Assembly: GCA_947085425.1 (NCBI GenBank)
Contig: CAMTWK010000026.1
Location: forward strand, 6,507 to 70,506
Direction: 5' to 3'
Source of the DNA: an uncultured Burkholderiales bacterium
GTDB lineage: Bacteria > Pseudomonadota > Gammaproteobacteria > Burkholderiales > Usitatibacteraceae
DNA: 64,000 bases
In this document: piece after piece, positions 1 to 64,000 of the stretch
Layout of the letters: each line of letters begins with the position of its first letter
How positions within the stretch are numbered: position 1 is the stretch's first letter
Program-made: the position numbers and the translations under genes
Notes under the pieces: generated by a model
Databases searched by the model: none
What the model saw: only the letters and a program-made list of their open reading frames with translations
Told to the model about the DNA's origin: nothing

Positions 1-653
1 GTTTCTATTTCTTCAAGCTCTTTATTGATGAAAATCCGAAGAGCTTGAAACGTGCGGGTTGCGGGGTTGAAGCCCGGCTCGCGCGTACGGACGGTCTCAC
101 CCACGAGTTTGGCAAGCTCGCCCGTCGTCCGTAAATTTCCGCCGCCCCTTGTCGCAACAATCTTTCTTGCAATCTGCCGAGCAAACCGTTCTTCACCATA
201 GCGCCAAATGACCTCTCCAATTGTTTGTTCATCTGCCGCAGCCAACCACTCGGCGACCGTCTTGCCCTGGCTTTGGTCCATTCGCATGTCCAACGGTGCA
301 TCAAACCGAAACGAAAACCCGCGCGCGCCGTCGTCAAGCTGCGGTGATGACACACCCAAATCCGCCAACACCCCGTCAACCTTTTCAACTCCAGCCTGTT
401 TCAGTACCGCCGTGAGATCACTCATTGTTGCGTGTATCAAAATAAATCTCGGATCATTGATATCGCATGCCGCGATGGCCGCCCGATCCCGATCAATGGC
501 AATTAGTTTTCCGCCCGCGCCGAGCTTTTCCAAAATGAGGCGCGAGTGTCCGCCACGCCCGAACGTGCAATCAACATAAACACCGTCCTCAAGAATGCGG
601 AGGGCTGACACCGCTTCATCAAGGAGGACGGTGGTGTGTGGTTCGCCATTCAT
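1..653 (-). CDS. rsmH: 16S rRNA (cytosine1402-N4)-methyltransferase RsmH, N-terminal ~217 aa; 3' end runs off the left window edge
   Basis: Absent from the ORF track because it is open to the edge. The reverse complement from ATG 653..651 reads [57 protein letters not shown], which carries the HxxVLLxE and DxTxGxGGHS signatures of RsmH/MraW. An AGGA RBS precedes it, and it starts 7 nt after the mraZ stop, as in dcw clusters. Confidence 0.9.
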
Positions 654-660
654 CTGTCCT

Positions 661-1104
661 CTAGAGGGAGAAATCTTCGGTGCCGGGGGGAAGTCCCGCC
701 GACCCTGAAGTGAATGCCGACAGCTGTTCGTTCCAAGCTGTCAATGACCACAACTCAAAGTGTGACCCCTGCCCGACAAACATGATTTGTTTCTCGATGC
801 CTGCATACGCGCGCAATTCAGGCGACACCAGGATGCGTCCGGCCGCATCGAGCACCAACTCCTCGGCGAAACCGATCAACATGCGTTTCCAAACGGAGGC
901 GGTGGCATTCATTGCCGGAAATTTCATGACGCGGTCACGAATCGGCTCCCAAACTGCTTGCGGGTAAAGCAACAAACACTTGTCCGGGTGGGCGGTCAAC
1001 ACCAGCTTGCCGCCCGATGGCGCGGAGAGTCCGTCGCGATGTTTGACCGGCACGCCGAGGCGCCCCTTCACATCCAGATTAATTTGCGACGCACCTTGAA
1101 ACAC
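661..1104 (-). CDS. mraZ: Division/cell-wall cluster transcriptional regulator MraZ
   Basis: Lies in ORF 661..1215(-). The product contains [16 protein letters not shown] and [16 protein letters not shown] (two MraZ-type repeats). The family-typical N-terminus (V)[15 protein letters not shown] fits a GTG at 1104 (147 aa); an ATG at 1146 is the alternative start. Confidence 0.9.
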
Positions 1105-1190
1105 GTTGCCCCCAATTATTAAAATTCTTTTGCCCGCCGAAATCATTGCGCTCGGTAAAATCCGCCCAAAGCAATAAAACAAGCGGTTTT

Positions 1191-1215
1191 TTCCAAAAAA
1201 CCCACTTTTCACCAC
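1191..1215 (-). promoter_or_regulatory. Putative MraZ operator (three direct pentamer boxes on a 10-bp phase)
   Basis: The minus strand reads GTGGT-gaaaa-GTGGG-ttttt-TGGAA, 87-111 nt upstream of the GTG start. The layout matches the three TGGGN repeats with 5-nt spacers described for the E. coli mraZ promoter. Confidence 0.5.
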
Positions 1216-1232
1216 TTGTGGACACTATAGGT

Positions 1233-1261
1233 AATAAAAAACCCGCGGTCAAGCGGGTTTT
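1233..1261 (-). terminator. Rho-independent terminator-like hairpin upstream of the mraZ control region
   Basis: The stem is AAACCCGC / GCGGGTTT with loop ggtcaa. On the minus strand it is followed by TTTTTTATTAC; the plus-strand T-run is interrupted. Confidence 0.5.
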
Positions 1262-1626
1262 GAACATTTTTTCGTTACAGTTCAGGTACTTAGCGCACTT
1301 TGTTGAAGCAAAATACCCTGTGGAAAACTTTGTTGATAATTAATAAGATAGCCTTCAAACCTAAAGTAACTTCGCAGGATTAGTGCTTAAAAATCAGGCG
1401 TTTACTGTAAATATATACAGAAAAATGCTTTTTTACTGCACACCGTGTCGTCGCCACGTGCCGACACATTCAAAAAAAATAAAGTCGAACAACCACGCCA
1501 CTCTTCTGGCAAAACTGTTTGCGAAAGCGCGCCAAACCTATTGTTTAACTGATTTGCCGATCACCCCTCATCAGCAGGCGCTCGAATTGATATTGACCAA
1601 TTCAGGCGGCGGCACTTTTAAAACTG

Positions 1627-1731
1627 ATGGACATCAATTTTTCATGGCGATTCGTCGCGCTGCTCGCGCTGGCATTTTTTGCCGGTCTGGTGGACTCTGT
1701 CATCGGTGCTGGCAGGGACCGATGGCAATGA
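1627..1731 (+). pseudogene. 5' fragment (34 codons) of a TauE/SafE (DUF81) family membrane-transporter gene
   Basis: ATG 1627 gives MDINFSWRFVALLALAFFAGLVDSVIGAGRDRWQ*. FFAGLVDSVIGAG matches the conserved first-helix motif FxAGxVDxxAGGGG of TauE/YfcA proteins. The reading frame ends 2 nt before the convergent kinase gene, and the rest of the gene is absent. Confidence 0.45.
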
Positions 1732-1732
1732 A

Positions 1733-3487
1733 TCAGCTGGTCACCACACTAACAGCGACCGGCAGAGTCACGGTAAATTTCACCCCCGACCGATCGGGTA
1801 AATTTTCAGCCGAAATCGTGCCGTGATGAAATTCGGCAATCAGTCTGGCAATGTAAAGCCCCAACCCCAGGTGCGACTGATCACTCTTGCCGACCCGCTT
1901 GGAGACCATCGAATCAAACAATAAAGCCAATTCGGCGCCACTATCCGGCAGCAATGGCCCGCTGTTTTCGACGGTGATACAAACCGACAATTCTGACGCG
2001 CGGAAAATTCGCACTACCACCGGCGAATCTGCATTCGCAAAATCGATGGCATTTTGAACCAACTTATCGAGCATTTGCGCCACCGCATCCGCAGCCGCAT
2101 CAACCTCGATGCGGTCCGCATCCGCCGTGAAAATAAACCGGCTGCCGACAAATGTTTGTTGATAACCGGCGACACAACCGGCAACCAAACCGACCAGATC
2201 GATCGGCTCGCGTGCCGCACCCTGCAACATACGTTCCAACTGCGTTGCCTCCGACATGCGCGCAATCAGTGTCGCCAGTCTCGCCACACCCTCGTCGGCG
2301 CGCGCGAGAAAAACGGCGTCGTTTGGCGACATTACCGATGCCCGCAGATTGTCGAGCGACGACCGCACCACCGCCACCGGCGTGCGCAATTCGTGCGACA
2401 ACTGTGCGGCAAGCTGTTCAAGATAACTGTTGTAGCCTGCCTGTCGCGCCACCATCGTGCGCAGGGTTTCGTTGAGTGCGCCGATTTCATCGCGGTCGGT
2501 GGTGGCGTGAATTTCACCACGCACCCGCCCCTGGCTGTCGATGGCGCGATTCGCCTCGCGCTGCAATTTGGCCAGCCGCGCCGCCAGCCGGAACGCAAAG
2601 CCGAATAAAAATACAAACACCACCAGAAAAAGCACCAGCGTCATGATCACCAGCGACTCCGCCGCCCCTTTGGCCATATTGCGATAAGGCGCATCGGTTT
2701 CCTCGATGACCACGGCCGCGACAATATTGTCCTGTTGCCAAACCGGCGCGGCCGCAGATAACACGGCCACCTGATCCGGCAGCACATGCCACGCCACTGT
2801 TGTGGCGCCAATCGCCGCGCGTTGCGCTTGCGCCAACACCAGCAGTTTGGTATTTGAATCGGGGACGGTTTCCGATGCTGGCGGCAATAACATCGGCATC
2901 AAGGTACGGGTGATCGGATTGAGAATCGCCTGAATTGGCGGTGCAGATAACCAACGCGATTTATGCGTGCCGCCATCGGCATTTTTGGTTGCGGAAAAAT
3001 TGGACCATTTGTTTGATTTGGCCGACAACGACCCAGCCAACCCACGCACCCGACCGCGACCATCCACCACCCAAACGCGGCCGTCGTGCGCGCTGCTTTG
3101 ATTCAAAATCTTTTCGACTTGTTTGTCGGGTTGGTATATATCGCCCAGACTGGCCAGCAACGCCGGGTCGCTCGATGAAAAAAAAGCCACAATTCGTTCA
3201 CGCTCCATGGCCACCGTGTCAACCTGGTCGGCCTGGTCGGTCGGCGCTGCGCCGGCAATGCCACCCAAGTAGATTTCCGGTCGGTCGGACAATGAGGCAG
3301 CCACCAGTCGCGCAGCCGTCACGGCAACCTGTTCCTGTCCACTGCGTAAATAACCGACCATCTCGCGCACGAACATGACACCAACCAGTGGAATCAACAA
3401 CAACAGCAACGACGCGGCGACAAATTTGCCGCGTACACTCCGGCCAAATGCCACTTTTTTAATCAACGGGCGCACCCCATGCCACAA
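1733..3487 (-). CDS. Sensor histidine kinase (two TM segments, periplasmic sensing region, HAMP, HisKA, HATPase)
   Basis: 584-aa ORF. TM segments are FVAASLLLLLIPLVGVMFV and LVIMTLVLFLVVFVFLFGFAF. The H-box is LSHELRTPVAVV, with LVQNAIDF and GLGLYIARLIAE ATPase boxes. It starts 10 nt after the response-regulator stop. Confidence 0.9.
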   Translation of the reverse strand: MWHGVRPLIKKVAFGRSVRGKFVAASLLLLLIPLVGVMFVREMVGYLRSGQEQVAVTAARLVAASLSDRPEIYLGGIAGAAPTDQADQVDTVAMERERIVAFFSSSDPALLASLGDIYQPDKQVEKILNQSSAHDGRVWVVDGRGRVRGLAGSLSAKSNKWSNFSATKNADGGTHKSRWLSAPPIQAILNPITRTLMPMLLPPASETVPDSNTKLLVLAQAQRAAIGATTVAWHVLPDQVAVLSAAAPVWQQDNIVAAVVIEETDAPYRNMAKGAAESLVIMTLVLFLVVFVFLFGFAFRLAARLAKLQREANRAIDSQGRVRGEIHATTDRDEIGALNETLRTMVARQAGYNSYLEQLAAQLSHELRTPVAVVRSSLDNLRASVMSPNDAVFLARADEGVARLATLIARMSEATQLERMLQGAAREPIDLVGLVAGCVAGYQQTFVGSRFIFTADADRIEVDAAADAVAQMLDKLVQNAIDFANADSPVVVRIFRASELSVCITVENSGPLLPDSGAELALLFDSMVSKRVGKSDQSHLGLGLYIARLIAEFHHGTISAENLPDRSGVKFTVTLPVAVSVVTS

Positions 3488-3497
3488 TCAATCCGCT

Positions 3498-4187
3498 TCA
3501 TGCACGCCACCGGTAACCCATGCCATAAACCGTTTCAATTTGATCGAACGCGGCATCAACCGTTTCAAATTTTTTGCGGATGCGTTTCAGATGCGAGGTG
3601 ATGGTGTTGTCATCCACCGTCAATTCGGCTTCGCGCATCAGTTGGTCGCGGCTCTTCACATGGCCGACAAATTTCACCAGTGCATGAATCATCCAAAATT
3701 CCGTCACTGTCAAAGCCACCGGCTGGTTTTTCCAATTGACCAGTAGTCGATTGATATCCAGCACCATGTCCCCGCGGTGCAAAACATCTTCGGCACGGGA
3801 TGGAATTTTTTGTGCGTCCAGCCGACGAAACAATGCGGCGATACGCGCACTCAAATGCGGCATCGAAACATCCTTGGTCACATAATCGTCCGCACCCAGC
3901 CTTAAACCGGCAACAATGTCAAAGTCACTGTCACGTGCCGACAAAAAAATAATCGGCAGCGCCGCTGACATTCCGCGCAGTTCCCGACAAAGGGTAAATC
4001 CACCGTCAATTTCGTCACCGAGTCCGATATCGATCACCGCCAGATCCGGCAACTTTGTTTTAAACGCCTGCATGGCTTCCCGCCGATTGGCAAAACCGGC
4101 CACGTCATAACCCTGGCGTTTTAAGGCGTCGCTGTAATTCGCCCGAATAATCGCGTCGTCTTCAACAATCGCAATGTGTTTTTGCAT
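3498..4187 (-). CDS. OmpR-family response regulator (REC + winged helix)
   Basis: Lies in ORF 3498..4229(-). MQKHIAIVEDD (ATG 4187) is the family-typical N-terminus. The phospho-acceptor context is DLAVIDIGLGDEIDGGF, and the C-terminal trans_reg_C is TVTEFWMIHALV...VYGMGYRW. Confidence 0.9.
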   Translation of the reverse strand: MQKHIAIVEDDAIIRANYSDALKRQGYDVAGFANRREAMQAFKTKLPDLAVIDIGLGDEIDGGFTLCRELRGMSAALPIIFLSARDSDFDIVAGLRLGADDYVTKDVSMPHLSARIAALFRRLDAQKIPSRAEDVLHRGDMVLDINRLLVNWKNQPVALTVTEFWMIHALVKFVGHVKSRDQLMREAELTVDDNTITSHLKRIRKKFETVDAAFDQIETVYGMGYRWRA

Positions 4188-4404
4188 TTTTTGCCCGTGG
4201 CGCGGTTTGGTTGATCGTGTCCAAACCAATATACCGCAACCTCAAGTTCACCCGGCCGCACGCCACGCCGGCATCACAATCCCGCCACAATTCGCACCGG
4301 ATTGCGCCGCAATTCAACCCCAATGCCGCTCATATTCCAGCGCCCAATACCTATCAGCCACACGTAATCGTGCGTCTGGCCGGGCAAATTTTCGGGGGAA
4401 TGAT

Positions 4405-5463
4405 ATGTGGGCAAAATTCAAGAAACCCATCCTCACCAAAACATCTGCAAGTTTGCAGACCGAGGGAAAGCTGGATTTTTTTAAAATGGTCTGCGCCGCC
4501 ATGGCCGTTGGATTGGCGTTTAGTGTGGCTGCGGCGGTGGTCACGCTGCTGCTCGCCCAATCTGCGACAGCTAATGCGAACAATACCTTGTTCGCAGAGT
4601 CCACCAGTCAGCCTGGCACTGCCAATGATGCCGGTGACCGTCGGCACCTGGCAGCGGTCGCTGTTTCCGCCGACAGTGTGTCATCCGCATCCGCGCTGAA
4701 CAACCCCAACCCGGTAGTGAGGATTCATCAACCGGCACCGGGAAACCTGCTCATTTCTGACGGTTGTGGCGGCGAATTTATTGCCGCCACTGAGCGCGAT
4801 TTTCAAATCATCGTTAAAGACGGCGTGATCGATGTACAGGTCATGCAGACCTTTGTACTTCCCGGCACCGACGCCAACACGTTCATGGACGCAAGCTTCC
4901 ATGCCGTCCTGCCAAAAGATGCCTTGTATTCGAGCTTTCGTGTGGTCACAAGCAACCGTGATTTGATTGGTGAATACAACCAGCATGCCGATTTGAACGG
5001 TACCTATCACCCGGAAGATGCCGGCAAACTGCAAACACGCGGCGTGGTGCGCGTTTACGAATCCAGCCAACCGGTGGCGAGCAATACTTTTTCGTCCGAC
5101 CCGCTCCTTGATTTGGTTGAAGGTGAATCGATTATTGTCACCTACCGCTATCTCATGCCAATCAAGTCAATCGACGGCGTGAAACAAATTTCCATCGCCG
5201 TCACCGACCCCATTTACCCGCAGGACTTACAACAAGATACGCATTTTTTGCCGGCAACAAAAATCGACGGCCGGATCACTGCGACAGTATGGGTCGTTTG
5301 GCAGGGGTCATCCGCCAACAGCCGTGGTGCGGCTGCCTTTCCCAAAAAATTGCGCAGCGCGCCCACCAATTTGTTACTAGAACAGCAACGCGGCCGCATT
5401 ACCGGCGCCATCTGGCAGACAACCGACGTCCAACCGGGTGATCAATTCACACTGGCATGGTGA
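4405..5463 (+). CDS. Membrane-anchored or secreted protein with a VIT-like beta-sandwich region
   Basis: Lies in ORF 4174..5463. ATG 4405 follows a GGGGGA RBS. The N-terminus MWAKFKKPIL...FFKMVCAAMAVGLAFSVAAAVVTLLLAQSATANA is a signal or anchor. The central VIDVQVMQTFVLPGTDANTFMDASFHAVLPKDALYSSFRVVTSNRDLIGEY follows the VIT-domain pattern (x-F-x-N...y-F-P-L-P..aav..f...i.G). No vWA domain or sorting signal was seen. Confidence 0.6.
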   Translation: MWAKFKKPILTKTSASLQTEGKLDFFKMVCAAMAVGLAFSVAAAVVTLLLAQSATANANNTLFAESTSQPGTANDAGDRRHLAAVAVSADSVSSASALNNPNPVVRIHQPAPGNLLISDGCGGEFIAATERDFQIIVKDGVIDVQVMQTFVLPGTDANTFMDASFHAVLPKDALYSSFRVVTSNRDLIGEYNQHADLNGTYHPEDAGKLQTRGVVRVYESSQPVASNTFSSDPLLDLVEGESIIVTYRYLMPIKSIDGVKQISIAVTDPIYPQDLQQDTHFLPATKIDGRITATVWVVWQGSSANSRGAAAFPKKLRSAPTNLLLEQQRGRITGAIWQTTDVQPGDQFTLAW

Positions 5464-5804
5464 CCACTAATTTCGCCGGCACAACTTGATACAAATCAAA
5501 CCCTGGAGCCGGCCGCCTGACCGCAATTGGTCCGTATGATTTGTTTAATACGACCAGGCAGACAGGCGGCCTCTGGGCCAGCAGCAAAAATTGCCGCTTT
5601 GGTAATTGACCAACTATTTATTTAGACGATTGTTTGTTGGCAAACGCCTGAGATGCCGCTCCAATCAACGACCTTGCAGCTGCAACAATACGCGCCGTTT
5701 TTTCCATCGACATTTTCACTATCTTCATGCATTCCATTGCCGTAAAATCAGGTTTTGGGAGCACCGTTAATAAATAAGAAATTTGGAATCTACCTGGAGG
5801 AAAT

Positions 5805-6779
5805 ATGCCTTTGAAAAAAATTATCACATCCGTTGCCGCTTTGACATTCAGCTTGGCTACCGCCATCGCGCACGCCTACCCTGACAAACCTGTCACCATC
5901 ATTGTGCCCTTTGCCGCTGGCGGACCAACCGATACCGTCGCCCGGTCTGTCGGACAAGTCATGTCAAAGTCACTTGGCCAGCCGGTACTGATTGAAAACG
6001 TTGCCGGTGCCGGTGGCACCATCGGTGTTGGCCGTGGCGTTGCTGCCGCTGCCGACGGTTACACCCTGGTATTGATGCACATCGGCATTTCCACCGCCCC
6101 GTCGCTTTACCGCACATTGAAGTACGACGTCACCAAAGATTTGGAGCCAATCGGTTTGATCACCGATGTGCCAATGACCATGATTGGCAACAAGGATTTC
6201 CCACCGAATGATTTGAAGGAATTGCTGGCCTACGTGAAAGCCAACAAAGCCAAAGTGTCCTACGCCAATGCAGGCATCGGTTCCGCGTCACACTTGTGTG
6301 GCATGTTGTTCATGTCCGCCATTGATACCGACATTTTGACTGTTCCGTATAAAGGTACGGCGCCGGCAATGACCGATCTGCTCGGTGGCCAGGTGAACTT
6401 CATGTGTGATCAAACCACCAACACCACTTCGCAGATCAAAGGCGAAAAGGTCAAGGCTTATGCGGTGACATCAAAAACACGCGTTGCATCATTGGCCAAT
6501 GTGCCAACCATGGATGAAGCCGGTTTGAAAGGCTTCAGCGTAGGTGTTTGGCATGGTTTGTGGGCACCAAAAGCAACCCCTAAGGCGGTGATTGACCGCG
6601 TCAACAAGGCCATGCAGGACGCCCTGAAAGACAAGGATGTGATCGAGCGTTTTGCCAGCCTGGGTACCATGCCAGAACCATTGGCCCGCCAGACACCCGA
6701 CGCACTACGTGCACACGTGGTGGCTGAAATTGCCAAATGGGCACCAATTATCAAAAAAGCCGGCGTTTATGCGGACTAA
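5805..6779 (+). CDS. Bug-family (TctC-like) tripartite tricarboxylate transporter substrate-binding protein
   Basis: 324 aa with a signal peptide ...ATAIAHA, then YPDKPVTIIVPFAAGGPTDTVAR, the hallmark start of Bug/TctC receptors. It is an orphan: no tctAB genes are adjacent. Confidence 0.85.
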   Translation: MPLKKIITSVAALTFSLATAIAHAYPDKPVTIIVPFAAGGPTDTVARSVGQVMSKSLGQPVLIENVAGAGGTIGVGRGVAAAADGYTLVLMHIGISTAPSLYRTLKYDVTKDLEPIGLITDVPMTMIGNKDFPPNDLKELLAYVKANKAKVSYANAGIGSASHLCGMLFMSAIDTDILTVPYKGTAPAMTDLLGGQVNFMCDQTTNTTSQIKGEKVKAYAVTSKTRVASLANVPTMDEAGLKGFSVGVWHGLWAPKATPKAVIDRVNKAMQDALKDKDVIERFASLGTMPEPLARQTPDALRAHVVAEIAKWAPIIKKAGVYAD

Positions 6780-6811
6780 TCGCCGACTGATTCGATAACA
6801 AGTCAGCTTCA

Positions 6812-6843
6812 AAAAAACGCCCCGTTCCCGGGGCGTTTTTATT
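6812..6843 (+). terminator. Rho-independent terminator after the Bug-family gene
   Basis: ACGCCCCG-ttcc-CGGGGCGT stem followed by TTTTTATT, about 35 nt after the stop. Confidence 0.8.
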
Positions 6844-6886
6844 GGTGGCCCGGCACGCCAACAAGCACGCGGGTTAAACTTGGCGG

Positions 6887-7768
6887 ATGCGAAAAAAGCC
6901 CGCCACCAAATTTTCCCAAAATACCATCGCCATTGTCTACGACTTTGACGGCACACTGTCGCCGCAACCCATGCAGGAGTACACCGTACTACCAAAAATT
7001 GGCGTGGCACCCAAAGAGTTTTGGACGCAGGTTCATAAAGAAGCGCAGGAGACCGGCTCGGATCCGATGCTCACCTACATGCGCCTGATGATGGAAAAAC
7101 TTTACAAACACGATGACGTGCGCGTCACCCGTGAAGACTTTGCGCTGATGGCCAATCAAATCAAATACTTTCCCGGCGTTGAAAGTTGGTTTCCACGTAT
7201 TGATGCCTACATTAATAAGCGTAGCGGCGGACGCGTCAATGTCCAGCATTACATCATTTCGGCCGGCCAAAAAGAGATACTTGAAGGCATCTCCATCCAC
7301 AAACACTTCAAACAAATTTACGCCTCTGAATACCACTTTAATCAATACGGCATTGCCACCTTTCCAAAACTATTGATTACCGACACTTCAAAAACACAGT
7401 TCCTGTTTCGCATCAACAAGGGCAAGGAGGCGTTGTCAGAATCGATCAACGAGCACATGCCGGAGCACAAACGACCGATTCCGTTTGCCAACATGATCTA
7501 TTTGGGCGATGGCATGACCGATGTACCGTCCATGGCGCTGGCCAAAAAAAGTGGCGGCCATGCCGTCGCCGTCTATAACCCAAAGGTGGCAAAGACCAAA
7601 GTCACCTGCATGGGCCTGTTGGAGGCCGGCCGGGTGGACTTTATTGCACCGGCCGATTATCGCGCCAGCAGCAAACTGTCATCACGCGTGACATTGCTGC
7701 TCGACTCGGTGATTGCCGGAATTGCCTACGCTGAAGAGGTCGCCGTTTGCAAATCGGAACAAGCGTGA
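6887..7768 (+). CDS. HAD-superfamily hydrolase-like protein
   Basis: 293 aa with HAD motif I IVYDFDGTL, motif II-like ISAGQ and motif IV YLGDGMTDVPS. Confidence 0.7.
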   Translation: MRKKPATKFSQNTIAIVYDFDGTLSPQPMQEYTVLPKIGVAPKEFWTQVHKEAQETGSDPMLTYMRLMMEKLYKHDDVRVTREDFALMANQIKYFPGVESWFPRIDAYINKRSGGRVNVQHYIISAGQKEILEGISIHKHFKQIYASEYHFNQYGIATFPKLLITDTSKTQFLFRINKGKEALSESINEHMPEHKRPIPFANMIYLGDGMTDVPSMALAKKSGGHAVAVYNPKVAKTKVTCMGLLEAGRVDFIAPADYRASSKLSSRVTLLLDSVIAGIAYAEEVAVCKSEQA

Positions 7769-7851
7769 ACAGGGCGAACCACCCCTCAACCACTACAACA
7801 CCGACCAAAGACGTGCCGTCCGTCGACGACAAATCACCGACAAAGCCGCCC

Positions 7852-8859
7852 ATGCGGCGTTTGACCTTTGCTTGTTTGCGCGAACTGTCCGCCAACCATT
7901 TCACATCGGGCGCCGACCTCGCCAAAAAATTTGCGATTTCCCGCAGCGCTGTTTCAGATGCGCTAAAAGTCGCCGACCAACTTGGTGTGACGGTATTTTC
8001 CTTAACCCGTCGTGGTTATCGGCTTGGCACGCCAATCGATTTTCTTGACCTTGACCCGATCCGCACCCAATTGCGCGCACAATCCAAACGCATCAATTTG
8101 TCGATCGTCGATTCAATTGATTCGACCAACAGCGCAGTCATGCTACAGGCGGCATTAAACGCGCCAACCGGCACCTGCCTGGCGGCCGAAATGCAAACTG
8201 CCGGACGCGGCCGCCGCGGGCGCAGCTGGCAATCCGGCCTGGGCATGTCGCTGACATTTTCGTTGTTATGGCGCTTTGACAAAGGTGCCGCCGCCTTGGG
8301 CGGTTTGTCACTTGCCGTCGGTCTTGCCGTTGCCAACGCCCTGCGTGAACTCGGTGTTCCCGCCGAGTTAAAATGGCCCAACGATATTTTGGTGGACGAT
8401 AAAAAATTAGGCGGCATCCTCATAGAAACCCAGGGCGACATGCTCGGACCCACTGCCGCCGTGATTGGCATCGGCCTGAATTTCAGATTGTCTGATTCGC
8501 TGCGCGCGGAAATCGACCAATCGGTCACATGTATTGTCGAGGCACTCACTGACAATGGCATGCAAAAATTTGTCATGACACGCAACGACCTGTTGGGCGC
8601 GATATTGCGGCACCTGGTCGGCATTCTCGATCAGTTCGCGGAAACCGGATTTGCGCCAATGCGCGACCCCTGGCGTGCTCTTCATGCCTTTGAGGGTCGT
8701 ATGGTTGACGTGATCGGTCCGGCAGGAAGTTATGCCGCCAAAGTGGTGGATGTTGCGCCGGACGGCACCTTGCTGGTGGATCGCGGCACGGGACGCGAAC
8801 CCATTACCGCCGCCGAATTGTCATTGCGCATAACCACCAAATCGGCAGTCCGGATATGA
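7852..8859 (+). CDS. birA: Bifunctional biotin-[acetyl-CoA-carboxylase] ligase / biotin operon repressor BirA
   Basis: Lies in ORF 7747..8859. ATG 7852 (MRRLTFACLRELS) gives 335 aa. The N-terminal HTH is SGADLAKKFAISRSAVSDALK and the ligase motif is GRGRRGRSWQS, with KWPNDILVDDKKLGGIL. The stop overlaps the coaX start (ATGA). Confidence 0.9.
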   Translation: MRRLTFACLRELSANHFTSGADLAKKFAISRSAVSDALKVADQLGVTVFSLTRRGYRLGTPIDFLDLDPIRTQLRAQSKRINLSIVDSIDSTNSAVMLQAALNAPTGTCLAAEMQTAGRGRRGRSWQSGLGMSLTFSLLWRFDKGAAALGGLSLAVGLAVANALRELGVPAELKWPNDILVDDKKLGGILIETQGDMLGPTAAVIGIGLNFRLSDSLRAEIDQSVTCIVEALTDNGMQKFVMTRNDLLGAILRHLVGILDQFAETGFAPMRDPWRALHAFEGRMVDVIGPAGSYAAKVVDVAPDGTLLVDRGTGREPITAAELSLRITTKSAVRI

Positions 8860-9668
8860 GCACGCACTTATTGATTGACGCCGGCAATAGCCGCATCAAA
8901 TGGCGGTTGGTCGCTAACGGAACCGAACGAACCGGTGTTGTCCTGACCAGTTTGATCACCAGCGATCCATCCGCGCTCATTGACCTCAAAAAAATTGCGG
9001 CGGCCTGCGAGTTGCAGATCACCGCGTCTGTTGTCGCAGGAAAACCGGTCCAAGACGCGTTGCTCGCCGCAGTCCATCCGCAGCCGATTCATTTTGTTTG
9101 TTCGACTGCGTCCGCCTGCGGATTGATCAATCAATATACGCAGCCGAGCCAACTGGGCAGCGATCGGTTTGCCGCACTGATTGCCGCGCATCATTTACAC
9201 ACCACCACCGGCACCGCGCCAAGTCACCGCGCGCGGACAAAATTGGTAGTGATGGCGGGCACGGCAATCACCATCGACGCGCTAACCGCCGACGGCATAT
9301 TTTTGGGCGGCGTCATTTTGCCGGGGCTTGCCACCATGCAAATTGCGCTCGGTCAACACACCGCATTATTGCCGGCCTACCAACCCGCATCCGGCGCGGT
9401 CGCCGGGCCGGTGACGTTTGCACGTGACACCCGTTCCGCCATTCAAACTGGCGCCGTTGATGCTGCCGTCGGCGCGATTTTGGAAAACATCCGCCGATTG
9501 CAGCGGGCCGTACCCGCGAACATTGAGTCAAACATTGAAATTGTCGCCAGTGGCGGCGATATCAGCGCAATTGCTCATGCTATCTCACCACCGATGTCGA
9601 TCCCGCTTACAATCATCGATGATTTGGTCATTCGCGGCCTCCACTTGATCGCACAGCAACAAAATTAG
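8856..9668 (+). CDS. coaX: Type III pantothenate kinase CoaX
   Basis: 270 aa starting MSTHLLIDAGNSRIKWRL (the ASKHA phosphate-1 motif of CoaX). The birA-coaX pairing is common in Betaproteobacteria. Confidence 0.9.
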   Translation: MSTHLLIDAGNSRIKWRLVANGTERTGVVLTSLITSDPSALIDLKKIAAACELQITASVVAGKPVQDALLAAVHPQPIHFVCSTASACGLINQYTQPSQLGSDRFAALIAAHHLHTTTGTAPSHRARTKLVVMAGTAITIDALTADGIFLGGVILPGLATMQIALGQHTALLPAYQPASGAVAGPVTFARDTRSAIQTGAVDAAVGAILENIRRLQRAVPANIESNIEIVASGGDISAIAHAISPPMSIPLTIIDDLVIRGLHLIAQQQN

Positions 9669-9724
9669 GCTTCAACCGGCCCCACATTTTTTACTTCGAT
9701 CGCGTTAATTACACACTTATCCCC

Positions 9725-10516
9725 ATGGCACGATTTATTTTCTTTGTCCTTCTCATTGCCAATGTCGCCTTGGGTGCCCATCTGTATTTGTCCCCAACCA
9801 ATAACGGTGAAAACTCCCCCAAAGAGATTAATCGTGAGGCGGTAAAGATCATTTCGATCACCGATTCGGTGCGCGCACAAAAAGAGGCGGTTGAAGCCAA
9901 AACTCTGGTGCAGAGCCTGGTCACCGCGCAATGTATGCAGCTCAGTGTGCGTCCGGCGGATGTAGCTCGTGCACAAACCGCGTTTGCCGCCCTGCAACTG
10001 GGCGACCGGCTGTCCTCAAAAAATATTGAAGAGTTCACCCGCTTCGCCATCGCCCTTCCCATTCAACGTGATCGGAAAGCCGCCGATGCTTTGATTGCAA
10101 ATCTAAAAAAGGCAAATGTAAAGGATCTACTGGTGATGGCGGATCACTCCATTTCACTCGGTTTGTTTTCCAGTGATGAAACAGCCAGGCGAGTGGTCAG
10201 CGATTTGGAAACCAAAATTCCCACACTGATCAAAGGCATTACGATCACGGCAAAAAATCCGATCGCCAAAGAAACCACATTTGCCATCCGCGCCCCGGAT
10301 GCCACCCTCATCGCAAAAGTGGCGCTGATGCAACGAGAATTTGAAGCGAGTGTATTAAAAGGGGTGGAGTGCCCCAACCCGGCGGGGACGGCTACCGCCT
10401 TATCGAGCCCGGCGAGCCCATCGTCTTCAACCACGCCGGCTGCACCGACGCCAACCAACGATACCGCAACGGTTGCACCGGCCAATAACCCCACTGCGCC
10501 CGTCGGCAAACGCTAA
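9725..10516 (+). CDS. Membrane-anchored SPOR-like domain protein with a Pro/Thr/Ala-rich tail
   Basis: 263 aa with the N-terminal anchor MARFIFFVLLIANVALGAHLYL. HSISLGLFSSDETARRVVSDLETK resembles the SPOR core. The C-terminus SSPASPSSSTTPAAPTPTNDT is low complexity. Confidence 0.5.
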   Translation: MARFIFFVLLIANVALGAHLYLSPTNNGENSPKEINREAVKIISITDSVRAQKEAVEAKTLVQSLVTAQCMQLSVRPADVARAQTAFAALQLGDRLSSKNIEEFTRFAIALPIQRDRKAADALIANLKKANVKDLLVMADHSISLGLFSSDETARRVVSDLETKIPTLIKGITITAKNPIAKETTFAIRAPDATLIAKVALMQREFEASVLKGVECPNPAGTATALSSPASPSSSTTPAAPTPTNDTATVAPANNPTAPVGKR

Positions 10517-10577
10517 TTGTCAGACCGCATGGTACCGCCCGCACAAGTTTAGCCATCATAAGTGGCGGCGAATGAAA

Positions 10578-13553
10578 TTATTCGGCCGGCAAACCATCTG
10601 TTTTTGCCTGCGCCAGCCGCGCAAATGCGTCACAAAAATCTTCCACGGCATTGACCTTGAAAATTACTTCGCACACGCCCACCTGGTCTGCCTGCGCGCG
10701 CAGTACTTCATCGATAAAACCCGAAGCCACCGCAACCGGTAAATCGGCGCGGATGGCACGGGCCTCTCGCGCCACATCCAGCCCGGACATTCCAGGCATA
10801 TTGTAGTCGGTAACCAGTAAATCAAAAGCTTGCGGGTTGGCACGAAGTGCGGCCAGCGCGTCATTCTGGACAATAAAACCGCTCACCGAGAAACCCCGTC
10901 GCTGCAATAATCTTTGCACCAGAAAAACCAAGGCTTCGTCGTCATCCACGTATAAAATTCGCTGCCCTTTGCCCGCCTTCGGTGATTCTTTTTTTTGCGG
11001 CGCCGCTTCTTGTGGCGACAACAACGCATCGGTGATCACTGGCAAATAGATGAAAATCGTTGTCCCCTGTCCCGGTGTACTGTCGACAACGATTGCACCA
11101 TGGTGAGACTGCACGATGCCATGTACAACCGACAAACCGAGTCCGGTGCCCTCGTCAACCGGTTTGGTGGTAAAAAACGGTTCGAAAATTCGCCCGATAA
11201 TTATTGCATCCATCCCCGAGCCGTTATCTTGTACGCCAAGACGAACCGCCTTGCCACCTTTTTTGGAAAACAACGCACCAACACTGGGATGCGATTTTGC
11301 AAAATCGGCATCTACAGCCACCTCATCCAATCGAATTTCAACCCGGCCCGCCTTGCCATTCATGGCCTGCGCGGCATTGGTCACCAGGTTGATGACGACC
11401 TGCTGAATCTGTGTGGTATCGGCCTGCACTTCGACGCCACCGGCATCGCCGTCAAATTCCAGCTCCACTCTGGCGGGCAAGGTCGCGCGCAACATCCGCA
11501 CCGACTCGTCGACGACCGCCCCCAACGCAATCGGTTTTAATTCCGTTGGCTGGCGGCGACTAAAGGAAAGAATTTGCTGCACCAGATTGCGTGCGCGCGC
11601 CGCCGATTTGCGGATTTCGTTCAGACTCTGCAATGCCACCGGATTGTCACTGACATCTTCTCTCGCCAGTTCGATGTTGCCCAAAATGCTGGCGATAATA
11701 TTATTAAAATCGTGCGCGATGCCACCGGCGAGGGTGCCAATTGCCTGCATTTTTTGCGATTCCCGCAATTGTTCCTCAAGCTGCGTTCGCGCCGCCTCGG
11801 CTTCAGACTGCTTGATCTGCGTTTGCTGCAACTCAAGCAGCGCGTCGGCCGCCTGCCGCCGGGCACGCTCGGCAGAGGCGTATGCGAAGGCATTGTCCAG
11901 CGCGATCGCCGCATAGGCGCTCAGTGTCCGACAGATAAAGCCTTCGCGTTCACCATAGGCGTTCGGGCGAATCGACTGGATGGACATCACACCTATCAAG
12001 CGATCGCCAATCATCAGCGGCACGTAAAGCATGCTCAACGACAATAAGGTTCCGGGCACCCGATTTGTTTTGTCTTCCTCGTCGGCGTTAACGCTAAGCT
12101 CCTGCCGCTCGCGCGCGCACTGCGCGGTATACGATGTCGGATCGTCCATTGGAATGGCCAGATAAGCCAGCTGTTTACCATCCTCATAATCAAAGGAGCC
12201 ATTTAATAATTTGCCGGTTGGATCGAGCAGGTAAACAGAAAACGACGTAACGTCAAACAGATTGCTAACATGGCGCAGCATGGTGGCAAACACTGCATCA
12301 GCATTCAGACTCGCAGTCAACTCACGGCCTATTTTGCCCAACGTTTCCAACGTCGCGCTTGCTTCTTGCAGGGCCGCCACCCGGCTGGCCTCGGATCGGA
12401 TTTGTTCGCCGAGGTCACTAATAATGGAAATAGACCCGCTATATTTGCCGTCAACGTAGCGTGGTGCAGAGGTAATTGAAACCTGGGCATCACTGCCGTC
12501 TTTTCGACGTAAACACGATCGATAGGTGGATGCCCGCCCGGATCGCCGTGACTCCCTCTGCAACCATTCCTCGCGCCGCGACTCGGGCATGGTGAGCATA
12601 CTCGCGGTCAACGCCAAAATCTCCTGCTCGTCGTATCCGACAATCTTGGCAAATGCCGGATTGACAAATTCAAAACGCCCATCTTCGTTGGTGATGGTCA
12701 GACCCTGACCAATATTGTTGACAATCTGCGCGGCAAAATCACGTTGCACCCGCAGCTCGCGCTCGGCTTCCGCTGTTTTTTTCGCCTGCATTTCAAATTT
12801 TTCGCGGAACGTATACGCAAAGAAAAAATCCTTTAGCGGGCGATTCGGTGCCGAGTTGCTGATTTCCGTCGGCTCGACAAAGCGGATGTACAAATACAAT
12901 GCGACCGACAGGACAAATGCGATCATCAGTTTGGTCGTGACGGCGGCATATAACAGCGATGAGAATGTGGCACTTTCCACAAATGCGCCGGTGGTAAACG
13001 CAACCCCGTCAAAAACCAAAACACACGCCAAGGTAACAAACACCCGTAAAAACGGCAGCCCAGGAAAGTGGCGGTTCATGGCGCCATACAAAACCATCAG
13101 CAAAAATACGTCTGCAAGCAATACCGCCGTACCCACCAAGGTGACGCGTGCGCTCTGATGAAAAATTTCAGCGGAAATGTTTAAAAAATTGCTGGTGCCG
13201 GGAATAGTTACCTGAATGCTGGCGATAAACATCACCAGCGTCATAATCAAATTTGCACCGATAATTCCGTAAATAATTTTGCGTGCTTCGCCTGCATCCT
13301 CACGCAGGTAGACCAGCAGGATCGCCATCACACTGATGGCAAACATGATTGTTCCCGGACTGACCGTAACACCCTCCCACAGCGGCACATATATTGACGA
13401 GGTCAATATGACCTGTACCGGTTGAAACACACCCAACGAGATATAGAGGGGCGTCAGCCCATATCGCTGGCGCAGCCAAAACAGGCAGAACACCAAACCC
13501 ATCAGTCCCATCGCCTGAAAGGCTAGAAAAAACAGAGCCGCACTTTGCATCAT
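10578..13553 (-). CDS. Hybrid sensor histidine kinase / response regulator (polytopic N-terminal membrane domain, PAS, GAF, HisKA, HATPase, REC)
   Basis: Lies in ORF 10578..13643(-). ATGATG at 13553 follows a GAGGGAG RBS. About 270 aa of multiple TM helices are followed by PAS (ITNEDGRFEFVNPAF) and a GAF-like region. The H-box is GIAHDFNNI, the ATPase G-boxes are GTGLGLSVVHG, and the C-terminal REC is RILYVDDDE...DLLVTDYNMPGMSG. Confidence 0.9.
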   Translation of the reverse strand: MMQSAALFFLAFQAMGLMGLVFCLFWLRQRYGLTPLYISLGVFQPVQVILTSSIYVPLWEGVTVSPGTIMFAISVMAILLVYLREDAGEARKIIYGIIGANLIMTLVMFIASIQVTIPGTSNFLNISAEIFHQSARVTLVGTAVLLADVFLLMVLYGAMNRHFPGLPFLRVFVTLACVLVFDGVAFTTGAFVESATFSSLLYAAVTTKLMIAFVLSVALYLYIRFVEPTEISNSAPNRPLKDFFFAYTFREKFEMQAKKTAEAERELRVQRDFAAQIVNNIGQGLTITNEDGRFEFVNPAFAKIVGYDEQEILALTASMLTMPESRREEWLQRESRRSGRASTYRSCLRRKDGSDAQVSITSAPRYVDGKYSGSISIISDLGEQIRSEASRVAALQEASATLETLGKIGRELTASLNADAVFATMLRHVSNLFDVTSFSVYLLDPTGKLLNGSFDYEDGKQLAYLAIPMDDPTSYTAQCARERQELSVNADEEDKTNRVPGTLLSLSMLYVPLMIGDRLIGVMSIQSIRPNAYGEREGFICRTLSAYAAIALDNAFAYASAERARRQAADALLELQQTQIKQSEAEAARTQLEEQLRESQKMQAIGTLAGGIAHDFNNIIASILGNIELAREDVSDNPVALQSLNEIRKSAARARNLVQQILSFSRRQPTELKPIALGAVVDESVRMLRATLPARVELEFDGDAGGVEVQADTTQIQQVVINLVTNAAQAMNGKAGRVEIRLDEVAVDADFAKSHPSVGALFSKKGGKAVRLGVQDNGSGMDAIIIGRIFEPFFTTKPVDEGTGLGLSVVHGIVQSHHGAIVVDSTPGQGTTIFIYLPVITDALLSPQEAAPQKKESPKAGKGQRILYVDDDEALVFLVQRLLQRRGFSVSGFIVQNDALAALRANPQAFDLLVTDYNMPGMSGLDVAREARAIRADLPVAVASGFIDEVLRAQADQVGVCEVIFKVNAVEDFCDAFARLAQAKTDGLPAE

Positions 13554-13699
13554 TACTCCCTCAATACTATTTTCACAGGTTGCCAGCCAATCCCAAAAGT
13601 AAAGAAAAATCAGCCACTTCCTGAAGTCATGTTCTGCATCCAATCCAACGATTAACGATTAACGATTCATTGCGAATCTCTTTCAACGACGGAGTTTTC

Positions 13700-14539
13700 T
13701 TATTTGTTTTTTTCTGCCTGTGCGGGCAATTTTGCAATCCGCACAAACGCATCACAAAAATCTTCAACCGCGTTGCCTTAAAAATGACCTCGCGCACACC
13801 CGCCTCTGCAGCTTGCTGCTGCAATGTTTCGTCGATAAAACATCGCGAAGGCACTTTTAATGGCGCGCCGCTACCGATGTCACCAGAGTGCCGACCAGTT
13901 TCTCCGTGTCAACATTACGCCAGATCATTTTTTGGTCTTCCGTCATAAATCCGTAACGGCTACCCGTGGACATGGCTTCTTCGGCGACATTCGGCCGGAT
14001 CGCGAGCTGGTCAATGCCAAGATGAACCGCGCCAATCGTTGCCCGTGGGCGTTCAATATCGGCACACTCAGGATCGAAACCAAATTGCCGGTGATTTTTG
14101 AGACGGTCGGCGACCCGACGAAAAAATCCGCACCGGCCGATAATTGCTGAAACATACGCGTCTTGCTGATGTTCACCACCCGTCCATCTTTTGGCGGCAC
14201 AGCGGCACATATCACCTGACCGTCGATGTCGGAATAAGTCACGTCGGTGTAACCGGGGTGCAACGATAAAAAATCCGGCAATGTTGGATCTCACTGGCGG
14301 GGATCCACCCGCTTGATCAACGGGCGTGTGGCCAGTCGTTCAAGTACCGCACGCGCTCCGCCCATTATTTCGTCGGCATTGCCGGCCGTGACGGTTGCAA
14401 GAATTCGTTGCGAATTCTTGGTATTTGCGACCGACTGTTGCATATCCGCATAAATTCTCCAGGCGACAATCAACGCAAACGGGACAGACACCATCGTTAC
14501 CAATAAAAAAACATGGGTCCGTATGGAATTGAAACGCAC
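13700..14539 (-). pseudogene. Decayed sensor kinase gene: TM + Cache-like sensor region fused by deletion to the last ~45 codons of a REC domain
   Basis: Three ORF-track pieces (14291..14539, 13943..14281, 13857..14294 tail) form one sensor N-terminus. It is broken by an in-frame TGA (14293..14291) and a frameshift near 14040 (PILNAHGQ / TIGAVHLGIDQL). After the stop at 13857 the text continues as RCFIDETLQQQAAEAGVREVIFK, then (after a 1-nt shift near 13775) NAVEDFCDAFVRIAKLPAQAEKNK*. This parallels the C-terminus GFIDEVLRAQADQVGVCEVIFKVNAVEDFCDAFARLAQ of the intact neighbour. Confidence 0.75.
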
Positions 14540-14672
14540 TTGCCCCCCTTGATTTGCCGGATATTACAGCTGCGGTTGTTTGCTATGGCGCATCCCGTTC
14601 GTTTAAATGCCGGCACGACCACGCACCATTAACACGTGGTCGTATACATCAAAAACCCGACCAAATTGAGCG

Positions 14673-14704
14673 CGTTCAGCCGTTCAGCCGTTCAGCCGTT
14701 CAGC
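14673..14704. repeat. Perfect tandem repeat (CGTTCAGC)x4
   Basis: Four exact head-to-tail 8-mers lie in the intergenic region between the pseudogene start (14539) and the SPFH gene stop (14807). Confidence 0.95.
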
Positions 14705-14806
14705 CATGTCAATCGGCATTTTTTGTTATTTTCTTAAATCGCGCCCACCAAGCTCAGCCAGCCCCACGGATCGCGCGGACCGTGCAATTTTTGGCAAAGT
14801 GCCTCA

Positions 14807-15802
14807 CTAGGCCTTGCTACCCGGCCCGCCTCTCGACTTGTCCAAAACGGTCATGGCGGCGGACATCATGGCCGCAACATCGGCAATATTGGCCGGCACA
14901 ATCAGGGTATTGCCGACTTTGGCGAGGTTGCCGAACTGCGCGACATATTGCTCGGCAATTTTCAAATTGGCCGCCTGTTGACCACCCGGAACCTCCAGCT
15001 GGATGGCCACCACCCGCACCGCCAACGCCGTCGCGTCGGCCACCGTGGTCAATGCCAGCGCTTCACCCTGCGCACGGTTGATCGCCGCTTGTTTTTCGCC
15101 CTCCGACTCCAAAATCGCCGCTTGACGTTTACCGTCGGCAATATTGATTTCCTCTTGACGCAGGCCCTCGGACTTGGCGATCAATGCGCGTTTTTCACGC
15201 TCGGCAATGATTTGTGCCTGCATCGAACGCAGAATCGATTCCGGCGGGGTCAGGCTCTTGATTTCGTAACGCAACACCTTGATTCCCCAGGTGCGTCCGG
15301 CCTCATCCAGCACCGAAACAATTTGCCGGTTGATTTCATCGCGGCTCTCGAATGTTTTGTCGAGTTCCATTTTGCCGATTTCAGAACGCAATGCAGTCTG
15401 CGCCAACTGCGTGATGGCCATGATGTAATCCGACGAGCCATAACTGGCCAATTTTGGATCCATCACCTGGAAATAAATTATGCCGTCCACTGCCAGCTGG
15501 GTGTTGTCGCGGGTGATACAAACCTGCTCGGGAATATCCAGCGGGACTTCCTTCAAGCTGTGTTGATAATTGACGTGATCAATAAACGGCACAATCACGT
15601 TCAGACCCGGCAACAAGGTCGCGTGATATTTGCCGAAGCGCTCCACCACCCAGGCACTTTGTTGTGGAACAATACGCACGACTTCGATAATAAAAACAAC
15701 AATGGCACCCAGAAAGAAAAAGGGAATCGCATAACCTGAAAACACCGGCGTGGCGTACATGGCGGCGGTGGCAATAATCACGGCGACAAATTTAAAAAAC
15801 AT
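14807..15802 (-). CDS. SPFH/band 7 (stomatin-like) family protein
   Basis: Lies in ORF 14807..15889(-). ATG 15802 follows a GGAG RBS. An N-terminal TM is followed by IVPQQSAWVVERFGKYHATLLPGLNVIVPFID, the typical SPFH start. It lies downstream of an NfeD gene. Confidence 0.9.
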   Translation of the reverse strand: MFFKFVAVIIATAAMYATPVFSGYAIPFFFLGAIVVFIIEVVRIVPQQSAWVVERFGKYHATLLPGLNVIVPFIDHVNYQHSLKEVPLDIPEQVCITRDNTQLAVDGIIYFQVMDPKLASYGSSDYIMAITQLAQTALRSEIGKMELDKTFESRDEINRQIVSVLDEAGRTWGIKVLRYEIKSLTPPESILRSMQAQIIAEREKRALIAKSEGLRQEEINIADGKRQAAILESEGEKQAAINRAQGEALALTTVADATALAVRVVAIQLEVPGGQQAANLKIAEQYVAQFGNLAKVGNTLIVPANIADVAAMMSAAMTVLDKSRGGPGSKA

Positions 15803-15885
15803 GGGGACGCTCCGTTTAGGGTTGGTTTCGAAGACCTGCTTGTTCAGGTCGATACTGGGTGTGAGAAATTGGTCGCGGCTGTTCT

Positions 15886-16299
15886 TCAATTTGATACCAC
15901 CAACACACCATGCTCGGTGGCGGTTATGGTCAACACATCATTGGGCTTGGCGCTGCCGTTGACCCGGGCATCCCACGACGCACCGCGATACTTCACCCGG
16001 GCGGTATGGTTGGTTTCGTTCACCCAACTTTCAAAAATCACGGTCTGGCCGATCTCCAGACTATTCTGCGCGGCACTGTCTTTGGGGTGATTGCGCCACC
16101 AACGATGCACCAAATAGGTTCCGAGTAGCGCTGCGGCGGCGGTGGCCATCACCTGTAGCCAGAATGGCCCGCCCAGCCACGCAACCAGTGCACCAATCAA
16201 CGCCGAGGCACCAAACACCAACAGGTAAAAAGTGCCGGTCAGCAGGTCAATAATAATGAGTAAAAAACCAATAATAGCCCAGATCAAATATGCGGTCAT
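15886..16299 (-). CDS. NfeD family membrane protein
   Basis: Lies in ORF 15886..16404(-). ATG 16299 follows a GGAGAGGG RBS. There are three TM helices, then the OB-fold tail GQTVIFESWVNETNHTARVKYRGASWDARV. The NfeD-SPFH pairing is an operon classic. Confidence 0.85.
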   Translation of the reverse strand: MTAYLIWAIIGFLLIIIDLLTGTFYLLVFGASALIGALVAWLGGPFWLQVMATAAAALLGTYLVHRWWRNHPKDSAAQNSLEIGQTVIFESWVNETNHTARVKYRGASWDARVNGSAKPNDVLTITATEHGVLVVSN

Positions 16300-16507
16300 T
16301 GCAATCCCTCTCCTGGTGTCTGCATCATGTTTCGGCTGTTTTTGTTGTTTCGTTGTTTCGTTGTTTCGATGGCCGGGCTCATCACTCCAACGCCGGGGGC
16401 ACAAACTTCATTCAAATAACCCACGCCTTACAAAGGTGGACAACAGATTCGCCGTCAAATTCAACCGGCCGGCCGGCGGCGACAAGGGTTTTATCGGTGT
16501 ACGACTT

Positions 16508-16972
16508 TTACATCATTCGTTTTGCGGAAACAATGTTGGTATTGACCCCCGCAAAATTTAATCCGCCGAACAAGCGCCCGTGTTCAATTTTGACACATCG
16601 ATTCATCACCACATCCAATCCGGCTTGTGATGCCGTTGCCGCCGCCGATTCGTTAATCACACCCAATTGCATCCATAAACATTTGGCACCAATGGCAATC
16701 GCCTCGGTAGCCAAAACATCAAGTTCTTCTGATCGGCGAAAACAGTCAACCATATCGACTTTTTCCGGGATGTCCGCCAATGACGGATAACACTTTTCAC
16801 CGAGAACCTCAGTGTACGCCGGGTTGACCGGAATGATGCGATAACCGTGACCTTGCAGGTATTTCGCGACAAAATAACTCGGTCGCGACCAATTGGCGGA
16901 CAGCCCGACAACCGCAATGACTTGGTTGGTTGTCAACAGGCGGCGGAGTCCCGCAATGTCATCCACAGTCAT
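16508..16972 (-). CDS. CoA-binding domain protein (YccU/YneT-like)
   Basis: 154 aa containing IAVVGLSANWSRPSYFVAKYLQGHGYRIIPVNP, the CoA_binding_2 signature. Its ATG overlaps the ccmH stop (ATGA at 16972..16969). Confidence 0.8.
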   Translation of the reverse strand: MTVDDIAGLRRLLTTNQVIAVVGLSANWSRPSYFVAKYLQGHGYRIIPVNPAYTEVLGEKCYPSLADIPEKVDMVDCFRRSEELDVLATEAIAIGAKCLWMQLGVINESAAATASQAGLDVVMNRCVKIEHGRLFGGLNFAGVNTNIVSAKRMM

Positions 16973-17577
16973 TTTGGGTCCGGATCATTGTTGAGTAATT
17001 TTCGCGCCCGACGGGTGGCGTCATCGCCGCCAGCTGCGTCAGATGGCGGAAGCGGCGGTGAAACAACCAGCGCCCGACGACGCGCCATCCACCACATTAA
17101 TATTCCGCCGCCGCCCAGCAGGAAAAACGGGGCGAACCAAAGCAGGTAGGTTTTGCCATCCACCGGCGGTCTATACAGCACAAAATCGCCATAACGCGCC
17201 TTCAGGTAGGCCTTGATTTCATCGTCTGTCTTGCCATGATCTATCAGCAAACGCACTTCCCGTCTCAAATCACCGGCCAGCCCGGCGGGGGATTCGGCCA
17301 AAGTTTGATTTTGGCAAACCAAACAGCGTAATTCACTTTCTAATTTTTTCAATCGCTGCGCTAATTCTGGAGGCGGCAAATCTGGCTCTGCCATCTGGAT
17401 TTGTGCTTCGGCTGTAACGAAACCATAGATGAACACGGATAAACACAGATGTTTCAGTAGAAGTTTTTTGCCGCCGACGGACGCCGAAACCCGTCGATAA
17501 AATCTTGAAACATCAATAAATACGCGCGCTTTCAGGAACAAATGGCTGAAAGTGCTCTCCAGACGGTGAGTTTGCAT
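16969..17577 (-). CDS. ccmH: Cytochrome c-type biogenesis protein CcmH (CcmL)
   Basis: Lies in ORF 16969..17649(-) and has the LRCLVCQNQTLAESPAGLAGDLRREV signature. The start is uncertain. There is no ATG, GTG or TTG just before the signal-like KKLLLKHLCLSVFIYGFVTAEA, so the in-frame ATGs are 17577 (used here) or 17649. Confidence 0.8.
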   Translation of the reverse strand: MQTHRLESTFSHLFLKARVFIDVSRFYRRVSASVGGKKLLLKHLCLSVFIYGFVTAEAQIQMAEPDLPPPELAQRLKKLESELRCLVCQNQTLAESPAGLAGDLRREVRLLIDHGKTDDEIKAYLKARYGDFVLYRPPVDGKTYLLWFAPFFLLGGGGILMWWMARRRALVVSPPLPPSDAAGGDDATRRARKLLNNDPDPK

Positions 17578-17665
17578 ATTTTTTATGCAATTATCTTCAC
17601 CCTGCTGCGACAAATCTCGTTTGGTGTTATTGGTGTTATCCGTGTTCATCTGTGTTTATCTGTGG
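17427..17665. repeat. Inverted pair of GTGTT(N)ATC-unit repeat blocks flanking ~180 bp between ccmG and mature ccmH
   Basis: The plus strand at 17630-17665 reads ggtgttatccgtgttcatctgtgtttatctgtgg. The reverse complement of 17427-17451 reads catctgtgtttatccgtgttcatct. A shared core tatccgtgttcatct is present in opposite orientation. Confidence 0.7.
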
Positions 17666-17679
17666 TTGCTACGTTTTTT

Positions 17680-18288
17680 TTACAACGCTTTTTGCAATTC
17701 AAAAATCATCGGCAGCAACTTTTCATTCATCACTTTTGCATCAATGGGACCGGTATGTTTGAATCTGATGTTGCCCAGTTTATCAATCACAAATGTTTCC
17801 GGCGCACCATACACCCCCCAATCAATCGCCACCCGGCCGTCCAAATCGCTGACGCTGAGCTGGTACGGATCGCCAAATTTGGTCAACCAATTCTTGGCCG
17901 CGGTGGGGTCATCCTTCCAATTCAAACCCACGATCGGCAACAGTTTTTGTTTGGCCAGTTCGTTCAAAAATGGATGTTCGTACCGACACGACACACACCA
18001 GCTTCCCCAGACGTTTAACAACCACACCTGACCCTTGAGTTCACCCGGCGAAAACTGTATCTGCGGGGTATGCAACACCGGCAATTTAAACTGCGGTGCC
18101 GGCTTGTTGATGAGCGCCGACGGCACTTCACGTGGATTTAAAAACAACCCCTGATACAAGAACCAGACCAGCGTAAAAAAAATCACCAGCGGCAGGAAAA
18201 ACTGCCAGGCACGCTTCACTACCGACCCGGCTGCCGGCGAGGTAACTACCGCCGCTGGTTTTTCCGGCCGGTTTTCTGCGCCCGTCAT
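17680..18288 (-). CDS. ccmG: Thiol:disulfide oxidoreductase CcmG/DsbE
   Basis: 202 aa with an N-terminal anchor and the thioredoxin motif WGSWCVSCRYEHP. It overlaps the ccmF stop. Confidence 0.9.
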   Translation of the reverse strand: MTGAENRPEKPAAVVTSPAAGSVVKRAWQFFLPLVIFFTLVWFLYQGLFLNPREVPSALINKPAPQFKLPVLHTPQIQFSPGELKGQVWLLNVWGSWCVSCRYEHPFLNELAKQKLLPIVGLNWKDDPTAAKNWLTKFGDPYQLSVSDLDGRVAIDWGVYGAPETFVIDKLGNIRFKHTGPIDAKVMNEKLLPMIFELQKAL

Positions 18289-20321
18289 TCGGCCACCTGC
18301 CGCGCAAAATCGTCGCGTCTGTTGCCACTGCGGCCATTTGCTGGCGGTGTATTTGCGCCTGCCGGGGCACGAATTGGAATGCGATAACGTTTATCCCCAA
18401 TCGCAAAAATCCCTCCCAACGCCATCAAAATGCAGCCCGCCCATATCCAGTCAATAAATGGTTTGATGTAAATCCGCACACCCCAGGCACCGTCCGTGGC
18501 GTTCTCCACCGGCTCGCCCAGCGCCACATACAGATCACGCGTGAAACCGGAATCGATGGCGGCTTCGGTCATGGTTTGTCCGGAGGCAAAATAGGTGCGT
18601 TTTTCGGGCGATAGCCGCGTCACCACCTTGCCATTCTGGCTGACCTCAAAACGGCCTTTGACGGAGGAATAATTCGGCCCCGGCACATCACCGACGGACA
18701 CAAATTTGAACGTGTACCCCCCCTCGGTGACACTGCCGCCCGGTGCCATACGCACATCGCGCTCGGTCTCGTAGCCTCTGACCAGCGTGATGCCAATCAC
18801 CAACACCGCCATACCGACATGTGCGATGTGCATGGCGTAATAACTTGAACTATTACTGCGTAATTTTTGCCACAACCCGTCTCCCGCGGTCGCGCGGAGA
18901 CGATGCACAATGGCGGCAACCGAGGCGGCAATAATCCAGAACGCCAACAACAATCCCAGCGCCACCAGCAACGACCATTTGCCCATCACGAACGGAACAA
19001 CAATTGCACTCGCCACCGCCACGGCAAACGCCCACTTCAATCGCGTCCACAAATCCGGCAACGTCGCCCGTCGCCATGCCACCACCGGCCCGACCGCCAT
19101 CAAAAATAATGCCGGTGCCATCAACGGATAAAACACCGTATCAAAATACGGCGGACCGACGGAAATCTTGCCGAGTTTCAGGGCGTCAAGAAACAAGGGG
19201 TAGAGTGTGCCGAGCATCACCGCCAGCATCGCCACCACCAGCAAAACATTATTGGCGAGCAAAAACGATTCACGCGATATGCCGGCAAAGCCGCCGGGAA
19301 TCCTGGCCAGCCCCAGTTGCGGCGCGCGCCAGGCGTACAACGCCAGTGACGCGCCAATCACCACCACCAGAAAGGCGAGAATAAACGCACCGCGCGCCGG
19401 GTCGGTGGCAAAGGCATGCACACTGGTCAGTACGCCAGAGCGCACCAGAAACGTGCCCAACAGTGACATCGAAAACGCCATGATCGCCAGCAACACCGTC
19501 CAGCTTTTGAAGATGCCGCGTTTTTCGGTCACCGCCAGCGAGTGGATCAACGCCGTGCCGATTAACCACGGCATGAACGAGGCGTTTTCGACCGGATCCC
19601 AAAACCACCAGCCACCCCAGCCCAATTCGTAATAAGCCCAGGCACTGCCGAGGGCAATGCCGAGCGTCAGAAAAATCCACGCGGCGGTGGTCCACGGCCG
19701 CGACCAGCGCGCCCACGTCGCGTCAAGCTTGCCGCCGATCAGCGCCGCCACCGCAAACGCAAACGCCACCGAAAAACCGACATAACCCATATACAGCATC
19801 GGCGGATGGTAGATCATACCCATGTCCTGCAACAGGGGATTGAGGTCGCGCCCTTCGATTGCCGCCGGCCACACACGATCAAACGGGTTTGAGGTCATCA
19901 GCGTGAAAAGGAAAAACCCGATGGCAATCAGCCCCATCACCGCCAACACGCGCGCGATCACTTCCTGCGGCAAATTGCGGCTGAACACAGACACGGCATA
20001 AGTCCAGCCCGTGTGCATCACCAACCACAACAACAACGAGCCTTCATGGGAGCCCCACGACGCCGTGATCTTGTAATACACCGGCAGCTTGGTGTTGGAA
20101 TTCGCGACCACGTTTTTGACCGAAAAATCACTGGTGATAAAACTGTAGATCAGACAGGCAAAGGCGATCACCACAAACACAAATTGGCCGGCTGCCAAGG
20201 GTCGCGCCATCGCCATCCATTGACCGTTGTTGCGGAATGCACCAACCATCGGCACGGTGCCGAGCACAATGGCCAGACACAGGGCGATGATCAAAGAAAA
20301 GTGACCGAGTTCAGGAATCAT
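18285..20321 (-). CDS. ccmF: Cytochrome c haem lyase subunit CcmF
   Basis: 678-aa polytopic protein starting MIPELGHFSLIIALCLA, with the WWFWDPVENASFMPWL tryptophan-rich motif. Confidence 0.95.
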   Translation of the reverse strand: MIPELGHFSLIIALCLAIVLGTVPMVGAFRNNGQWMAMARPLAAGQFVFVVIAFACLIYSFITSDFSVKNVVANSNTKLPVYYKITASWGSHEGSLLLWLVMHTGWTYAVSVFSRNLPQEVIARVLAVMGLIAIGFFLFTLMTSNPFDRVWPAAIEGRDLNPLLQDMGMIYHPPMLYMGYVGFSVAFAFAVAALIGGKLDATWARWSRPWTTAAWIFLTLGIALGSAWAYYELGWGGWWFWDPVENASFMPWLIGTALIHSLAVTEKRGIFKSWTVLLAIMAFSMSLLGTFLVRSGVLTSVHAFATDPARGAFILAFLVVVIGASLALYAWRAPQLGLARIPGGFAGISRESFLLANNVLLVVAMLAVMLGTLYPLFLDALKLGKISVGPPYFDTVFYPLMAPALFLMAVGPVVAWRRATLPDLWTRLKWAFAVAVASAIVVPFVMGKWSLLVALGLLLAFWIIAASVAAIVHRLRATAGDGLWQKLRSNSSSYYAMHIAHVGMAVLVIGITLVRGYETERDVRMAPGGSVTEGGYTFKFVSVGDVPGPNYSSVKGRFEVSQNGKVVTRLSPEKRTYFASGQTMTEAAIDSGFTRDLYVALGEPVENATDGAWGVRIYIKPFIDWIWAGCILMALGGIFAIGDKRYRIPIRAPAGANTPPANGRSGNRRDDFARQVAE

Positions 20322-20350
20322 TTATATGTCCAAAAAAAACTGCAAAAACG

Positions 20351-20842
20351 TTATTGGCCCGGCGCCTGCGTGACCACCGACTTTTGTCCGGCAAAAATAT
20401 TGCCGTCGATCGGCTTGCCCGCTTGTTTCAGGGCTTCGGCGGCTTCCGGTGGCATGTAATTTTCGTCATGTTTTGCCAGTACTTCCGAGGCGCGAAAAAT
20501 GCCATCACCACCGATACGCCCCTGCGCCACCACACCCTTGCCCTCTTTGAACAGATCGGGCAGGATGCCGGTGTAGGTCACCGGAATTGTTTTGGCGGTG
20601 TCGGTAATACTAAAGCCCACGGTCAGCCCGTCGATTTGGCGTTTAACACTACCCGCCGTCACCAACCCACCAATTCGAAAGGTGCGCTCTTTTGGTGCCT
20701 GGTCATCAGCGACCTGCGTGGGCGTGAAGAAAAACACCCGGTTCTCGCGCAACGCGCCCACCACCAGTGTGGCGGCAATACCCAATATGGAAAGTCCGAT
20801 CAACACCCATAACACGCGTCTTTGCCTTGGTCTTAGTATCAT
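20351..20842 (-). CDS. ccmE: Haem chaperone CcmE
   Basis: 163 aa with an N-terminal anchor and an OB fold; [12 protein letters not shown] contains the haem-binding His. Confidence 0.9.
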
Positions 20843-21015
20843 GATTGTTCCGATATTTTTTGCACAATGATTTGCTCGCGAATTTCCGCCTGTGCACGAT
20901 GAATCCGCAACCGCACCAAAATAATTTCAAGAGTCACCGCGGCCAGGAATGCGCCAAACGAGCCCCAAACAAACAAACCGCGGCCACCCATCGAAAAAAA
21001 GTCCGCCCAATTCAT
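20839..21015 (-). CDS. ccmD: Haem exporter protein CcmD
   Basis: Lies in ORF 20839..21045(-). [34 protein letters not shown] begins at ATG 21015 and overlaps the ccmC stop (ATGA at 21015..21012). Confidence 0.85.
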
Positions 21016-21746
21016 ACGTTTGCCTCCTTGATTGTCCGCACCCACGCGTTGTTTTTTTCCCGCTCAAGGATGATGGCGCGCACCCGGCACAAGGCAATCG
21101 CAATCGCGTACATCCAACACGCCAATGCCATGATCAACATGGCCAACAGCATGGTCGCCGCCATTTTATTGCCCTGGCTGATCGATACCGAGGCCCCCTG
21201 ATGCAGGGTATTCCACCACTTCACCGAAAAATAAATGATCGGCACATTCACCGAACCGACCAGCACCAACAATGCACCGGCCTTGTCGGCGCGCTTTTTG
21301 TCTTCAATCGCATTGACCAAGGCAAGATAACCGACATACAAAAACAACAGGATCAGGGTTGAGGTCATGCGTGCATCCCACGCCCAATAAGTACCCCAGG
21401 TCGGCCTGCCCCACAACGCTCCGGTCCATAATGCCAGCGCCGTAAATATGGCGCCAGTAGGCGCCAGTGCTTCGATCATCATTGACGATAAGCGCGTTTG
21501 ATAGACCAGCGACAACACCGCATAACCGGCCATCACCAGATAAATGAACATCGCCATCCATGCAGTCGGCACATGGATAAAAATAATCCGATACACCTCT
21601 CCCTGCTGAAAATCTTCAGGGGCGACAAACAAACCCAAATAAAGTCCGGCCACACACAACAAACTTGCCAACGCGCCAAACCACGGCACCATTTTACCGG
21701 CCAGGGGATAAAACGACGAAGGAGCGGAATATTTAAACAGGCTCAT
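21012..21746 (-). CDS. ccmC: Haem exporter protein CcmC
   Basis: 244 aa with six TM helices and the WGTYWAWDARMTS tryptophan-rich motif. Confidence 0.95.
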   Translation of the reverse strand: MSLFKYSAPSSFYPLAGKMVPWFGALASLLCVAGLYLGLFVAPEDFQQGEVYRIIFIHVPTAWMAMFIYLVMAGYAVLSLVYQTRLSSMMIEALAPTGAIFTALALWTGALWGRPTWGTYWAWDARMTSTLILLFLYVGYLALVNAIEDKKRADKAGALLVLVGSVNVPIIYFSVKWWNTLHQGASVSISQGNKMAATMLLAMLIMALACWMYAIAIALCRVRAIILEREKNNAWVRTIKEANV

Positions 21747-21758
21747 GTTAATCCAGTC

Positions 21759-22466
21759 TTAATCCAAAGAAATTTTCACCGCTGCCGCAACCGCAAATGG
21801 CACTGCAACCATCCCCGACAGCGCCAGCGCCGCCAATAACGATAAATTTGCCGCCGCATCCAGACCGGTCATGGTGGACTCCACCGCACCCGCACCAAAA
21901 ATCAGCACCGGAATGTAAAGCGGCAAAACCAACAAGGCCATCAAAATTGAGCTCCCGCGCACCCCGAGCGTGAGTGCCGCGCCGATCGCGCCCAACATCG
22001 TCAAAACCGGGGTACCCAGTAATAGACCGGCAAACACCACCAACAGTTCCTTCGCATCCAGACCAAATTGCAAACCCATCAACGGCGACACCAACGCCAC
22101 CGGCAAGCCGGTGGTGAGCCAATGCGCAACCATTTTACCGCCACACAGCAATGGCAGTGGATAACGCGATAACACCAATTGTTCCAACGTGCCATCCAGA
22201 TAATCCTGCTGAAACAAGCGCGGCAGCGTCAGCAGCACGGCGAGCAAGGCGCACACCCACACCACACCGGGGGCAATTCGTTTCAGCAGCACGGTTTCCG
22301 GGCCGATTGCCAGTGGAAACAAACTCACCACGATGACAAAAAATACCAGCGCCTGCACCAGCTCGCCACGTGAACGCATGGCGAGTTTGATGTCGCGGGC
22401 GGCTGCGACCAGCAGTCCGCGCTCCGGAGTTTGCAATTCAAATTCAGCTGGCGTCTGGACTTTCAT
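21759..22466 (-). CDS. ccmB: Haem exporter permease CcmB
   Basis: 235-aa polytopic protein located between ccmA and ccmC; it contains LVFFVIVVSLFPLAIGPE. Confidence 0.9.
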   Translation of the reverse strand: MKVQTPAEFELQTPERGLLVAAARDIKLAMRSRGELVQALVFFVIVVSLFPLAIGPETVLLKRIAPGVVWVCALLAVLLTLPRLFQQDYLDGTLEQLVLSRYPLPLLCGGKMVAHWLTTGLPVALVSPLMGLQFGLDAKELLVVFAGLLLGTPVLTMLGAIGAALTLGVRGSSILMALLVLPLYIPVLIFGAGAVESTMTGLDAAANLSLLAALALSGMVAVPFAVAAAVKISLD

Positions 22467-23098
22467 CGCGTTATCTCCTGCATCACCAGTTCTTTGACCC
22501 GGCCTTGCAACGGCAGGGCCAAATGTGTGGCGATGACAGCGATACCGCCGCGCGTCAAATGGGCATCGACCGTTTGCAGCAGCAAAGCCACGCCGGCATC
22601 ATCAAGCGCGTTGGTCGGCTCATCGAGTAGCCACACCCTGCGGTCACTAAGTAACAGTCTGGCCATGCCGATGCGGCGCTTTTGCCCCTGTGACAATTTA
22701 CGGCCGATCACCTGTCTGCGGCCCAGCAAGCCGACCTGATTTAACGTTTCCAGCCGTACCGCAAGTGTGGTGTTGATGGTATCCAGCGCCAATTGATCGG
22801 CCAGATTTTCCTCGGCGCTGAGTTCGTCCTTTAACGCATTGGCATGGCCGACGTACAACACCGCCGCACGATGCAGCGGCGACAACATGGCCAATTTTTG
22901 GTCGTTGAGATAAACCTCCCCCCCGTCCGACGCGGCCAATCCGGCCAACAGCCGCAACAAACTGGTTTTACCCACGCCATTGGGACCGCGCAGAATCAAC
23001 GCCTCGCCGGGCAGCACCTCAAACGACAAGTCGGCAAATAAAAAACGTTCGCCGCGCTTAAGCGTGAGCGCAGCCGCGCGCAGCCGGGCGGCTGTCAC
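22463..23098 (-). CDS. ccmA: Cytochrome c biogenesis ABC ATPase CcmA
   Basis: 211 aa with Walker A GPNGVGKTS, signature LSQGQKRR and Walker B VWLLDEP. The GTG start overlaps the ccmI TAG by 1 nt. Confidence 0.9.
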   Translation of the reverse strand: MTAARLRAAALTLKRGERFLFADLSFEVLPGEALILRGPNGVGKTSLLRLLAGLAASDGGEVYLNDQKLAMLSPLHRAAVLYVGHANALKDELSAEENLADQLALDTINTTLAVRLETLNQVGLLGRRQVIGRKLSQGQKRRIGMARLLLSDRRVWLLDEPTNALDDAGVALLLQTVDAHLTRGGIAVIATHLALPLQGRVKELVMQEITR

Positions 23099-24486
23099 TA
23101 TGGGACAACCTTGTTGATGGTGATGTTCACCTTTGACGCCGACGGTTTGACGGCGGTACTCACACCAACAAAATCACCGGGCTTTAAGACTGCATCACCG
23201 GCTTTGGAAATGCGCGCCTCAATGGTCACCGACTCAAACGACGACAAACTCATACCCGATGTCATGGCCATGGCATCGGTTAATGAATAGGCATGCGGCC
23301 AAACCGCCGGTGCACCGATCCGTAACACCGCCAGCGGCATTTTCGGGCCATCGGTCGCGCGTGCCAATACAAACATGATGTCGCCTTTGGCCAGTTTCGC
23401 CTTGAGTTCCGGCGCGAGATCAATTTGCCCTGACACGGTTTTTCCGGCCGCAGCCGTCGCAGGACCTGGATCGGCAGGCGGTGCGGCGGCTGGCGCTGAT
23501 GGTGCGACAGGCGCGGGTGTGATGGCGGGCGCGGGGGCCTGCCGCGCGCTTTCCACCTGTGGCTGCTGCGGAAAAGCCGGTTGACCGGTTTTGATTTCGT
23601 TGATGATGGCAGTGACTTGTACAAAATCATCCGAATCCCTGGGCACCAACGATTTTAGTTTTTCCCAACTTTTGAGTGCCGCCGTTTTATTGCCGGCGCG
23701 CATGTCGGCGGTGCCGGCCAGGGCCAGCGCCTTCATATTGTTGCCGTCAATTTTTAATGCCTGCAAAATAAGTTGGCGTGGTTTGCCCTCAAATACGCCG
23801 TCTTGCAGCATCACCTCGGTATCGGCGTAATCAGCAAGCAACTGCGCATCATTGGGTGCAAGCGCGACCGCACGGGCAAAGGCTTTGGCCGCCAGGGCAT
23901 ATTGCCCGAGCGCGTTTTGCGAACGCGCCAACAGCACCCAACCCTTTGGATCGTTCGGGTTTTCTTCCATTTTCCGCGCCAAGTTTTCCACCAGCGCCAA
24001 CACTTGTTTATCCGACATGGCGGCATCGGCCGGAGTGGACGGCTCCGTCGCCGATGGTGACGTGGCCAGCATGGTGCCGGCGTGGCTCCCTTGGGCACCC
24101 TGGTAGCCTCCCCAATACATATAACCAAGGGTGGCACCCACCACGACAAACAACGACACAACAATTGCCAGCGTCCACGCCGGTTTCGCGGCATTATTTA
24201 CTGAAGGTGCAGGCCCATCCTGATCTTTCACTTCCAAGCTCACCTCGCCGACCATACGCGTGGCCAGCTCATCGAGGGCGCGATCACGCGCGGATTCGTC
24301 AATCAATCCGCGTTGAAACTCCGTTTCAATCTCCTGACTTTGCAAACGAAACGCGGCCAGATTGGCCGACTCGGTGGAAATGTCGCCCGCCACCACGTCT
24401 TGATCGGTAAAACGATGGCGCAATATCGGAAACAACACAAAAACCAGCGCCAGCAACAGCATGATGGAAGCAATCACATAAAACAT
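23098..24486 (-). CDS. ccmI: c-type cytochrome biogenesis protein CcmI (CycH-like, TPR)
   Basis: Lies in ORF 23098..24531(-), with ATG 24486 (MFYVIASIMLLLALVFVLFPIL). Two TM helices are followed by TPR repeats (GWVLLARSQNALGQYALAAKAFARAVALAPNDAQLL) and a Pro/Ala linker. It is unusually placed first in the operon. Confidence 0.8.
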   Translation of the reverse strand: MFYVIASIMLLLALVFVLFPILRHRFTDQDVVAGDISTESANLAAFRLQSQEIETEFQRGLIDESARDRALDELATRMVGEVSLEVKDQDGPAPSVNNAAKPAWTLAIVVSLFVVVGATLGYMYWGGYQGAQGSHAGTMLATSPSATEPSTPADAAMSDKQVLALVENLARKMEENPNDPKGWVLLARSQNALGQYALAAKAFARAVALAPNDAQLLADYADTEVMLQDGVFEGKPRQLILQALKIDGNNMKALALAGTADMRAGNKTAALKSWEKLKSLVPRDSDDFVQVTAIINEIKTGQPAFPQQPQVESARQAPAPAITPAPVAPSAPAAAPPADPGPATAAAGKTVSGQIDLAPELKAKLAKGDIMFVLARATDGPKMPLAVLRIGAPAVWPHAYSLTDAMAMTSGMSLSSFESVTIEARISKAGDAVLKPGDFVGVSTAVKPSASKVNITINKVVP

Positions 24487-24838
24487 AAGTTCAGGCCGAG
24501 AAAGAAATAGACTGACATTATAGCCAGCCACACTCTGTCAGGTTGAAATTTGCTGTCGGTCACCACATCGGCTTTTGTAACCGCCATGATTTGGCTGGTC
24601 GAAATTGCAAAATAATGACGCTTAACTTCAAATACCGCCATTTTTGGATAAACTAATCACGGCGCATGATTTACAAATTATAAAATTACGCCTCTGCTTC
24701 TTCGTATACAGATCCGGCCATTCAACTTTTTAAAAATCGTTCGTGCCGCTTGGAGCATCCGATCGGCTCTGCCAAGGATAGGCAATACAGTCAGCGTATG
24801 GTTTGTATGGTTTGCGCAGGTTGTGCCAAAAAAAACAA

Positions 24839-25678
24839 ATGCCCCATCAGACAGTTCTGGAATACCGGCACTACCGTTATTTAAAAATTGCGCTGCTGGT
24901 CATCGTCACCTCGATCGCCGCGTACGTGTTTCAAGACGCGCCGGTTGGTCGATACGGCGGTACGCCGGTGGGATATGCGTTGGGCATCGCCGCTGCCGCC
25001 GTCGTTTTTTGGCTGATGTGGTTCGGCGTGCGCAAACGTCAATACACCGGGTCCAAAACAACTTTACAAGGCTGGTTATCCGCCCACGTTTATTTGGGTG
25101 CGGCGCTGATTATTATCACCACCTTGCACGCTGCGTTTCAGGTGGGTTGGAATATTCATACGCTGGCGTATTTGTTGTTATTGATCGTTATCGCTTCCGG
25201 TTTTTTTGGCGTCTATGCCTACCTGCGATTTCCAACCATGCAGACCAATAACCTCGGTGATGAAACCCTCAACGCGGTGTTATTACGCATAGGTGACCTC
25301 GACAAAGAAGCGCAGCGGCTGGTCATGACCCTGCCCGACAAATTTAATCAAGCCGTACAGCAAAGTGTGCAGTACACACTTATCGGTGGCAGCGTACGCA
25401 ACCAATTACGACTCAAACATCCCGATTGCCCGACCAACAAAGCCATCCCCATTCTGGAAGACCAAACCAACAAAGCGGAATTGAACATCGAGCAGGCGCA
25501 GACCTTGCACGCGCTTTATAGCGTGATGTTACGCAAACAAAAAGCGGTCGTGCGCGCCCGCCGCGACATTCGCTTCCGGGCGATGATGCAAGTCTGGCTG
25601 TACGTGCATGTGCCGCTGTCATTTTGTTTATTGGCGGCGTTGATTGCGCACATCATCTCTGTGTTTTTTTACTGGTAA
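24839..25678 (+). CDS. Five-TM membrane protein with two H-x13-H pairs (putative di-haem b-type transmembrane electron carrier)
   Basis: Lies in ORF 24803..25678, with ATG 24839 (MPHQTVLEY). TM3 is SAHVYLGAALIIITTLHA (His83/His97) and TM5 is YVHVPLSFCLLAALIAHI (His257/His271). Each pair is spaced by exactly 13 residues, as in ferric-reductase/YedZ-type bis-haem helices. Confidence 0.6.
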   Translation: MPHQTVLEYRHYRYLKIALLVIVTSIAAYVFQDAPVGRYGGTPVGYALGIAAAAVVFWLMWFGVRKRQYTGSKTTLQGWLSAHVYLGAALIIITTLHAAFQVGWNIHTLAYLLLLIVIASGFFGVYAYLRFPTMQTNNLGDETLNAVLLRIGDLDKEAQRLVMTLPDKFNQAVQQSVQYTLIGGSVRNQLRLKHPDCPTNKAIPILEDQTNKAELNIEQAQTLHALYSVMLRKQKAVVRARRDIRFRAMMQVWLYVHVPLSFCLLAALIAHIISVFFYW

Positions 25679-25690
25679 GGCGGTGTTGAC

Positions 25691-27487
25691 GTGAAGCTAC
25701 TTCTCGCCCGTCTCAACCGCAATAAACAAGGACAGGTCGCCCGCACCGATGAAATTCTTGAGTCCGAGTCAATTCCGATCGGGCGCGGCAGTGACTGCAA
25801 ATTACATTTACCCGACCCGCGCGTGGCCTTACATCACGCCGTCATTCAGAAAGGCGCGGCCGACAGAATCAGCATTGACGCCACCCAGGGAGTGATTGCA
25901 ATTGATGGCCGGTCCGAGCGTGCATCGTTGCTCAAAACCGATCTGCTGATCAAACTTGGCCCCTACACTATCATCGTGTTGCCGACGCCGGACGATGTGG
26001 ATGTCGCCATATCGTTGGAATTGACCGAACCTTTGGCCGATCGCACCGAAGCAACCATACAAGCGCAAAAAATCGCCTCTGCCGGACTCGGCTCAACCTG
26101 GCTCTCCAAACGCCGGATGTCCTGGCTGCTTGCGGGCGTGGTTGCCCTGATTTTTATAATCTGGCCGATCTGGCATGTCGTGAATACCGACACCCATATA
26201 GTCGGCGAAAAAAAGCTCGCCAAGATCACCGCAGATGCGTCTTGGGATCCCGGTCCGCTTGATAGTGGTCATACCAGTTTTGGCCGCGATTGCATTCGCT
26301 GCCACCAAACGCCGTTTGTACAGGTCAAAAACGAAACCTGCGAATCCTGCCATAAATCCATCGGCTGGCATTTCGCATTGGAAACGGCGGCGGCCAAACA
26401 ACTGCACACCAACGTGTTTAGTACCGATGGCAGCGAGGGAAGATGTGCAGCTTGTCACCGTGACCACAAAGGCAAAAATGCACTGAAGCGACAAGATTCG
26501 CCCTTGTGCACAGATTGCCACCGCGATCTTAAAACCCGCCATAACGAGGTGGCCTCACCCAATATTGGCGACTTTAAGAAGGATCATCCGGCGTTTAAAT
26601 TGTCGATGCTGGTTGCAGGCAAAACCGGCAAAGACGCGGTCATACGGGTATCACAGAGCGACAAAAACAAACTGGTCGAAAAATCGAATTTGAAATTTCC
26701 GCACGATGTGCATCTGTCCGAAAATAATCGGGACGGTGTGCGCAGCCCGGGTGGCAAACGCGCCATGGAATGCAAAAATTGTCACGTGCCGGATGAAACC
26801 GGCACACGTTTTAAGCCGGTGACGATGAAAGAACATTGTCAGGATTGTCACTCACTTGAATTCGAACCAACGGCAACCAGCCGACAGGTGCCGCACGGCA
26901 AAGTTGATGATGTGATCGCGACCATCAATGAGTTTTATGCGCAAGCGGCCTTCATGGGCAAAACGATTGACCAGCCACCGTCAAAAATTTGGCGGCCGGG
27001 TGATGAGCCACGTACCGGTCCGGATAAAAATATCGCCTGGGTCAATCAAAAAGCCAAGGCCATCACCACCGAGATGATGGAAAAACGGGTTTGTTTTGCC
27101 TGCCATGAAATCACCCGTGTTGGTGTCGGTGCGGCACAATCATGGCATATCGCACCCATTGCCGTGACCAGACACTGGTTGCCGAAGTCCCGTTTCCCAC
27201 ATAGTCAGCACGCGACCTTTAGTTGCAAGAAGTGCCACGACGTTGAAAAGTCGCAAACCAGTGCGGATATTGCCATTCCGGATTTGGCCTCCTGCCAATC
27301 GTGTCACTCCGGCAATGTGCCCGAACAAGATAAAGCTCCCGGCAGCTGTGAAAGTTGTCACGGCTTTCACACCGGCGGCACCCGCGCCGGGGTACCGGTG
27401 GTACTACCCAAATTAAAAGATGTCGCCATTACCACCCGTTCCGGAGTGTTTAAACATCCAACCAGCACCCGTCCAGCGGCCAAATGA
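25691..27487 (+). CDS. FHA-like domain / single TM / periplasmic decahaem c-type cytochrome fusion
   Basis: 598 aa with a GTG start. Residues ~25-100 are FHA-like (IPIGRGSDCKLHLPDPRVALHHAVIQ...IDGRSE...IKLGPYTIIV). KRRM precedes the TM WLLAGVVALIFIIWPIWHVV. There are ten CxxCH: CIRCH, CESCH, CAACH, CTDCH, CKNCH, CQDCH, CFACH, CKKCH, CQSCH, CESCH. Confidence 0.85.
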   Translation: MKLLLARLNRNKQGQVARTDEILESESIPIGRGSDCKLHLPDPRVALHHAVIQKGAADRISIDATQGVIAIDGRSERASLLKTDLLIKLGPYTIIVLPTPDDVDVAISLELTEPLADRTEATIQAQKIASAGLGSTWLSKRRMSWLLAGVVALIFIIWPIWHVVNTDTHIVGEKKLAKITADASWDPGPLDSGHTSFGRDCIRCHQTPFVQVKNETCESCHKSIGWHFALETAAAKQLHTNVFSTDGSEGRCAACHRDHKGKNALKRQDSPLCTDCHRDLKTRHNEVASPNIGDFKKDHPAFKLSMLVAGKTGKDAVIRVSQSDKNKLVEKSNLKFPHDVHLSENNRDGVRSPGGKRAMECKNCHVPDETGTRFKPVTMKEHCQDCHSLEFEPTATSRQVPHGKVDDVIATINEFYAQAAFMGKTIDQPPSKIWRPGDEPRTGPDKNIAWVNQKAKAITTEMMEKRVCFACHEITRVGVGAAQSWHIAPIAVTRHWLPKSRFPHSQHATFSCKKCHDVEKSQTSADIAIPDLASCQSCHSGNVPEQDKAPGSCESCHGFHTGGTRAGVPVVLPKLKDVAITTRSGVFKHPTSTRPAAK

Positions 27488-29397
27488 TGCGCGCTCAAAT
27501 ATTTTCAACCAGTCTCGTCTGCAGTCTGCTATTGATTGCCTGCTCGGGCGGCGGTGGTAATGAGACAACTGTTTGTCAAACAAATTGCACACCACCGGCG
27601 GCACCAGCAGTCGATGCACTGTCCGTGGCCGATGTTGAGCGGGTGATTGCGCAGGCCGCGTCCGAAGCAAACGCACGCAGTCAGCGCGCCACCATTGCCG
27701 TGGTGGATCGGGTTGGTAACGTATTGGCCGTGTACCGCATGAATGGTGCCGCCACCACCTTTCGCATCAGTAGTGGCCGCGGCGTGAATGGCGGCTTGGA
27801 AAACATCGACATTCTGCCGGATGGCCTTGCGGCCATCAGCAAGGCCATTACCGGCGCCTATTTATCCTCCAACGGCAATGCATTTTCATCGCGCACCGCC
27901 AGCCAGATTGTGCAGGAGCACTTTAATCCGCGTGAACTTAATCAACCGAGTGGCCCGTTATACGGTGTGCAGTTTTCGCAATTGCCGTGCTCGGATTTAA
28001 TGCGCCGCGCCAGCGACGGCAGCGTTGGCCCGAAGCGTTCACCATTGGGTCTGTCCGCCGATCCGGGTGGCTTGCCACTCTACAAAAACAATCGGCTGGT
28101 GGGCGGTGTGGGCGTGATTGCCGATGGTGTTTATGGCCTCGATCTCGACGCCACCGACATTGATCAAAGCATCGACGAATTGATCGCGGTGGCCGGTACC
28201 AGCGGATTCGCCGCACCGGATGATATTCGTGGCAATCGCATTACCGCCGATGGTCGCACCTTTCGTTTTGTAGACTCTGAATCGCTGCAGTCCAACCCGG
28301 CACAAGCGCCTGCCCTGGCGGCAATCAGCGGCGCACTTATTTCAGTCGGTGGCTATTTTGACGGCGCGATACGTTTCGGCACCTCGTTTGGCAACGCCGC
28401 ATCGGGCTATCGCGCTGCCACCTCCACTGATCCCAGCCAGTTGGTGGCGCAAAGTGCATTTGTATTGGTGGACGCGGCCAACAACAATCGTTTTGCAGCC
28501 CGCGCCGGTACCGATGGTCTGATCACACTGGCCGAAGCCACCACCATTGCCAGCGAAGCCATCAAAGTCGCCAATCGCACCCGCGCACAAATTCGCCGAC
28601 CACTGAATACCCAAGCACAAGTGACCGTGTCGGTGGTCGATACCAACGGCAACATTCTGGTCATCGCCCGCACACCGGACGCCCCGATCTTTGGCACCGA
28701 TGTGAGTTTGCAAAAAGCCCGCACCGTCATGTTGTTTTCGCATCCAAATGCCGCCAGCGATCTTTCAGCCCTGCCCAACATCACCTACCTGGGTGCCGGC
28801 GGTAACCCGGTCGGTGGTGCGCGTACGTTTGCGCAAACCATTACCGCTACACGATCATTTTTTAACGACCCTGCCATGCTGTCGAACGGGATCGCGTTTT
28901 CCAATCGCGCCATCGGCAGCATCGCCCGCCCCTATTTTCCGGATGGCATTATCGGCACCAGTGCCGGCCCCTTGTCATCATCCATCACCAGTTGGAGCCC
29001 GTTTAATGTCGGCTTACAACTCGACCTGAGTTATAACGCCATCATTGCAGCCGCGTCCAGCCCAACCGGTGACTCAGTTACCGGTGGCTGCACCGGGTTA
29101 TCCAAGGCAAGAAATGGTATCCAGATTTTTGCCGGGGCGGTGCCGATTTATCGGGGCAACCAATTGGTTGGTGCCATAGGTGTTTCCGGTGATGGGGTCG
29201 ATCAGGACGACTTGATTTCCTTTTATGGCCTGCATAACGCGGGCGTGGTTCTCAACACCAACATCGGCAATGCGCCCAAACCAATACGTGCCGATAATTT
29301 AGTCCCGCAGGGACTCGGCACCCGTTTACGTTACGTGCAATGCCCGGTCGCGCCGTTTATCAACGGCAGCGAACAAAACGTTTGTGAGGGTTTGTGA
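27484..29397 (+). CDS. Lipoprotein with two GlcG/DUF336-like (haem-binding/'haem-degrading' fold) domains
   Basis: 637 aa with a lipobox LLLIAC followed by SGGGG. Domain 1 is ATIAVVDRVGNVLAVYRMNGA...GGLPLYKNNRLVGGVGV. Domain 2 is VTVSVVDTNGNILVIARTPDAPIFGTDVSLQKA...GAVPIYRGNQLVGAIGVSGDGVDQDD. The ATG overlaps the upstream stop (ATGA). Confidence 0.7.
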   Translation: MMRAQIFSTSLVCSLLLIACSGGGGNETTVCQTNCTPPAAPAVDALSVADVERVIAQAASEANARSQRATIAVVDRVGNVLAVYRMNGAATTFRISSGRGVNGGLENIDILPDGLAAISKAITGAYLSSNGNAFSSRTASQIVQEHFNPRELNQPSGPLYGVQFSQLPCSDLMRRASDGSVGPKRSPLGLSADPGGLPLYKNNRLVGGVGVIADGVYGLDLDATDIDQSIDELIAVAGTSGFAAPDDIRGNRITADGRTFRFVDSESLQSNPAQAPALAAISGALISVGGYFDGAIRFGTSFGNAASGYRAATSTDPSQLVAQSAFVLVDAANNNRFAARAGTDGLITLAEATTIASEAIKVANRTRAQIRRPLNTQAQVTVSVVDTNGNILVIARTPDAPIFGTDVSLQKARTVMLFSHPNAASDLSALPNITYLGAGGNPVGGARTFAQTITATRSFFNDPAMLSNGIAFSNRAIGSIARPYFPDGIIGTSAGPLSSSITSWSPFNVGLQLDLSYNAIIAAASSPTGDSVTGGCTGLSKARNGIQIFAGAVPIYRGNQLVGAIGVSGDGVDQDDLISFYGLHNAGVVLNTNIGNAPKPIRADNLVPQGLGTRLRYVQCPVAPFINGSEQNVCEGL

Positions 29398-31265
29398 TGC
29401 GGCCGGCTTGGACATTGCCGAATAAGCCGTGCCAGGTGGTGTCCCTACACGCGCTGTTGCTGGTTTGTGCCGGCACTTGTGTCATGGATGTCGCGGCGTT
29501 TTCGCCACCAGCGTTAACGGCGCCACAGCAATTAGCCCCCACACCAGTGGACGAGGCCGAACCAATTGTGCGTTCGCGTGCACCGTCGGACACACGCACA
29601 CCCATGAAATATCCATTACCGCCCATCGACCCGACAAAAGTCGATGCGCCGACTCCTATGGATATTCGTCAATCCATCTCAGTGCCGGACCGCTGGCGCA
29701 TTATGGATTCGCTTGGGTTCAAATTTCCATGGTACGACCCGTATAACCACAACGTCTGGAAGGGTGACAAACCATTTCCACCGTTTGCCAAATTGCACGG
29801 TGGCAACAACAACGACTGGTTCTTGGCGCTGTCGGTGATTTCCGATTCGCTGATCGAGACGCGTCGGCTGCCGCTGCCGGTTGGCGCACAGTCGTCGTTG
29901 CGACCGGACGCGAACAATGTGTTTGGCCGTGGCAAACAAACGGTTTTTGTCGAGACCGTCATCCTGTCAGCGGCAGTGATCAAGGGAAACACCACCTTTC
30001 GCCCGCCCGACTACGAATTCCGTTTTGTGCCGGCCTTTCAAATCAACCATGCCCGCATCGGGGAGGTGCGCGGGTTAAAAATCGATCCGCGCCTTGGGAA
30101 GAGTCGCACCGACCGCCATTTTGCAGTGCAGGAATTATTCGGCGATGTGCATTTGCGCAACGTCTCCGACCATTACGATTTTGACTCGCTGCGGGTGGGC
30201 ATTCAGCCGTTCATTTCCGATTTCCGTGGTTTTGTTTTCCAAGATGTGCCGTTCGGCGTGCGCCTGTTTGGCAATCGCGACAACAATTTTTGGCAGTACA
30301 ACGTTGGTTATTTCCGGCGCATGGAAAAAGACACCAATAGCGGCCTCAATGACTTCAGCCAAAAAATGCGCCGCGATCATTTGTTTGTCGCCAATGCCTA
30401 TCACCAGGATTTTCCGGTCATCGGCCATACCACGCAGGCAACCATCATTCACAACGTCAACCGTGAATCAGCGGCGGATTATTACGATCGCAACGGCTTT
30501 TTGATCCGTCCGGCGGTGATTGGTGACGCACGACCGCGCAACTACAACGTGACTTATGTGGGGTTGAGCGGCGACGGGCACATCGATCGATGGAATCTGA
30601 CCACCTCGGTGTACGGCGCGTTCGGCACCGATCAGCGCCATCCGCTGGCGCAGAAAAAGCAAACCATTCGCGCCGGTTTCGCCGCCGCCGAACTTTCCCG
30701 CGACTTCAGCTGGCTGCGGGTGCGCGGCAATGCGCTGATTGCCAGCGGCGACAAAAATCCGTTTGACGGCAAGGCGACCGGCTTTGATGCCATTTTCGAA
30801 AACCCGCAGTTTGCCGGTGCCGACACCAGTTTTTTTATTCGCCAGGCGATTCCCCTACTCGGCGGCGGTGGCGTGGCCTTATCACAACGTAACGGTGTGT
30901 TGCCGTCGCTGCGCTCCTCCAAGGATCAAGGCCAATCGAATTTTGTCAATCCCGGCCTAACTTTGATTGGTATGGGCGCGGACGCGGACCTCACACCACG
31001 TATTCGACTGATTGCCAATATTTCCAAGCTCAATTTTATAAACACCTCGTCACTTTCGGTGTTGCGCAATCAACACGTCACGTCAAAAAATCTCGGAGTT
31101 GATATTTCGGCAGGTGTGCAAATCCGACCGGTCATGAGCCAGAACATCGTGCTCAACATTTCCGGCGCGGCGCTGCTTCCCGGCCGCGGACTCAAACAGT
31201 TGTACGATGAAGACAAACGTGGGCCGCAATATTCCGTGTTATTTAACTTGATCCTGACCTATTGA
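29394..31265 (+). CDS. Putative outer-membrane beta-barrel protein (no haem motifs)
   Basis: 623 aa with a signal-like N-terminus. Alternating hydrophobic patterns are frequent, and the C-terminus YSVLFNLILTY ends in an aromatic residue, as in OMP beta-signals. The start overlaps the upstream stop (GTGA; ATG 29397 is the alternative). Confidence 0.5.
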   Translation: MMRPAWTLPNKPCQVVSLHALLLVCAGTCVMDVAAFSPPALTAPQQLAPTPVDEAEPIVRSRAPSDTRTPMKYPLPPIDPTKVDAPTPMDIRQSISVPDRWRIMDSLGFKFPWYDPYNHNVWKGDKPFPPFAKLHGGNNNDWFLALSVISDSLIETRRLPLPVGAQSSLRPDANNVFGRGKQTVFVETVILSAAVIKGNTTFRPPDYEFRFVPAFQINHARIGEVRGLKIDPRLGKSRTDRHFAVQELFGDVHLRNVSDHYDFDSLRVGIQPFISDFRGFVFQDVPFGVRLFGNRDNNFWQYNVGYFRRMEKDTNSGLNDFSQKMRRDHLFVANAYHQDFPVIGHTTQATIIHNVNRESAADYYDRNGFLIRPAVIGDARPRNYNVTYVGLSGDGHIDRWNLTTSVYGAFGTDQRHPLAQKKQTIRAGFAAAELSRDFSWLRVRGNALIASGDKNPFDGKATGFDAIFENPQFAGADTSFFIRQAIPLLGGGGVALSQRNGVLPSLRSSKDQGQSNFVNPGLTLIGMGADADLTPRIRLIANISKLNFINTSSLSVLRNQHVTSKNLGVDISAGVQIRPVMSQNIVLNISGAALLPGRGLKQLYDEDKRGPQYSVLFNLILTY

Positions 31266-31266
31266 A

Positions 31267-34200
31267 ATGAAACAAAACTCGTTTATGGGTAAGCCTTTTC
31301 AAGCAAAAATGTTCGTGAACGCGCTGCTGTGCTTGAGTTTGCTCGGCGCCGCTGTTGACACCACTGCCAGTGGCGGCGAAAAGCCGGTGGCGCGCAGCTA
31401 CGCGGTGACGCCGGCTGCGCCGGCGCGGCAATCGGTCATGGACGAATCACAAAAGTCATTTGGCTGTGTGTCGTGTCATACCACCACCGATCGCCATACC
31501 ATGCACGCCAATCCCGGTGTGGTGATTGGTTGCACCGATTGTCACGGCGGTGACGCCAAAGTGGTCAAGCCTGCCAATGTGGTTCGCACCGGTCAAGGGG
31601 AAAAACAATACGCAGAGTTGATGGCCAAGGCGCATATCCTGCCGCGTTTTCCCGCTGCCTGGAATACCCCGTCCAGCTCCAACCCGGAGTCAACCTACAC
31701 ACTGCTCAATCGTGAAGCGCGTGAGTTTGTGCGATTTATCAACCCCGGTGATTTACGTGTCGCCCGTGAAGCCTGCGGCGCCTGCCATCTGGAAATTATT
31801 CAGGCGGTCGAACGCAGCCTCATGTCAACTTCGGCGATGTTATGGGGCGGCGCATCGTATAACAACGGCATTCTTCCCTATAAGCGTTACATCCTCGGCG
31901 AAGCCTATACCGCCAATGGTGTGGGTGCGTTACTAAAGAATCCGGTGCCGGTCACCCCGCACATGACCGCGATGGGCATTCTGCCGTCACTCGCACCCTT
32001 ACCCGCCTGGGAAACGATTCCACCGGGTGATGTGTTCCGGGTGTTCGAGCGTGGCGGCCGGGTGATCAACACACAATTCCCCGAAGTCGGATTACCCAAC
32101 GTCAGCGGCGCGTTGCAAAAGCTGGATGAACCCGGCCGGCCGGACATCAAACAATCCAATCGTGGCCCCGCCACCGGTCAGCGAATCGCCGTACCGGTCA
32201 TCAACATCACCAAAACACGCCTCAACGATCCCCACCTGTGGTTCTTGGGCACCAACGAACAACCGGGTGACTATCGCTCCTCGGGTTGCACCGCCTGCCA
32301 TACCATTTACGCCAACGACCGCGACCCCAAACACAGTGGTCCGTATGCAAAGTTTGGCAACGAAGGCAAGAGTCAGAGCAAAGACCCCACCATCGACAAA
32401 ACCAAATCCGGCAGTCCGCTCAAACACGAGTTCACCCGCGCCATTCCCTCGTCGCAGTGTATGGTTTGCCATATGCACCAGCCCAACATATTCGTGAATT
32501 CGTTTTATGGCACCACCATGTGGGACTACGAAGCCGATGCGCCACAAATGTGGCCGAAAAAACAAAAGTACCCGACCGCCAAAGAATCGTTTGAGATTTT
32601 AAAACGCAATCCTGAGGAAGCGGCCACTCGCGGCCTGTGGGGCGACCGCGATTTCCTCAAACGCATCTGGGAAAACAACGACAAAAAGAAAGACACCCAG
32701 TTCGCCGATTACCACGGACACGGCTGGAACTTTCGGTATGTGTTCAAGCGTGATCGCAAAGGCACACTGCTCGATAAAAACAATGCGCCGGTGGCCGATA
32801 CCGATCCAAAAAAATTCGACAAGGCGGTACACCTGACCTCGATTCACCTCGACGTTGGCATGCATTGTGTGGATTGCCACTTCTCGCAGGACGTGCACGG
32901 CAACGGCCATATTTATGGCGAGGTGGCGGCGGCGATCGAAATTGATTGTATCGACTGCCACGGCACCGCCGACAAATTGCCAACACTGTTTACCTCCGGC
33001 CCGGCGGCCTCGCCGCAAGGTCGCGATTTACAACTGATGCGCACGCCGGATGGCCGCAAACGATTTGAGTGGATCAACGGTGACCTGTTTCAACGTTCGA
33101 GCCTCGATCCGAAACTCGAATGGAAAATGACCCTGGTAAAAAATAGTGTGACGCCTGGCAATGCCAAGTACAACGAAAAGGCGGCGCGCGCAAAATTAAT
33201 GCACAGCGGTGCATCGGGACGCGATGGGAATTGGGGGCCGGGTAGTACACCAACCCAATCGGCAGCAAACGATTACGCCCACAGCAACGAAAAAATGACT
33301 TGTTACACCTGCCATCTTTCCTGGACCACCTCGTGTGCGGGTTGCCATTTGCCGATTCAGGCCAATGCCAAAACCGATAAACAACATTACGAAGGGGGCG
33401 AATCACGCAACTACGCCACCTACAACCCGCAAGTGGCACGCGACGATATGTTTCAGCTGGGTCGCCACGGCCCGGTCAAAGGCAGCCGTATTGCACCGGT
33501 GCGCTCCAGCTCGGCGTTGGTCCTGTCGTCGATGAATGCCAATCGTGAGCGTATTTATATCCAACAGCCGCCGATTGCCGCAAGTGGCTTTTCCTCACAG
33601 GCGTTCGCACCACACTACCCACACACCGAACGCAAAACCGAAACCAAAACTTGTAGCGACTGCCACGCCGCACGCGACGGCGACAACAACGCCATCATGT
33701 CGCAGCTGTTGTTACACGGTACCAACTACGTAAACTTTGTCGGCTTTAATGCATGGGTGGGCTCCGGCAAACACGTTGAAGCCGTACAAGTCACCGAATG
33801 GGACGAACCGCAGGCGGTGATTGGTAGTTATTTACACAAATACGCCTATCCGGATTGGTTTCAGAATCATCAAAAAGCCGGAAAAAAACTGCAACTGCAT
33901 CATTCACAAAGCACCGGTGGTCAGGCCGGCTGTGTGCAATTGCGCGGCGAATATTTGTTCGTCGCGGAAGGTGCGGGGGGCTTTCGGGTCTATGACGTCG
34001 CCTCGATTGCCAACAAGGGCATCTCGCAACGCATTATCTCGGCGCCGTTTTCACCGTTGGGACAAAACACCAACGTACCATCCAAAAATGCCACTTGTAT
34101 GGCTCTACCCACCAATCAAGCCATTGCACCGGAGCGCAACCAAGGCGACTTGATGCGCACCACCAATCAAGAGCAGGCGTTTCATCCGATTTACCACTAC

Positions 34201-35109
34201 GCATTTGTGGTCGATGCGGAAGAGGGCTTGATTGTGGTGAACGTGGATACGCTGGCGGATGGTGAGCCGCGCAATAATTTCCTGAAACGCGCCGCAACCT
34301 GGAACGAAGGCAATGTGCTCAAAGGTGCACGCCACATCGTATTGGGTGGGTATTACGCCTACGTGGCAACCGACAGTGGTCTGGTGGTATTAAATTTGAA
34401 CGATCCGCTTAAACCGAAGGTGGCGGCGAGTCTGCCTCTCGACAATATTCGAGCCTCTGCGTTGCAATTTCGTTATCTGTTTGTGACCACCGCCAAAGGC
34501 TTGGAAATCATCGACATCACCGACCCGAACAAACCCGCCGTCAAGGCCGGTGTACCGCTCGCTGATGCACGCCGCGTCTATGTGGCACGCACCTATGCCT
34601 ATGTGGCGGCCGGGCGTGATGGCTTGGTGATTATCGATGTCGAAAAACCAGAACAGCCGCGCCTATACACAAGCTTTACCTCTGGTGACGGCATCAATGA
34701 CAGTCACGACGTGATTGTTGGCTCGACCAACGCTTCGTTGTTTGCTTATATCGCCGACGGCAAGAATGGCCTGAAGGTGCTGCAACTCACTTCACCGGAT
34801 TCACAACCCAAGTTTTACGGTTTCTCACCCGAACCCAAGCCCGAGCTGATTGCCTGGCGTAAAACCGATTCACCGGCGCTGACCCTGGCAAAAGGGCTGG
34901 ATCGGGATCGGGGTGTCGATGAAACCGGTGGACAGATTGCCGTATTTGGACGAATTGGTTCACGGCCGTTTAATCGCGGCGAAATGGATAAGTTTTACCT
35001 GACACCGGAAGGTAAATTGTGGACCGTGACCGACGCCATCGAGACTGGAAAATTTGTACCGCTATCCGCGATAGTGGCCGCACCAACGGCGAGCGGAGGA
35101 GCACGGTAA
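31267..35109 (+). CDS. Secreted 1280-aa decahaem c-type cytochrome with a C-terminal LVIVD-repeat beta-propeller region
   Basis: The signal peptide is MFVNALLCLSLLGAAVDTTA. There are ten CxxCH: CVSCH, CTDCH, CGACH, CTACH, CMVCH, CVDCH, CIDCH, CYTCH, CAGCH, CSDCH. The C-terminal ~400 aa carry repeated GLxVxxxxDPxxP units: GLIVVNVDTLADGEP, GLVVLNLNDPLKP, GLEIIDITDPNKP, GLVIIDVEKPEQP, GLKVLQLTSPDSQP. Confidence 0.85.
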   Translation: MKQNSFMGKPFQAKMFVNALLCLSLLGAAVDTTASGGEKPVARSYAVTPAAPARQSVMDESQKSFGCVSCHTTTDRHTMHANPGVVIGCTDCHGGDAKVVKPANVVRTGQGEKQYAELMAKAHILPRFPAAWNTPSSSNPESTYTLLNREAREFVRFINPGDLRVAREACGACHLEIIQAVERSLMSTSAMLWGGASYNNGILPYKRYILGEAYTANGVGALLKNPVPVTPHMTAMGILPSLAPLPAWETIPPGDVFRVFERGGRVINTQFPEVGLPNVSGALQKLDEPGRPDIKQSNRGPATGQRIAVPVINITKTRLNDPHLWFLGTNEQPGDYRSSGCTACHTIYANDRDPKHSGPYAKFGNEGKSQSKDPTIDKTKSGSPLKHEFTRAIPSSQCMVCHMHQPNIFVNSFYGTTMWDYEADAPQMWPKKQKYPTAKESFEILKRNPEEAATRGLWGDRDFLKRIWENNDKKKDTQFADYHGHGWNFRYVFKRDRKGTLLDKNNAPVADTDPKKFDKAVHLTSIHLDVGMHCVDCHFSQDVHGNGHIYGEVAAAIEIDCIDCHGTADKLPTLFTSGPAASPQGRDLQLMRTPDGRKRFEWINGDLFQRSSLDPKLEWKMTLVKNSVTPGNAKYNEKAARAKLMHSGASGRDGNWGPGSTPTQSAANDYAHSNEKMTCYTCHLSWTTSCAGCHLPIQANAKTDKQHYEGGESRNYATYNPQVARDDMFQLGRHGPVKGSRIAPVRSSSALVLSSMNANRERIYIQQPPIAASGFSSQAFAPHYPHTERKTETKTCSDCHAARDGDNNAIMSQLLLHGTNYVNFVGFNAWVGSGKHVEAVQVTEWDEPQAVIGSYLHKYAYPDWFQNHQKAGKKLQLHHSQSTGGQAGCVQLRGEYLFVAEGAGGFRVYDVASIANKGISQRIISAPFSPLGQNTNVPSKNATCMALPTNQAIAPERNQGDLMRTTNQEQAFHPIYHYAFVVDAEEGLIVVNVDTLADGEPRNNFLKRAATWNEGNVLKGARHIVLGGYYAYVATDSGLVVLNLNDPLKPKVAASLPLDNIRASALQFRYLFVTTAKGLEIIDITDPNKPAVKAGVPLADARRVYVARTYAYVAAGRDGLVIIDVEKPEQPRLYTSFTSGDGINDSHDVIVGSTNASLFAYIADGKNGLKVLQLTSPDSQPKFYGFSPEPKPELIAWRKTDSPALTLAKGLDRDRGVDETGGQIAVFGRIGSRPFNRGEMDKFYLTPEGKLWTVTDAIETGKFVPLSAIVAAPTASGGAR

Positions 35110-36503
35110 TGAATCTGACCCAAAATTTTTCCCGTCAATGGCTGAATGGTTGTGTGGCCATCATGACCATTACTGCCATCGGCTGCGCCATGTTGCTGCC
35201 GTTGCACGCCGCTGCCGCCACCACCGCGGTGACAAACACATCCTCACCGCTGCTGCCGTATCAGTCGCCACACAAAACAGAAGGCGCAGTGACCTGCGCC
35301 TCGTCGCTTTGTCATGGCGCAATTACCAGCTGGAAAGACTCCAACGTTTTACAAAATGAGTACATCACCTGGAGCCGGCTCGACAAACACGCCCGCGCCT
35401 ACAACGTCTTGCTCAATGATCAATCAAAACTGATCGCAAAAAATCTCGGTCTGACGGAACCGGCGCATCAGGCAAAAATTTGTCTCGATTGCCACGCCCA
35501 CAATATTCCCGCCGCACGACATGGCGAACGATTTACCTTACAGGACAACATCACCTGTGAAGCTTGCCACGGTCCGGCCGAAAAGTGGTTGCGTCCACAC
35601 GTTGAACCCAACGCCAGCCATGCAAAAAATATTTCCTTGGGCCTGTACCCGACCGACGATCCACAGGCGCGCGCGAAATTATGTTTATCCTGCCACTTCG
35701 GCAACAAAGACAAACTGGTCACCCATCGCATCATGGGTGCCGGCCATCCACGCATGAGTTTTGAGTTGGAAAACTTTACCGCGTTGGCACCACGCCACTT
35801 TACCGTCGACAAAGACTACAGCCAACGCAAACGCGTCTGGGATGGCCTGAAAGTCTGGGCGATCGGCCAGGCATTGGCCGTCAGTGCCACCCTCGATATT
35901 CTCAACGACGACAAACTCGGTCGCGATGGTTTGTTCCCGGAATTGGTGCTGTTTGATTGCCACGCCTGCCACCGGCCGATGTCGGAAAACCGCCTGCAGA
36001 CCACCACCCCACTCGGCACCCGTGCCACGCCGGGTTTGGTGCGTTTAAACGACGCCAATATGTTGATGCTGCGGGTGATTGCGCGCGCACTCGATCCGGC
36101 ATTGGGTGAGAAGGTATCTGCTCATACCGTTAAGTTGCACCGCGCAATTGCCGGCGACGGTGACACACGCCAAGCAGCGACCCATTTGCAATCGTTGGCG
36201 GAAAACGTCGTCAATCTGATTGAAGCGAAAAAAATTGACGGTCCATTCATGACCTCGATCGCGCTGGGTTTGGTGGATGACGGCATTAAAGGTCTGTATC
36301 GCGACTACAGCTCCGCAGAACAAGCTGCGTTGGCGATTTCATCGGTGGGGCAATTCATGGCCAAACATGATGTGATGAAGTCACCAACCGCCTTTAATCG
36401 CGAATGGCAGAAACTCAACGCAACACTCAAACACGATGAAAAATTCAAACCGGAAGAGTTTGTTTCCGGACTCAGGGCGTTACGGCCCACCTTGGTTAAG
36501 TGA
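35109..36503 (+). CDS. Periplasmic multihaem c-type cytochrome (4 CxxCH + 1 CxxxxCH)
   Basis: Lies in ORF 35019..36503. ATG 35109 overlaps the upstream TAA (TAATG). The signal peptide is IMTITAIGCAMLLPLHAAAA. Haem motifs are CASSLCH, CLDCH, CEACH, CLSCH and CHACH. Confidence 0.8.
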   Translation: MNLTQNFSRQWLNGCVAIMTITAIGCAMLLPLHAAAATTAVTNTSSPLLPYQSPHKTEGAVTCASSLCHGAITSWKDSNVLQNEYITWSRLDKHARAYNVLLNDQSKLIAKNLGLTEPAHQAKICLDCHAHNIPAARHGERFTLQDNITCEACHGPAEKWLRPHVEPNASHAKNISLGLYPTDDPQARAKLCLSCHFGNKDKLVTHRIMGAGHPRMSFELENFTALAPRHFTVDKDYSQRKRVWDGLKVWAIGQALAVSATLDILNDDKLGRDGLFPELVLFDCHACHRPMSENRLQTTTPLGTRATPGLVRLNDANMLMLRVIARALDPALGEKVSAHTVKLHRAIAGDGDTRQAATHLQSLAENVVNLIEAKKIDGPFMTSIALGLVDDGIKGLYRDYSSAEQAALAISSVGQFMAKHDVMKSPTAFNREWQKLNATLKHDEKFKPEEFVSGLRALRPTLVK

Positions 36504-36515
36504 GGCACACAAACC

Positions 36516-38924
36516 ATGACCATAGAACGATTTGAAATTGCCATTCTCGGCTCCGGCCCTGCCGGATTATCCGCCGCCGGCCATGCTGCGGAATTAAAGG
36601 TCTCGCATATTTTGCTGGAAGCCGAAAGACAACCGGCCAGCACAATTTTTAAGTATCAAAAAGGCAAACACGTCATGGCGGAACCAGCTGTGTTGCCACT
36701 GCGCAGCCCGATGAGCTTTTCCGCCGGCACCCGCGAAAATATTTTGGGCGCATGGGACAACGAGCTCAAAAAACTCGGCGTCAATATTCGTTATCAGGCC
36801 GAGGTCAAAACCATCACCGGCGAAAAAGGCGCGTTTGTCATCACCCTCACCAACGGCAGCAAGATTGAGGCCGGCACGGTGGTGTTGTCGATTGGTGTAC
36901 AGGGTAATTTGCGTAAACTCGGCGCGCCCGGCGAAGACCTGATGGAAGTGCAGTATCAATTGAGCGACCCGGCAGAATTCAACGACGAAACCATTTTGGT
37001 GGTGGGCGCGGGTGACGCGGCGATTGAAAATGCGCTGGCCTTGGCCAAACAAAACCGCGTCATTATGATCAACCGCAACGATGAATTCACACGTTGCAAA
37101 GACGGCAACTTGTCGGCCGTGCTGGATGCTATCTCCAACAACATCCTCGAATGCCGCTTCGGCACCAAGATCGATCGGGTCGAATCGACCAACGGCGAAG
37201 GTGACACTCCGATTCGTTTTATCGCCAATACCCCGCAGGGTGTGGAAACCATCAATTGCCATCGGGTGATTGCCCGCCTGGGTGCGACCCCACCACGTAA
37301 ATTGGTGGAAAGTTTTGGCATCACCTTCCCCAACAATGATCCTTCGTCGGTGCCGCAATTGTCGGCGCAATACGAATCAAACGTGCCCGGCATTTATATT
37401 ATTGGTGCCTTGGGCGGTTACCCGCTGATCAAACAGGCGATGAACCAAGGTTACGAGGTCATTGAATACGCCCTCGGCCGCAACATCGAACCGGCCGACG
37501 AACCGCTATTGCGCGCCAAATTTTCGACCTATCGTGCGGCCAAGAGTGTCAGCGAGGGTCTGGATCGTATCCGCGAAAATGTGCCGCTGCTGTCGGCATT
37601 GACCACCTTGCAACTGCGCGAATTTTTGTTGGACAGCGAAGTGCACACCCCGGCGTTGGGGGCCACCATCTTTGCCAAAAACGATTACACCAATTCTTTC
37701 TTTTCGATTGTCGAGGGCTCGGCGACCGTTGCCATCAAGGGTGCCGACGGCAAAGACGCCACGGTGGTTTTGAGCAAGGGGCAATTTTTTGGCGAAATGG
37801 GTTTGATTTCCGGACGCCGCCGCACCGCCACTATTCTTGCCGGCGACGATTGTGTATTGATCGAAACACCACGCCGTTCGATGTTGAAATTGCTCGCCTC
37901 GGTTGAAGCCGTGCGCAAAACGCTTGATCAGGTGTCACTGAAACGGGCGGTGCGCCAATATTTGCAAGCGCAAATTGCCGAAGAAGAAGTCGACTTTTTG
38001 GTCGAAGGTGCGGTCATCAAAAAATACGCGGCCAATGAAACTGTCTTTAACGAAGGTGACAAAGCCGACGGCCTGTACATGATCCGCCGCGGCTCGGTGA
38101 TGGTGTCACGCGCGATCTCCGGCAAAGAGGTGGTGATGTCGTACGTGTCGGCCGGAAACTACGTGGGTGAAATGGCGCTGATGTCGGATGCGCCCCGCTC
38201 CGCCACGGTGCGTGCGGCGGTACCCACCGAATGTGTGATGTTGGAGGCGCAACGGTTTGTCGACGTGGTCGGACGCAATAAAGCCATGCGTGGTGGTATG
38301 GATGCAAAACTGATGCAACGTATGTCGGCCAACCAGGCAATGGAATCAAACTCCGACTCGGGCAACCTGATTTCATTTTTAATGAAACAGGGGCTGGGCG
38401 AAGCCACTGACGTATTACTCATTGACGAGTCCTTGTGTATTCGCTGCAACAACTGCGAAAAAGCCTGCGCCGAATCCCACGACGGCACCTCGCGACTCGA
38501 TCGCGAAGCCGGTCCTACCTACGCACAAATTCATGTGCCAACCTCGTGCCGACATTGTGAACATCCACACTGCATGAAAGATTGCCCTCCCGACGCGATT
38601 CATCGTTCACAAAACGGTGAGGTGTTTATCAACGACGCGTGTATCGGTTGCGGCAATTGTGAAAAAAATTGCCCTTACGGTGTGATCCAATTGGCGCCGG
38701 CCATTCCCCCGGTCAATAAACCATCCGTACTGTCCTGGTTATTGTTTGGTTTAGGTGATGAACCGGGCATGTCCAGCCAGAAGGTCGACAAGAAAGCACC
38801 GAAAAAAGCCGTTAAGTGTGACATGTGCAAAGACCTGAAAGGCGGACCGGCATGTGTGCGCTCCTGCCCAACGGGTGCGGCGTTGCGTGTGTCACCCGAG
38901 CAATTTTTGGATTACACCCGCTAG
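36516..38924 (+). CDS. Cytoplasmic fusion: FAD/NAD(P)-binding oxidoreductase + two cyclic-nucleotide-binding domains + four-Cys-cluster ferredoxin domain
   Basis: 802 aa with dinucleotide folds IAILGSGPAGLSAAG and ILVVGAGDAAIENA. The cNMP motifs are FFGEMGLISGRRRTATILA and YVGEMALMSDAPRSATVRA. The Cys clusters are CIRCNNCEKAC, CRHCEHPHCMKDCP, CIGCGNCEKNCP and CDMCKDLKGGPACVRSCP. No signal peptide or TM was seen. Confidence 0.85.
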   Translation: MTIERFEIAILGSGPAGLSAAGHAAELKVSHILLEAERQPASTIFKYQKGKHVMAEPAVLPLRSPMSFSAGTRENILGAWDNELKKLGVNIRYQAEVKTITGEKGAFVITLTNGSKIEAGTVVLSIGVQGNLRKLGAPGEDLMEVQYQLSDPAEFNDETILVVGAGDAAIENALALAKQNRVIMINRNDEFTRCKDGNLSAVLDAISNNILECRFGTKIDRVESTNGEGDTPIRFIANTPQGVETINCHRVIARLGATPPRKLVESFGITFPNNDPSSVPQLSAQYESNVPGIYIIGALGGYPLIKQAMNQGYEVIEYALGRNIEPADEPLLRAKFSTYRAAKSVSEGLDRIRENVPLLSALTTLQLREFLLDSEVHTPALGATIFAKNDYTNSFFSIVEGSATVAIKGADGKDATVVLSKGQFFGEMGLISGRRRTATILAGDDCVLIETPRRSMLKLLASVEAVRKTLDQVSLKRAVRQYLQAQIAEEEVDFLVEGAVIKKYAANETVFNEGDKADGLYMIRRGSVMVSRAISGKEVVMSYVSAGNYVGEMALMSDAPRSATVRAAVPTECVMLEAQRFVDVVGRNKAMRGGMDAKLMQRMSANQAMESNSDSGNLISFLMKQGLGEATDVLLIDESLCIRCNNCEKACAESHDGTSRLDREAGPTYAQIHVPTSCRHCEHPHCMKDCPPDAIHRSQNGEVFINDACIGCGNCEKNCPYGVIQLAPAIPPVNKPSVLSWLLFGLGDEPGMSSQKVDKKAPKKAVKCDMCKDLKGGPACVRSCPTGAALRVSPEQFLDYTR

Positions 38925-39057
38925 GAGTCCGCGCGGACCCCTGGCTTGCGAGGCACTTCGCCTCTTTGGTTTTGGCGGAGGGCGTGGGTGCAGCGTTCCG
39001 CGTGGTTCGGCGTGGTGTAAGCAACACCCCGCAAAATGTCGGCAGCGGCGGCCTTGA

Positions 39058-39215
39058 GAAAGCACATTTAGGAAATTCAGTTCCGCTACATCCGCGCAAA
39101 AGCGTCAACTGACAAGGTCGACCCGACCCGGCGACATGCGTGCCACCCAAAAGCAACTCGGGCACGCATCAGCCAAGATGACGGAGCACTATGTTCGCGC
39201 CCGTTTAGGAAATGT
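39058..39215 (+). pseudogene. C-terminal fragment of a tyrosine integrase gene (remnant outside the current island)
   Basis: The frame containing ORF 39136..39351 reads ...RPGDMRATQKQLGHASAKMTEHYVRARLG, the conserved LGHxxxxMTxxYxH tail with the catalytic Tyr. A stop lies at 39055-39057 and no upstream catalytic boxes are present. Confidence 0.55.
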
Positions 39216-39328
39216 AGTTGAACCAGCGAAGTGGTTTTATCGCAGCAATAAAACCGTTGAATTGCGGAGCGCTCCGCAAGTCAACGGTTTCTCAACCGGT
39301 TCACACTTAACACAAGTACCTGATTTTA

Positions 39329-39374
39329 TTGGTGGGCCGTGTTGGACTTGAACCAACGACCAAAGGATTATGAG
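39329..39374. repeat. Distal att repeat: 46-bp exact copy of the 3' part of the tRNA(CAT) gene
   Basis: ttggtgggccgtgttggacttgaaccaacgaccaaaggattatgag is identical to 46189..46234. It runs from CCA to the anticodon loop. Confidence 0.95.
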
Positions 39375-39470
39375 CAGATTTGACGAGAAAAAACACTTAT
39401 TTTTCAATGCATTAGCGCACAAGTCCTGACTGTGTATTGGACTGTGTACGCTATGCAAATCTGATTATGA

Positions 39471-39935
39471 CTACTTTTTCTTAGCGTCCCTTTTTGCCTT
39501 CAATTGTGCTGAAAGTCGACCTGCGTTTTCTTTGAGTTGTGAATCAAATTCGCCCATCGAAACTGCTTCGCGCAATTTCTCGAACACAGGAATCAGGTTC
39601 GTCATTTCGCCAACTTCAACTGCGGTTTTACCTTTGGCGATCTCCAACGGTTTGTAGCCGTAACGAAGTTCGACGTAGGTTTTGCCGTCGTTGCCCTTGA
39701 ACCACATCTCACGCACCAAAGCATCGCGTTGCTGCGTCAGAACCGCGCCTGTCTCGTCATTCTTTACGCGCTTGATACGTGACACCGTCAAACGCTTTCC
39801 TTGCGACGCTGCGCGTGCTGCTTCGATCTGCTCGTGGATCGACGTAATCAGTTTGTTGCGACGAATAACTACCGCATCGACACGATTTGGACGTGTTACC
39901 GCCGATGCTTTTAGTGTTTGTAGGATGCTTGCCAT
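39471..39935 (-). CDS. Hypothetical protein (154 aa, Lys-rich C-terminus)
   Basis: A clean ORF, MASILQTLKASAVTRPNRVDAVVIRRNKLI...SAQLKAKRDAKKK. I recognise no motif. Confidence 0.5.
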   Translation of the reverse strand: MASILQTLKASAVTRPNRVDAVVIRRNKLITSIHEQIEAARAASQGKRLTVSRIKRVKNDETGAVLTQQRDALVREMWFKGNDGKTYVELRYGYKPLEIAKGKTAVEVGEMTNLIPVFEKLREAVSMGEFDSQLKENAGRLSAQLKAKRDAKKK

Positions 39936-40045
39936 GAATGCCTCGCTTTGTTGTTGATGACAAAAACGATGCTATGGACTTGGTGATTTACTGTCTATCT
40001 GCGAAGATATTTACTTGGCTGTCCGATAGTTAGTGCTCGTTCAAG

Positions 40046-40072
40046 AGACGCTCGCTGCTGCAGCGAGCGTCT
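40046..40072. other. Perfect 12-bp-stem hairpin
   Basis: AGACGCTCGCTG-ctg-CAGCGAGCGTCT lies between the IS remnant and the 154-aa gene. No T-run follows on either strand. Confidence 0.3.
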
Positions 40073-40118
40073 ATCGCTATTTAGGTGCTGAAAGTAATTT
40101 TGTGTAGACTGATTTTTG

Positions 40119-40282
40119 TTACAGTGATTTCGTACCGATGTCGAGTTTTCTGCCGACTTCCGCATACGTGAGTTTCTGCTCGGTGATGAGTTTGAAGGCT
40201 TCAGCTTTGAATTCGGCGGTGAAAGTGCGGCGGGGAATACGTTTCAAAATGACTCCCATGAAAAACGTTGGGACACTACTGA
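40119..40282 (-). mobile_element. Truncated IS3-family-like element: terminal inverted repeat plus the first 46 codons of an OrfA (HTH) transposase gene
   Basis: The minus strand reads TCAGTAGTGTCCCAACGTTT-ttc-ATG, then MGVILKRIPRRTFTAEFKAEAFKLITEQKLTYAEVGRKLDIGTKSL*. This is the RRxFxxEFKxxAV...LGI pattern of IS3/IS911 OrfA. The remainder is deleted. Confidence 0.7.
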
Positions 40283-40292
40283 CTTGGGCTAT

Positions 40293-41291
40293 ATGAAAAG
40301 AATTAAATTTATTGACTTGTTTTGTGGAATAGGTGGCTTTCACTATGCCATAGAAGATGCTGCGCGGAGATTAGGATTTGAGACCGAATGTGTATTTGCA
40401 AGTGATATAGATAAAGAAGCAAGCGTCGCTTACAACGAAAATTTTGGCATTGACTCACATAGTGACATAACAAAAATAGATGCTAAAGACATACCGCCAC
40501 ATGACATATTGCTTGCGGGATTTCCGTGCCAGGCGTTTAGCATTATCGGTGCAAGAAAAGGGTTTGACGATACAAGAGGCACACTATTTTTTGACATAGC
40601 ACGAATACTTAAAGAGAAGCAGCCCAAAGGTTTTGTCTTAGAAAATGTCAAGCAACTTCGAGGGCATGACGGTGGCAGAACTCTTGTTGTAATACTGGAC
40701 ACCCTAAAGGAATTAGGGTATCAGGTTGAATACAAAGTGTTGAATGCAAAAGATTTTGGATTGCCACAAAAAAGGGAACGCATCTTTATTGTGGGATGGA
40801 AATCAACTCTAAAATTTGATTGGGAATTTGACGAAGTGAAAATGACGCCATTATCAAAAGTTTTGGAAAAGAAAGTCGATAACTTTTATTATGCCTCCGA
40901 AAAAATTGTCGCTAGTAGAATGTTGAATGTAAAAGCAGCGCAAATTGAACATAATCGACCGACCATTTGGCACCAAAACAAAAGTGGCAACATAAGTGCG
41001 CACGAATATAGTTGCGCTTTACGAGCTGGCGCATCTTACAATTACTTGTTGGTAAATGGCGTGAGAAGAATGACAGAGCGTGAAATGCTTCGGCTGCAAG
41101 GATTTCCAGAGCACTTTAAGATAACGCATACATACGCGACAATAAGACGCTTTGCGGGAAATTCATTACCAATTCCAACTGCGAATGCGGTAATCTATAT
41201 GCTTATTGATAAAAATATCAAAAAAAGCTATGAGCCAAAGACTACCAAAGTTGCGACAAGCAATAAAGTCCACACCACTGTATCCACTTAA
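40293..41291 (+). CDS. DNA (cytosine-5)-methyltransferase (type II R-M, M subunit)
   Basis: Lies in ORF 40284..41291. Motifs in order are FIDLFCGIGGF (I), GFPCQAFS (IV), RGTLFFD, VLENVKQL (VI), QKRERIFIVG (VIII) and GNSLPIP (X). The wording is close to M.HhaI-type enzymes as I recall them; the specificity is unknown. Confidence 0.9.
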   Translation: MKRIKFIDLFCGIGGFHYAIEDAARRLGFETECVFASDIDKEASVAYNENFGIDSHSDITKIDAKDIPPHDILLAGFPCQAFSIIGARKGFDDTRGTLFFDIARILKEKQPKGFVLENVKQLRGHDGGRTLVVILDTLKELGYQVEYKVLNAKDFGLPQKRERIFIVGWKSTLKFDWEFDEVKMTPLSKVLEKKVDNFYYASEKIVASRMLNVKAAQIEHNRPTIWHQNKSGNISAHEYSCALRAGASYNYLLVNGVRRMTEREMLRLQGFPEHFKITHTYATIRRFAGNSLPIPTANAVIYMLIDKNIKKSYEPKTTKVATSNKVHTTVST

Positions 41292-41991
41292 CAGCTTTCC
41301 AAGCCAATTTGCAAAAAAATTAGCTGAATCAATTTGTGTGCATATAGCTACGCGAGGTGAGGCTGATTTAGAGGGAAATGAATGGGAACAAATATTTGCG
41401 AATTGTATTGGTGCTAAGTGGCATCCATCAAATATTGGATTGGACGACATTCAACACAACCAATCATCTACGGCTTGGGGTGCGAAAACTGTAAAAGGAA
41501 AAATTCTAACAACAAGTGAAGCAAACTTAAACCCACAAAAAGTGAGATTGATAAGTGGGCGAAATTCACCAAACTATAGTTACGAAGAAACAATTGACCC
41601 AAAAACGTCAGATCCAAATAAAGTTGGAGAGATGGTGCTTGATATTTGGAATACAAGAGTTAGAGAAGTAAGAGCACATTTTGGAAATTTAAGAACTGTG
41701 GTGTTGCTAAAAGGCGATGCGCTTAAAAGTGTTGCTGTATTTGAAATGGAAACAGAACTTTATATAGTTAAAGAATTTACTTGGAAGTGGAATAAGAATG
41801 GCAACTTGGAAGGATCCGATACAAATTCGGAGCATAGATTTACTTGGCAACCACACGGTTCGCAATTTACGATAATTGAATTTATTCCAACCAATGCGCT
41901 GCGATTAGCGATTAAACGACCAAAAGACATACCAAAATCAGAAGTGCTAAAGCAAATTGGCTTTAACGATACTTTTTTTAGTAGGATTTGA
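41230..41991 (+). CDS. Putative type II restriction endonuclease (partner of the m5C methyltransferase)
   Basis: Lies in ORF 41206..41991, same strand as the MTase gene, whose 3' end it overlaps by 62-86 nt depending on the start (ATG 41206 or 41230). I recognise no family motif; the call rests on context. Confidence 0.45.
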   Translation: MSQRLPKLRQAIKSTPLYPLNSFPSQFAKKLAESICVHIATRGEADLEGNEWEQIFANCIGAKWHPSNIGLDDIQHNQSSTAWGAKTVKGKILTTSEANLNPQKVRLISGRNSPNYSYEETIDPKTSDPNKVGEMVLDIWNTRVREVRAHFGNLRTVVLLKGDALKSVAVFEMETELYIVKEFTWKWNKNGNLEGSDTNSEHRFTWQPHGSQFTIIEFIPTNALRLAIKRPKDIPKSEVLKQIGFNDTFFSRI

Positions 41992-41993
41992 TA

Positions 41994-42167
41994 TCAGTAG
42001 TGTCCCAACGTTTACAAAGCAAGGCAATTTAATCGAATGATTTAATTGGTGAATTTAGCATTTACGTATGGTTTCGATTTGAATTGAAAAGCAAAATGCG
42101 CCGCTTATGAAATCAACAACTTACGGGCAAAATTACAGTCAAAATTCAAACGTTGGGACACTACTGA
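41994..42167. mobile_element. 174-bp MITE with 20-bp perfect terminal inverted repeats and a 7-bp target duplication
   Basis: It reads TCAGTAGTGTCCCAACGTTT ... AAACGTTGGGACACTACTGA, the same 20-mer as the IS remnant end at 40263..40282. It has no coding capacity and is flanked by TTTGATA (41987-41993) and TTTGATA (42168-42174). Confidence 0.85.
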
Positions 42168-42173
42168 TTTGAT

Positions 42174-42524
42174 ATGGGAAAAGAAGAATTAGAAGAGAGA
42201 TTTGTGGGGTATCTGACTCGTAAAATGAAACGAGATGGTAGGCTATACGGCAAGAGTTATTTGAAAGACAAGCTTGCACGCCTAAGAAGATTGCAGAAAA
42301 TCCTCCCAATCTCCAAATTAGGAAATATTACCGATGAAAATTATTTTGAACTTACAGACAAAGTAATGAAAAAGTTGAATCAACCTATTGGGTCTATTGG
42401 CAGGAACTATAAGTATGGTGACTGTATGGTGGTAATGCGTTTGTTATATGAAATGAATAATGCAGGCAAGCAAGGAAAACGATATGTTTATTATGGCGGA
42501 GTAAAAGTTCCTAATGCTAGATAA
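42174..42524 (+). CDS. Hypothetical 116-aa basic protein, originally abutting the restriction gene
   Basis: MGKEELEERFVGYLTRKMKRDGRLYGKSYLKDKLARLRRLQKIL. Its ATG begins at the last base of the MITE target duplication. It loosely resembles an integrase N-terminal SAM-like/core-binding segment. Confidence 0.45.
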   Translation: MGKEELEERFVGYLTRKMKRDGRLYGKSYLKDKLARLRRLQKILPISKLGNITDENYFELTDKVMKKLNQPIGSIGRNYKYGDCMVVMRLLYEMNNAGKQGKRYVYYGGVKVPNAR

Positions 42525-42594
42525 AATATATCTTCACTAAATAACACAGTCTGCAAATTTTGCAACGCATGAAATGCGTGAGTGCACCTATGCT

Positions 42595-43176
42595 CTAAAT
42601 CAAATCTATTGCTCGGCGCATCATCTCATCGTTTAGATCAATATAGCGTTGCGTGGTGCTCATGTGTTTGTGTCCTGCCAACGCCATTAGCACTCGAACG
42701 CCAACCCCTTTGTTCGCAAGCGTCGTGATGAATGTTCTCCGACCACTGTGACTCGTCGCACCTGCAATTCCTGCACGGTGATACCAAATCCGCATCATTT
42801 GGCACAGCGTATTGCCGCTGAATCCATTTCTATTGCGTTGAGAACCGATTAGCGGTGCGTTGCTGTCATTGAATTTCGTTGCTTTGATGTATGACGCCAA
42901 CTCGCGCTGCAATTTGTTGCCGACGATTACGACGCGTCCCTTGTTGCCCTTTGTTTGGTCAGAGCTCAATCGAATCTCCGATTTGATCGTTCCATCGACG
43001 TTGAGTACATCGGCAACTTTGATCGCGGCAATTTCACCGACCCTCATGCCGCCCCATGTTGACAACAAAATCGCCGTTCGATTGCGCGCAGGATGCGGAC
43101 CGATTGCTAAACGAGCCAGGACGGCACGTAGTTCTTTTTCGCTGAGTGTTTTTGCTTGTGGCATTTTTGTAAGCAT
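42595..43176 (-). CDS. Short (193-aa) tyrosine recombinase, catalytic domain only
   Basis: Catalytic boxes are present: GMRVGEIAAIKVADV (Arg I), TKGNKGRVV (beta-hairpin Lys), HSGRRTFITTLA (His-x-x-Arg II) and LAGHKHMSTTQRYIDL (His/Tyr). Confidence 0.8.
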   Translation of the reverse strand: MLTKMPQAKTLSEKELRAVLARLAIGPHPARNRTAILLSTWGGMRVGEIAAIKVADVLNVDGTIKSEIRLSSDQTKGNKGRVVIVGNKLQRELASYIKATKFNDSNAPLIGSQRNRNGFSGNTLCQMMRIWYHRAGIAGATSHSGRRTFITTLANKGVGVRVLMALAGHKHMSTTQRYIDLNDEMMRRAIDLI

Positions 43177-43345
43177 CTAATGAAATGATGTGCCAACGGT
43201 AATTGCTTATTTAATTAATGTCCATCTTTTTGGACCGTCGAAAAAAATGCTTAGCACTCAATCGGTTGGCACTACAAATAACAAATTGTGGAAAATGTTA
43301 GATACCGAGAAAGTTGCTGTCCGTCGCCTTACGTGTTGGTCGCGG

Positions 43346-43510
43346 TCACTTGAACTGAACTGATTTTGACTTCAAGAACTCCTTGATCGCTACTCGGTAA
43401 ACGTACGAAGGTTTGGTGTCCCAATCAGCCGCAAATTTGCTGACGAAATCGTGCCATGTCTTTGGCAATCGAAGCGAGGTCAAATGCTTTTCGGTTTTGG
43501 TGTTTTTCAT
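43346..43510 (-). CDS. Ribbon-helix-helix (CopG/Arc-like) small protein, 54 aa (below the ORF-track cut-off)
   Basis: ATG 43510 follows a GGGAGA RBS. The product is MKNTKTEKHLTSLRLPKTWHDFVSKFAADWDTKPSYVYRVAIKEFLKSKSVQFK*. It has a beta-strand (LTSLRLP) followed by two helices, typical of RHH proteins. Confidence 0.6.
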   Translation of the reverse strand: MKNTKTEKHLTSLRLPKTWHDFVSKFAADWDTKPSYVYRVAIKEFLKSKSVQFK

Positions 43511-43519
43511 GTCTCTCCC

Positions 43520-43696
43520 TTAGGTTTCTATAACGATCAACGTAAAGTCGTTTGCGCCATCGCGCATCTCGTTTATCTCGCGGACAAATCTATACATTCC
43601 AAATTGGTTGGCGACGTCAGCGCTAAAGATATTCTTGATTTCATTATTTTTAATGAAGTCGCTTAGCTGCTTCTTAGTAATCATTTCGTATTCCAT
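43520..43696 (-). CDS. Small hypothetical protein, 58 aa (paralogue A, unlisted in the ORF track)
   Basis: ATG 43696 follows an AGGA RBS. The product is MEYEMITKKQLSDFIKNNEIKNIFSADVANQFGMYRFVREINEMRDGANDFTLIVIET*. Its stop lies 9 nt before the RHH start. Confidence 0.5.
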   Translation of the reverse strand: MEYEMITKKQLSDFIKNNEIKNIFSADVANQFGMYRFVREINEMRDGANDFTLIVIET

Positions 43697-43707
43697 ATTT
43701 TTCCTTT

Positions 43708-43887
43708 TTAGGTTTCCAATAAGATCAAGGTTATTTTCCTTTTGGAAATTCTCTTTTTCTTGATCTCATTCATGAAATTGGTTAGACCAAAATCATCTTC
43801 AATGTCATCAATCAATAAGTTTCTTATGTTGGCTGCTTGAATTAATTTCATTAGGTCTTGTTTTGTTTTGATTTCTTTCTTAAGCAT
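43708..43887 (-). CDS. Small hypothetical protein, 59 aa (paralogue B, unlisted in the ORF track)
   Basis: ATG 43887 follows an AGGGA RBS. The product is MLKKEIKTKQDLMKLIQAANIRNLLIDDIEDDFGLTNFMNEIKKKRISKRKITLILLET*. It aligns with paralogue A (KxQL, I.N, D...FG..F..EI, TLI..ET*). Confidence 0.5.
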   Translation of the reverse strand: MLKKEIKTKQDLMKLIQAANIRNLLIDDIEDDFGLTNFMNEIKKKRISKRKITLILLET

Positions 43888-43907
43888 TCTTTTCCCTTAC
43901 ACGATTT

Positions 43908-43919
43908 CACGTTAACGTG
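43908..43919. promoter_or_regulatory. Perfect palindrome CACGTTAACGTG upstream of the small-gene operon (candidate operator)
   Basis: A 12-bp dyad lies 21-32 nt upstream of ATG 43887 on the transcribed side. An RHH repressor is encoded in the operon. Confidence 0.3.
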
Positions 43920-44067
43920 TTGTCTTGTATTTATCGGGCTAAAGAATCGAAGATGAATCTAACGGCAATAAAGTGAACTGCAACCTTAGAAAATTGCACT
44001 CATTCAGATATCCATAACAAAAATTGGTCGCGGTTAATCCACAGACCTCACCACTGACTACTACTGT

Positions 44068-44574
44068 TTACCCAATCTCGCCGAACCGACGTTGCTGAAA
44101 CGGAACCTGCTTCGTCACGTAAAACAGCAACTGTTCAAGGTCAACTACGCCGCGCACGTCCACCTGCGAAGAATGCGTGCTCGTACCAAACATTTTTTGC
44201 CATTGCTTGGACACGAATTGCTCCACTTGCTCAACACTTCTGCGGACGCTGCCGTCGTGCATTGCTAACAGGTGAATATGTACTCGACCTGTTGCTTCAC
44301 CGACCTCGCGCGTTGCGACGATGGTCAAGCGCGAGTTTTGCTCGCCGCGTGCGCAACGCCGCCCAAAGCAAAATTGATTCAGTCGCTTTGAAATTTCCGC
44401 AATGATTGGCTCGCAATTATCGAAATGCCGACTCGTCTTTGGGTCGACATATGAGTCAACGCATCGATTGGTATTCAGCGTGATGAAGTAACCGTGCTGC
44501 TCATGTGCAAGTCGCTTTTGCCATGCCGAAACGACTTCGGCTTGCGAATAGAATCTTGAGGTTCTTGTGTCCAT
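44068..44574 (-). CDS. HUH-superfamily Rep-like protein (inovirus Gp2 / YagK-YfjJ-like)
   Basis: 168 aa with three ordered motifs: GYFITLNT (motif 1, FxTLT-like), RVHIHLLAM (motif 2, HUH) and LLFYVTKQ (motif 3, YxxK). Confidence 0.6.
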   Translation of the reverse strand: MDTRTSRFYSQAEVVSAWQKRLAHEQHGYFITLNTNRCVDSYVDPKTSRHFDNCEPIIAEISKRLNQFCFGRRCARGEQNSRLTIVATREVGEATGRVHIHLLAMHDGSVRRSVEQVEQFVSKQWQKMFGTSTHSSQVDVRGVVDLEQLLFYVTKQVPFQQRRFGEIG

Positions 44575-44779
44575 TTTCCGTGTGCATACTTGTGTTGTTG
44601 TATGTTCTATTTATGCTTGGGACGGACCAAAAATGCCGAAATCTGAAAATAAATTTTGATTCAGATGCGGTTTTTAACGCAAGTGATTGCTTACATCGAG
44701 TTAGGGCACTCCGCAGGTGCTTTTCCGTTTCATTGCGTACCATAAGCTTATCGATAAGCGTCACAACGAAAGCGCGCTG

Positions 44780-46039
44780 CTACTGTTTCGGTGCGTAGCG
44801 TTTACCGCCCAAGCTTTCAGCCACCTTAATTGGCGTCAGATGCGAGTAGTGCTTCTCGATCATTGCAATCGAAGTTCCCATCTGTTTGGCGAGGTCATGA
44901 ATAGGAATCTTGTCCTCGACTAAGCGCAAAGTTGCATAAGTATGTCGCAGCGAGTACAACGTCCTTTCGTTGCCGTGCCCATCTTCGAGCAAACCGATTT
45001 CTAAGAGAAAATCGCGGAACGTGTGGTTCAAGTTCTTCGTCTGCTTGCCGTCAGACATCCGAAAAACATGCTCGTCAACTTTGGCTTTCAGCAACTCATC
45101 GAACGTCATGTCTTTTAGCGAATCAAACCGAAGTTGAATTCGGTTGAAGTACGTCTCGCAGGTATGACGGGCAACCAACTCGCGCTCGCCTGTTTTGCCG
45201 CTTACGCTGACGATCAAATACCGACCATCTTTGGCTTCATGCCATCTGAGGTTTTTCCACTTCAAGTTTGCTGCTTCGGTACCTGCACGAATGCCTGTGT
45301 TGGCGAGAATCAACACGTAATCCCAAAGTAACTCGCGCATCATCTTGCTACGCGGTTTGTTGGCTTTTTTTACCCAATGCCGAAGATTTGCCGTTAACTT
45401 GCGCCATTCTTCCAACGTGAAGTCAGGACGGCGTTTTGATTTGCGACCATTCTTCTGCAATGCAGGAACGTTCTTGCGTGTCGCGAGTCCTTCTTGCACG
45501 GCGAGGTCGAAGATGCGGTTCATCGCCGCATTGTGGTTGGCAAGCGTCGACGCAGCAGGGGTCTTGCCCATTTGCTCAATGCGCCATGCACTGAATGCTT
45601 CGAGTTCGTTGTCGCCGATGTTATCGACGTGCCGCGATTTGAAAAATGGAATAAGGTATTTTTCCGTCGCCATGACGTAGTCCTTATAGGCGACTTTCCC
45701 TGTTCCGTTCGCGAGCGCTTTTTCCATCAGTGCTACTGATTGCTTTGCAACATCGGAAAACCGTTTGCTAATCGCGTTTAAACCGTCTTCTGCGCGAAAA
45801 CGTGCTCTGTCGTATGCGTCGCCTGCAATACGTTTGGCTTCTGTCAGATTTGATCGCTTGGTCGATATGCGATGCCACCCTGAACTCGGCAACTTGAAGC
45901 GCGCCTGCCACTTCGACGAAAGGTCTCGCCGATACAAGACGACTTCGCCGTCGCGTATTTTGTAAGTACGTTGTGAGGTCAATTCATTCGCCGTAAAAGT
46001 CGCGTCACATTCAGGACATCTCAGCACGCTATTCAGCAT
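44780..46039 (-). CDS. Tyrosine-type site-specific integrase of the island
   Basis: 419 aa with boxes NTGIRAGTEAANLKWKNL (Arg I), YSLRHTYATL (His-x-x-Arg) and MGTSIAMIEKHYSH (Tyr). It lies about 150 bp from the tRNA 3' end. Confidence 0.9.
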   Translation of the reverse strand: MLNSVLRCPECDATFTANELTSQRTYKIRDGEVVLYRRDLSSKWQARFKLPSSGWHRISTKRSNLTEAKRIAGDAYDRARFRAEDGLNAISKRFSDVAKQSVALMEKALANGTGKVAYKDYVMATEKYLIPFFKSRHVDNIGDNELEAFSAWRIEQMGKTPAASTLANHNAAMNRIFDLAVQEGLATRKNVPALQKNGRKSKRRPDFTLEEWRKLTANLRHWVKKANKPRSKMMRELLWDYVLILANTGIRAGTEAANLKWKNLRWHEAKDGRYLIVSVSGKTGERELVARHTCETYFNRIQLRFDSLKDMTFDELLKAKVDEHVFRMSDGKQTKNLNHTFRDFLLEIGLLEDGHGNERTLYSLRHTYATLRLVEDKIPIHDLAKQMGTSIAMIEKHYSHLTPIKVAESLGGKRYAPKQ

Positions 46040-46188
46040 GATGAACCATGCGGAATGCCACGTAGAAACACCATGCTAACTGACAATTTTGGCGTCGCAG
46101 AAATTTGCGACTGTGCAATGACTGTGCACGCACAGCAAATTTGGCGCGAAAAATAAACCAATCACAAGTCATTGATTTATATAGCTTT

Positions 46189-46234
46189 TTGGTGGGCCGT
46201 GTTGGACTTGAACCAACGACCAAAGGATTATGAG
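46189..46234. repeat. Proximal att repeat inside the tRNA gene
   Basis: Identical 46-mer to 39329..39374. Confidence 0.95.
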
Positions 46235-46266
46235 TCCTCTGCTCTAACCAACTGAGCTAACGGCCC
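46190..46266 (-). tRNA. tRNA with anticodon CAT (elongator Met, or Ile2 if lysidine-modified)
   Basis: The reverse complement is GGGCCGT-TA-GCTC-AGTTGGTTA-GAGC-A-GAGGA-CTCATAA-TCCTT-TGGTC-GTTGG-TTCAAGT-CCAAC-ACGGCCC-ACCA. It folds as a 77-nt cloverleaf. The variable region and T-arm wording is close to E. coli ileX as I recall it, so Ile2 is possible. Confidence 0.9.
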
Positions 46267-46394
46267 TGCGTGTTTCTGCTGCTTACGTCCTCTGCTCATT
46301 TTTCGTCGATTAAACTCCGACGAAAAATCCACTGCGCGGCATGCATGCCGCTTAAATTCGCGAAGCACAAGACATGCCGCAGGGCATCTCTTGT

Positions 46395-46425
46395 GTCCGC
46401 GCTCTTCCAACTGAGCTAACGGCCC
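46395..46425 (-). other. Orphan tRNA 5' half (acceptor 5' strand + D-arm) 129 nt upstream of the intact tRNA
   Basis: The reverse complement GGGCCGTTAGCTCAGTTGGAAGAGCGCGGAC matches the first 20 nt of the tRNA (GGGCCGTTAGCTCAGTTGGTTAGAGCAGAGGAC) and then diverges. No anticodon arm, T-arm or 3' acceptor follows. Confidence 0.6.
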
Positions 46426-46530
46426 TTTGCATCAAAAAACTACTGCAAAAGTCACAGTGTCGTGCAATTATAACGGAGCAGGCCGCGTTGCCCGATCACG
46501 TTATCGTCTTATCGTCCGTGTGCAAAAAAT

Positions 46531-49299
46531 ATGCCCCATCCACTTCACCCCACCAAGACCAACAAATCCGCCGTCTTCCCCAAGTCGGCGGCCGCGCATT
46601 ATTTGGCACCGCTGTTTATACCGCGGTCGGTGGCGTTGGTGGGGGCATCGTCCCGCGAAGGTTCTTTGGGCCGTTTTGTATTCGAAAACATGCTGGCTGC
46701 GGGTTTCAGCGGCGAGATCTATCCGGTCAACCCCAAGTACAAGTCTATTTTTGATCGGCCAACGTTTGCCTCGGTGACCGATCTGCCGACCGTTCCGGAT
46801 TTGGTAGTGATCGTTTGTCCGGCGCATACCGTCGCGGACATCCTCCACGATGCCGGTGTAAGAGGTGTGCCGGCTGCGCTGGTGCTGTCTGCAGGGTTTG
46901 CCGAGATTGGTAAAGAAGGCAAAATTCGCGCCAGACTGATTGCGGCAGAGTTGAAGCGTTATGGCATGCGGATGCTGGGGCCAAATTGTGTTGGTTTGAT
47001 GCGCCCGGCCATCGGTTTAAACGCGACCTTTGCCAACGCCACAGCCAAGCCGGGGGCAATGGCGTTGGTTTCACAATCGGGGGCCGTTTGCACGGCAATT
47101 CTAGATTGGGCAGCCACCACGGAGATTGGTTTTTCGAGTGTGATTTCGTTGGGGGGTGCACTTGATCTGGATTTTGGTGACGTGCTGGATTTTTTGGTGC
47201 ACGATCCGGAAACAAAAAGCATTCTGATGTACATCGAAGGAGTACGCGATGCCCGTCGGTTGATGTCGGCCTTGCGCGCGGCGGCACGGGTCAAACCGGT
47301 GGTGGTGCTGAAGGCGGGACACAATCAATCCGGCAAAGCGGCGGTACTCAGCCATACCGGTGCCCTCGCGGGCAGCGACAAGGTGTGGAGTTCGGCGTTG
47401 GCACGGGCCGGTGTGGTGCGCGCCAAATCTTCGATGCAATTATTTGCCGCGGCCAGGGTGTGCTCAGACCCGCGATTTGCCCGCAGTCTTGGCGGTGACC
47501 GATTGGCGATTATCACCAACGGCGGCGGGCCTGGGGTGGTGGCGGCCGATTGTGCGGACGACAATCATTTGCCACTGGCAACCCTTGAAGCCACCACCAT
47601 TAAAAAATTAAATGAGGTGTTGCCGGTGCATTGGTCACACGCCAATCCGGTCGATATTATTGGTGACGCGCCAGCCGAGCGATTTGGCGCGGCGTTGGCA
47701 ATTGTATTGGCCGACAAAAATGTCGATGCAGTGTTGGCCATGTATTGCCCAACGGCGATGACACGAGGTGAAGACGCGGCCGATGCCATTATTCCATTGG
47801 CGGTTGAAGCGATCGCTGAGATGAAAAAGCCGGTGTTTACCGCCTGGCTGGGTGGTGCGTCGATTGTCACCGCCAGAAAACACTTCGCCGACGCCGGTGT
47901 CGCCAATTTTCTGACACCCGAAAGTGCGGTGGAGGCTTTTTCACATTTGGCAAAATTTCACAAGCATCGGACCATGCTGCTAGAGTCGGTCCCCACCTCG
48001 GTGTCGATGAGCCTGACGGATCTGGAACAAGCGATTGCCACCGCGCAAGAAATTCGCCAGGTGGCGTTGGCGGAAAACCGCACCTTGTTACGTGAAGCGG
48101 AGGCGAAAGCGCTGTTGGCGGCATTTCAGCTACCGGTCAAGGTCGGCGAACTGGTCACATCACGCGCGGCGGCTGAAGCCGCAGCGAAGAAAATGGGCTT
48201 CCCAGTGGTGCTCAAAATTGATTCGCCTGACATTACCCACAAGAGTGATGTCGGCGGCGTACGTCTGAATCTGGTTAACACCCGCCAGGTTAGCGGCGCG
48301 TTCGACGCCATCATTGCGGCCATTGCTGATGCTGCGCCACTGGCAAAAATCAACGGCATCAACGTCCAACCGATGCTGAAATTTAATCACTCGCGTGAAG
48401 TGTTGGTGGGCATTTCCCGCGACGCCACGTTCGGGTCGATCATTTCATTTGGCACCGGCGGTGTCGCCGTTGAGGTGGTGGGGGATACGGCCGTTGCCTT
48501 GCCACCACTCAATGCTGTGCTGGCAAAAGAGTTGATTGATAAAACCGATGTCGCAAAAATGCTCGGTGCCTACCGCAACATTCCGGCCATCGACGAGGCG
48601 GCATTGCTGGATGTGGTGGTGCGTGTCTCGACCATCGCCTGCGCCTTGCCGTGGGTGCTGGAAATGGACTTGAACCCGGTGCTGACGCACCCCGCCGGTG
48701 CGGTGATTGCCGATGCACGCATTGTCATCGATGCCCACGCACCGATGACGGATTCGCGCTACCGGCACATGGCGATTTTTCCGTATCCGATTGAGTTGCA
48801 GCAATCGTTGACGTTGCGCGATGGATCACCGATCAAGGTGCGGGCGATCCGGCCGGACGACGCCGATCGCGAACGTGCCTTTGTGGCCGCCATGTCGGAT
48901 ACATCTCGTTATTACCGATTTTTTCATTCACTCACCGCACTGTCCGATGAAATGATCGCGCGTTTTACCCAGCTTGATTACGATCGCGAGATGGCTTTGA
49001 TTGCGCTGACCGAAGATGAATCGGAAATTGTTGGTGTGTGTCGTTATCATCCCAACGCCAACGGCGTCAGTGTTGAGTTTGCGATTGCCATTGCCGATAA
49101 GTGGCAACAAAAAGGCATGGGCAGATTGCTGATGGACAAACTGATTCACTGCGCCCGCGACGCCGATTATGCCAGCGTTGAAGGCTCCGTCTTGCTTGCC
49201 AATGTCGGCATGTTGAAACTGGTGGCTGCACTCGGATTTCAAACCGAACACAGTTCCGATGCAAACGACACCATACGGGTGAACCTGTCACTTCGATAA
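46531..49299 (+). CDS. Pat/YfiQ-like protein lysine acetyltransferase (NDP-forming acyl-CoA synthetase-like region + C-terminal GNAT)
   Basis: 922 aa. It has a CoA-binding N-terminus (PRSVALVGASSREGSLG), a succinyl-CoA-synthetase-like middle, an ATP-grasp region (GFPVVLKIDSPDITHKSDVGGV) and a GNAT tail (QQKGMGRLLMDKLI). Confidence 0.85.
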   Translation: MPHPLHPTKTNKSAVFPKSAAAHYLAPLFIPRSVALVGASSREGSLGRFVFENMLAAGFSGEIYPVNPKYKSIFDRPTFASVTDLPTVPDLVVIVCPAHTVADILHDAGVRGVPAALVLSAGFAEIGKEGKIRARLIAAELKRYGMRMLGPNCVGLMRPAIGLNATFANATAKPGAMALVSQSGAVCTAILDWAATTEIGFSSVISLGGALDLDFGDVLDFLVHDPETKSILMYIEGVRDARRLMSALRAAARVKPVVVLKAGHNQSGKAAVLSHTGALAGSDKVWSSALARAGVVRAKSSMQLFAAARVCSDPRFARSLGGDRLAIITNGGGPGVVAADCADDNHLPLATLEATTIKKLNEVLPVHWSHANPVDIIGDAPAERFGAALAIVLADKNVDAVLAMYCPTAMTRGEDAADAIIPLAVEAIAEMKKPVFTAWLGGASIVTARKHFADAGVANFLTPESAVEAFSHLAKFHKHRTMLLESVPTSVSMSLTDLEQAIATAQEIRQVALAENRTLLREAEAKALLAAFQLPVKVGELVTSRAAAEAAAKKMGFPVVLKIDSPDITHKSDVGGVRLNLVNTRQVSGAFDAIIAAIADAAPLAKINGINVQPMLKFNHSREVLVGISRDATFGSIISFGTGGVAVEVVGDTAVALPPLNAVLAKELIDKTDVAKMLGAYRNIPAIDEAALLDVVVRVSTIACALPWVLEMDLNPVLTHPAGAVIADARIVIDAHAPMTDSRYRHMAIFPYPIELQQSLTLRDGSPIKVRAIRPDDADRERAFVAAMSDTSRYYRFFHSLTALSDEMIARFTQLDYDREMALIALTEDESEIVGVCRYHPNANGVSVEFAIAIADKWQQKGMGRLLMDKLIHCARDADYASVEGSVLLANVGMLKLVAALGFQTEHSSDANDTIRVNLSLR

Positions 49300-49334
49300 T
49301 CAGACTTGACACCAGCCGACAACAATGCAGAAAA

Positions 49335-49368
49335 CAAAAAAGGCAGCCAAGGCTGCCATTTTTGTTTG
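49335..49368. terminator. Weak bidirectional terminator-like hairpin between convergent pat-like and rpoD genes
   Basis: AAAAAGGCAG-ccaagg-CTGCCATTTTTGTTTG. The stem is short (5-7 bp). Confidence 0.4.
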
Positions 49369-49425
49369 CATCTATTCGATGTGGTGTGTGTGACCCACCA
49401 ACAACGATAAAATTGAACGTTTTAA

Positions 49426-49677
49426 CCTGCATATTTCACGGGGTTGCGTGCGAGAGTGGGTCGATGGACGTGTGATTTTCCGTTCGACTGACCACGGCAT
49501 AGCCGGCCGTGTTTGGCAAATGAGCACGGAAAGAGAACGGAAAAACGCATGTTCAGCGGCCTGTAATCGGGCGCAAAGGATCCGTGTTCAATAAAAACCA
49601 AATTGGATGACAAAGCGCAATACAACTTCACGGGCCAGTCCCCAGGCGGAGTGGGGCCGACCCGTGAAATATGCAGG
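49426..49677. repeat. 252-bp segment bounded by a 17-bp perfect inverted repeat (CCTGCATATTTCACGGG / CCCGTGAAATATGCAGG)
   Basis: The exact inverted 17-mers are at 49426-49442 and 49661-49677. The right copy abuts the rpoD stop codon (49678-49680). A third partial copy, GTGAAATATGCAGGCTA, lies at 56278-56294. Confidence 0.7.
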
Positions 49678-51621
49678 CTAGGACTCTTGCTCCAAGAAAC
49701 TCTTTAAACGCTCGGAACGGCTCGGGTGACGCAGCTTGCGCAACGCCTTGGCTTCAATCTGGCGAATACGCTCACGCGTCACGTCAAACTGTTTGCCAAC
49801 TTCTTCGAGTGTGTGGTCGGTGTTCATTTCAATACCAAAACGCATCCGCAATACTTTTGCTTCGCGAGGCGTGAGTGAATCCAACACATCTTTGGTGACA
49901 TTGCGCAGCGACGAATATTGTGCTGCATCTGTTGGCGCCAATGTGTTGGTGTCTTCGATGAAATCGCCCAGATGGGAATCATCATCGTCGCCAATCGGCG
50001 TTTCCATCGAGATTGGCTCTTTGGAAATCTTCATGATCTTGCGAATCTTTTCTTCCGGCATTTCCATTTTTTCCGCCAGTGTCGCCGGATCAGGCTCGAG
50101 GCCGGTTTCCTGCAGAATCTGCCGCGAAATACGATTCATCTTGTTGATGGTTTCGATCATGTGAACCGGAATACGAATGGTCCGCGCCTGATCGGCGATC
50201 GAACGGGTGATCGCTTGACGGATCCACCATGTCGCATAGGTGGAGAATTTATAACCGCGACGATATTCAAACTTGTCGACGGCTTTCATCAGACCAATGT
50301 TGCCTTCCTGGATCAAATCCAGGAATTGCAATCCGCGGTTGGTGTATTTTTTGGCAATCGAAATCACCAAACGCAGGTTGGCTTCGATCATTTCCCGTTT
50401 TGCGCGGCGTGCTTTGGCTTCGCCAATCGACATTTGCCGTGAAATTTCTTTTAAATCCTTGATCGGAATACCCACGTCTTTTTGGATTTCAATCAGGTTT
50501 TCCTGCAGCTCAACCACGGCCGGTTTGAATCGCAACAACGCAACGGCATAAGCCTTGGCGTGTGGCGCGGCGATTTCATCTGCGATCCACTTCAAATTAA
50601 TTTCATTACCCGGGAAGGCCTTGATAAAGTGCGCGCGTGGCATGCTGGAATTTTGCACACACAGATGCTGAATCTCGCGTTCTTTTTTGCGCACCGAATC
50701 CACCAGTCCGCGCAGTCCGTTGCACAACGACTCAACCTGCTTGGCACCAAAACGAATCTGCATCAATTCGGCAGATAACTCTTCCTGCAAATCTTTGTAG
50801 GCGCGGGCGCGATAGCCCTTTTCAACCAGCACCTTTTTCATCTTCTTGTAGATTTTGCGAATCTGGTTGAAGTGAACCATCGACTCTTGTTTTAACTGCG
50901 CCAGGTTGGCGGCGGCAATAGCGCCATCCTCATCGGCATCTTCTTCCTCGTCGTCGTCAAGCTCGTCGTCATCTTCCAATTCTTCATCGGACAATTGCGA
51001 CTCTTTGACTTCGTCTTCATTTGGATCGACCAACCCATCGATCACTTCATCGATGCGCATTTCATCACTCTCAACTTTATCCGCGAGGGCGAGAATGGCT
51101 TCAATGGTGGTCGGGCAGGCGGAAATCGCCTGGATCATATGTTTCAATCCGTCTTCGATGCGTTTGGCGATTTCGATTTCGCCTTCACGGGTCAGCAATT
51201 CAACCGAACCCATTTCGCGCATGTACATACGCACCGGGTCGGTGGTGCGTCCAAATTCAGAGTCAACCGTTGACAGCGCCTGTGCCGCTTCTTCATCCGC
51301 ATCGTCGTCGGCAACAGCAGGGGCCGCCTCGTTCATCAATAACGTTTCGGCGTCCGGCGCCTCGTCATAGACTTGAATGCCCATGTCGTTAAAGGTAGTG
51401 ATAATGGCTTCGATTTGTTCCGCGTCGACCATGTCCGGCAAATGGTCGTTAATTTCGCCGTAGGTCAAAAAGCCACGGTCTTTGCCCATCGAAATCAGAC
51501 CTTTCAGACGGGTTTTCTGTGCCTCAACATCAGCGGGTGCCATTTCGGCAGACTTCGCCTGCCGTCCCTTTGGGAATGGATATTCGTCGTGATCTTGAGC
51601 GCTTTTTGGTTTGCGGGCCAT
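49678..51621 (-). CDS. rpoD: RNA polymerase sigma factor RpoD (sigma-70)
   Basis: 647 aa with an acidic region 1 ([17 protein letters not shown]), region 2.4 ([14 protein letters not shown]) and region 4.2 ([30 protein letters not shown]). Confidence 0.97.
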
Positions 51622-51928
51622 TTTGTAATCCAGATAGAGGCAGATTTAGCGGCGTGAAAAACAATGGCGCAGATTCTTTCGGCCAAAGCCCTTCAGCAAT
51701 GCTAAACAGGGGGCAAGAGGGGGAAACAGAACCGTCAATTTTATCACGCCAGCCGTTTTTACGATAGGTCTAGCTTGATTTTACCAATCGCGACAAGGAC
51801 TTATCGCCATAGAGTGGCCTGGATCGCAGAAAGTTTCACAGCAAAAATAATGCCACAGATGAAAATACATAACAAATACACCGGATTTCAGCCAATAACA
51901 GCTGGGAATGCCCGTCTTTATTCAAGCT

Positions 51929-53761
51929 TCAATCTAAGCCGAGATCTTGGGCGCGCCGCATGGTCTCCGCCCGCTTTATCGCCACATTGGCATCTTTGCG
52001 CAACCGATTCAGCGCTTCGGCAAATTCGGTGTCCAAATCAAGCCGGTCGGTATCGACTTCGCTGAGCAATAACGACGCTTGTTTCAATGAGTAGACATCC
52101 TGACTATCGCGAAAGTGTTCGACAATCATGGCCTGATGCAACACTTCACCGTCATGTGCACGAATATACGACGCCACACGAAAGGCAGTGCCCAGTGGCG
52201 TGTCGTCATCCTCGGCAACATTGATATCAAATTGATTGGCCAGCGACGGCTTGACCAGCATGCGACCAACAATTTGAATCGCCAATCCGACTGCCGGCGC
52301 TTTAATACGTGGTGCAGGGGCGCCGGCTTCCGGCCCCTTTTTTCCCCATGGCTTAAACGGCTTATCAGGCGACCAGATTTTTTTCCCGGGTGATTCGCCT
52401 TGTGGTGTTGCCGATGGTGTGCCATGCGACGAGGCCTGATGAGACTTCGCAGTACCAACATGAGGTGTTTGACCGAGTTGCGCCGACAACGGCACCATTT
52501 CTTCAATTTCTCGTGCGCTGAGACCGGTTTCTTCAACCAATTGTCTGCGCAACATATATGCGAGCGCTGGCGCAACAATCTGCCCGATATAGGGTTTGAC
52601 CAAAGCAATCAAACGGCTGCGTCCTTCCAAGCTGGTCATGTCAACGTTCGCGCGTATTTCGTCAAATAAAACCACCGACAACGGCGCGGCCTGTTTGAGT
52701 GCGTCGAGGAAGGCATCTTTACCCAACCGTCGAACATACGAATCCGGATCATCTTCAGCTGGCAAAAACAAAAAGCGCACTTCTTTGCCATCGGTGATGA
52801 TCGGCAGGGATTGTTCGAGCGCCCGCCATGCGGCCCGTCTGCCGGCTTTGTCACCGTCAAAACAAAACACCAGATTGTCGGCCATGCGTAATAATTTTTC
52901 GACATGAGTTGGTGTGGTGGCGGTGCCCAATGTGGCGACGGCGTTTTCGACCCCGGCCTGCGCCAGCGCAACCACGTCCATATAACCTTCCACCACAATC
53001 ACGGTGTTGTCATCGCGAATGGCACGGCGCGCATGAAATAAGCCATACAACTCACGGCCCTTTTCAAACAACGGTGTCTCGGGAGAATTCAAATATTTGG
53101 GTTCGCCCCGGCCGATCACGCGACCGCCAAAGCCAATCACGTTGCCACGTTGATCAAGAATTGGAAACATGACGCGATCTCGAAAACGATCGTATCGCCG
53201 ACCCTCTTCCGAGTCGATCACCAAGCCGCATTCTTTGAGTGCGCCCGCCGTGTAGTCCTCCACCGCGCCTTTTAATCCCTGCCAATCTTCGGGTGCAAAA
53301 CCGAGGCCAAATTTGGCGGCAATTTCACCGGTCACGCCGCGCCCCTTGAGATAGTCAATCGCCTTTGGTGACGACTTTAATTGGCACCGATAAAATTGCA
53401 TGGCGGCCGACATGATTTCACCGAGGCTGGCGGAAATACGCGCTTTTTCCAGGGACTCTTCGCGGTTGGCTTCATTTGGCAATGACATGCCCACCGACTC
53501 TGCCAGCTCTTGCACGGCATCACGGAATCCCAGACCGCTGTATTCCATTAGAAAACTGATGGCGGTACCGTGGGCACCGCAGCCAAAGCAGTGATAAAAC
53601 TGTTTGGCCGGTGCCACCGAAAATGACGGCGACTTTTCGTTGTGAAACGGACAGCAAGCGGAATAGTTTTGGCCGGATTTTTTCAGCTTCACATGCCGAT
53701 CAATCACCTCGACAATGTCGATACGCGCGAGCAGCTGCTGGATAAAATCTTGCGGGATCAT
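51929..53761 (-). CDS. dnaG: DNA primase DnaG
   Basis: 610 aa with the zinc ribbon CCPFHNEKSPSFSV...YHCFGCGAHG and the TOPRIM VVEGYMDVVAL. Confidence 0.97.
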   Translation of the reverse strand: MIPQDFIQQLLARIDIVEVIDRHVKLKKSGQNYSACCPFHNEKSPSFSVAPAKQFYHCFGCGAHGTAISFLMEYSGLGFRDAVQELAESVGMSLPNEANREESLEKARISASLGEIMSAAMQFYRCQLKSSPKAIDYLKGRGVTGEIAAKFGLGFAPEDWQGLKGAVEDYTAGALKECGLVIDSEEGRRYDRFRDRVMFPILDQRGNVIGFGGRVIGRGEPKYLNSPETPLFEKGRELYGLFHARRAIRDDNTVIVVEGYMDVVALAQAGVENAVATLGTATTPTHVEKLLRMADNLVFCFDGDKAGRRAAWRALEQSLPIITDGKEVRFLFLPAEDDPDSYVRRLGKDAFLDALKQAAPLSVVLFDEIRANVDMTSLEGRSRLIALVKPYIGQIVAPALAYMLRRQLVEETGLSAREIEEMVPLSAQLGQTPHVGTAKSHQASSHGTPSATPQGESPGKKIWSPDKPFKPWGKKGPEAGAPAPRIKAPAVGLAIQIVGRMLVKPSLANQFDINVAEDDDTPLGTAFRVASYIRAHDGEVLHQAMIVEHFRDSQDVYSLKQASLLLSEVDTDRLDLDTEFAEALNRLRKDANVAIKRAETMRRAQDLGLD

Positions 53762-53865
53762 TTAGTGATTATCAATTCTGACAACGTCGACATGCGGTTT
53801 GGCTGTGCGCCATATATGGACCGATGGACCCACGCACATTGACGCACACACAGACTGACACGTCA

Positions 53866-54318
53866 CTAACCCAGCCGCGCCTTGACGGTCGCCGACAATT
53901 TGCCCATGTCGGCACGCCCCGCCACCTTTGGCCTGAGCGCGCCAATTACCTTGCCCATATCCTTGCCGGACGTCGCGCCGGTTTCGGCAATCACTTGATC
54001 AAGGATGACACTCAGTTCGGCGTCGGATAATTGCTGCGGCATGTAGGCCTGCAAGATGCCGACTTCAAATTGCTCGATGGCAACCAGATCAAGGCGGTTT
54101 CCCTTGGTGTATTGCTCGATCGAGTCCTTGCGTTGTTTCAACATTTTTTCGATGATGGTCAACACAATATCGTCGGTGATGTCGATGCGCTCATCGACCT
54201 CGCGCTGTTTGATTGCCGACGTCAGCAAACGAATCGCCGCGAGCTTTTCAGATTCGCGCGCTTTCATCGCCGCTTTCATGTCGTCGTTTATTTTGTCACG
54301 CAATATGGATGTGGCCAT
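53866..54318 (-). CDS. GatB/YqeY domain-containing protein
   Basis: 150 aa, MATSILRDKINDDMKAAMKARESEKLAAIRLL... It sits in the position between rpsU and dnaG that is typical of this family. Confidence 0.85.
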   Translation of the reverse strand: MATSILRDKINDDMKAAMKARESEKLAAIRLLTSAIKQREVDERIDITDDIVLTIIEKMLKQRKDSIEQYTKGNRLDLVAIEQFEVGILQAYMPQQLSDAELSVILDQVIAETGATSGKDMGKVIGALRPKVAGRADMGKLSATVKARLG

Positions 54319-54463
54319 GTGGGCTCCTGCCTGTTTAAAAGCGAATGTCGAAAGACGAATTATGCGTTAACGCTGGCCGGCTGCTGCGCCACCATTACCG
54401 CCATTGCGATCATTACCATTAGGCAGTAACCAGCAATATCGAGCAACAACTGGCAATTACCGG

Positions 54464-54497
54464 CAATAAAAAAGGCAGGTAGCGAACGCTACCTGCC
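54464..54497 (-). terminator. Rho-independent terminator after rpsU
   Basis: The minus strand shows GGCAGGTAGCG-tt-CGCTACCTGCC followed by TTTTTTATTG, about 40 nt after the rpsU stop. Confidence 0.8.
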
Positions 54498-54533
54498 TCA
54501 AATTGAATTCTTTTCTAAAGATTCGCGATGCGC

Positions 54534-54743
54534 TTAGTATAGTTTCGGCGGCAGCATTTGTGCACGCAATCGCTTGTAGCGGCGCTTGACGGCGGCAGCG
54601 TGTTTGCGCTTGCGCTCGGCAGTTGGCTTTTCGTAGAACTCACGCGCGCGTAAGTCGGTCAGCAGACCGGTTTTTTCAATGGCACGTTTGAAGCGGCGCA
54701 GTGCCACATCGAACGGCTCGTTCTCTTTCAGTTTGACCAACAT
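54534..54743 (-). CDS. rpsU: 30S ribosomal protein S21
   Basis: 69 aa, [47 protein letters not shown]. Confidence 0.97.
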
Positions 54744-54927
54744 ATCAATATTTCCTTAATCACTTTTATGGTTATGCCCGCCCAACCTGTTGAGAGGTTG
54801 TGGGTCTGAAGCTTAAATTTCCCCGCTGCAATCAAGAAGCAATCGATAACATTACACACCGATTTGCAGTGAAGCCCAATATAATAGCCAAGTTTTCCAA
54901 ATTCCACAACATATTCAATCACCTACC

Positions 54928-55965
54928 GTGTTAATCCTCGGCATCGAATCCTCTTGCGACGAAACCGGCGTGGCGCTTTATGACACCACGCGGGGCCTGC
55001 TTGGCCATCAACTGCATTCACAGATCGAGATGCACACCGCCTACGGTGGGGTAGTGCCGGAATTGGCCTCGCGTGATCATATTCGACGGGTGATTCCACT
55101 TATTGAAGGCCTTTTTATCGATAGTGGTTGCTCACTTAAAGACATCGACGCCATCGGCGTGACCCAGGGACCGGGGCTCGCCGGTGCCTTACTGGTCGGC
55201 AACAGTGTGGCTGTTGCGTTGGCGGCAGCACTAAATAAGCCGGTGATTGGCATCCATCATTTGGAGGGCCATTTACTTTCACCGCTGCTCGCCGAGCCAA
55301 AGCCGGATTTTCCGTTTATTGCTCTGTTGGTTTCCGGCGGACACACCCAACTCATGGCGGTTCGTGGCGTCGGCGACTACACCCTGCTGGGTGAAACCGT
55401 GGACGACGCGGCGGGCGAAGCGTTCGACAAAACCGCGTCTTTATTGGGATTGGGTTATCCCGGTGGTGCCAAGTTGTCAAAACTGGCGATGACGGGCAAT
55501 CCGTCGATTTACAAACTGCCGCGGCCGATGATCCATTCCAATGACCTGGAGTTCAGCTTTAGTGGCTTGAAAACCGCTGTACTCACGCTGGTCAACAAAC
55601 TCAAATTGGCCACTGGTGGTCTGACCGATCAGCAACGCGCGGATGTGGCGGCCGCATTTGAAGCAGCCATAGCCGAGGTGTTAACCGTTAAATCTCTGAA
55701 GGCGCTCAAACAAACCAATATGCAGCGCATCGTGGTCGCGGGGGGGGTTGGAGCCAATCGACAACTGCGCAGTGTACTCACGCGTGAAGCCAACAAAATG
55801 GGTGCCGAGGTTTTTTATCCGCCATTGGAGTTGTGCACCGATAACGGCGCGATGATTGCGTTTGCTGCCGCACTTCGCCTCAGCCATGGGGTGGCGTCAT
55901 CAACGTTTGAAAATGGCAGTTTTGCGGTTAAACCCCGCTGGCCGTTGGCGGATCTACAGTCTTGA
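54928..55965 (+). CDS. tsaD: tRNA N6-adenosine threonylcarbamoyltransferase TsaD
   Basis: 345 aa with a GTG start, (M)[23 protein letters not shown] and [10 protein letters not shown]. It is divergent from rpsU as in most proteobacteria. Confidence 0.95.
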
Positions 55966-56411
55966 TGACGCAAATTGAATTTCAGTTTTTTTTGGAGGAA
56001 CACGGGAAGACCACCAATTCAATTGCGAAATCGCCGTTGATCCTGTTGTGCGTTGTTTTAATCAATTCGGACGCGCCATACACGCGGCAAGAATAAGTTT
56101 TCGTTGGCAACCTTTGCCGATTTGGCGTGACACTTGCGCTCAAGCTGAATCGGCGATTGGCAACCCAAACTCGAATGCATCCGCGTTGCGCCTGCGTGAT
56201 GAGCCAGGCGCGCACGTCAAGGCTGGCGTACTGGCTGCAAAGATCAAGGGAAATGCCGACACCTTTTTGCGGTTACGGTGAAATATGCAGGCTAATTTTT
56301 GAAAAGTGGGGCGACGCTTGCCCCCACGGTAATTCATGCGGCATTGAGCTCTTTCAATATCACACTCCCGCCAGACCGCGCCGATCTGTACTTTCCGGCC
56401 TGCGGCAGATT

Positions 56412-56948
56412 TCAGTCCGGCGCCTGCTGCCGATATTTTTCTTCTGATTCCTTTAATGCGTCCTCGGCTTTTTTGACCGCCGCTTCCAGACCGGCTATTC
56501 GGCTGTAATATTCTGGCAGCCGCATGACAGAATTTCCGTCTTTACGCACCACAATTCGGGTTTCACCGGCGACCGGGTCACGACCGGTTTCGAGGTCTTT
56601 TTTCGCCTTGTCCAAGGCTTCTTCCGACAGTTTTACGTTGTTCTGGAGCTTGTCCCGTAATGCCGCGCGCGCGTCGCCACGCGCCTTGATGTCGGCAAAT
56701 TTTTGTTCCTTGCCCGCGCCGTCTTTGGTCTGCATTTTGACAATATTGGCGGTGGGGTCAACTGTCACCTTTGACGCTTGTTCACCCTCTTTCGGCGCTT
56801 TGTCCGAATAGGTCCCCTTGCCATTTTTGTCAACGTGTTTATAAATAGTTTGCGCAACTCCCGCGCCGGACATGGTCATCATTATTGTCGCAGCGAGTGA
56901 CGCGGCAAACATTCCGAATCGCGCACTGCGTGGGTGTTGTTTAGACAT
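56412..56948 (-). CDS. DUF4124 domain-containing secreted protein
   Basis: Lies in ORF 56412..57056(-), with ATG 56948. A signal peptide is followed by IYKHVDKNGKGTYSDKAPKEGE (the DUF4124 pattern) and a coiled-coil tail. The start overlaps the 3' end of the moeB-like gene by 8 nt. Confidence 0.7.
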   Translation of the reverse strand: MSKQHPRSARFGMFAASLAATIMMTMSGAGVAQTIYKHVDKNGKGTYSDKAPKEGEQASKVTVDPTANIVKMQTKDGAGKEQKFADIKARGDARAALRDKLQNNVKLSEEALDKAKKDLETGRDPVAGETRIVVRKDGNSVMRLPEYYSRIAGLEAAVKKAEDALKESEEKYRQQAPD

Positions 56949-57744
56949 GTTCCATCTCCTTGGTGACCTGTTTGGCACGATTTGCAGACGCACATACCGG
57001 GCAAGCCGGATCCTGACGAAAACGAACGTCGCGCCACGCCAGATTGCGCGCGTCAAACATCGATAACCGACCTTGTCCGTCCGTCACATTTGTTTCATTT
57101 TCAAGGCCGGTCAACAAACGGATGGCCTGAACAGCTTGCATGGTGCCAATCACGCCAACCAAGGGTGCAAACACACCCATTACCGCGCAGCGCTCCTCGG
57201 CCATGTTTTGGTCTTCCGGAAACAAACATGAGTAACAAGGCGAATTATTCGAACGAAAATCGAAGCTGGTGATCTGCCCGTCGAAACGAATTGCCGCACC
57301 CGACACCAGCACTTTGCGGTATTTAAAACAGGCGCGATTAATAGCGTGACGGGTTGCAAAATTGTCGGTGCAATCCAATACCAAATCAGCCATCCGCACC
57401 AGGCTATCAAGTGCGTCGTCATCCAACCGGATGGTGGTAGCCTCGACGACAATGGTCGAATTGATTTCGGCAAGGGAAGCCTTGGCCGATGCCGCCTTGT
57501 TTTGACCAATGGTTGCTTCACGATGAATGACCTGACGCTGTAGATTCGTTAGGTCGACATCATCACCATCGGCAATCAAGATGCGCCCGACACCAGCGGA
57601 TGCCAAATACATCAGCGCGGCGGAGCCCAATCCCCCCGCACCCACCACCAGCACGGTGGCACTGTCCAATTTTGCCTGCGCCTCCAGACCAAACGGTTCG
57701 AGCAGAATATGCCGCGAATAACGCAGTAATTTATGATCGTCCAC
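56941..57744 (-). CDS. moeB: HesA/MoeB/ThiF family adenylyltransferase (molybdopterin-synthase adenylyltransferase-like)
   Basis: 267 aa with LLRYSRHILL, VLVVGAGGLGSAALMYLASAGVG, DLTNLQRQ and two CxxC pairs (CYSC, CPVC). Confidence 0.85.
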   Translation of the reverse strand: MDDHKLLRYSRHILLEPFGLEAQAKLDSATVLVVGAGGLGSAALMYLASAGVGRILIADGDDVDLTNLQRQVIHREATIGQNKAASAKASLAEINSTIVVEATTIRLDDDALDSLVRMADLVLDCTDNFATRHAINRACFKYRKVLVSGAAIRFDGQITSFDFRSNNSPCYSCLFPEDQNMAEERCAVMGVFAPLVGVIGTMQAVQAIRLLTGLENETNVTDGQGRLSMFDARNLAWRDVRFRQDPACPVCASANRAKQVTKEMEHV

Positions 57745-57771
57745 GTCACCCTTCCGAATAAAGTTCGCGAC

Positions 57772-59367
57772 TTATTTGGATACGGCGGCCTTCACATCTG
57801 CCGGCTTGGCTGCCGCGACAGTGGCGGCAGGTTTTGCGGCGGCAATTGCAGTCGTCATGGCCAGCCACGCCTTGGGATTGGCGGCAACTGCCTGACCATT
57901 CAATTGATTCAAGGCCTGCTGCAATACAAAGTCGATCGGACGTCCGTCGGCAGCCATGCGCGGTTTGTATTCAACCGGCTTTTCTTCTTCTTTCTTGAGC
58001 GCGAGCTGCACGGCACGTTGTTCATCCGTCGCAGTTTCACCCGGCGAATTTTTGATCGCCTCGATTGCCTTTTGCTCTTCTTCCGTCGTCAAATGCCGCT
58101 CCAGATCCGCTTCGCGCATCACCAGCCGTTGTGAGCCATCATCAACTTGTTTATCCGGTGAAATTCCCTTCGCCTGGATCGAACGACCGGCCGGCGTGAA
58201 ATAACGCGCCGTTGTTAATTTGATCGCGCTGTTTTCACCGATCGGCAAAATTGTTTGCACCGATCCTTTGCCAAACGTTTGTGTGCCCATGATGGTTGCG
58301 CGCTTATGGTCTTGCAAGGCACCTGCAACAATTTCAGATGCCGATGCGCTGCCGTTGTTGACCAACACAATGAGCGGCACAGTCTTGGCGGCAGGATTCA
58401 GCTTGGCCAAAATATCGTCTTTACCGCCGCGGCGTTGATAGTCTTCTTTTTTAGCATACAGACGCATTTTTGCGTCTTCAATGCGACCCTCGGTGTACAC
58501 AACCAACACATCCTTGGGTAAAAACGCCGCCGAGACGGCCACCGATGCTTCGAGCACACCGCCCGGATCGTTGCGCAAATCCAAAATCATGCCTTTGAGC
58601 TGTCCATTGTTTTGCTTAAAAGAATCATTGATCGCGCGCACCATTTTTTCGGGGGTCGCTTGTTCAAATTGTGTCAGTCGAATATAGGCAATGCCTGGCT
58701 CCAGTTGGCGACTGCGCACACTTTGAATTTCAATTACCGCGCGCTTAACGTTAAACACCAGCTCACGTCCTTCACCGCGCCGCAAAATAGTCAGCACCGC
58801 CTCGGTACCCGCCTCGCCACGCATGCGTTTCACAGCCTCGGTCAGCGACACGCCGCGCAAATTCGATTGATTGACTTTAATGATGTAGTCGCCCGACTTG
58901 ATGCCGGCTTTAAACGCGGGCGTGTCATCGATCGGCGAAATGACTTTTACAAACCCGTCTTCACTGCCAACCTCAATACCCAGGCCACCAAATTTTCCGC
59001 TGGTGGCGGTTTGCATTTCTTTATATGCTTCTTCATCCAAAAATGCCGAATGTGGATCCAGCCCATTCAACATGCCGTTAATTGCCTCTTTGATCAGGCG
59101 TTTATCATCCACTTCTTCGACGTAGCCGGCTTTTACCCGGCCAAATACCTCGGACAACATGCGCACTTCTTCAATCGGCAAATTCAACATGGATGACTGA
59201 CGCACCGCAACGGCTGAAAAATGCAGCGACAATGACACCCCCAAGACAGCACCAAGGCCAATCAAACTGGCGGCCTTCATTTTTTTGCCGAATTTTGGCG
59301 GGTGGGTTTGGATCAATTTTTCCATATTCAATTTTCCGATTTCAACGTTCATTATTTGCCGACCCAA
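57772..59367 (-). CDS. S41-family carboxy-terminal processing peptidase (Ctp/Prc-like)
   Basis: 531-aa ORF with a PDZ domain (GIEVGSEDGFVKVISPIDDTPAFKAGIKSGDYII) and a catalytic region (NGSASASEIVAGALQD...GKGSVQ). The start is uncertain; internal ATGs at 59325 or 59280 are plausible. Confidence 0.9.
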   Translation of the reverse strand: MGRQIMNVEIGKLNMEKLIQTHPPKFGKKMKAASLIGLGAVLGVSLSLHFSAVAVRQSSMLNLPIEEVRMLSEVFGRVKAGYVEEVDDKRLIKEAINGMLNGLDPHSAFLDEEAYKEMQTATSGKFGGLGIEVGSEDGFVKVISPIDDTPAFKAGIKSGDYIIKVNQSNLRGVSLTEAVKRMRGEAGTEAVLTILRRGEGRELVFNVKRAVIEIQSVRSRQLEPGIAYIRLTQFEQATPEKMVRAINDSFKQNNGQLKGMILDLRNDPGGVLEASVAVSAAFLPKDVLVVYTEGRIEDAKMRLYAKKEDYQRRGGKDDILAKLNPAAKTVPLIVLVNNGSASASEIVAGALQDHKRATIMGTQTFGKGSVQTILPIGENSAIKLTTARYFTPAGRSIQAKGISPDKQVDDGSQRLVMREADLERHLTTEEEQKAIEAIKNSPGETATDEQRAVQLALKKEEEKPVEYKPRMAADGRPIDFVLQQALNQLNGQAVAANPKAWLAMTTAIAAAKPAATVAAAKPADVKAAVSK

Positions 59368-60671
59368 CGCATCGGGTCAAACGGCTTGCCATCCAAACGT
59401 AATTCAAAATATACACCCGATTCCAACGCGCCACCGGTCGAGCCGACTGACGCGATGGACTCGCCGGCAGACGTGGTATCGCCAACTTGCTTGATCAAAC
59501 TTTCATTGTGGCCGTATAAGCTCAAAAACCCGGCACCATGATCAACAATAACCAAATTGCCATAACCGCGCAGCCAATCTGCAAAAACCACGCGGCCATC
59601 AGCCACCGCCCGCACCGGCAAACCATCTGCGGAACGAATAAACAACCCCTTCCAAGTGACGCCACCTTCCTCACGTTGGGCACCGAATCGGCCGGCAAGT
59701 TCACCACGAACCGGTAACTTCAGCTTTCCCCGCAGGCTGGCAAAGGCATGCCCCACAAAACCACTGTCAGCTTCGTCGGTGACGACCGCACCTGGCTTGC
59801 GGATGCGCCCCGCGTCTGTTTTGTCGCCGGATGGCTTTGCATCGGACCGCGGGTCGGCTTTGGGCTTGCGTGCAAGCGCGATGGCGATTTGTTCAACTAA
59901 TTTTGTCAGGCGATTTTCGTCGCGCTTTAATCGGCCGACTTCACGCCGGTTTTTGCTGATGTCTGAGCGCACCTGTCCCAATATTTTTTGGCGGCTGGCG
60001 CGCTCGGCGACCAGCATGGCGCGCGCTTTTTTTTGTTCGTTTGCATTGGCGGCAAGCTCGGTTTGTTTTTCGTGGGCTTCAACCTCAAGCGCGGCAAGTA
60101 TGGCGACGCTTTTTTTTAATCGGCCAATCGCTGCAATGCGCGAGCGAGTGACATACCCCAGATAGACCAGCCGCCGCTCGACTGCGGAGACATCTTCGCC
60201 ACTTAACATCAAACGCATGGCATCGGTATTGCCGTACATGTATTGATGACGAATGAGTTTGTCGCGTAAATTTTCTTCGCGGACGATATCGGCGCGGGCG
60301 GTGACAACCCTCCGCTCAATGTCAGCCAGATCGCGGCCAATTTCCCGCTGCTCTGTTGCCATCGTTAATAAATTTCGATTGGCCTCGGAAATGGCCTTCT
60401 CAGAGACCTTGAGCTGATCAGAAATTTCATTGCGCGACTCTTCACTTTTGATGAAGGCGCGATTGAGCTTGTCGATTTGACCCCGCAACTCCTCCAACGC
60501 CTGCTTCTTTTCGACACTTTCGGCTTTGGACGGACCGGACGTATTTGCTTGGTTCGCCTTTACATTTACACTCAAACAGGCGAAACCAAGCAATGACAAG
60601 GCGATCAAGACATAACCGACTGGAAATGGCCGCCGATAATCGATGTTGATGTTTTTATTCGATGTCAACAA
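59352..60671 (-). CDS. envC: Murein hydrolase activator EnvC-like / M23 peptidase family protein
   Basis: 439 aa with coiled coils and the C-terminal LytM domain GYGNLVIVDHGAGFLSLYGHNESL. No ATG lies near the N-terminus, so a TTG start at 60671 is assumed. Confidence 0.85.
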   Translation of the reverse strand: MLTSNKNINIDYRRPFPVGYVLIALSLLGFACLSVNVKANQANTSGPSKAESVEKKQALEELRGQIDKLNRAFIKSEESRNEISDQLKVSEKAISEANRNLLTMATEQREIGRDLADIERRVVTARADIVREENLRDKLIRHQYMYGNTDAMRLMLSGEDVSAVERRLVYLGYVTRSRIAAIGRLKKSVAILAALEVEAHEKQTELAANANEQKKARAMLVAERASRQKILGQVRSDISKNRREVGRLKRDENRLTKLVEQIAIALARKPKADPRSDAKPSGDKTDAGRIRKPGAVVTDEADSGFVGHAFASLRGKLKLPVRGELAGRFGAQREEGGVTWKGLFIRSADGLPVRAVADGRVVFADWLRGYGNLVIVDHGAGFLSLYGHNESLIKQVGDTTSAGESIASVGSTGGALESGVYFELRLDGKPFDPMRWVGK

Positions 60672-60704
60672 TTGTCACACCATTGCATCGTAGTGGGCAT
60701 TCCG

Positions 60705-61448
60705 TTAAGCCCGCCCTTGGGCGGCGACTGCGGCACCGGCTTTGGCGATTTCATCCTGATCACCCAGGTAATAACTGCGAATGGGTCGCAGGTCGTCTGT
60801 CAATTCGTAAACCAATGGCACCGCCGTAGGAATATTCAGGTTCACAATTGCCTCATCGGCAACGTTGTCCAGATGTTTGACCAACGCACGCAGCGTATTG
60901 CCGTGGGCGGCGATGATAACTCGTTTGCCGGCGCGAATCTGCGGGGCAATTTCCATTTGCCAATAGGGCACAAATCGATTTACGGTGTCTTTCAAACACT
61001 CCGTTTGTGGTAGCTCCTCTGGCAATAAATCCGCATAACGATAGTCTTTTGACGGATGGCCGGGGTCGTTCAAATCAAGCGGCGGCGGCGGCGTGTCGTA
61101 ACTGCGCCGCCAGCTCAAAACCTGTTCTTCGCCGAATTTTTTTGCCGTCTCGGCCTTGTTGAGCCCCTGCAAGGCACCGTAGTGGCGTTCATTTAATCGC
61201 CAGTGTTTGATGACCGGCACCCAGCGTCGATCCAGCACCTCCTGGGTAATCCAGAGGGTGCGTATTGCGCGGGTCAAAAGCGACGTGTAGGCCAAATCAA
61301 TATCAAAGCCCTCGGCTTTTAAGACTTTGCCGGCGCGTTCGGCCTCAAATTCACCTTTTTTAGTGAGATCAACATCGACCCAACCAGTAAATCGATTTTG
61401 TTGATTCCATTGCGATTCGCCATGCCGCATCAAGATCAATTTTTTCAT
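60705..61448 (-). CDS. gpmA: 2,3-bisphosphoglycerate-dependent phosphoglycerate mutase
   Basis: 247 aa, [29 protein letters not shown] (the RHGE catalytic motif). Confidence 0.97.
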
Positions 61449-61705
61449 TTTTCAGATTTCCGCTTGTTTTTCCAATAATTCACTTGTTTTTTACCGTTTG
61501 GGTGCCACATGCCATTGCGCCACCCGACCATCCCGCAGTCGGGAAATTGATGCAAAGTGTTAGAATAGCTAGTTTACGTGATGCGGTTCATCATGAACAT
61601 CGGGCGACTGATTCGAGCGGCACCAAAACGTTCCGAACTGCGCCGATTCAAGTACAACTCTTTTAGCCGACATCACCCTTTTGCACCCCTAATATAGATT
61701 TCTCC

Positions 61706-62119
61706 ATGACAGAATTTATTTCCCAAAACATGATGCTGGTTGCACTTTTTTTTGCCAGCGGTGTCATGTTGCTTTGGCCGACAATTTCCAAATCACTTGG
61801 CGGCTCTAAAGATATCGGCACGCTGGAAGCGACCCGACTCATGAATTCCGGCGACGCATTGGTGCTCGACATCCGCGACAACGGCGAATTTAGTGGCGGG
61901 CGTATTCCCAAGTCGAAAAACGTGCCGTTGGCAGAGTTGGACAAACGTATTGAGGATTTCTCAAAATTTAAAGATAAGCCGGTCATTGTCACCTGTCGCA
62001 GCAATAGCCGCGCGGGCGCCGCCGTCAGATTGCTTAAGGCCAAGGGCTTTAGTCAGGTTTATCAACTTGCCGGCGGATTTGCGGCTTGGCAACAAGCCAG
62101 TCTGCCCGTCGAGAAGTAA
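61706..62119 (+). CDS. Rhodanese-like domain protein (membrane anchored)
   Basis: 137 aa with an N-terminal TM; the active-site loop is VTCRSNSRAG. Confidence 0.85.
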   Translation: MTEFISQNMMLVALFFASGVMLLWPTISKSLGGSKDIGTLEATRLMNSGDALVLDIRDNGEFSGGRIPKSKNVPLAELDKRIEDFSKFKDKPVIVTCRSNSRAGAAVRLLKAKGFSQVYQLAGGFAAWQQASLPVEK

Positions 62120-62135
62120 CGAAGGGACTATCACA

Positions 62136-62399
62136 ATGCAAAAAGTAACCATGTATTCGACTGCCGTTTGCCCTTATTGCCAAATGGCAGAACGTTTGTT
62201 GAACACCAAGGGCGTGACTGAAATCGACAAAGTCCGCATTGATCTCGACCCGGTCAAGCGCGATGAAATGATGGCTAAAACGCAGCGCCGCACGGTTCCA
62301 CAAATTTATATCGGAGAAGTCCATGTTGGTGGCTTTGACGATTTAAGTGCGCTCGATAAGGCCGGCAAACTCGAACCCCTGCTGGCCGGCACAAATTAA
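62136..62399 (+). CDS. grxC: Glutaredoxin 3
   Basis: Lies in ORF 61893..62399, with ATG 62136. It reads MQKVTMYSTAVCPYCQMAERLL...TVPQIYIGEVHVGGFDDL (87 aa). Confidence 0.93.
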   Translation: MQKVTMYSTAVCPYCQMAERLLNTKGVTEIDKVRIDLDPVKRDEMMAKTQRRTVPQIYIGEVHVGGFDDLSALDKAGKLEPLLAGTN

Positions 62400-62473
62400 T
62401 TTCACCCGACCCTCGCCAATTGGGGCCGATCGTTTTTATTGTTTGTATTATGTTTTGACGTATTAATTTAAGG

Positions 62474-62998
62474 ATGAATGAAATGACCGACACAATCGAC
62501 ACCGCAGCAGCAGCAGCCGCACCAGCAAATCAGGAAAACCAGCCTCTTTACAACATCGAAAAAATTTACGTAAAAGATCTTTCGGTGGAAGTACCCAATG
62601 CCCCGGGAATTTTCCTGGAACGAGAAGCACCGCAGGTTGATGTGCAATTGCATCACGCCTCAAAGTCGGTCGACGATGGCATTTATCAAACTGAATTGAC
62701 CATTACCGTGACTGCAAAAATCGGCGAAAAGACCATGTTTCTAGCCGAAGCCAATCAGGCTGGCATTTTCCAGATTCGCAACGTACCCAATCAAGATTTG
62801 GACGCGATTCTTGGCATTGGTAACCCGAACATTCTCTACCCGTACGTTCGCGAAACCATTTCCGACGCCATTACCCGCGCCGGATTCCCACCGGTTTTGC
62901 TGAACCCAGTGAATTTTGAGGCGCTGTATCAGGCTCAAAAAGCGCAAGAAGCGCAGGCCGCCACCCAGCAGCCGGCCATTGCCACAACAACACATTAA
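62474..62998 (+). CDS. secB: Protein-export chaperone SecB
   Basis: 174 aa with YNIEKIYVKDLSVEVPNAP...ILYPYVRETISDAITRAGFPPVLLNPVNFEALY. Confidence 0.95.
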   Translation: MNEMTDTIDTAAAAAAPANQENQPLYNIEKIYVKDLSVEVPNAPGIFLEREAPQVDVQLHHASKSVDDGIYQTELTITVTAKIGEKTMFLAEANQAGIFQIRNVPNQDLDAILGIGNPNILYPYVRETISDAITRAGFPPVLLNPVNFEALYQAQKAQEAQAATQQPAIATTTH

Positions 62999-63009
62999 TC
63001 ACCGGGCCA

Positions 63010-63621
63010 ATGCAAATTAAGCGTTTTTTCGTGTTGTCAATTTGCTCCAAAAACGCCGCAGCCTTCGCTGCGGCGTTTTTGCTGGTTACCACCGTCATCA
63101 ATGCGCAACCGTTGCCGCCTGATAAGTCGGTTGCCGGCAATCCAGCCACGGCAGCACCGTTGGCATCGACAAAACCTGCCGTATCCACCACAGCGGCTCC
63201 CGTAACAGCCATACCTGCCAACACCGCGGTCCCCCTCAAATTATTTGTCACTATTGGTGATCGGCCGGCGGTGTTGTTTGATGCCCCGTCCAATCGCGCC
63301 AACAAAATTTTCATCGTTGTGCGCCTGACACCGCTGGAATTACTGGTGAAACTCGAAAAAATGACCAAAGTTCGCGATGCCGACGGCATTGTCGGCTGGG
63401 TGGATAACGACGCTCTTGGTTCGCGCCGTCACGTGCAAGTTTTCGTGCCTGTTGCGACTGTGCGTACGACACCCAGTGCCACGGGAAATTTGTTATTCGA
63501 TGCACAACGCAGCGTACTGCTGGAGGTAACCGGTGCCACGACCGCCGATGGTTGGTTACCGGTCAAACATCGGGACGGTCAAGGTGGATTTATTCAGCTG
63601 TCTCAGATTTGGGGTGGTTAA
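63010..63621 (+). CDS. Secreted bacterial SH3-domain protein
   Basis: 203 aa with a signal peptide and two SH3b-like segments (KVRDADGIVGWVDNDAL; ADGWLPVKHRDGQGGFIQLSQIW). Confidence 0.6.
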   Translation: MQIKRFFVLSICSKNAAAFAAAFLLVTTVINAQPLPPDKSVAGNPATAAPLASTKPAVSTTAAPVTAIPANTAVPLKLFVTIGDRPAVLFDAPSNRANKIFIVVRLTPLELLVKLEKMTKVRDADGIVGWVDNDALGSRRHVQVFVPVATVRTTPSATGNLLFDAQRSVLLEVTGATTADGWLPVKHRDGQGGFIQLSQIWGG

Positions 63622-63657
63622 TATGCGCGGCTTTTATCCTTGCCGACCAAGCAAAGC

Positions 63658-64000
63658 GTGAAGATCGCCATACTCGGTGCCGGCGCTTGGGGAACGGCTT
63701 TGGCGGTGGCGCTTGCCAAAAAAAATTCGGTCGTATTGTGGGGCCGGGACAAGTCGCAAATGGCTGCACTGGCCTCAACCCGGGTCAATCAAAAATATTT
63801 ACCGGAAATTCAGCTGCCTGAAAATATCAACATCACCAGCAACTTATGTGATGCGGTTGCAGATGCCGATGTTGTTCTGATCGCCACATCAACCGCCGGT
63901 CTGGCCGATACTATTACCGCCATCAACGCCGTTACCACTCTGGCCCCGCCCATCATATGGGCGTGTAAAGGATTTGTTCGGGCGACCGGGCTGCTGCCGC
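63658..64000 (+). CDS. gpsA: NAD(P)H-dependent glycerol-3-phosphate dehydrogenase, N-terminal 114 aa (runs off the right edge)
   Basis: Absent from the ORF track because it is open to the edge. GTG 63658 gives (M)KIAILGAGAWGTALAVALAKKNSVVLWGRDKSQMAALASTRVNQKYLPEIQLPENI, the GpsA Rossmann N-terminus. It follows secB as in many proteobacteria. Confidence 0.9.
   Translation, partial: MKIAILGAGAWGTALAVALAKKNSVVLWGRDKSQMAALASTRVNQKYLPEIQLPENINITSNLCDAVADADVVLIATSTAGLADTITAINAVTTLAPPIIWACKGFVRATGLLP

Follow-up and report, generated by a model that had tools for sequence, protein, structure and literature searches.

The window analysed here, 64,000 nt of DNA from an uncultured Burkholderiales bacterium, carries on its plus strand seven closely coupled genes (24839-38924) that I call g1 to g7. 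The ORFs lie where a sequence-only reading of the same DNA had put them, and an independent gene caller found the same seven on two public contigs of identical sequence. The junctions are also as tight as that reading said: a 12-nt gap between g1 and g2, an ATGA overlap between g2 and g3 (27484-27487), GTGA between g3 and g4 (29394-29397), 1 nt between g4 and g5, TAATG between g5 and g6 (35107-35111), and 12 nt between g6 and g7. In the public gene call, g4 begins instead with the ATG at 29397, which still leaves it overlapping with g3. The genes encode 25 c-type haem motifs, ten each in g2 and g5 and 4+1 in g6. This total agrees with the earlier count, one of the 25 being CX4CH and the other 24 CXXCH, and all are 100% conserved (43-80 orthologues).

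The operon probably ends at a terminator-like hairpin with a T-run (38950..38964, plus strand), 26 nt past the stop codon of g7, found by a consensus scan in which such sites occur across the region at chance level. At the other end, an intergenic region with presumed promoters for both directions (24532..24838) separates g1 from ccmI; no conserved motif was found in it across 11 orthologous upstream regions. Beyond lies the ccm haem-maturation operon (16969..24531, minus strand; CcmI, A, B, C, [D], E, F, G, H, of which the Pfam scan covered all except CcmD). A complete, divergent ccm operon does indeed adjoin g1, as had been noted, but the adjacency is restricted to 21 of 80 species loci, nearly all of them betaproteobacterial.

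The inner trio: g1, g2 and g7

The first gene (g1, 24839..25678) encodes a 279-aa inner-membrane protein with five TM segments, judging from hydropathy. TM3 bears W79-x3-H83-x13-H97, TM4 bears SGFFG, and TM5 bears W253-x3-H257-x13-H271, with a cytoplasmic insert of about 115 aa between TM4 and TM5. The motif residues, both histidine pairs (H83/H97 and H257/H271) included, are 100% conserved in 51 orthologues and are kept in relatives from Rokubacteria, Wallbacteria and locus L090. Five helices with two H-x13-H pairs are what the sequence-only reading had described. The motif makes g1 a candidate di-haem b carrier of electrons across the membrane, while homology to the known di-haem b families is undetectable: Pfam gives a weak match to Ni_hydr_CYTB (E 7.8e-5, 23 bits vs a cut-off of 30) and none to the ferric-reductase domain PF01794, and profile comparison with E. 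coli MsrQ, YodB, FdnI and HyaC shows no similarity.

The second (g2, 25691..27487, 598 aa) has a single TM helix by hydropathy (residues 142-166), which would leave an FHA-like head of about residues 1-130 in the cytoplasm and a decahaem c domain in the periplasm. Its 10 CXXCH motifs and 10 additional histidines are all invariant in 43 orthologues. Pfam recognises Cytochrome_C7, c3_2, Paired_CXXCH and, right at threshold, FHA (cut-off 20.7 bits; the entire protein scores 20.6, the head by itself 22.5), and so the earlier description of an anchored decahaem protein with an FHA-like head was sound. The Ser-Arg that contacts pThr in canonical FHA domains is Ala-Leu in g2. In other phyla the relatives still have 10 haem motifs, either all CXXCH or nine CXXCH and one CX3-4CH, and their shorter length leaves no room for the head.

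The third member of the trio (g7, 36516..38924) is an 802-aa fusion, evidently cytoplasmic, of a flavoprotein, two cNMP-binding domains and a ferredoxin with four clusters. This composition, also proposed earlier, holds up in Pfam and NCBIfam searches (Pyr_redox_2/3, two cNMP_binding domains, Fer4 families). The flavodomain resembles TrxR-like ferredoxin-NADP+ reductases that use FAD and NAD(P)H, with GxGxxG and GxGxxA conserved, and the ferredoxin domain resembles HycB/HydN (NCBIfam, PDB relatives), with 16 cysteines for 4x[4Fe-4S], all 100% conserved. Both cNMP domains have intact phosphate-binding cassettes, whose residues are conserved. A role as disulphide reductase is ruled out, since comparison of orthologues finds the CxxC disulphide absent from the flavodomain.

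A four-cluster ferredoxin subunit paired with a di-haem b membrane subunit is familiar from FdnH/FdnI and the Ni_hydr_CYTB hydrogenases, and Geobacter CbcL is a b-type cytochrome fused to a multihaem c domain. The pairing of g7 with g1 is similar, except that the Fe-S protein is cytoplasmic and has no Tat signal, and that g1 is weakly similar (below cut-off) to PF01292 and not to FdnI or HyaC.

The outer four: g3 to g6

The 637-aa product of g3 (27484..29397) is a lipoprotein (lipobox LLLIAC|SGGGG, Ser at +2) with two HbpS/GlcG (DUF336) domains, as the sequence-only reading held. It matches PF03928 (HbpS-like) with 89 bits, each half matches the family separately, and the halves, both bearing inserts, are tandem copies that find each other by BLASTP at E 3e-9. 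Sequence relatives in the PDB are EfgA/GlcG, the PduO C-terminal domain and NahX. C169, C536, C620, C634 and Y217 are invariant; no histidine is invariant among the orthologues aligned.

No Pfam or NCBIfam profile matches g4 (29394..31265, 622 or 623 aa), which had been called OMP-like. Structure prediction supports the call: the AF2 model has 18 antiparallel strands, Foldseek against the PDB places AlgE first (E 7e-12) and then the OccD/OccK/OprD family (E up to 1e-7), and the C-terminus, ...NLILTY, reads like an OMP beta-signal. The predicted outer-membrane barrel would differ from AlgE and Occ proteins in its 9-12% identity to them, in having no match to Pfam Alginate_exp, in an extra N-terminal region of about 125 aa, and in an invariant or nearly invariant 65-aa insert (residues 454-518); an N-terminal periplasmic stretch (about residues 75-130) is near-invariant too. 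It also differs from AlgE in lying amongst cytochromes, not genes of polysaccharide synthesis. MtrB is not in the top 50 Foldseek matches. An MtrB-like sheath was considered for g4 and rejected, as an 18-strand barrel of the AlgE/Occ type is too narrow to surround a decahaem. If the model is right, g4, which has no haem motif, cannot conduct electrons alone.

The largest protein (g5, 31267..35109, 1280 aa) has a Sec signal, a decahaem c domain (about residues 60-810) and an LVIVD beta-propeller (about 825-1210; 70-80 bits in Pfam), in keeping with what had been read from the sequence. Relatives as distant as 41% identity keep its 10 CXXCH motifs and 10 distal histidines. In both g2 and g5 the invariant ten-plus-ten pattern points to bis-His wires with no obvious open site. 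The propeller finds only generic propellers in Foldseek, g5 has no sequence relative in the PDB, and across its very large family no Cys, His or Met of the propeller is conserved, which leaves neither a catalytic site nor an acceptor to name. Surface-exposed cytochromes usually evolve fast. The product of g5 shows the highest conservation in the set (median identity across classes 70%, compared with 59% for g4) and in this window has no lipobox, which would make it unlike the usual surface-exposed cytochrome; the g5 relatives of other phyla are lipoproteins. Confidence in the AF2 models is modest, with a mean pLDDT of 59 for g4 and below 50 for the haem region of g5, the propeller exceeding 90.

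The last of the four (g6, 35109..36503) is a 464-aa protein of the Cytochrome_C554 family (Pfam), with a C-terminal half free of haem. The pentahaem periplasmic cytochrome claimed earlier is there, as four CXXCH plus an invariant CX4CH (CASSLCH), a 4+1 pattern found in all 68 orthologues.

Spread of the gene set and its relatives

All seven genes stand together in 35 of the 39 species-level loci that have full flanks, drawn from Beta-, Gamma- and Alphaproteobacteria and Acidobacteriota. The association is far above chance, the operon is kept together in hundreds of bacterial species, and these counts support the claim that the genes are one co-conserved system. Their order is conserved or permuted block-wise: g7 moves ahead of g1 (immediately upstream of it in gamma and alpha loci) and g6 flips. 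In loci L070 and L075 the outer four occur with no inner trio within 10 kb, and in Gallionellaceae the trio occurs alone, from which it follows that there are two separable modules.

Profile searches agree with the sequence-only reading that this is not MtrCAB/MtoAB/PioAB, Cyc2 or PCC3, and no quinol module of the CymA/NapC/NrfD type was found by Pfam or NCBIfam profiles. Like MtrCAB/MtoAB/PioAB, the operon co-encodes multihaem c wires with an outer-membrane barrel and uses decahaem units. Unlike them, it has an 18-strand AlgE/Occ-like barrel in place of the 26 strands of MtrB/PioB, it encodes no protein of the MtrA/DmsE family (TIGR03508, 26.7 bits vs a cut-off of 192), its g5 misses the MtrC-domain threshold (23 bits vs 30) and lacks the lipobox, and its input would come through an NAD(P)H flavoprotein and a cytochrome b instead of CymA.

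The word "undescribed", also used of the operon, is only partly right. It is not a known characterised conduit, but its inner trio was noted in Gallionellaceae in 2017, 2023 and 2026 and the cluster was almost certainly catalogued in a 2026 genome survey. He et al. 2017 (Front Microbiol 8:1584) defined the inner-membrane protein (IMP) of PCC3 and PCC4 by SGxxG and two W-x3-H-x13-H motifs, exactly the signature that g1 shows in TM4 and in TM3 and TM5, and their Supplementary Table 6 has a trio of the g2+g1+g7 type in Gallionella. PCC4, known by prediction alone, is similar in having a Fer4_11 (pfam13247) Fe-S gene beside the IMP, a porin, several Sec-exported multihaem cytochromes, other redox genes, a domain order that varies between subgroups, and a distribution in Alpha- and Gammaproteobacteria and Planctomycetes. 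It differs in its cytochromes, of 4, 5 and 10 haems there and of 10, 10 and 4+1 in every proteobacterial or acidobacterial orthologue here, and an HbpS-like lipoprotein, a propeller, a cNMP domain and an FHA head are all absent from the account of He et al.; the outer modules are compared by description, not by sequence.

The Gallionellaceae trio appears again as a "Forkhead-associated protein, 10 haems" (Hoover 2023) and in a preprint on Ferrigenium straubiae (2026), where FHA-multihaem, 5-TM and [4Fe-4S] proteins were transcribed under all conditions tested. Its authors suggested quinone reduction and did not identify the TM protein as a haem-b carrier. The trio matches g2, g1 and g7 in size (544-556, 308 and 796-805 aa), in its five TM helices and in its two H-x13-H pairs; it differs in having nine haems in the cited cases and in standing without genes for a barrel, propeller-decahaem, pentahaem or HbpS-like protein. 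Finally, the "Group 1" PCC listed from Sterkfontein ghost-rock and groundwater metagenomes (FEMS Microbiol Ecol 2026, PMC13264449; karst, June 2026) is almost certainly the same cluster, judged by description and not by sequences: a decahaem gene of 4-5 kbp adjoins a porin of about 20 strands, with a ferredoxin-NADP+ reductase gene nearby in 7 of 11 cases. It is a catalogue entry, however, lacking the dissection of 5-TM, cNMP/FHA and HbpS-like parts, comparative synteny and a mechanism. Over all PCC groups in that survey, 21 of 36 PCC-carrying MAGs are Gammaproteobacteria (GTDB sense) or Acidobacteriota and 3 of 36 encode carbon fixation.

More distant relatives bear on where electrons enter. 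The core set recurs in Rokubacteria, Riflebacteria and Wallbacteria, the same parts list despite rearrangement, and in part in Planctomycetes; the relatives in other phyla have two large cytochromes with 9-10 haem motifs and a C554-type cytochrome with 4-5. Rokubacteria, Riflebacteria and L090 combine the barrel, g5, C554-cytochrome, IMP (seen whole in L087 and L090, truncated where the locus ends in L089) and a multihaem cytochrome of 10 motifs with a NuoE/F-like protein (2Fe-2S_thioredx + Complex1_51K + NADH_4Fe-4S), which, with a Fer2_4 + Fer4 + cNMP + Fer4 protein, stands in for the TrxR-like domain of g7. The cNMP and Fe-S parts of g7 are retained (g7 aligns with the Rokubacteria protein at 34% over residues 419-798), and a cNMP domain is present in every variant, including a Wallbacteria form that has no flavodomain. 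Two unrelated flavoproteins that oxidise NAD(P)H thus occupy the same position, and such non-orthologous displacement supports a probable link to pyridine nucleotides.

Where electrons might go

I propose, tentatively and with a little less than even confidence, that the operon encodes a quinone-independent, cNMP-gated export of electrons from NAD(P)H along a two-module envelope chain, tied to the cytoplasmic pyridine-nucleotide pool and not to a dedicated quinol dehydrogenase. NAD(P)H would be oxidised at the TrxR-type FAD domain of g7 and electrons passed to its four [4Fe-4S] clusters, a step that the two cNMP-binding domains would gate. With g7 docked onto g1, two stacked b-haems, held by the H-x13-H pairs of TM3 and TM5, would move electrons over the inner membrane to the anchored decahaem of g2. 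In the periplasm, soluble g6 would hand electrons to g5, which I would place at the outer membrane together with the barrel g4 and the lipoprotein g3. The final acceptor would be reached there, either by way of the g4 channel, through which it might be delivered or released, or at the cell surface. It might be Fe(III)/Mn(III,IV), humic or quinone-like compounds, or O2. Outward flow would be favoured by the membrane potential and would conserve no energy, so the chain would be a regulated reductase or redox valve, not a respiratory coupling site.

The principle would be that of eukaryotic NOX/FRE and bacterial MsrQ, proteins with a ferric-reductase domain, where electrons from NAD(P)H and flavin in the cytoplasm enter a stack of two b-haems and so reach the outside; common to both are histidine pairs 13 residues apart on TM3 and TM5 and the theme of post-translational regulation. 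The resemblance does not extend to g1 by sequence or profile (no match to PF01794; hhalign with MsrQ gives a probability of 1%), and the flavoprotein here is of TrxR type, not FNR type, and a separate subunit, with four Fe-S clusters between.

Do electrons cross the outer membrane at all? A redox or scaffold part is found for each compartment of the envelope, as the sequence-only reading had it. Its call of g4 as an outer-membrane protein is supported too, but its larger claim, a trans-envelope conduit, stays at candidate level for the outer membrane, an 18-strand barrel being too narrow to sheath a decahaem in the manner of MtrB. An alternative view, somewhat improbable though far from idle, keeps the same inner module and makes g5 a periplasmic terminal reductase, with g4 a substrate-specific channel of the OccD/OprD or AlgE type and g3 a binder of the soluble substrate or of a tetrapyrrole. 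That would suit a haemless barrel that matches 18-strand substrate channels and polymer exporters instead of MtrB, a g5 with a plain Sec signal, the rank of g5 and g4 as the two most conserved proteins of the set, which is common for enzymes with their partners and less so for proteins exposed at the surface, and the small ligands or tetrapyrroles bound by DUF336 relatives (EfgA, PduO C-terminal domain, HbpS). No catalytic site is visible in g5, however, whose ten haems appear to be bis-His and whose propeller has no conserved metal ligands. Moreover, LVIVD repeats are, by Pfam's description, typical of cell-surface proteins, the relatives of g5 in other phyla are lipoproteins as outer-membrane cytochromes are, and beta-propeller proteins accompany extracellular cytochromes in Desulfovibrio ferrophilus.

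Then there is direction. TrxR-like FNRs and NuoEF modules are both reversible enzymes, so the domains do not fix it, and bis-His multihaem wires conduct both ways. He et al. 2017 proposed the opposite course, donor to quinone, for the related PCC4. Applied here, the outer module would oxidise an extracellular or periplasmic donor, e.g. Fe(II) or Mn(II), and electrons would run from g5 to g6 to g2 to g1, a quinone-reducing cytochrome b, leaving g7 as a side branch or an NAD(P)+ sink. I think this unlikely, even though g1 bears the IMP signature to which He et al. gave that role, the inner trio is common among iron-oxidising Gallionellaceae, and He et al. saw PCC4 both in genomes from drinking-water filters and in Hyphomicrobium, a genus linked to Mn oxidation. 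The carriers are mostly aerobic heterotrophs with no known metal oxidation (Limnobacter, Silanimonas, Parahaliea, Fontimonas, Usitatibacter, Vicinamibacteria), which, with carbon fixation in so few of the karst MAGs, export fits better than lithotrophic uptake. Electrons taken up would leave the positive side of the membrane for the negative and, to reach NAD(P)+ (about -320 mV), climb uphill, which would need energy, for which I see no subunit. On the cytoplasmic side the partner is in every case a protein of the pyridine-nucleotide or Fe-S kind, never an NrfD/NapC-like subunit with a quinone site.

It is hardly credible that the genes are functionally separate neighbours (cytochromes linked to ccm, plus a porin and a flavoprotein unrelated to them), for though the modules can stand apart and ccm adjacency is limited, that notion is already contradicted by synteny: the seven co-occur in at least two phyla, their junctions overlap or span 1-12 nt, and the same parts are recovered from rearranged loci in Rokubacteria, Riflebacteria and Wallbacteria. 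As to the gating nucleotide in the export I propose, a CHASE2 adenylate/guanylate cyclase adjoins g7 in Limnobacter.

The operon and its seven products

Seven open reading frames on the + strand, here called g1 to g7 in order of transcription, fill positions 24839-38924, the coordinates claimed beforehand, and an independent gene finder called the same seven genes on two public contigs of identical DNA. The junctions from g1 to g7 are 12 nt, ATGA, GTGA, 1 nt, TAATG, and 12 nt (if g4 begins at ATG 29397, as in the public gene call, then the g3/g4 junction is TGATG). There are 25 c-haem sites: ten CXXCH in g2, ten in g5, and in g6 four CXXCH plus one CX4CH (CASSLCH). The operon, its junctions, and its haem count, as given in the sequence-only reading, are thus reproduced by ORF, junction, and motif checks. 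Profile searches bear out the complete ccm operon upstream of g1 on the opposite strand and the domain list as well: Pyr_redox_2/3, two cNMP_binding, and Fer4 in g7, an HbpS-like product of g3, LVIVD in g5, Cytochrome_C554 in g6, and c7/c3-type modules in g2. The FHA match of g2 stands right at threshold, and that of g1 to Ni_hydr_CYTB is sub-threshold.

Consider first the parts at the inner membrane. The hydropathy of g1 gives five hydrophobic segments, and by the positive-inside rule its 115-aa insert would be cytoplasmic. It carries the motifs W79-x3-H83-x13-H97 on TM3, S120-G-F-F-G on TM4, and W253-x3-H257-x13-H271 on TM5, whose W and H residues are 100% conserved in 51 orthologues. The same signature (five TM, SGxxG on TM4, W-x3-H-x13-H on TM3 and TM5) defines the inner-membrane protein (IMP) of the predicted porin-cytochrome complexes PCC3 and PCC4, which its describers likened to the di-haem ferric-reductase domain and cytochrome b (He et al. 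2017, Front Microbiol 8:1584). The ferric-reductase-domain superfamily (NOX, FRE, MsrQ) ligates two b-haems with paired His, about 13 residues between partners, on TM3 and TM5; g1 has such pairs, invariant, as candidate haem ligands. Homology to the domain itself, PF01794, is not found (no match at E <= 0.1). Nor does g1 reach the 30.1 gathering threshold of PF01292 (Ni_hydr_CYTB; 23 bits). Profile comparison by hhalign gives a probability of 1.1% with E. coli MsrQ, where a single-sequence template limits sensitivity, and at most 1.7% with FdnI, HyaC, and YodB, so homology to these four was dropped. It is the invariant motif that makes g1 a candidate di-haem b carrier, with predicted binding of haem b.

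The product of g2 has an FHA-like head in the cytoplasm, joined through a single TM helix to a domain in the periplasm where ten CXXCH and ten additional His are all invariant, suggesting haems with bis-His ligation that serve as a wire. The head is a borderline match to FHA, scoring 20.6 bits in the whole protein and 22.5 bits in isolation against a threshold of 20.7. It conserves G31-R32 and H49, and the Ser-Arg positions that contact phosphothreonine read Ala-Leu.

The product of g7 lacks a signal peptide. It conserves the FAD (GxGxxG) and NAD(P)H (GxGxxA) motifs, both cNMP phosphate-binding cassettes (G-E...R), and 16 Cys, invariant and sufficient for four [4Fe-4S] clusters; it matches the Fe-S family PF13247 at E 1.2e-9. 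It is no thioredoxin reductase, since no CxxC occurs in the flavoprotein part or anywhere in residues 1-640; its score to TIGR01292 is 67 bits, the cut-off being 343. It fits the TrxR-like ferredoxin-NADP+ reductase or YpdA type, in fold only. The nearest solved relatives of its parts are TrxR-like ferredoxin-NADP+ reductases, tandem PKA/PKG-type cNMP domains, and HycB/HydN ferredoxins.

Then there are the parts that lie outward. The product of g3 is a lipoprotein, with Ser at +2, containing an internally duplicated DUF336 domain that resembles EfgA, GlcG, and the C-terminal domain of PduO. That of g4 (29394-31265) matches nothing in Pfam or NCBIfam. Its AF2 model, made from a 64-sequence alignment, has 18 long strands and a mean pLDDT of 59. 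The best Foldseek match is AlgE (3rbh; E 7.4e-12, probability 1.00, TM-score on the target 0.51), a match to be read with the moderate confidence of the model, followed by the 18-strand OccD/OccK channels. The top 50 comprise AlgE, Occ, and general porins, and MtrB is absent from them. An outer-membrane barrel fold therefore stands, as claimed at the outset, while an MtrB-like sheath does not. Two regions of g4 are near-invariant among 64 homologues and modelled with very low confidence: part of the N-terminal region of about 125 residues (about 75-130) and a 65-residue insert (454-518). One such stretch reads ...NPQFAGADTSFFIRQAIPLLGGGG..., and the two are candidate plug or docking elements.

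In the AF2 model of g5 the propeller (about 825-1210) is confident and the haem region unreliable (pLDDT below 50). Foldseek finds only generic propellers for the former, such as AztD, a BtuG-like protein, and BamB. The idea that this domain might bind a catalytic metal was rejected: C889, C944, and H1023 are invariant in close orthologues and lost once identity falls to 41-53%. Relatives as distant as 41% identity retain the ten haem motifs and ten distal His and have no conserved propeller Cys, His, or Met, so I take g5 for a wire that bears a binding module, not for an obvious enzyme. Some relatives are extended: one, P0250, has 1648 aa and an N-terminal extension with 18 extra CXXCH (28 in all), and the g5 ORF of locus L032 runs to 1586 aa from stop to stop. 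The last of the outer products, g6, is a soluble pentahaem protein. Sequence and profile searches of the PDB with g1, g2, g4, g5, and g6 found nothing.

Conservation, exchange of parts, and regulatory neighbours

A search with g5 gave at least 7998 matches at E <= 0.001 among 8000 candidates given a score, and one with g4 at least 7939. The best 120 of each are 70-100% and 69-100% identical, respectively, and every match listed bears the source name "hypothetical". Scanning one genome per species places g5 relatives in at least 589 species. In the best 80 loci all seven products were sought by tblastn. Flanks were long enough in 39 of these, and in 35 of the 39 all seven genes lie together, which answers the neighbourhood question in favor of a conserved set. 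The order 1-2-3-4-5-6-7, with g7 at the operon end, holds in 28 loci; in 7 others, from gamma- and alphaproteobacteria, g7 stands directly upstream of g1, sometimes with the orientation of g6 reversed. Every one of the 43-80 orthologues from Proteobacteria and Acidobacteriota shows the haem counts 10/10/4+1 (CX4CH). Identity to the window has medians of 70% for g5, 61% for g7, 59% for g4, 54% for g3, 51.5% for g6, 45.5% for g1, and 35% for g2.

The hosts include Usitatibacter, Casimicrobiaceae, Limnobacter, and Comamonadaceae in the Burkholderiales; Silanimonas, Arenimonas, Fontimonas, Panacagrimonas, Parahaliea, Halioglobus, Steroidobacter, and Methylobacter in the Gammaproteobacteria; and also Rhodospirillaceae/Kiloniellales and Vicinamibacteria. 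Several are cultured aerobic heterotrophs. Of the 80 species loci, 21 adjoin a divergent ccm operon, and these are betaproteobacterial with few exceptions; clustering of all ORFs of 82 loci yields seven families only, plus ccm in betaproteobacteria. The system is modular, because its two halves each occur separately. The outer four genes (g3-g4-g5-g6) are found in loci L070 and L075 with g1, g2, and g7 absent within 10 kb, and the inner trio (g7-g1-g2) stands alone in Gallionellaceae, where it has been recorded three times with no function assigned (He et al. 2017, Front Microbiol 8:1584; Hoover 2023; Ferrigenium straubiae preprint 2026). A Methylobacter MAG (L065; 7391-9604, 13797-14537) lacks g3, has a longer barrel gene (737 aa), and carries a gene for a heavy-metal-associated (HMA_2) protein after g5.

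Searching with a Planctomycetes g5 relative, 46% identical, extends the family to Planctomycetota, Rokubacteria, Riflebacteria, Wallbacteria, KSB1, and further Acidobacteriota. These distant neighbourhoods contain the familiar parts, among them a barrel, a relative of g5, a C554-type cytochrome, and an IMP with the W-x3-H-x13-H and SGxxG motifs. The N-terminal sequence suggests that the g5-like protein is a lipoprotein in the Planctomycetes and Rokubacteria loci (L086, L087). An HbpS-like protein is present in the Rokubacteria, Wallbacteria, and third-lineage loci (L087, L088, L090). Their TM-anchored cytochrome has ten haem motifs and is too short for an FHA head. Haem counts in other phyla are off by one or two motifs and never 4/5/10.

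What differs is the input. A NuoE/F-like protein (2Fe-2S_thioredx + Complex1_51K + NADH_4Fe-4S) and a protein with Fer2_4, Fer4, cNMP_binding, and Fer4 replace the TrxR-like domain in Rokubacteria (L087:3778-7818), Riflebacteria (L089:18721-23399), and the third lineage (L090:16128-20023). In Wallbacteria (L088:16463-17998) there is the cNMP and Fer4 part only, with an ETF-QO gene nearby. Residues 419-798 of g7 in the window align with the Rokubacteria protein at 34% identity. The cNMP/Fe-S core is constant, then, and to judge by domain content a predicted NAD(P)H-oxidising flavoprotein has been swapped for an unrelated NADH-oxidising one. I take such non-orthologous displacement as the strongest evidence there is for coupling of the chain to the pyridine-nucleotide pool, with control by cNMP an integral part of the system.

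A further hint of regulation comes from the neighbours in other loci. Next after g6 in nine gammaproteobacterial loci (L069, L070, L072, L073, L075, L076, L077, L079, and L082; e.g. L079:14979-23651) comes a gene for a PP2C phosphatase, itself followed, in seven of the nine, by a gene for a protein with two canonical FHA domains. Several of the nine also encode a caspase(Peptidase_C14)-Sel1 protein, a Ser/Thr kinase, and an autotransporter-type beta-barrel. The Planctomycetes and third-lineage loci, too, have Ser/Thr kinases at their flanks. In Limnobacter (L026:17669-23788, L028, L034), and there alone, genes for a CHASE2 adenylate/guanylate cyclase, a FecR-like protein, and a 791-aa protein of no known family lie convergently right after g7. 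None of these kinase, PP2C, two-FHA, or cyclase genes occurs in the window. The neighbours, which are lineage-specific, point to post-translational switching. The PP2C, FHA, and kinase genes recall Fha/PpkA/PppA of the type VI secretion system, an analogy that suggests control through phosphothreonine.

Known systems and a proposed route for electrons

No product of the seven gives an above-threshold match to MtrA/DmsE, MtrB/PioB, MtrC/OmcA, NapC/CymA, or NrfD in Pfam or NCBIfam. The absence of a CymA/NapC/NrfD-type quinol module, noticed from the sequence alone, is confirmed by the same searches (Cytochrom_NNT/NapC, NrfD). The MtrA/DmsE model TIGR03508 is matched by g6 alone, at 26.7 bits against a cut-off of 192.2, and not by g2 or g5. 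To MtrC/OmcA (PF22113) g5 scores 23.4 bits, the cut-off being 30, and its N-terminus has no lipobox. The sole named conduit match is that of g5 to Geobacter ExtM, which is partial (74 bits against a cut-off of 800), and the ext cluster differs in composition (Rieske/cytochrome b, rhodanese, selenoprotein). MtrB and PioB, with about 26-28 strands sheathing a periplasmic decahaem, differ from g4, which has 18 strands and no family match. AlgE shares the 18-strand fold, but g4 has no match to Pfam Alginate_exp and its neighbours encode cytochromes rather than alg or polysaccharide functions. Pfam and NCBIfam searches, the barrel model, and published descriptions together exclude identity with Mtr/Mto/Pio, Cyc2, OmbB-OmaB-OmcB, Uet, and PCC3; for MtrCAB/MtoAB/PioAB, Cyc2, and PCC3 this bears out the earlier judgment. 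Other published clusters judged different are those of Tenderiales (uet), the PCC3-like ones of Rifle bioanode Burkholderiales, MHCscan, peat MHCs, Woeseiaceae, Methylobacter (MtoAB-like), and humic lakes.

There is a close likeness, by description and motif, to PCC4, in that g1 carries the IMP signature and the set includes an Fe-S (pfam13247) gene, g7, that adjoins the IMP gene in 7 gamma/alpha loci, along with further redox genes. PCC4, which occurs in Hyphomicrobium and Zetaproteobacteria, is described with a porin and three periplasmic cytochromes of 4, 5, and 10 haems, as against 10/10/4+1 here, and the two are not equated. A PCC group reported in June 2026 fits the operon by description: a large decahaem beside a porin of ~20 strands, often with a ferredoxin-NADP+ reductase, from a metagenome study in which Gammaproteobacteria or Acidobacteriota make up 21 of the 36 MAGs that carry any PCC (PMC13264449). 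Beta-propeller proteins beside extracellular cytochromes are also on record, in Desulfovibrio ferrophilus. The claim of an undescribed conduit must therefore be narrowed. The porin-cytochrome cluster is known as a kind and this cluster has been sighted before, while its full anatomy in seven parts, its multi-phylum conservation, and its AlgE-type barrel are new. So are the exchange of the input module, the association with kinase, phosphatase, and cyclase genes, and the recognition of g1 as a PCC3/4-type di-haem candidate paired with a predicted cNMP-gated Fe-S flavoprotein. The original description is accurate, and the system is real and widespread.

I propose that g7, docked on the cytoplasmic face of g1, would take electrons from NAD(P)H through FAD to four Fe-S clusters, that two b-haems of g1 would pass them across the inner membrane to g2, and that g6 would bridge to g5, which would be fixed to the outer membrane together with g3 and g4. 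Outward transfer would run along the membrane potential and leave the proton of NAD(P)H inside. If so, then proton-motive force is dissipated, not built, as expected of a regulated reductase or valve and suited to aerobic heterotrophic hosts. Because the chain would also bypass the quinone pool, its expected role is that of a redox valve, or of a reductase with an assimilatory or defensive task, and not of a respiratory pathway. I give NAD(P)H-driven export overall a little less than an even chance.

At the outer membrane the route may end in more than one way. An 18-strand barrel is too narrow to hold a decahaem as MtrB holds MtrA in the MtrCAB structure. Since g4 is such a barrel and haem-free, it cannot itself conduct electrons, and the outer-membrane conduit originally claimed is supported only in part. 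It is doubtful, though by no means far-fetched, that the electrons end strictly in the periplasm. Export could be completed in one of three ways: g4 might be a channel for a soluble acceptor or shuttle reduced by g5 in the periplasm, g5 might get to the surface by some other route, or there might be contact through g4 at the level of loops. Inward flow of the PCC4 type, which the IMP signature of g1 would recall, is unlikely, as delivery to NAD(P)+ would go against both potential and voltage with no visible coupling device, and few of the PCC-carrying MAGs in the 2026 metagenome study fix carbon (PMC13264449).

Should export be right, extracellular or envelope electron transfer is not limited to metal-respiring specialists. 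A strongly conserved, NAD(P)H-fed, second-messenger-gated system of 25 haems would be present in at least 589 species-level genomes, those of ordinary aerobic heterotrophs and several poorly known phyla, and would supply a well-defined group of genes for studying heterotrophic reduction of iron, manganese, humics, or oxygen outside the cell. Limnobacter, Silanimonas, and Parahaliea offer cultured hosts in which this can be tested. The di-haem b carrier seated on an Fe-S flavoprotein would also give a first functional hypothesis both to the PCC3/PCC4 IMP and to the orphan FHA-cytochrome cluster that iron oxidisers carry.

A more specific idea, improbable as it stands, is that the system might be a bacterial, two-membrane counterpart of NADPH oxidase or ferric reductase. 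By this analogy, aerobic heterotrophs of soil, freshwater, and sea would export electrons through a quinone-independent NAD(P)H:extracellular-acceptor oxidoreductase. Cyclic nucleotides would switch it, as would Ser/Thr phosphorylation in some lineages (those with kinase, PP2C, and FHA genes). Extracellular superoxide production and reductive mobilisation of Fe and Mn are widespread in heterotrophic bacteria, and I know of no enzymes assigned to them. If the counterpart idea were true, the operon would be a genetic candidate for both.

Surroundings of the operon

A hairpin with a T-run lies 3' of g7; it excepted, promoter and terminator scans of the region stay at chance level, and no conserved regulatory box appears upstream of g1 in 11 orthologous regions. 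On the far side of the ccm operon, genes for NfeD-like and CoA_binding_2 proteins follow ccmH directly (15886-16972, - strand). Farther out, at 10578-13643 (- strand), is a hybrid sensor kinase of 1021 aa with VUPS (vitamin-uptake-like sensor), PAS, GAF, HisKA, HATPase, and receiver domains.

Next downstream of the operon comes an island of low GC (40000-46100; 0.39-0.41 against about 0.53) that is probably a mobile element. It encodes a C-5 cytosine DNA methylase (40284-41291) and a phage-type integrase (42595-43176), and its remaining ORFs have no Pfam match. Beyond it come a Pat-like protein acetyltransferase of 922 aa (CoA-binding + ATP-grasp + GNAT; 46531-49299, + strand) and then rpoD (49678-51621) and dnaG (51929-53761), both on the - strand, genes that mark the window as chromosomal core DNA.

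Follow-up and report, generated by a model that had tools for sequence, protein, structure and literature searches.

A cytoplasmic FHA-fold head on a membrane-anchored decahaem cytochrome in a widely conserved, apparently electron-conducting operon

Described systems and the layout of the locus

The closest described counterparts of the cytochrome analyzed here appear in two published notices. A table in a 2023 pangenome of the Gallionellaceae lists a cluster 403 labelled 'Forkhead-associated protein, 10 CXXCH' (PMC10734462), and a 2026 preprint reports 'NHC' of Ferrigenium straubiae (genome JAGRPI00000000), a nonahaem cytochrome c that is membrane-associated and carries an FHA domain in the cytosol, and whose gene neighbours encode a five-TM protein without family match and a [4Fe-4S] protein (10.64898/2026.01.22.701106). 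Both notices are bioinformatic and assign no function, and a literature search on FHA-multihaem proteins, Usitatibacteraceae multihaem cytochromes, and LVIVD cytochromes returned only these two. The remark of an earlier note on this DNA that no characterised example was known therefore holds, although the architecture itself had already been noticed in both places.

The inner-membrane entry proteins CymA, CbcL, and ImcH are all three thought to act via quinones. The Tmc and Hmc complexes of sulfate reducers are built in three layers, with a multihaem cytochrome in the periplasm, a cytochrome b in the membrane, and an FeS protein in the cytoplasm, and in the NOX/ferric-reductase (FRD) superfamily electrons pass from NAD(P)H via a flavin to two bis-His b haems across the membrane and on to an outside acceptor. 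CbcL of Geobacter sulfurreducens, MtoC, and MtrH are inner-membrane cytochromes of extracellular electron transfer in which a HydC/FdnI-type two-haem b module is joined to a periplasmic c domain of nine or ten haems (PMC6295460).

The window, i.e. the whole 64-kb stretch of DNA that was analyzed, contains a seven-gene operon, its genes being named A to G here, next to divergent cytochrome c maturation genes:

16969..24531, minus strand: ccm cytochrome c maturation genes (CcmA, B, C, F, G-like redoxin, H, I), divergent from the operon, assigned by domain scans
24803..25678, plus strand: A, a five-TM membrane protein whose true start is probably the ATG at 24839, with a cytoplasmic loop at residues 143-268
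25691..27487, plus strand: B, the FHA-TM-decahaem cytochrome, 598 aa with a GTG start, with c-type family matches and at least 265 full-length homologues
27484..29397, plus strand: C, a lipoprotein with a LIAC lipobox and HbpS-like/GlcG-type domains, from Pfam and the motif
29394..31265, plus strand: D, 623 aa without family match, a putative outer-membrane β-barrel as its C-terminus, ...LFNLILTY, suggests
31267..35109, plus strand: E, a 1280-aa secreted protein with ten CxxCH and a C-terminal LVIVD β-propeller, from a domain scan and motifs
35019..36503, plus strand: F, a cytochrome c554-like protein with four CxxCH and one CxxxxCH (pentahaem), whose true start is probably the ATG at 35109
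36516..38924, plus strand: G, a cytoplasmic 802-aa flavo-FeS protein, from domain scans
38950..38974, plus strand: a terminator-like hairpin with a T-run at the operon end, from the sequence

A is likely a two-haem b cytochrome, with His pairs on two predicted TM helices. His95/His109 in TM3 and His269/His283 in TM5 are invariant, as is His119 (72 sequences), the spacing within each pair is 13 residues, and the pairs are also kept in distant A-like proteins. The cytochrome b561 family PF01292 is matched below the Pfam threshold by 14 of 15 A members, PF01794 is weakly touched by three of the 15, and a profile search of the PDB with A found nothing. In G, a TrxR/FNR-like FAD/NAD(P)H domain is accompanied by two cNMP-binding domains and by a poly-[4Fe-4S] domain that is HycB-like; the protein carries FAD and NAD(P) motifs, phosphate-binding cassettes that are intact in both cNMP domains, and four Cys clusters. 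Conservation within the operon peaks at E (70-86% identity), and PDB sequence searches with B and with E gave no matches. In many relatives, the ccm genes are syntenic with the operon.

As far as their published descriptions go, NHC and cluster 403 share with B the FHA head, the single TM helix, and nine or ten c haems, and on the same descriptive basis the NHC neighbours fit A and G as well as a stand-alone G-A-B set found on a distant contig (P0139). The notices are silent on the two-haem b signature of A, on the FAD/NAD(P)H and cNMP domains of G, on the C-D-E-F extension, and on the links to kinase, PP2C, cyclase, and PilZ described below. A and B together resemble CbcL, MtoC, and MtrH in placing a b module (the weak PF01292 matches of A) next to a multihaem c domain at the inner membrane. 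However, the b and c parts of CbcL reside in one polypeptide whereas here they are encoded by two genes 12 nt apart, which sets the pair outside the CbcL type. CbcL is also devoid of an FHA head and of a dedicated cytoplasmic flavo-FeS partner, and is thought to react with quinol, whereas a direct NAD(P)H route via G is proposed here. The CymA/NapC-NirT proteins resemble B in having a single N-terminal TM anchor followed by a periplasmic multihaem domain, but CymA has four haems and no cytoplasmic domain, against ten haems and a head in B. The NapC/NirT family is absent from the Pfam and NCBIfam matches of B even at E<=1, which places B outside it. With Tmc and Hmc, the G-A-B proteins have the three-layer logic in common without detectable homology: their cytoplasmic subunit is HdrD-like, unlike the flavoprotein G and its cNMP domains, they have no FHA head, and the one HmcA match from NCBIfam is negligible and falls on E, not on B. 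A and the NOX/FRD superfamily both exhibit His pairs on two helices with a spacing of ~13 residues. Here, however, the dehydrogenase G is separate and adds an FeS wire and cNMP domains, and the chain runs on into c-type cytochromes. Two further clusters were considered and set aside, the Uet (undecahaem) cluster of Tenderiales for its different gene content and PCC3 of Gallionellaceae, by description, for its mismatched composition (a periplasmic cytochrome of 21-27 haems, accompanied by an extracellular one, a porin, and a protein of the inner membrane).

The decahaem cytochrome B and its topology

From N- to C-terminus, the inner-membrane protein B consists of an FHA-fold head in the cytoplasm, a single membrane-spanning helix, and a periplasmic part with ten c-type haem sites:

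25691..26023, plus strand: residues 1-111, the cytoplasmic degenerate FHA fold, with invariant G31, R32, D42, R44, G90-P91, and E110 (profiles, AF2, Foldseek)
26024..26107, plus strand: residues 112-139, a linker helix and the conserved juxtamembrane T-W-L-S-K-R, with R141 in 185 of 185 members (alignments, AF2)
26108..26185, plus strand: residues 140-165, the single TM helix, with Pro159 in 148 of 148 superfamily representatives (hydropathy, AF2)
26186..27484, plus strand: residues 166-598, the periplasmic domain, with ten CxxCH between residues 201 and 557 (Pfam and motif scan)

The start codon lies 12 nt past the stop codon of A, in an identical frame, hence a longer form of B is impossible. 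A shorter form, in which B really starts downstream of the FHA-like region and the head is an untranslated annotation artefact, was a risk raised in the earlier note. The GTG, rather than ATG, start would speak for it, but an AAGGCGG motif upstream of this GTG is Shine-Dalgarno-like, homologues are conserved from residue 1 onwards (185 close and ~140 distant), strand β1 (residues 2-10) belongs to the fold with a pLDDT of 97, and the amino-acid conservation of the head amounts to a mean pairwise identity of 48%, against 55% for the haem domain. The artefact is thus effectively refuted, and we regard its probability as negligible. At the sequence level, the head is under selection.

All ten CxxCH motifs claimed for B were found, at residues 201, 217, 252, 273, 361, 383, 468, 512, 535, and 553. 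With 54.5 bits for Cytochrome_C7 (cut-off 24.8) and 48.9 bits for Cytochrom_c3_2 in Pfam, this domain is of the multihaem c3/c7 type. The full-length model reaches a mean pLDDT of 64.7 and is confident for the head and the TM helix only. Hydropathy analysis reports one TM segment, at about residues 143-165, with K140-R141-R142-M143 ahead of it and the first CxxCH 36 residues past it, and no signal peptide is found in B. Lys and Arg average 3.69 per 15 residues before the helix versus 2.02 after it, a bias seen in 83% of the 185 members. Since ten c-haem sites need periplasmic maturation by Ccm, and the ccm genes are next door, the C-terminal part of B should be periplasmic. From the signal-anchor helix and these adjacent genes we infer that the haem domain is exported to the periplasm, and the predicted orientation of B is N-in, C-out. 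The single helix, the positive-inside bias, the missing signal peptide, and the Ccm neighbours all agree with the topology first read from the KRRM motif, with the FHA-like domain in the cytoplasm and the haems in the periplasm.

The FHA-fold head

The AF2 model of the head is an 11-12-strand β-sandwich (pLDDT ~97 over residues 1-110). The top 48 Foldseek matches in the PDB are all FHA domains (TM up to 0.76), the best being OdhI (8p5x_G, E 5.9e-6, TM 0.72), and a profile of the B family returns FHA domains only from the PDB. The Pfam FHA model (PF00498) is matched by 31 of 34 family heads scanned singly (best E 9.4e-10). B itself scores 20.6 bits at full length and 22.7 bits when residues 1-140 are scanned alone, for a cut-off of 20.7, the match covering only residues 30-57. 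The FHA pattern proposed for residues ~25-100, IGRGSDCKLHLPDPRVALHHAVIQ ... IDG ... LGPY, is present and is borne out by the model, the structural matches, and the Pfam hits of the family. The Pfam Yop-YscD_cpl model (PF16697) is matched by 33 of the 34 heads with a strength equal to that of FHA, and B, with 25.5 bits versus 33.2 required, falls outside this family; neither the operon nor any of 90 related loci contains secretion genes.

The ligand-face loops of classical FHA domains are strongly conserved in the head (G31-R32-G33, D42, R44, H49, and G90-P91), its invariant residues falling in the β3-4, β4-5, and β10-11 loops. The Gly-Arg of the β3-β4 loop is kept, G31 and R32 being each present in 184 of 185 close members and in 147 and 139, respectively, of 148 superfamily representatives. 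In the S-R-x-H motif, Ala46 replaces Ser and Leu47 replaces Arg, while the His is retained (His49 in 168 of 185 close members and 114 of 148 representatives). Ser occurs at position 46 in 27 of the 185 close members (15%) and 11 of the 148 representatives (7%). In an HMM alignment to GarA, the N-G-T of the β6-β7 loop faces G67-V68-I69 of B, so that Gly67 takes the place of the canonical Asn, a residue that is uncommon at positions 66-67 across the family; the IDG of B pairs with a later V-N-G/R motif. The replacement of canonical residues announced in the earlier note was thus correct for Ser, Arg, and Asn, but its equation of IDGR with Asn-Gly-Thr was off by five residues. The invariant Arg44, two residues before the canonical Ser position, occupies what we take to be the place of Arg83 in Rad53 FHA1. 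The invariant R32 and R44 on the ligand face could still bind phosphate.

By structure and by profile, the head comes closest to the FHA domains of GarA/OdhI and FhaA and to the FHA-like domains of YscD/EssC. GarA and OdhI keep Ser and Asn and bind pThr, whereas the B head does not keep these residues. YscD and EssC are membrane proteins with a cytoplasmic FHA-like domain in which the phospho-pocket is degenerate. However, they belong to secretion machines, and none of all these proteins is known to be fused to a redox domain. As the fold and the ligand-face conservation are kept and the phosphothreonine-holding Ser and Asn are lost, the head is read as a docking or gating domain that is probably phospho-independent in the window lineage.

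Gene neighbourhood and candidate role of the head

The full B architecture occurs in at least 150 clusters at 50% identity, 1256 representatives score at E<=1e-30, and one scan found the family in 157 species-level genomes. Its carriers are Beta-, Gamma-, and Alphaproteobacteria together with some bins outside these, and the gene set is common in soil, groundwater, and glacier-stream metagenomes. The 120 homologues listed have the N-terminus in common, and all of them contain ten CxxCH except P0104 and P0119, truncated entries with six each. In P0136 a PilZ domain is fused ahead of the head. In one lineage (L091) a head-less variant directly follows an A-like gene, which implies that the head is unnecessary for the electron wire itself.

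The order A-B-C-D-E-F-G is observed in every one of the 80 loci, from the 157 genomes, that are long enough to show it. In the window lineage G lies five genes from B; distant members are ordered G-A-B (L081, L083, L085, L086, L089, L092, and the P0139 contig, the last without C-D-E). Their A-like neighbours (36-50% identity) and G-like neighbours (49-52%) are true homologues, and G-A-B is, judging from this synteny, the ancestral gene order. Members of the B family are always linked to a membrane protein predicted to be of the two-haem b type and to a flavo-FeS protein in which NAD(P)H- and cNMP-binding motifs are present. Signalling genes accompany several distant members: a Ser/Thr kinase (Pkinase) gene directly follows B in L083, genes for a PP2C and a double-FHA protein lie inside the L081 operon next to G, an FHA-bearing cyclase ends the L085 operon, and L087 has a CHASE2-cyclase. 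By tblastn, no kinase or PP2C homologue was found in the window or within 10 kb in the 80 close loci, nor did Pfam scans of 39 window ORFs report any. Altogether, B appears to be part of a large, widely conserved, uncharacterised seven-gene electron-conduit operon, apparently under second-messenger and possibly phospho-signalling control.

We tentatively propose, as a reading that is quite possible though short of probable, that the head is the cytoplasmic docking or gating module of a transmembrane electron-entry unit G-A-B, phospho-independent in the window lineage. The gene order of this unit is observed, and its function is one that we infer. G, which carries NAD(P)H-binding motifs and a pair of cyclic-nucleotide-binding domains, would be the electron donor of A, where two b haems would be held by the four invariant His, close to opposite faces of the membrane. 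The haem chain of B would accept the electrons from A, and from B they may proceed to F and E and leave via the putative outer-membrane pair D and C, a direction of flow deduced solely from energetics. Overall, such a system would resemble a split, extended ferric-reductase/NOX or a CbcL/Tmc-type transmembrane conduit. The cytoplasmic binding partner of the head would most likely be the large loop of A, the FeS end of G, or both. Through this contact the head would help to assemble the entry point or restrict the flow of electrons into it, and in some lineages it might also be the place where kinase, phosphatase, cyclase, or c-di-GMP inputs act. Docking of the head to G, one of two options put forward in the earlier note, accords circumstantially with the directly adjacent G-A-B genes of the distant relatives. 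In partial Mantel tests, distances between heads correlate with those of the A cytoplasmic loop (r 0.60), the A TM part (0.46), and the N-terminal 240 residues of G (0.30), in a mirror-tree comparison that leaves out the FeS end of G, whose taxa are not independent, and in which every comparison is 'significant', so that the control for phylogeny is imperfect. These values hint weakly at the A loop as a candidate partner. The PF01292 family also includes the quinone-reactive subunits FdnI/HydC, and A-B could accordingly be a quinol:cytochrome c unit, with G in another role.

The second option, regulation by Ser/Thr phosphorylation, would make the head a classical phospho-reader that binds phosphothreonine on G, on A, or on some signalling protein, and the conduit would then be switched on or off by a Ser/Thr kinase and a PP2C. 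The retained FHA fold, the invariant Gly-Arg, and Arg44 ahead of the canonical Ser position are compatible with it, as are the kinase gene of L083, the PP2C and double-FHA genes of L081, and the cyclase of L085, and it is argued that the kinase and PP2C genes in these two distant operons imply phospho-control somewhere in the family. Yet more than 85% of members lack the canonical Ser, and Gly stands in place of Asn; Ala stands at the Ser position even in the kinase- and PP2C-linked P0199 and P0217; the window and the 80 close loci are devoid of kinase and PP2C homologues; and the separate canonical FHA protein beside the PP2C of L081 could be the real reader. We therefore consider phospho-reading unlikely. 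The same degenerate pocket, together with the match of nearly all heads to the YscD model and the existence of a head-less variant, would suit a structural or assembly domain without any part in electron entry or its control, a folded plug that fixes the N-in signal-anchor or drives oligomerisation as in YscD/EscD and EssC. Conservation, however, sits in the ligand-face loops rather than in the core, and the head is repeatedly joined to, or found beside, PilZ, kinase, PP2C, and cyclases, which makes this reading quite improbable. Moreover, CymA-type cytochromes manage with a plain N-terminal TM anchor (PMC6295460). Lastly, B might serve mainly as a sensor and not as a wire, the redox state of its haems being relayed through the TM helix, with its Pro159, to the head and on to cytoplasmic kinases, cyclases, or the cNMP domains of G. 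The invariance of Pro159 and of the juxtamembrane motif, the signalling genes of the distant operons, and the two cNMP-binding domains of G fit such a transmembrane sensor, but ten haems far exceed what a sensor needs, B always stands between the membrane b-type protein and downstream periplasmic and outer-membrane components, and the operon of the window lineage has no signalling gene; we hold this reading to be very unlikely.

If the docking and gating model is true, it would reveal how bacteria use second messengers, and possibly phosphorylation, to control an electron outlet at the level of the proteins, and a gene set common in metagenomes would gain a name and a testable mechanism. A wider reading, which we regard as rather doubtful, takes G-A-B as a fourth, hitherto unrecognised inner-membrane entry family for extracellular or periplasmic electron transfer beside CymA, CbcL, and ImcH, an NAD(P)H-fed, quinone-bypassing 'electron valve' gated by the FHA head and the cNMP domains of G and, in some lineages, by PilZ, a kinase/PP2C pair, or cyclases. 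Its electrons would run via an FeS wire and the two-haem b protein to the decahaem wire. Second-messenger and phospho-signals would then open and close a drain on the reducing power of the cell. The system is carried by a cultured organism with a complete genome, Zavarzinia sp. CC-PAN008 (CP173678.1), so that the docking and gating model is directly testable.

The FHA-decahaem protein B and its family

The protein under study, B, combines an FHA head, one TM helix and a haem domain.

25691-27487, +, B: ORF of 598 aa, GTG start

The GTG is preceded by an AAGGCGG motif and lies 12 nt past the stop codon of the preceding gene, with which it is in frame, so that no earlier start is possible. Ten CxxCH motifs span residues 201-557. 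Among the matches listed in the first protein search, the N-terminus of B is common to 120/120 homologues, all of which carry ten CxxCH motifs but the truncated P0104 and P0119 (six each). Relatives of B occur in 157 genomes among the 185,579 species genomes scanned. The 80 listed are all MAGs, assigned to Burkholderiales, Usitatibacteraceae, Casimicrobiaceae, Arenimonas/Lysobacteraceae, Moraxellaceae, and Rhodospirillales, with one bin labelled Vicinamibacteria and one labelled Pedobacter; the closest relative among the genome matches listed shares 92% identity. Searched with a profile, the 1.84 billion cluster representatives yielded 1256 matches at E<=1e-30, the best 150 of which nearly all align from residue 1, and the 147 new representatives carry ten (141) or nine (6) CxxCH motifs. 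Zavarzinia sp. CC-PAN008, a cultured isolate whose genome is complete, also carries a member (RefSeq name 'FHA domain-containing protein').

B belongs to a family that is large, conserved, and uncharacterised. The earlier note knew of no characterised example, which holds insofar as the family has never been studied, although its architecture had been noticed. A table in PMC10734462 lists a 'Forkhead-associated protein, 10 CXXCH' in 27/87 iron oxidisers. For Ferrigenium straubiae, a preprint of 2026 (10.64898/2026.01.22.701106) presents a 'nonahaem cytochrome c' whose FHA domain is cytosolic and whose neighbours are a [4Fe-4S] protein and a protein with five TM helices; the preprint calls the combination of FHA and multihaem previously unreported. 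Judged by architecture and neighbours, the Ferrigenium set is very probably the same module as B and its operon partners A and G.

Topology of B and ligand face of its head

B possesses one hydrophobic helix (residues ~143-165), preceded by K140-R141-R142, and is devoid of a signal peptide, since strand β1 begins already at residue 2. Across the family, K+R content per 15 residues is 3.69 before the helix vs 2.02 after it, the bias being present in 83% of 185 members, and c-haem sites depend on the Ccm machinery of the periplasm, whose genes lie divergently beside the operon. These features together argue strongly for a cytoplasmic head and periplasmic haems, in agreement with the topology proposed from the sequence. 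Within the helix, Pro159 (26165-26167) is found in 148/148 superfamily representatives, and the final Arg (R141) of the juxtamembrane T-W-L-S-K-R stretch (26096-26113) in 185/185 close members and 138/148 representatives. With this conservation, the helix seems to serve a specific interaction or a relay, rather than anchoring alone.

Taken alone, B is a borderline case in Pfam, scoring 20.6-22.7 bits with FHA (cut-off 20.7) and 25.5 bits with Yop-YscD_cpl (cut-off 33.2). When family heads are scanned singly, FHA is matched by 31/34 (best E 9.4e-10) and the YscD cytoplasmic FHA-like model by 33/34, and a head profile searched against the PDB returns FHA domains exclusively, e.g. GarA, OdhI, FhaA, and EmbR (E from 3e-4). 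AlphaFold2, run on a 34-sequence alignment, folds residues 2-111 into a β-sandwich (pLDDT ~97), followed by a helix (residues 118-134) and the TM helix (residues 140-164). The top 48 Foldseek matches of the head model in the PDB are FHA domains, the best being OdhI (8p5x_G, E 5.9e-6, TM 0.72). The reading of this gene as a real ORF with an FHA-like N-terminus, one TM helix and ten CxxCH motifs is borne out, and we regard fold and topology as close to certain.

Residue counts come from 185 distinct close relatives and a wider set of 148 superfamily representatives.

Conserved head residues (close relatives of B)
G31, 184/185
R32, 184/185
D42, 183/185
R44, 185/185
H49, 168/185
G90, 183/185
P91, 184/185
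E110, 184/185

The conserved head residues map to the β3-4, β4-5, and β10-11 loops of the model, loops that form the peptide-binding face of FHA domains. The phosphate-binding Ser position is Ala in 130/185 and Ser in just 27/185 close relatives (Ser in 11/148 representatives), and the Arg that follows it in canonical FHA domains is replaced by Leu. The earlier note was correct that the phospho-residues are lost, but the Asn of N-G-T aligns with Gly67, and the 'IDG' that the note set against N-G-T belongs to a later V-N-G motif. B has the FHA fold and lacks the residues that mark a phosphothreonine pocket, while conservation in the loops indicates that the face is under selection with altered chemistry. 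Mean pairwise identity over the whole head (48%) comes close to that of the haem domain (55%).

The operon and its distant versions

The genes of the operon are closely spaced (4-nt overlaps, 1-12-nt gaps):

24803-25678, +, A: five-TM protein
25691-27487, +, B: FHA-TM-decahaem protein
27484-29397, +, C: lipoprotein, HbpS-like domains
29394-31265, +, D: 623 aa, C-terminus LFNLILTY resembling an outer-membrane barrel, no family match
31267-35109, +, E: 1280 aa, ten CxxCH and LVIVD propeller
35019-36503, +, F: c554-like, five haem motifs
36516-38924, +, G: 802 aa, TrxR/FNR-like FAD-NAD(P)H domain, two cNMP-binding domains, HycB-like four-cluster ferredoxin domain
38950, terminator-like hairpin ending the operon

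Two starts are probably misplaced: ATG 24839 fits the M-[RQ]-H-[RQ]-T N-terminus of A homologues better than the listed TTG 24803, and ATG 35109, overlapping the E stop, fits the 440-470-residue F homologues better than GTG 35019. A complete ccm cluster (16969-24531, -) is divergent from the operon, a synteny kept in many relatives; in locus L084 the ccm genes are located after E instead.

The A-B-C-D-E-F-G order is kept in every locus of sufficient length (80 loci examined). B is the least conserved product (36-57% identity) and E the most (70-86%, across orders), which suggests that E does not merely conduct electrons and perhaps takes part in catalysis or substrate binding; a sequence search of the PDB with E found no relative. 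In 72 homologues of A, His95 and His109 (TM3), His119, and His269 and His283 (TM5) are invariant, as they are in distant A-like proteins; each of the two pairs has a 13-residue separation. The Pfam prokaryotic cytochrome b561 model gives a sub-threshold match in 14/15 A members, and a few members touch Ferric_reduct or DUF4405. The His pairs and weak b561 matches mark A as a putative carrier of two b haems, one above the other in the membrane. The domain combination of G is unusual in its own right: its cNMP-binding domains sit between the FAD/NAD(P)H and ferredoxin parts, and both retain intact phosphate-binding cassettes (GEMGLISGRRRTA at residue 426 and GEMALMSDAPRSA at residue 551).

Eleven loci of distant B representatives were read. 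An A-like gene lies directly 5' of B wherever its position is readable, and G immediately 5' of A in L081, L083, L085, L086, L089, L092, and the P0139 contig, so that the ancestral order is G-A-B-C-D-E-F and G has been relocated to the end in the lineage of the window. Both neighbours, A-like and G-like, are genuinely homologous to A and G of the window, and on the P0139 contig G-A-B stand alone, C-D-E not being nearby. A functional linkage of G, A, and B is highly likely. Locus L092 (Zavarzinia sp. CC-PAN008, CP173678.1, 1161245-1183215; F on the opposite strand, then G-A-B-C-D-E) belongs to a cultured alphaproteobacterium and is a possible experimental model for the operon.

Signalling genes recur in these contexts: a Ser/Thr kinase directly after B (L083, 11902-13722), PP2C and a two-FHA protein directly before G (L081, 4651-6565), a guanylate-cyclase/FHA protein after F (L085, 16729-17080), and a CHASE2 guanylate cyclase between G and A (L087, 6720-8945). 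P0136 (L090, 620-2704) carries a PilZ domain of the c-di-GMP-binding type (49 bits, E 6.6e-13) fused N-terminal to the FHA head, and P0231 (L091, 869-2401) is a head-less B starting 7 nt past the A-like gene. Kinase or PP2C homologues were found neither in the window nor near the 80 close loci.

Proposed electron entry and possible role of the head

Direct observations are the fold and domain order of B, the conserved G/A/B synteny, the His pattern in A, the cofactor-binding motifs in G, the degeneracy of the phospho-pocket, and the recurrence of signalling genes nearby. To judge by these neighbours and by the other genes of the operon, the best current model is a gated module for electron entry across the membrane. 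NAD(P)H electrons would enter via the flavin and FeS clusters of G, cross the membrane on the two b haems of A, pass to the ten c haems of B, and reach F and E, then D and C, presumed to be a pair in the outer membrane; that the flow runs outward is an argument from energetics only. The head may serve as a docking or gating element on the cytoplasmic face of the G-A-B unit, a role we put forward tentatively. In a crude mirror-tree comparison (partial Mantel test, 27 taxa, C/D/E distances as control), it co-varies more with the cytoplasmic loop of A (r 0.60) than with its TM part (0.46) or the first 240 residues of G (0.30), a hint that this loop may be its partner.

Among the nearest characterised systems functionally are CymA and CbcL, and also the Tmc/Hmc and NOX/ferric-reductase types. 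B was rejected as a NapC/NirT member and as a CbcL member, the two-haem b and nine-c-haem parts of CbcL forming a single chain. A and B could be a quinol-linked, CbcL-like unit, and B could be a redox sensor. In some lineages the head could genuinely read pThr; it could also be a purely structural plug. An accessory, regulatory function of the head agrees better than one in core electron transfer with the head-less variant, the PilZ fusion, and the signalling genes nearby.

Shortly after the operon, GC content falls to 39-41% (vs ~53%) between 40000 and 44000, probably marking the insertion of a small mobile or restriction-modification element:

40284-41291, C-5 cytosine DNA methylase
41206-41991, unassigned ORF overlapping the methylase
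42595-43176, -, phage-integrase-family fragment

A tRNA-Met (46190-46266, -) lies near this island. Elsewhere, 10578-13643 (-) encodes a 1021-aa hybrid sensor kinase with VUPS (vitamin-uptake-like sensor), PAS, GAF, HisKA/HATPase, and receiver domains.

Follow-up and report, generated by a model that had tools for sequence, protein, structure and literature searches.

A decahaem cytochrome fused to an LVIVD beta-propeller as a possible outer-membrane-associated end-member of a conserved seven-gene electron-transfer system

In the porin-cytochrome conduits (Shewanella MtrCAB, Geobacter OmbB-OmaB-OmcB, MtoAB and PioAB), a barrel gene adjoins multihaem cytochrome genes, and a large decahaem cytochrome is combined with a periplasmic relay and with electron input at the inner membrane, all of which recur in the seven-gene module described here. 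Such systems operate in either direction, as in the case of MtrCAB and MtoAB. Moreover, genes for beta-propeller proteins occur, and are expressed, together with genes for outer-membrane multihaem cytochromes in Desulfovibrio ferrophilus (DFE_0448-0451 and DFE_0461-0465) and in 'Ca. Tenderia' (uetABCDEFGHIJ), and the propellers of these EET clusters were proposed to be complex stabilisers or to make protein-protein contacts (PMC5815863; bioRxiv 10.1101/2022.05.06.490989). Furthermore, Geobacter ExtM, which is functionally uncharacterised, is, like the protein studied here, a large multihaem cytochrome whose gene lies beside those of a cytochrome b and a porin-like protein (PMC5877670).

The window, a stretch of 64,000 nucleotides from an uncultured Burkholderiales bacterium, encodes an exported c-type cytochrome with ten haems to which an LVIVD beta-propeller of six repeats is fused (hereafter, the target; Table 1). 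An earlier note on this DNA had described a 1280-aa decahaem cytochrome, and both the open reading frame, starting with ATG, and the ten CxxCH motifs (exactly ten, at aa 67, 89, 170, 341, 398, 534, 561, 679, 690 and 796) were confirmed. A total of 20 of the 23 cysteines lay within these motifs, which arose by chance with a mean of 0.013 and a maximum of 1 in 20,000 shuffles of the protein, and exactly ten motifs were found in all 76 complete homologues taken from genome loci. In a wide alignment of 36 sequences reaching down to ~41% identity, each motif was kept in at least 35 sequences, together with 11 conserved non-motif histidines (at least 34 of 36) and an invariant M186. These extra ligands suffice in number, so all ten haems could be six-coordinate, and no variant haem motifs (CxxCK or long CXnCH) were found in the target. 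Both observations argue against a reading in which the target is a periplasmic multihaem oxidoreductase with a soluble substrate, the propeller being its substrate-binding or catalytic site by analogy with cytochrome cd1 nitrite reductase or hydrazine synthase, the neighbouring barrel a substrate or product channel and the other cytochromes its electron feed, a reading that we consider rather unlikely. In its favour, the target has ~83 residues per haem with long non-haem inserts, a density that is enzyme-like or MtrC-like and not that of a minimal wire, and that was counted against a conduit.

Table 1. Coordinates of the module genes, of the parts of the target and of adjoining features (positions in the window)
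Feature	Coordinates	Strand	Remarks
System I cytochrome c maturation operon, divergent (ccmI/cycH, ccmA, B, C, E, F, G, H)	16969..24531	-	Pfam
Dihaem cytochrome b-like membrane protein	24839..25678	+	five predicted TM helices, ~120-aa cytoplasmic loop
Inner-membrane-anchored decahaem cytochrome c	25691..27487	+	FHA-like cytoplasmic N-terminus, one TM helix
Lipoprotein with three HbpS-like (PF03928) domains	27484..29397	+	start overlaps upstream stop by 4 nt
Outer-membrane beta-barrel protein, 623 aa, distantly AlgE-like	29394..31265	+	immediately upstream of target
Target	31267..35109	+	
Target, Sec-type signal peptide, aa 1-35	31267..31371	+	read from sequence; putative cleavage
Target, haem domain, aa 36-860, ten CxxCH	31372..33846	+	motif scan
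Target, LVIVD beta-propeller, ~aa 885-1195	33919..34851	+	six sequence units, 6-7 blades
Target, conserved C-terminal tail, aa 1196-1260	34852..35046	+	includes GLDRDRxVDETGGQIAVFGRIGSRPF
Periplasmic 4-5-haem cytochrome, 464 aa, c554-like	35109..36503	+	ATG overlaps target stop (TAATG)
Cytoplasmic flavoprotein, 802 aa	36516..38924	+	Pfam and NCBIfam matches
Terminator-like hairpin	38948..38964	+	24 nt past last module gene; consensus match only

The haem domain showed sub-threshold matches to Cytochrome_C7, to MtrC/MtrF domain II/IV and to ExtM in Pfam and NCBIfam, and its AlphaFold2 model was unusable (pLDDT 37.8), so a continuous haem chain is assumed. One relative carried 28 CxxCH owing to extra sequence at its N-terminus that matched haem domains of the c7 and c3 types, as expected for a wire. 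The earlier note had allowed that homology might reveal a known enzyme class; however, no PDB chain matched the target at E < 0.5 in a sequence search and no NCBIfam model reached its own cut-off. Hence the target lies outside any known enzyme class detectable by sequence, and the lack of any sequence relation to NrfA, HAO, OTR, MccA, cd1 or other solved enzymes speaks against an oxidoreductase. Conversely, ExtM, its nearest named relative, was detected both in membranes and in the periplasm (PMC5877670), which would suit one. So would the anchoring of the target: no conserved lipobox was found in it, lipobox-like strings occurring unaligned in 12 of 77 homologues. MtrC, unlike the target, carries a lipobox, and the missing lipid anchor was counted against a conduit.

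The C-terminal LVIVD propeller that had been proposed earlier was borne out by the profile search, Pfam LVIVD (PF08309) matching at 70.3 bits (E = 8.5e-20; cut-off 20.2). At least five repeat units had been claimed; the five quoted were present, and a sixth one, with its glycine at aa 904 (YLFVAEGAGGFRVYDV), had been overlooked, the glycines of the others being at aa 987, 1038, 1078, 1119 and 1168. As for the fold, AlphaFold2 modelled aa 841-1280 as all-beta with at least six four-stranded sheets (pLDDT 74.9, pTM 0.74, with pLDDT mostly >90 over aa 1020-1140), and a Foldseek comparison of this model with the PDB gave 676 matches at E ≤ 1e-3, the 50 listed being all beta-propeller-containing chains. 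Cytochrome cd1 nitrite reductase propellers appeared among them at ranks 23, 35 and 46, which favours the oxidoreductase, but these matches were generic (8-16% identity). Moreover, no invariant His, Cys or Met was found in the propeller across the 36-sequence alignment, as would be needed to bind a metal or a cofactor of the haem d1 type, and therefore the propeller looks like a docking or binding module and not like a catalytic metal site. The tail following it was invariant or near-invariant across 32 homologues, with R1213, D1214, R1215, D1218, E1219, R1229, R1233 and E1239 conserved in at least 34 of the 36 sequences of the wide alignment. Part of this tail had pLDDT <50 in the isolated C-terminal model, and it may be a partner interface.

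The fusion of haem domain and propeller was retained in all 15 intact distant representatives, down to ~41% identity. Six representatives stopped short of the propeller end, and all four of those studied in detail were frameshifted assemblies. Separate genes for the two parts, for which the earlier note had suggested a search, were not found among the representatives covering the haem domain. In addition, target homologues were 64-85% identical across phyla (median 70.5%), which makes the target the most conserved protein of the module, as its partners ranged from 34 to 60%. Judged from these alignments, such conservation would fit a buried, multi-partner or enzymatic role and would be unusual for an exposed surface protein. 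Known surface cytochromes do not show such an excess over their partners, which is typical of enzymes. Thus, this feature favours the oxidoreductase, and it was counted against a conduit.

The earlier note had missed the conserved seven-gene module as such, with its cytoplasmic, inner-membrane and outer-membrane parts. For the cytochrome b-like protein, the ATG at 24839 is a likelier start than the TTG at 24803 of the mechanical open reading frame. Numbered from the latter, its two His pairs (H95/H109 and H269/H283), with partners 14 residues apart within TM helices, were near-invariant (53-54 of 54 sequences), and all 12 members compared matched PF01292 (cytochrome b561) below the cut-off (best E = 1.1e-5), three of them also weakly matching Ferric_reduct. 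The periplasmic part of the anchored decahaem cytochrome, ~430 aa long, matched Pfam Cytochrome_C7 and c3 and had ten CxxCH, a number found in 53 of 54 homologues. Its FHA match was borderline (20.6 vs. 20.7 bits), and the FHA-like domain was missing in Limnobacter and Silanimonas. The lipoprotein matched PF03928 with 89 bits in three stretches, and at least 41 of its 61 homologues had a lipobox (LIAC, LAGC or LGSC) followed by a Gly-rich linker; no conserved His was found in it, so by its sequence it is probably not a haem carrier.

The gene upstream of the target had been called OMP-like, with a 1-nt gap between them. Both descriptions hold, since the 623-aa frame ends at 31265 and the target starts at 31267, and all 69 homologues of the barrel protein ended in Y, F or W, within the motif YS.L.N..LTY/F. 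The window copy had no Pfam or NCBIfam match; Alginate_exp (PF13372) was weakly matched by 4 of 11 members (best E = 5e-4), and a crude scan gave ~26 alternating amphipathic 9-mers. AlgE-type barrels have 18 strands and are too narrow to house a cytochrome as MtrB houses MtrA. This being the sole family signal of the barrel, a narrow channel would suit an oxidoreductase, and the signal was counted against a conduit. On the other side of the target, the small cytochrome had four CxxCH in all 70 homologues plus a conserved CxxxxCH (C63/C68/H69), matched PF13435 (E = 1.3e-7) and carried a Sec signal peptide without a conserved lipobox. Finally, the flavoprotein joins a YpdA/thioredoxin-reductase-like FAD and NAD(P)H domain to a pair of CRP-like cNMP-binding domains and to a HydN/DmsB-like ferredoxin domain, which has the four Cys clusters (Fe-S). 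Dinucleotide motifs of the GxGxxG type occurred twice in the protein, and no signal or Tat peptide was found in its sequence. No cofactor-biosynthesis genes were found within the module, a further point against the oxidoreductase.

The seven genes were separated by gaps or overlaps of -4 to +12 nt, and the target gene is translationally coupled to the barrel gene upstream and to the 4-5-haem cytochrome gene downstream. At least 589 species-level genomes encoded a target relative, their annotations being all hypothetical or generic. Among the best 80 loci listed (per-partner totals being smaller), the module was syntenic in nearly all. These loci spanned Beta-, Gamma- and Alphaproteobacteria as well as Acidobacteriota, in lineages that are largely aerobic and come from soil, freshwater, glacier streams and groundwater. 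The barrel gene preceded that of the target in all 69 loci, the lipoprotein was present in 61 of 62, the anchored decahaem cytochrome in 55 of 57, the cytochrome b homologue at the expected position in 53 of 55, the small cytochrome in 70 of 72 and the flavoprotein in 59 of 71, being undetected in the other 12 with enough flank. In gamma and alpha lineages, the flavoprotein gene was directly upstream of that of cytochrome b, and its stop overlapped the cytochrome b start in Sphingobium. Moreover, Sphingobium herbicidovorans had a split module (small cytochrome, lipoprotein, barrel and target in one part; flavoprotein, cytochrome b and decahaem in the other), which matches an outer and an inner sub-complex. 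Homologues of ccmI and ccmA were found upstream of the module in many Burkholderiales loci, and the adjoining dedicated ccm operon was counted in favour of a conduit. The upstream region showed no FNR, CRP or Fur box, which was counted against it together with the loci in which the flavoprotein went undetected.

Taken together, these observations lead us to propose tentatively, with somewhat less than even confidence, that the target is the outer-membrane-associated end-member of a conserved, envelope-spanning seven-gene system, by which electrons probably travel from inside the cell to the outer membrane. The cytoplasmic flavoprotein would oxidise NAD(P)H and release electrons by way of its four Fe-S clusters. 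Cytochrome b would carry them across the inner membrane on its two stacked haems, and the anchored decahaem and the 4-5-haem cytochrome would relay them to the ten haems of the target, where the outer-membrane barrel and the lipoprotein lie. The haem domain of the target would act as a wire, and the propeller, lacking conserved metal ligands, is most likely a non-catalytic module that attaches the cytochrome to the barrel, to the lipoprotein or to an acceptor that is polymeric or solid.

The opposite direction, in which the target would oxidise a donor outside the cell or in the periplasm (such as Fe(II), Mn(II), reduced humics or a mineral) and electrons would run through the other cytochromes to cytochrome b, from there into the quinone pool and finally to oxygen, by analogy with proposals for MtoAB, PioAB and Cyc2, is distinctly improbable. 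Although the largely aerobic hosts, the kinship of cytochrome b to quinone-reactive b561 and hydrogenase-type cytochromes and the two-way operation of porin-cytochrome systems would allow it, the conserved NAD(P)H-type Fe-S flavoprotein, gene-coupled to cytochrome b, would have no role in downhill donor oxidation, and reverse flow to NAD(P)+ needs energy input. Neither recognised Fe(II)-oxidiser genus names among the best 80 loci listed nor a cupredoxin or Cyc2-like partner in the module were found.

In an outward flow, the flavoprotein may still not be the donor, because the cytochrome b superfamily usually exchanges electrons with quinones. In a further reading, quinol in place of the flavoprotein would feed an energy-conserving anaerobic respiration to extracellular acceptors, with cytochrome b as a quinol dehydrogenase like CymA, ImcH or CbcL and the flavoprotein as a cNMP-responsive regulator or side input, which we regard as improbable. 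The placement of cytochrome b in the PF01292 superfamily, the two CRP-like sensor domains, the loci without a detected flavoprotein and the set of decahaem, periplasmic cytochrome, barrel and large outer cytochrome, which mirrors the CymA/MtrCAB and Geobacter porin-cytochrome parts, are consistent with it. On the other hand, the hosts include strict aerobes such as Sphingobium, the gene coupling of flavoprotein and cytochrome b persists even in the split module, and the Fe-S domain is of the HydN/DmsB/FdnH type, which docks onto membrane cytochromes b. Under the preferred flow from NAD(P)H, electrons and NAD(P)H-derived protons would dissipate the membrane potential, so an electron outlet (redox-balancing, metal-reducing or protective) is more likely in these largely aerobic lineages than energy-conserving respiration. 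Within this system of seven genes, which is widespread and uncharacterised, the target is the best-conserved component.

Compared with the porin-cytochrome conduits, the weak Pfam signal to MtrC/MtrF domain II/IV spans the first three target haems, and PF22113 scored 23.4 bits against a cut-off of 30, which gives no membership at the HMM level, nor did NCBIfam MtrB/PioB or MtrC/OmcA models match. The target also differs from them in lacking a lipobox and in its fused LVIVD propeller, and the module in its distantly AlgE-like, not MtrB-like, barrel and in adding the three-HbpS-domain lipoprotein and the cytoplasmic NAD(P)H Fe-S flavoprotein. The propellers of D. ferrophilus and 'Ca. Tenderia', whose presence in EET clusters was counted in favour of a conduit, are of the NHL-repeat type and encoded by separate genes, whereas that of the target is of the LVIVD type and fused in every intact relative. 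ExtM (GSU2935; NCBIfam NF040943) was the best-scoring named family (73.7 bits; cut-off 800), with local similarity around haems 6-7 (aa 524-573), but it lacks a propeller and has 12 haems over 599 model positions. Cytochrome cd1 nitrite reductase resembles the target in domain order, with a c-type haem domain at the N-terminus and a propeller at the C-terminus; however, this enzyme, hydrazine synthase alpha and the quinohaemoprotein alcohol dehydrogenases have one or two c haems instead of ten, and their propeller carries haem d1, PQQ or a catalytic haem as its cofactor, in contrast to the target propeller, which has no conserved cofactor ligands. No sequence similarity was found between the target and these cytochrome c and propeller enzymes. 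Regarding the inner part, FdnH-FdnI and HyaA-HyaC likewise combine a dihaem cytochrome b and a ferredoxin with four clusters, in sulfate reducers the transmembrane complexes Hmc and Tmc link periplasmic multihaem cytochromes to cytoplasmic Fe-S proteins, and NOX/FRE and Fre-MsrQ can be likened to the module by function. These relations are at the level of sub-threshold HMM matches, and the pairing of flavoprotein and cytochrome b is suggested by gene coupling. As in those redox modules, the His pairs of cytochrome b are placed to stack two haems across the bilayer and the c-type cytochromes are on the periplasmic side, but the present module differs in that its Fe-S domain, located in the cytoplasm, forms a single polypeptide with an NAD(P)H flavoprotein and cNMP-binding domains.

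The target, encoded by the fifth gene of a seven-gene module, contains exactly ten CxxCH motifs (aa 67, 89, 170, 341, 398, 534, 561, 679, 690 and 796), as an earlier note had read from the sequence, and 20 of its 23 cysteines lie inside them, while 20,000 shuffles of its residues gave a mean of 0.013 motifs per shuffle and never more than one. Ten motifs were present in 76 out of 76 target homologues, and each of them was conserved in at least 35 of the 36 sequences of an alignment reaching down to about 41% identity. Moreover, 11 further histidines (conserved in at least 34 of these 36 sequences) and one invariant methionine were found, which would be enough for all ten haems to be six-coordinate. 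Variant haem motifs of the CxxCK or CX15CH type were absent from the target. With conserved multiple CxxCH motifs and a Sec signal peptide at its N-terminus, the protein is an exported multihaem c-type cytochrome. The AlphaFold2 model of aa 36-878, built on a shallow alignment of 32 sequences (homologues of at least about 70% identity), was unusable (pLDDT 37.8, pTM 0.25). One distant relative of 1648 aa (P0134) had 28 CxxCH motifs in total, with a longer N-terminus giving strong c7- and c3-type domain matches before the conserved decahaem domain and the LVIVD propeller.

With respect to the C-terminal part, the LVIVD model PF08309, a family described as cell-surface located, scored 70.3 bits on the target against a gathering threshold of 20.2 (E = 8.5e-20). 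For the target, the sole hints of such a location are its Sec signal peptide and the neighbouring gene for an outer-membrane barrel. The five LVIVD units quoted in the earlier note were all present and are preceded by a sixth, YLFVAEGAGGFRVYDV (aa 890-911), so that the pattern Y-[AL]-[YF]-V-x4-5-G-[LF]-x-[VI]-[VIL]-x-[VIL] occurs in six copies. The AlphaFold2 model of aa 841-1280 (32 homologues; pLDDT 74.9, pTM 0.74), in which most of aa 1020-1140 exceeded a pLDDT of 90, consisted of beta structure throughout, with six or more sheets of four strands each, in keeping with tandem units of about 40-50 aa that fold as blades. A total of 676 matches in the PDB were obtained with Foldseek at E ≤ 1e-3; every one of the 50 listed was a beta-propeller-containing chain, at only 7-16% identity, among them WD40 propellers with seven blades and BamB, cd1 and Tako8 with eight. 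The all-beta model and the propeller matches indicate that the propeller anticipated from the sequence is real and its topology generic, with probably six to seven blades according to the model. No invariant His, Cys or Met was found in the propeller across the 36-sequence alignment, its invariant residues being the structural Asp of the repeats and a few Arg, Lys and Tyr. A conserved C-terminal tail with an RDR..DE motif was also present, the final ~20 residues not being conserved.

The target haem domain (aa 1-860) was searched with HMMER against 1.84 billion 50%-identity representatives, giving 2813 matches at E ≤ 1e-3, and those listed were mostly gene fragments. Among the representatives spanning the whole haem domain, 15 reached the end of the propeller and six stopped short; the five of the 15 that were run against Pfam, distant relatives of 41-47% identity, had LVIVD scores of 37.7-85.1 bits. 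Four of the short ones were checked in detail (P0124, P0156, P0173 and P0186), leaving out the very short P0232 and P0253, and were rejected as stand-alone haem proteins, being frameshifted assemblies with Arg-/Ala-rich junk; two of the four retain the first propeller blade. The search for haem and propeller parts as separate genes, which had been proposed beforehand, thus found no intact stand-alone haem domain among the 50%-identity representatives. Furthermore, of the 8000 candidates of a word-indexed search, 7998 were significant clusters at 90% identity, and the family is large and widespread, with about 8000 clusters or more. The best 120 relatives were 1192-1331 aa long and 70-90% identical, bearing, where named, the names 'hypothetical protein' or 'LVIVD repeat'.

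The genes of the module are packed on the + strand with -4 to +12 nt between them. The 1-nt gap reported between the OMP-like gene and the target is correct, as the upstream gene ends at 31265, and the ATG of the small cytochrome overlaps the target stop codon.

Coordinates of the module genes and of other features in the window
Feature	Position	Strand	Description
Hybrid histidine kinase, 1021 aa	10578-13643	-	VUPS (vitamin-uptake-like sensor), PAS, GAF, HisKA, HATPase and receiver domains
System I cytochrome c maturation operon, complete	16969-24531	-	ccmI/cycH, ccmA, B, C, E, F, ccmG-like redoxin, ccmH
Membrane protein (cytochrome b-like)	24839-25678	+	Five predicted TM helices
Membrane decahaem	25691-27487	+	FHA-like N-terminus, one TM helix, periplasmic ten-CxxCH domain
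Lipoprotein	27484-29397	+	Three HbpS-like domains
Barrel	29394-31265	+	Conserved C-terminal beta-signal-like motif in homologues
Target ORF	31267..35109	+	ATG start, 1280 aa
Small c554-like cytochrome, 464 aa	35109-36503	+	Four CxxCH and a conserved CxxxxCH
Flavoprotein, cytoplasmic	36516-38924	+	Domain matches and Cys clusters
Terminator-like hairpin	38948-38964		After the flavoprotein gene
C5 DNA methylase	40284-41291		Low-GC stretch, also with a DUF6641 gene
Two integrase-like genes	42595-43176, 44780-46039	- (both)	Low-GC stretch
tRNA-Met gene	46190-46266	-	End of the low-GC stretch
922-aa protein	46531-49299	+	ADP-forming acyl-CoA synthetase-like part fused to a GNAT domain

The spread of the module was scanned in one genome per GTDB species, and at least 589 loci encoding target relatives were found. 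The best 80 of them include Burkholderiales, Usitatibacter, Limnobacter alexandrii, Silanimonas lenta, Arenimonas, Fontimonas, Parahaliea maris, Halioglobus, Methylobacter, Steroidobacter, Rhodospirillaceae, Kiloniellales, and Vicinamibacteria and other Acidobacteriota. Where the flank sufficed, the partners were almost always present: barrel (69/69), lipoprotein (61/62), membrane decahaem (55/57), cytochrome b (53/55), small cytochrome (70/72) and flavoprotein (59/71). The neighbours beyond the seven genes vary between genomes. The target was the most conserved member, with a median identity to the window copy of 70.5% (minimum 64%) versus 34-60% for the others, and its copies are annotated only as hypothetical or generically. 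Cultured aerobes carrying the family include Sphingobium herbicidovorans MH, Limnobacter alexandrii LZ-4, Silanimonas lenta DSM 16282 and Parahaliea maris. Target homologues also appeared on Sphingobium and Sphingopyxis megaplasmids. In S. herbicidovorans MH the module is found in two blocks, one with the small cytochrome, lipoprotein, barrel and target, and the other with the flavoprotein, cytochrome b and decahaem, the flavoprotein stop overlapping the cytochrome b start. Such a separation points to two sub-complexes, one outer and one inner, and ties to cytochrome b the flavoprotein, whose gene sits directly upstream of the cytochrome b gene in gamma and alpha lineages. The two blocks lie on opposite strands of the 959-kb conjugative megaplasmid pMSHV (locus L083, 794282-822187), where their neighbours are two ShlB/FhaC-type two-partner-secretion transporters and a hypothetical protein of 2092 aa, and their PGAP gene names are only generic.

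In the window, the maturation operon is transcribed divergently from the module. Homologues of ccmI and ccmA occupy the same position in many Burkholderiales loci and not in gamma or alpha loci; many Betaproteobacteria otherwise use System II, and the operon may be a dedicated maturation system travelling with the module. No FNR, CRP or Fur boxes beyond a single relaxed match were found upstream of the first module gene in 54 loci, and the sites of a promoter scan were no commoner than in shuffles. A recent horizontal acquisition of the module was rejected for the source genome, given that the GC content of the seven genes (52-57%) does not depart from that of the window at large. Immediately after the module, a stretch of lower GC content (~39000-46270; 39-41% vs. 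~53%) looks like a tRNA-integrated mobile island. The hybrid histidine kinase gene lies 11 kb from the module, and the 922-aa fusion, which on its predicted domains has the architecture of a Pat-type protein acetyltransferase, is unrelated to it.

The domain anatomy, the fusion, the coupling of the genes and the conserved list of parts are observations, from which an electron conduit from the cytoplasm outwards is proposed. The members are predicted to lie in the cytoplasm, inner membrane, periplasm and outer membrane. Electrons of NAD(P)H would enter via the FAD and four Fe-S clusters of the flavoprotein, cross the inner membrane on two b haems, be relayed by the membrane-anchored decahaem together with the 4-5-haem cytochrome, and end on the ten target haems, at the barrel and lipoprotein. 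Since the conserved His and Met suffice as haem ligands and the propeller lacks an invariant His, Cys or Met, the target haem domain would be a wire, with docking or binding left to the propeller and tail. A role of the target as a terminal, possibly surface-contacting module, as the earlier note had it, is plausible and only partly supported.

At the inner membrane, the His pairs H95/H109 and H269/H283 of cytochrome b (numbered from the TTG start of the ORF at 24803) were near-invariant (53-54 of 54 sequences), with partners 14 residues apart in one helix, which is the hallmark of a stacked pair of b haems spanning the bilayer. The cytochrome b561 family (PF01292) was matched below cut-off by 12 out of 12 members. 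As this superfamily is usually quinone-reactive, a point against the conduit reading, quinol-fed respiration was weighed as well, and is considered quite improbable. The membrane decahaem has a cytoplasmic FHA-like domain (window 25691-26150, +) with the pattern IGRG..C.L.L.DPRV.L.HA.I, in which the usual Ser of S-x-x-H does not appear; the Pfam FHA score was borderline (20.6 vs. 20.7 bits), and the domain was missing from the proteins of Limnobacter, Methylopumilus and Silanimonas (loci L024, L047 and L060). Its topology resembles that of the T3SS protein YscD (PF16697, 21.9 bits). In the small cytochrome, a fifth haem may be bound, with non-standard spacing, at the CxxxxCH motif (CASSLCH, aa 63-69; conserved in at least 90% of 71 sequences), and the last 170 aa, which are helical, show poor conservation.

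At the outer membrane, the last residue was Y, F or W in 69 out of 69 barrel homologues, within the beta-signal-like motif. The window copy had no Pfam or NCBIfam match at E ≤ 0.01, including the MtrB/PioB-type porin models, and the family gave only chance-level matches to PDB sequences. A crude amphipathicity scan showed ~26 alternating segments, from which a strand count cannot be derived. The sole family signal was a weak Alginate_exp match in 4 of 11 members, and such AlgE-type barrels are narrow, which speaks against a conduit. The barrel homologues of L024, L047 and L060 have an extra N-terminal bacterial SH3 domain (PF08239, PF06347), which suggests a periplasmic or peptidoglycan-side contact for some barrels. 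The HbpS-like lipoprotein is unlikely to be a haem carrier, having no conserved His.

The position of the target at the end of the conduit is likewise questioned by its lack of a lipid anchor: a canonical lipobox was absent, with non-conserved lipobox-like strings in 12 of 77 homologues, whereas the MtrC/OmcA-type outer-surface decahaem cytochromes have a lipobox Cys. Moreover, its very high conservation and its ~83 residues per haem fit the typical enzyme or buried subunit better than a cytochrome exposed at the surface. In the main rival explanation, which we regard as possible yet doubtful, the target would work in the periplasm as an enzyme whose substrate passes through the barrel. As to known enzymes, no sequence homology to NrfA, the HAO/octahaem family, OTR or MccA was detected in PDB, Pfam and NCBIfam, so the known enzyme class that the earlier note had named as its refutation did not emerge. 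Against all PDB chains, phmmer and a family-profile hmmsearch gave nothing at E < 0.5 (best E = 0.5), and MtrC, OmcA and UndA were not matched. By the sequence tests run, the target is therefore not a member of NrfA, HAO, OTR, MccA or MtrC. The NCBIfam MtrC/OmcA models did not match it either, the MtrC/MtrF domain II/IV model (PF22113) fell short (23.4 vs. 30 bits, aa 67-179 only), and Pfam Cytochrome_C7 barely passed its cut-off (25.0 vs. 24.8 bits). The target is also not an ExtM, as the equivalog model NF040943 gave 73.7 bits of the 800 needed, with a best stretch of 50 residues of the 599-position model. ExtM (GSU2935) is an uncharacterised 12-haem cytochrome of Geobacter, in a cluster also encoding a cytochrome b, a Rieske protein and a porin (PMC5877670). 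Similarly, the choice-of-anchor B model (TIGR04312) reached 26 bits of 100, and no C-terminal sorting signal was found in the target.

On the cytoplasmic side, the flavoprotein combines a YpdA/thioredoxin-reductase-like FAD and NAD(P)H domain, two CRP-like cNMP-binding domains and a HydN/DmsB-like ferredoxin domain with four Cys clusters. No copy of its gene was found in 12 of the 71 loci with enough flank, which is a further point against the conduit reading. Outward flow from NAD(P)H would dissipate membrane potential, so we infer that redox balancing, metal reduction or protection would fit better than classical respiration; inward electron uptake, the reverse direction through the same parts, is judged quite improbable. 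A more specific form of the conduit, which we hold to be unlikely, would make the module the diderm equivalent of the eukaryotic NOX/FRE ferric-reductase principle, quinone-independent and cyclic-nucleotide-regulated. Electrons would then run from cytoplasmic NAD(P)H over the dihaem cytochrome b and ~25 c-type haems to a surface-exposed decahaem-propeller protein for extracellular reduction, with Fe(III), Mn(IV), humics or oxygen (to superoxide) as candidate targets. If so, there would be an unrecognised capacity for extracellular reduction in Proteobacteria and Acidobacteriota of soil and fresh water, largely aerobic ones, and the module would be a candidate for the still-sought NAD(P)H-dependent origin of the superoxide that bacteria produce extracellularly.

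Should the module serve as an outlet for electrons to the envelope or surface, the capacity for EET would extend to many common heterotrophs of oxic habitats, with parts unrelated at the family level to the Mtr or Geobacter systems, and the coupling of an NAD(P)H flavoprotein through Fe-S and dihaem b to multihaem cytochromes would have a defined example. Because cultured carriers exist, these questions are directly testable in existing isolates. No curated Pfam or NCBIfam model names the haem-LVIVD fusion or the module, and no description of either was found in the literature searched; the published work on the Tenderiales Uet, the Nitrosomonas Mtr, FoxY and the activated-sludge secretome was considered and found unrelated. 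The pairing of Fe-S and dihaem b subunits is a known design, as in FdnH-FdnI and HyaA-HyaC, but it would be inverted in the module, with the Fe-S side cytoplasmic. The target propeller is read by analogy with the NHL-repeat propellers in the outer-membrane cytochrome clusters of D. ferrophilus and Tenderia, which are encoded separately, whereas that of the target is fused (PMC5815863; bioRxiv 10.1101/2022.05.06.490989). With parts that fall outside the membership tests of known families, the logic of the module is a variation on the theme of porin-cytochrome and transmembrane redox complexes.
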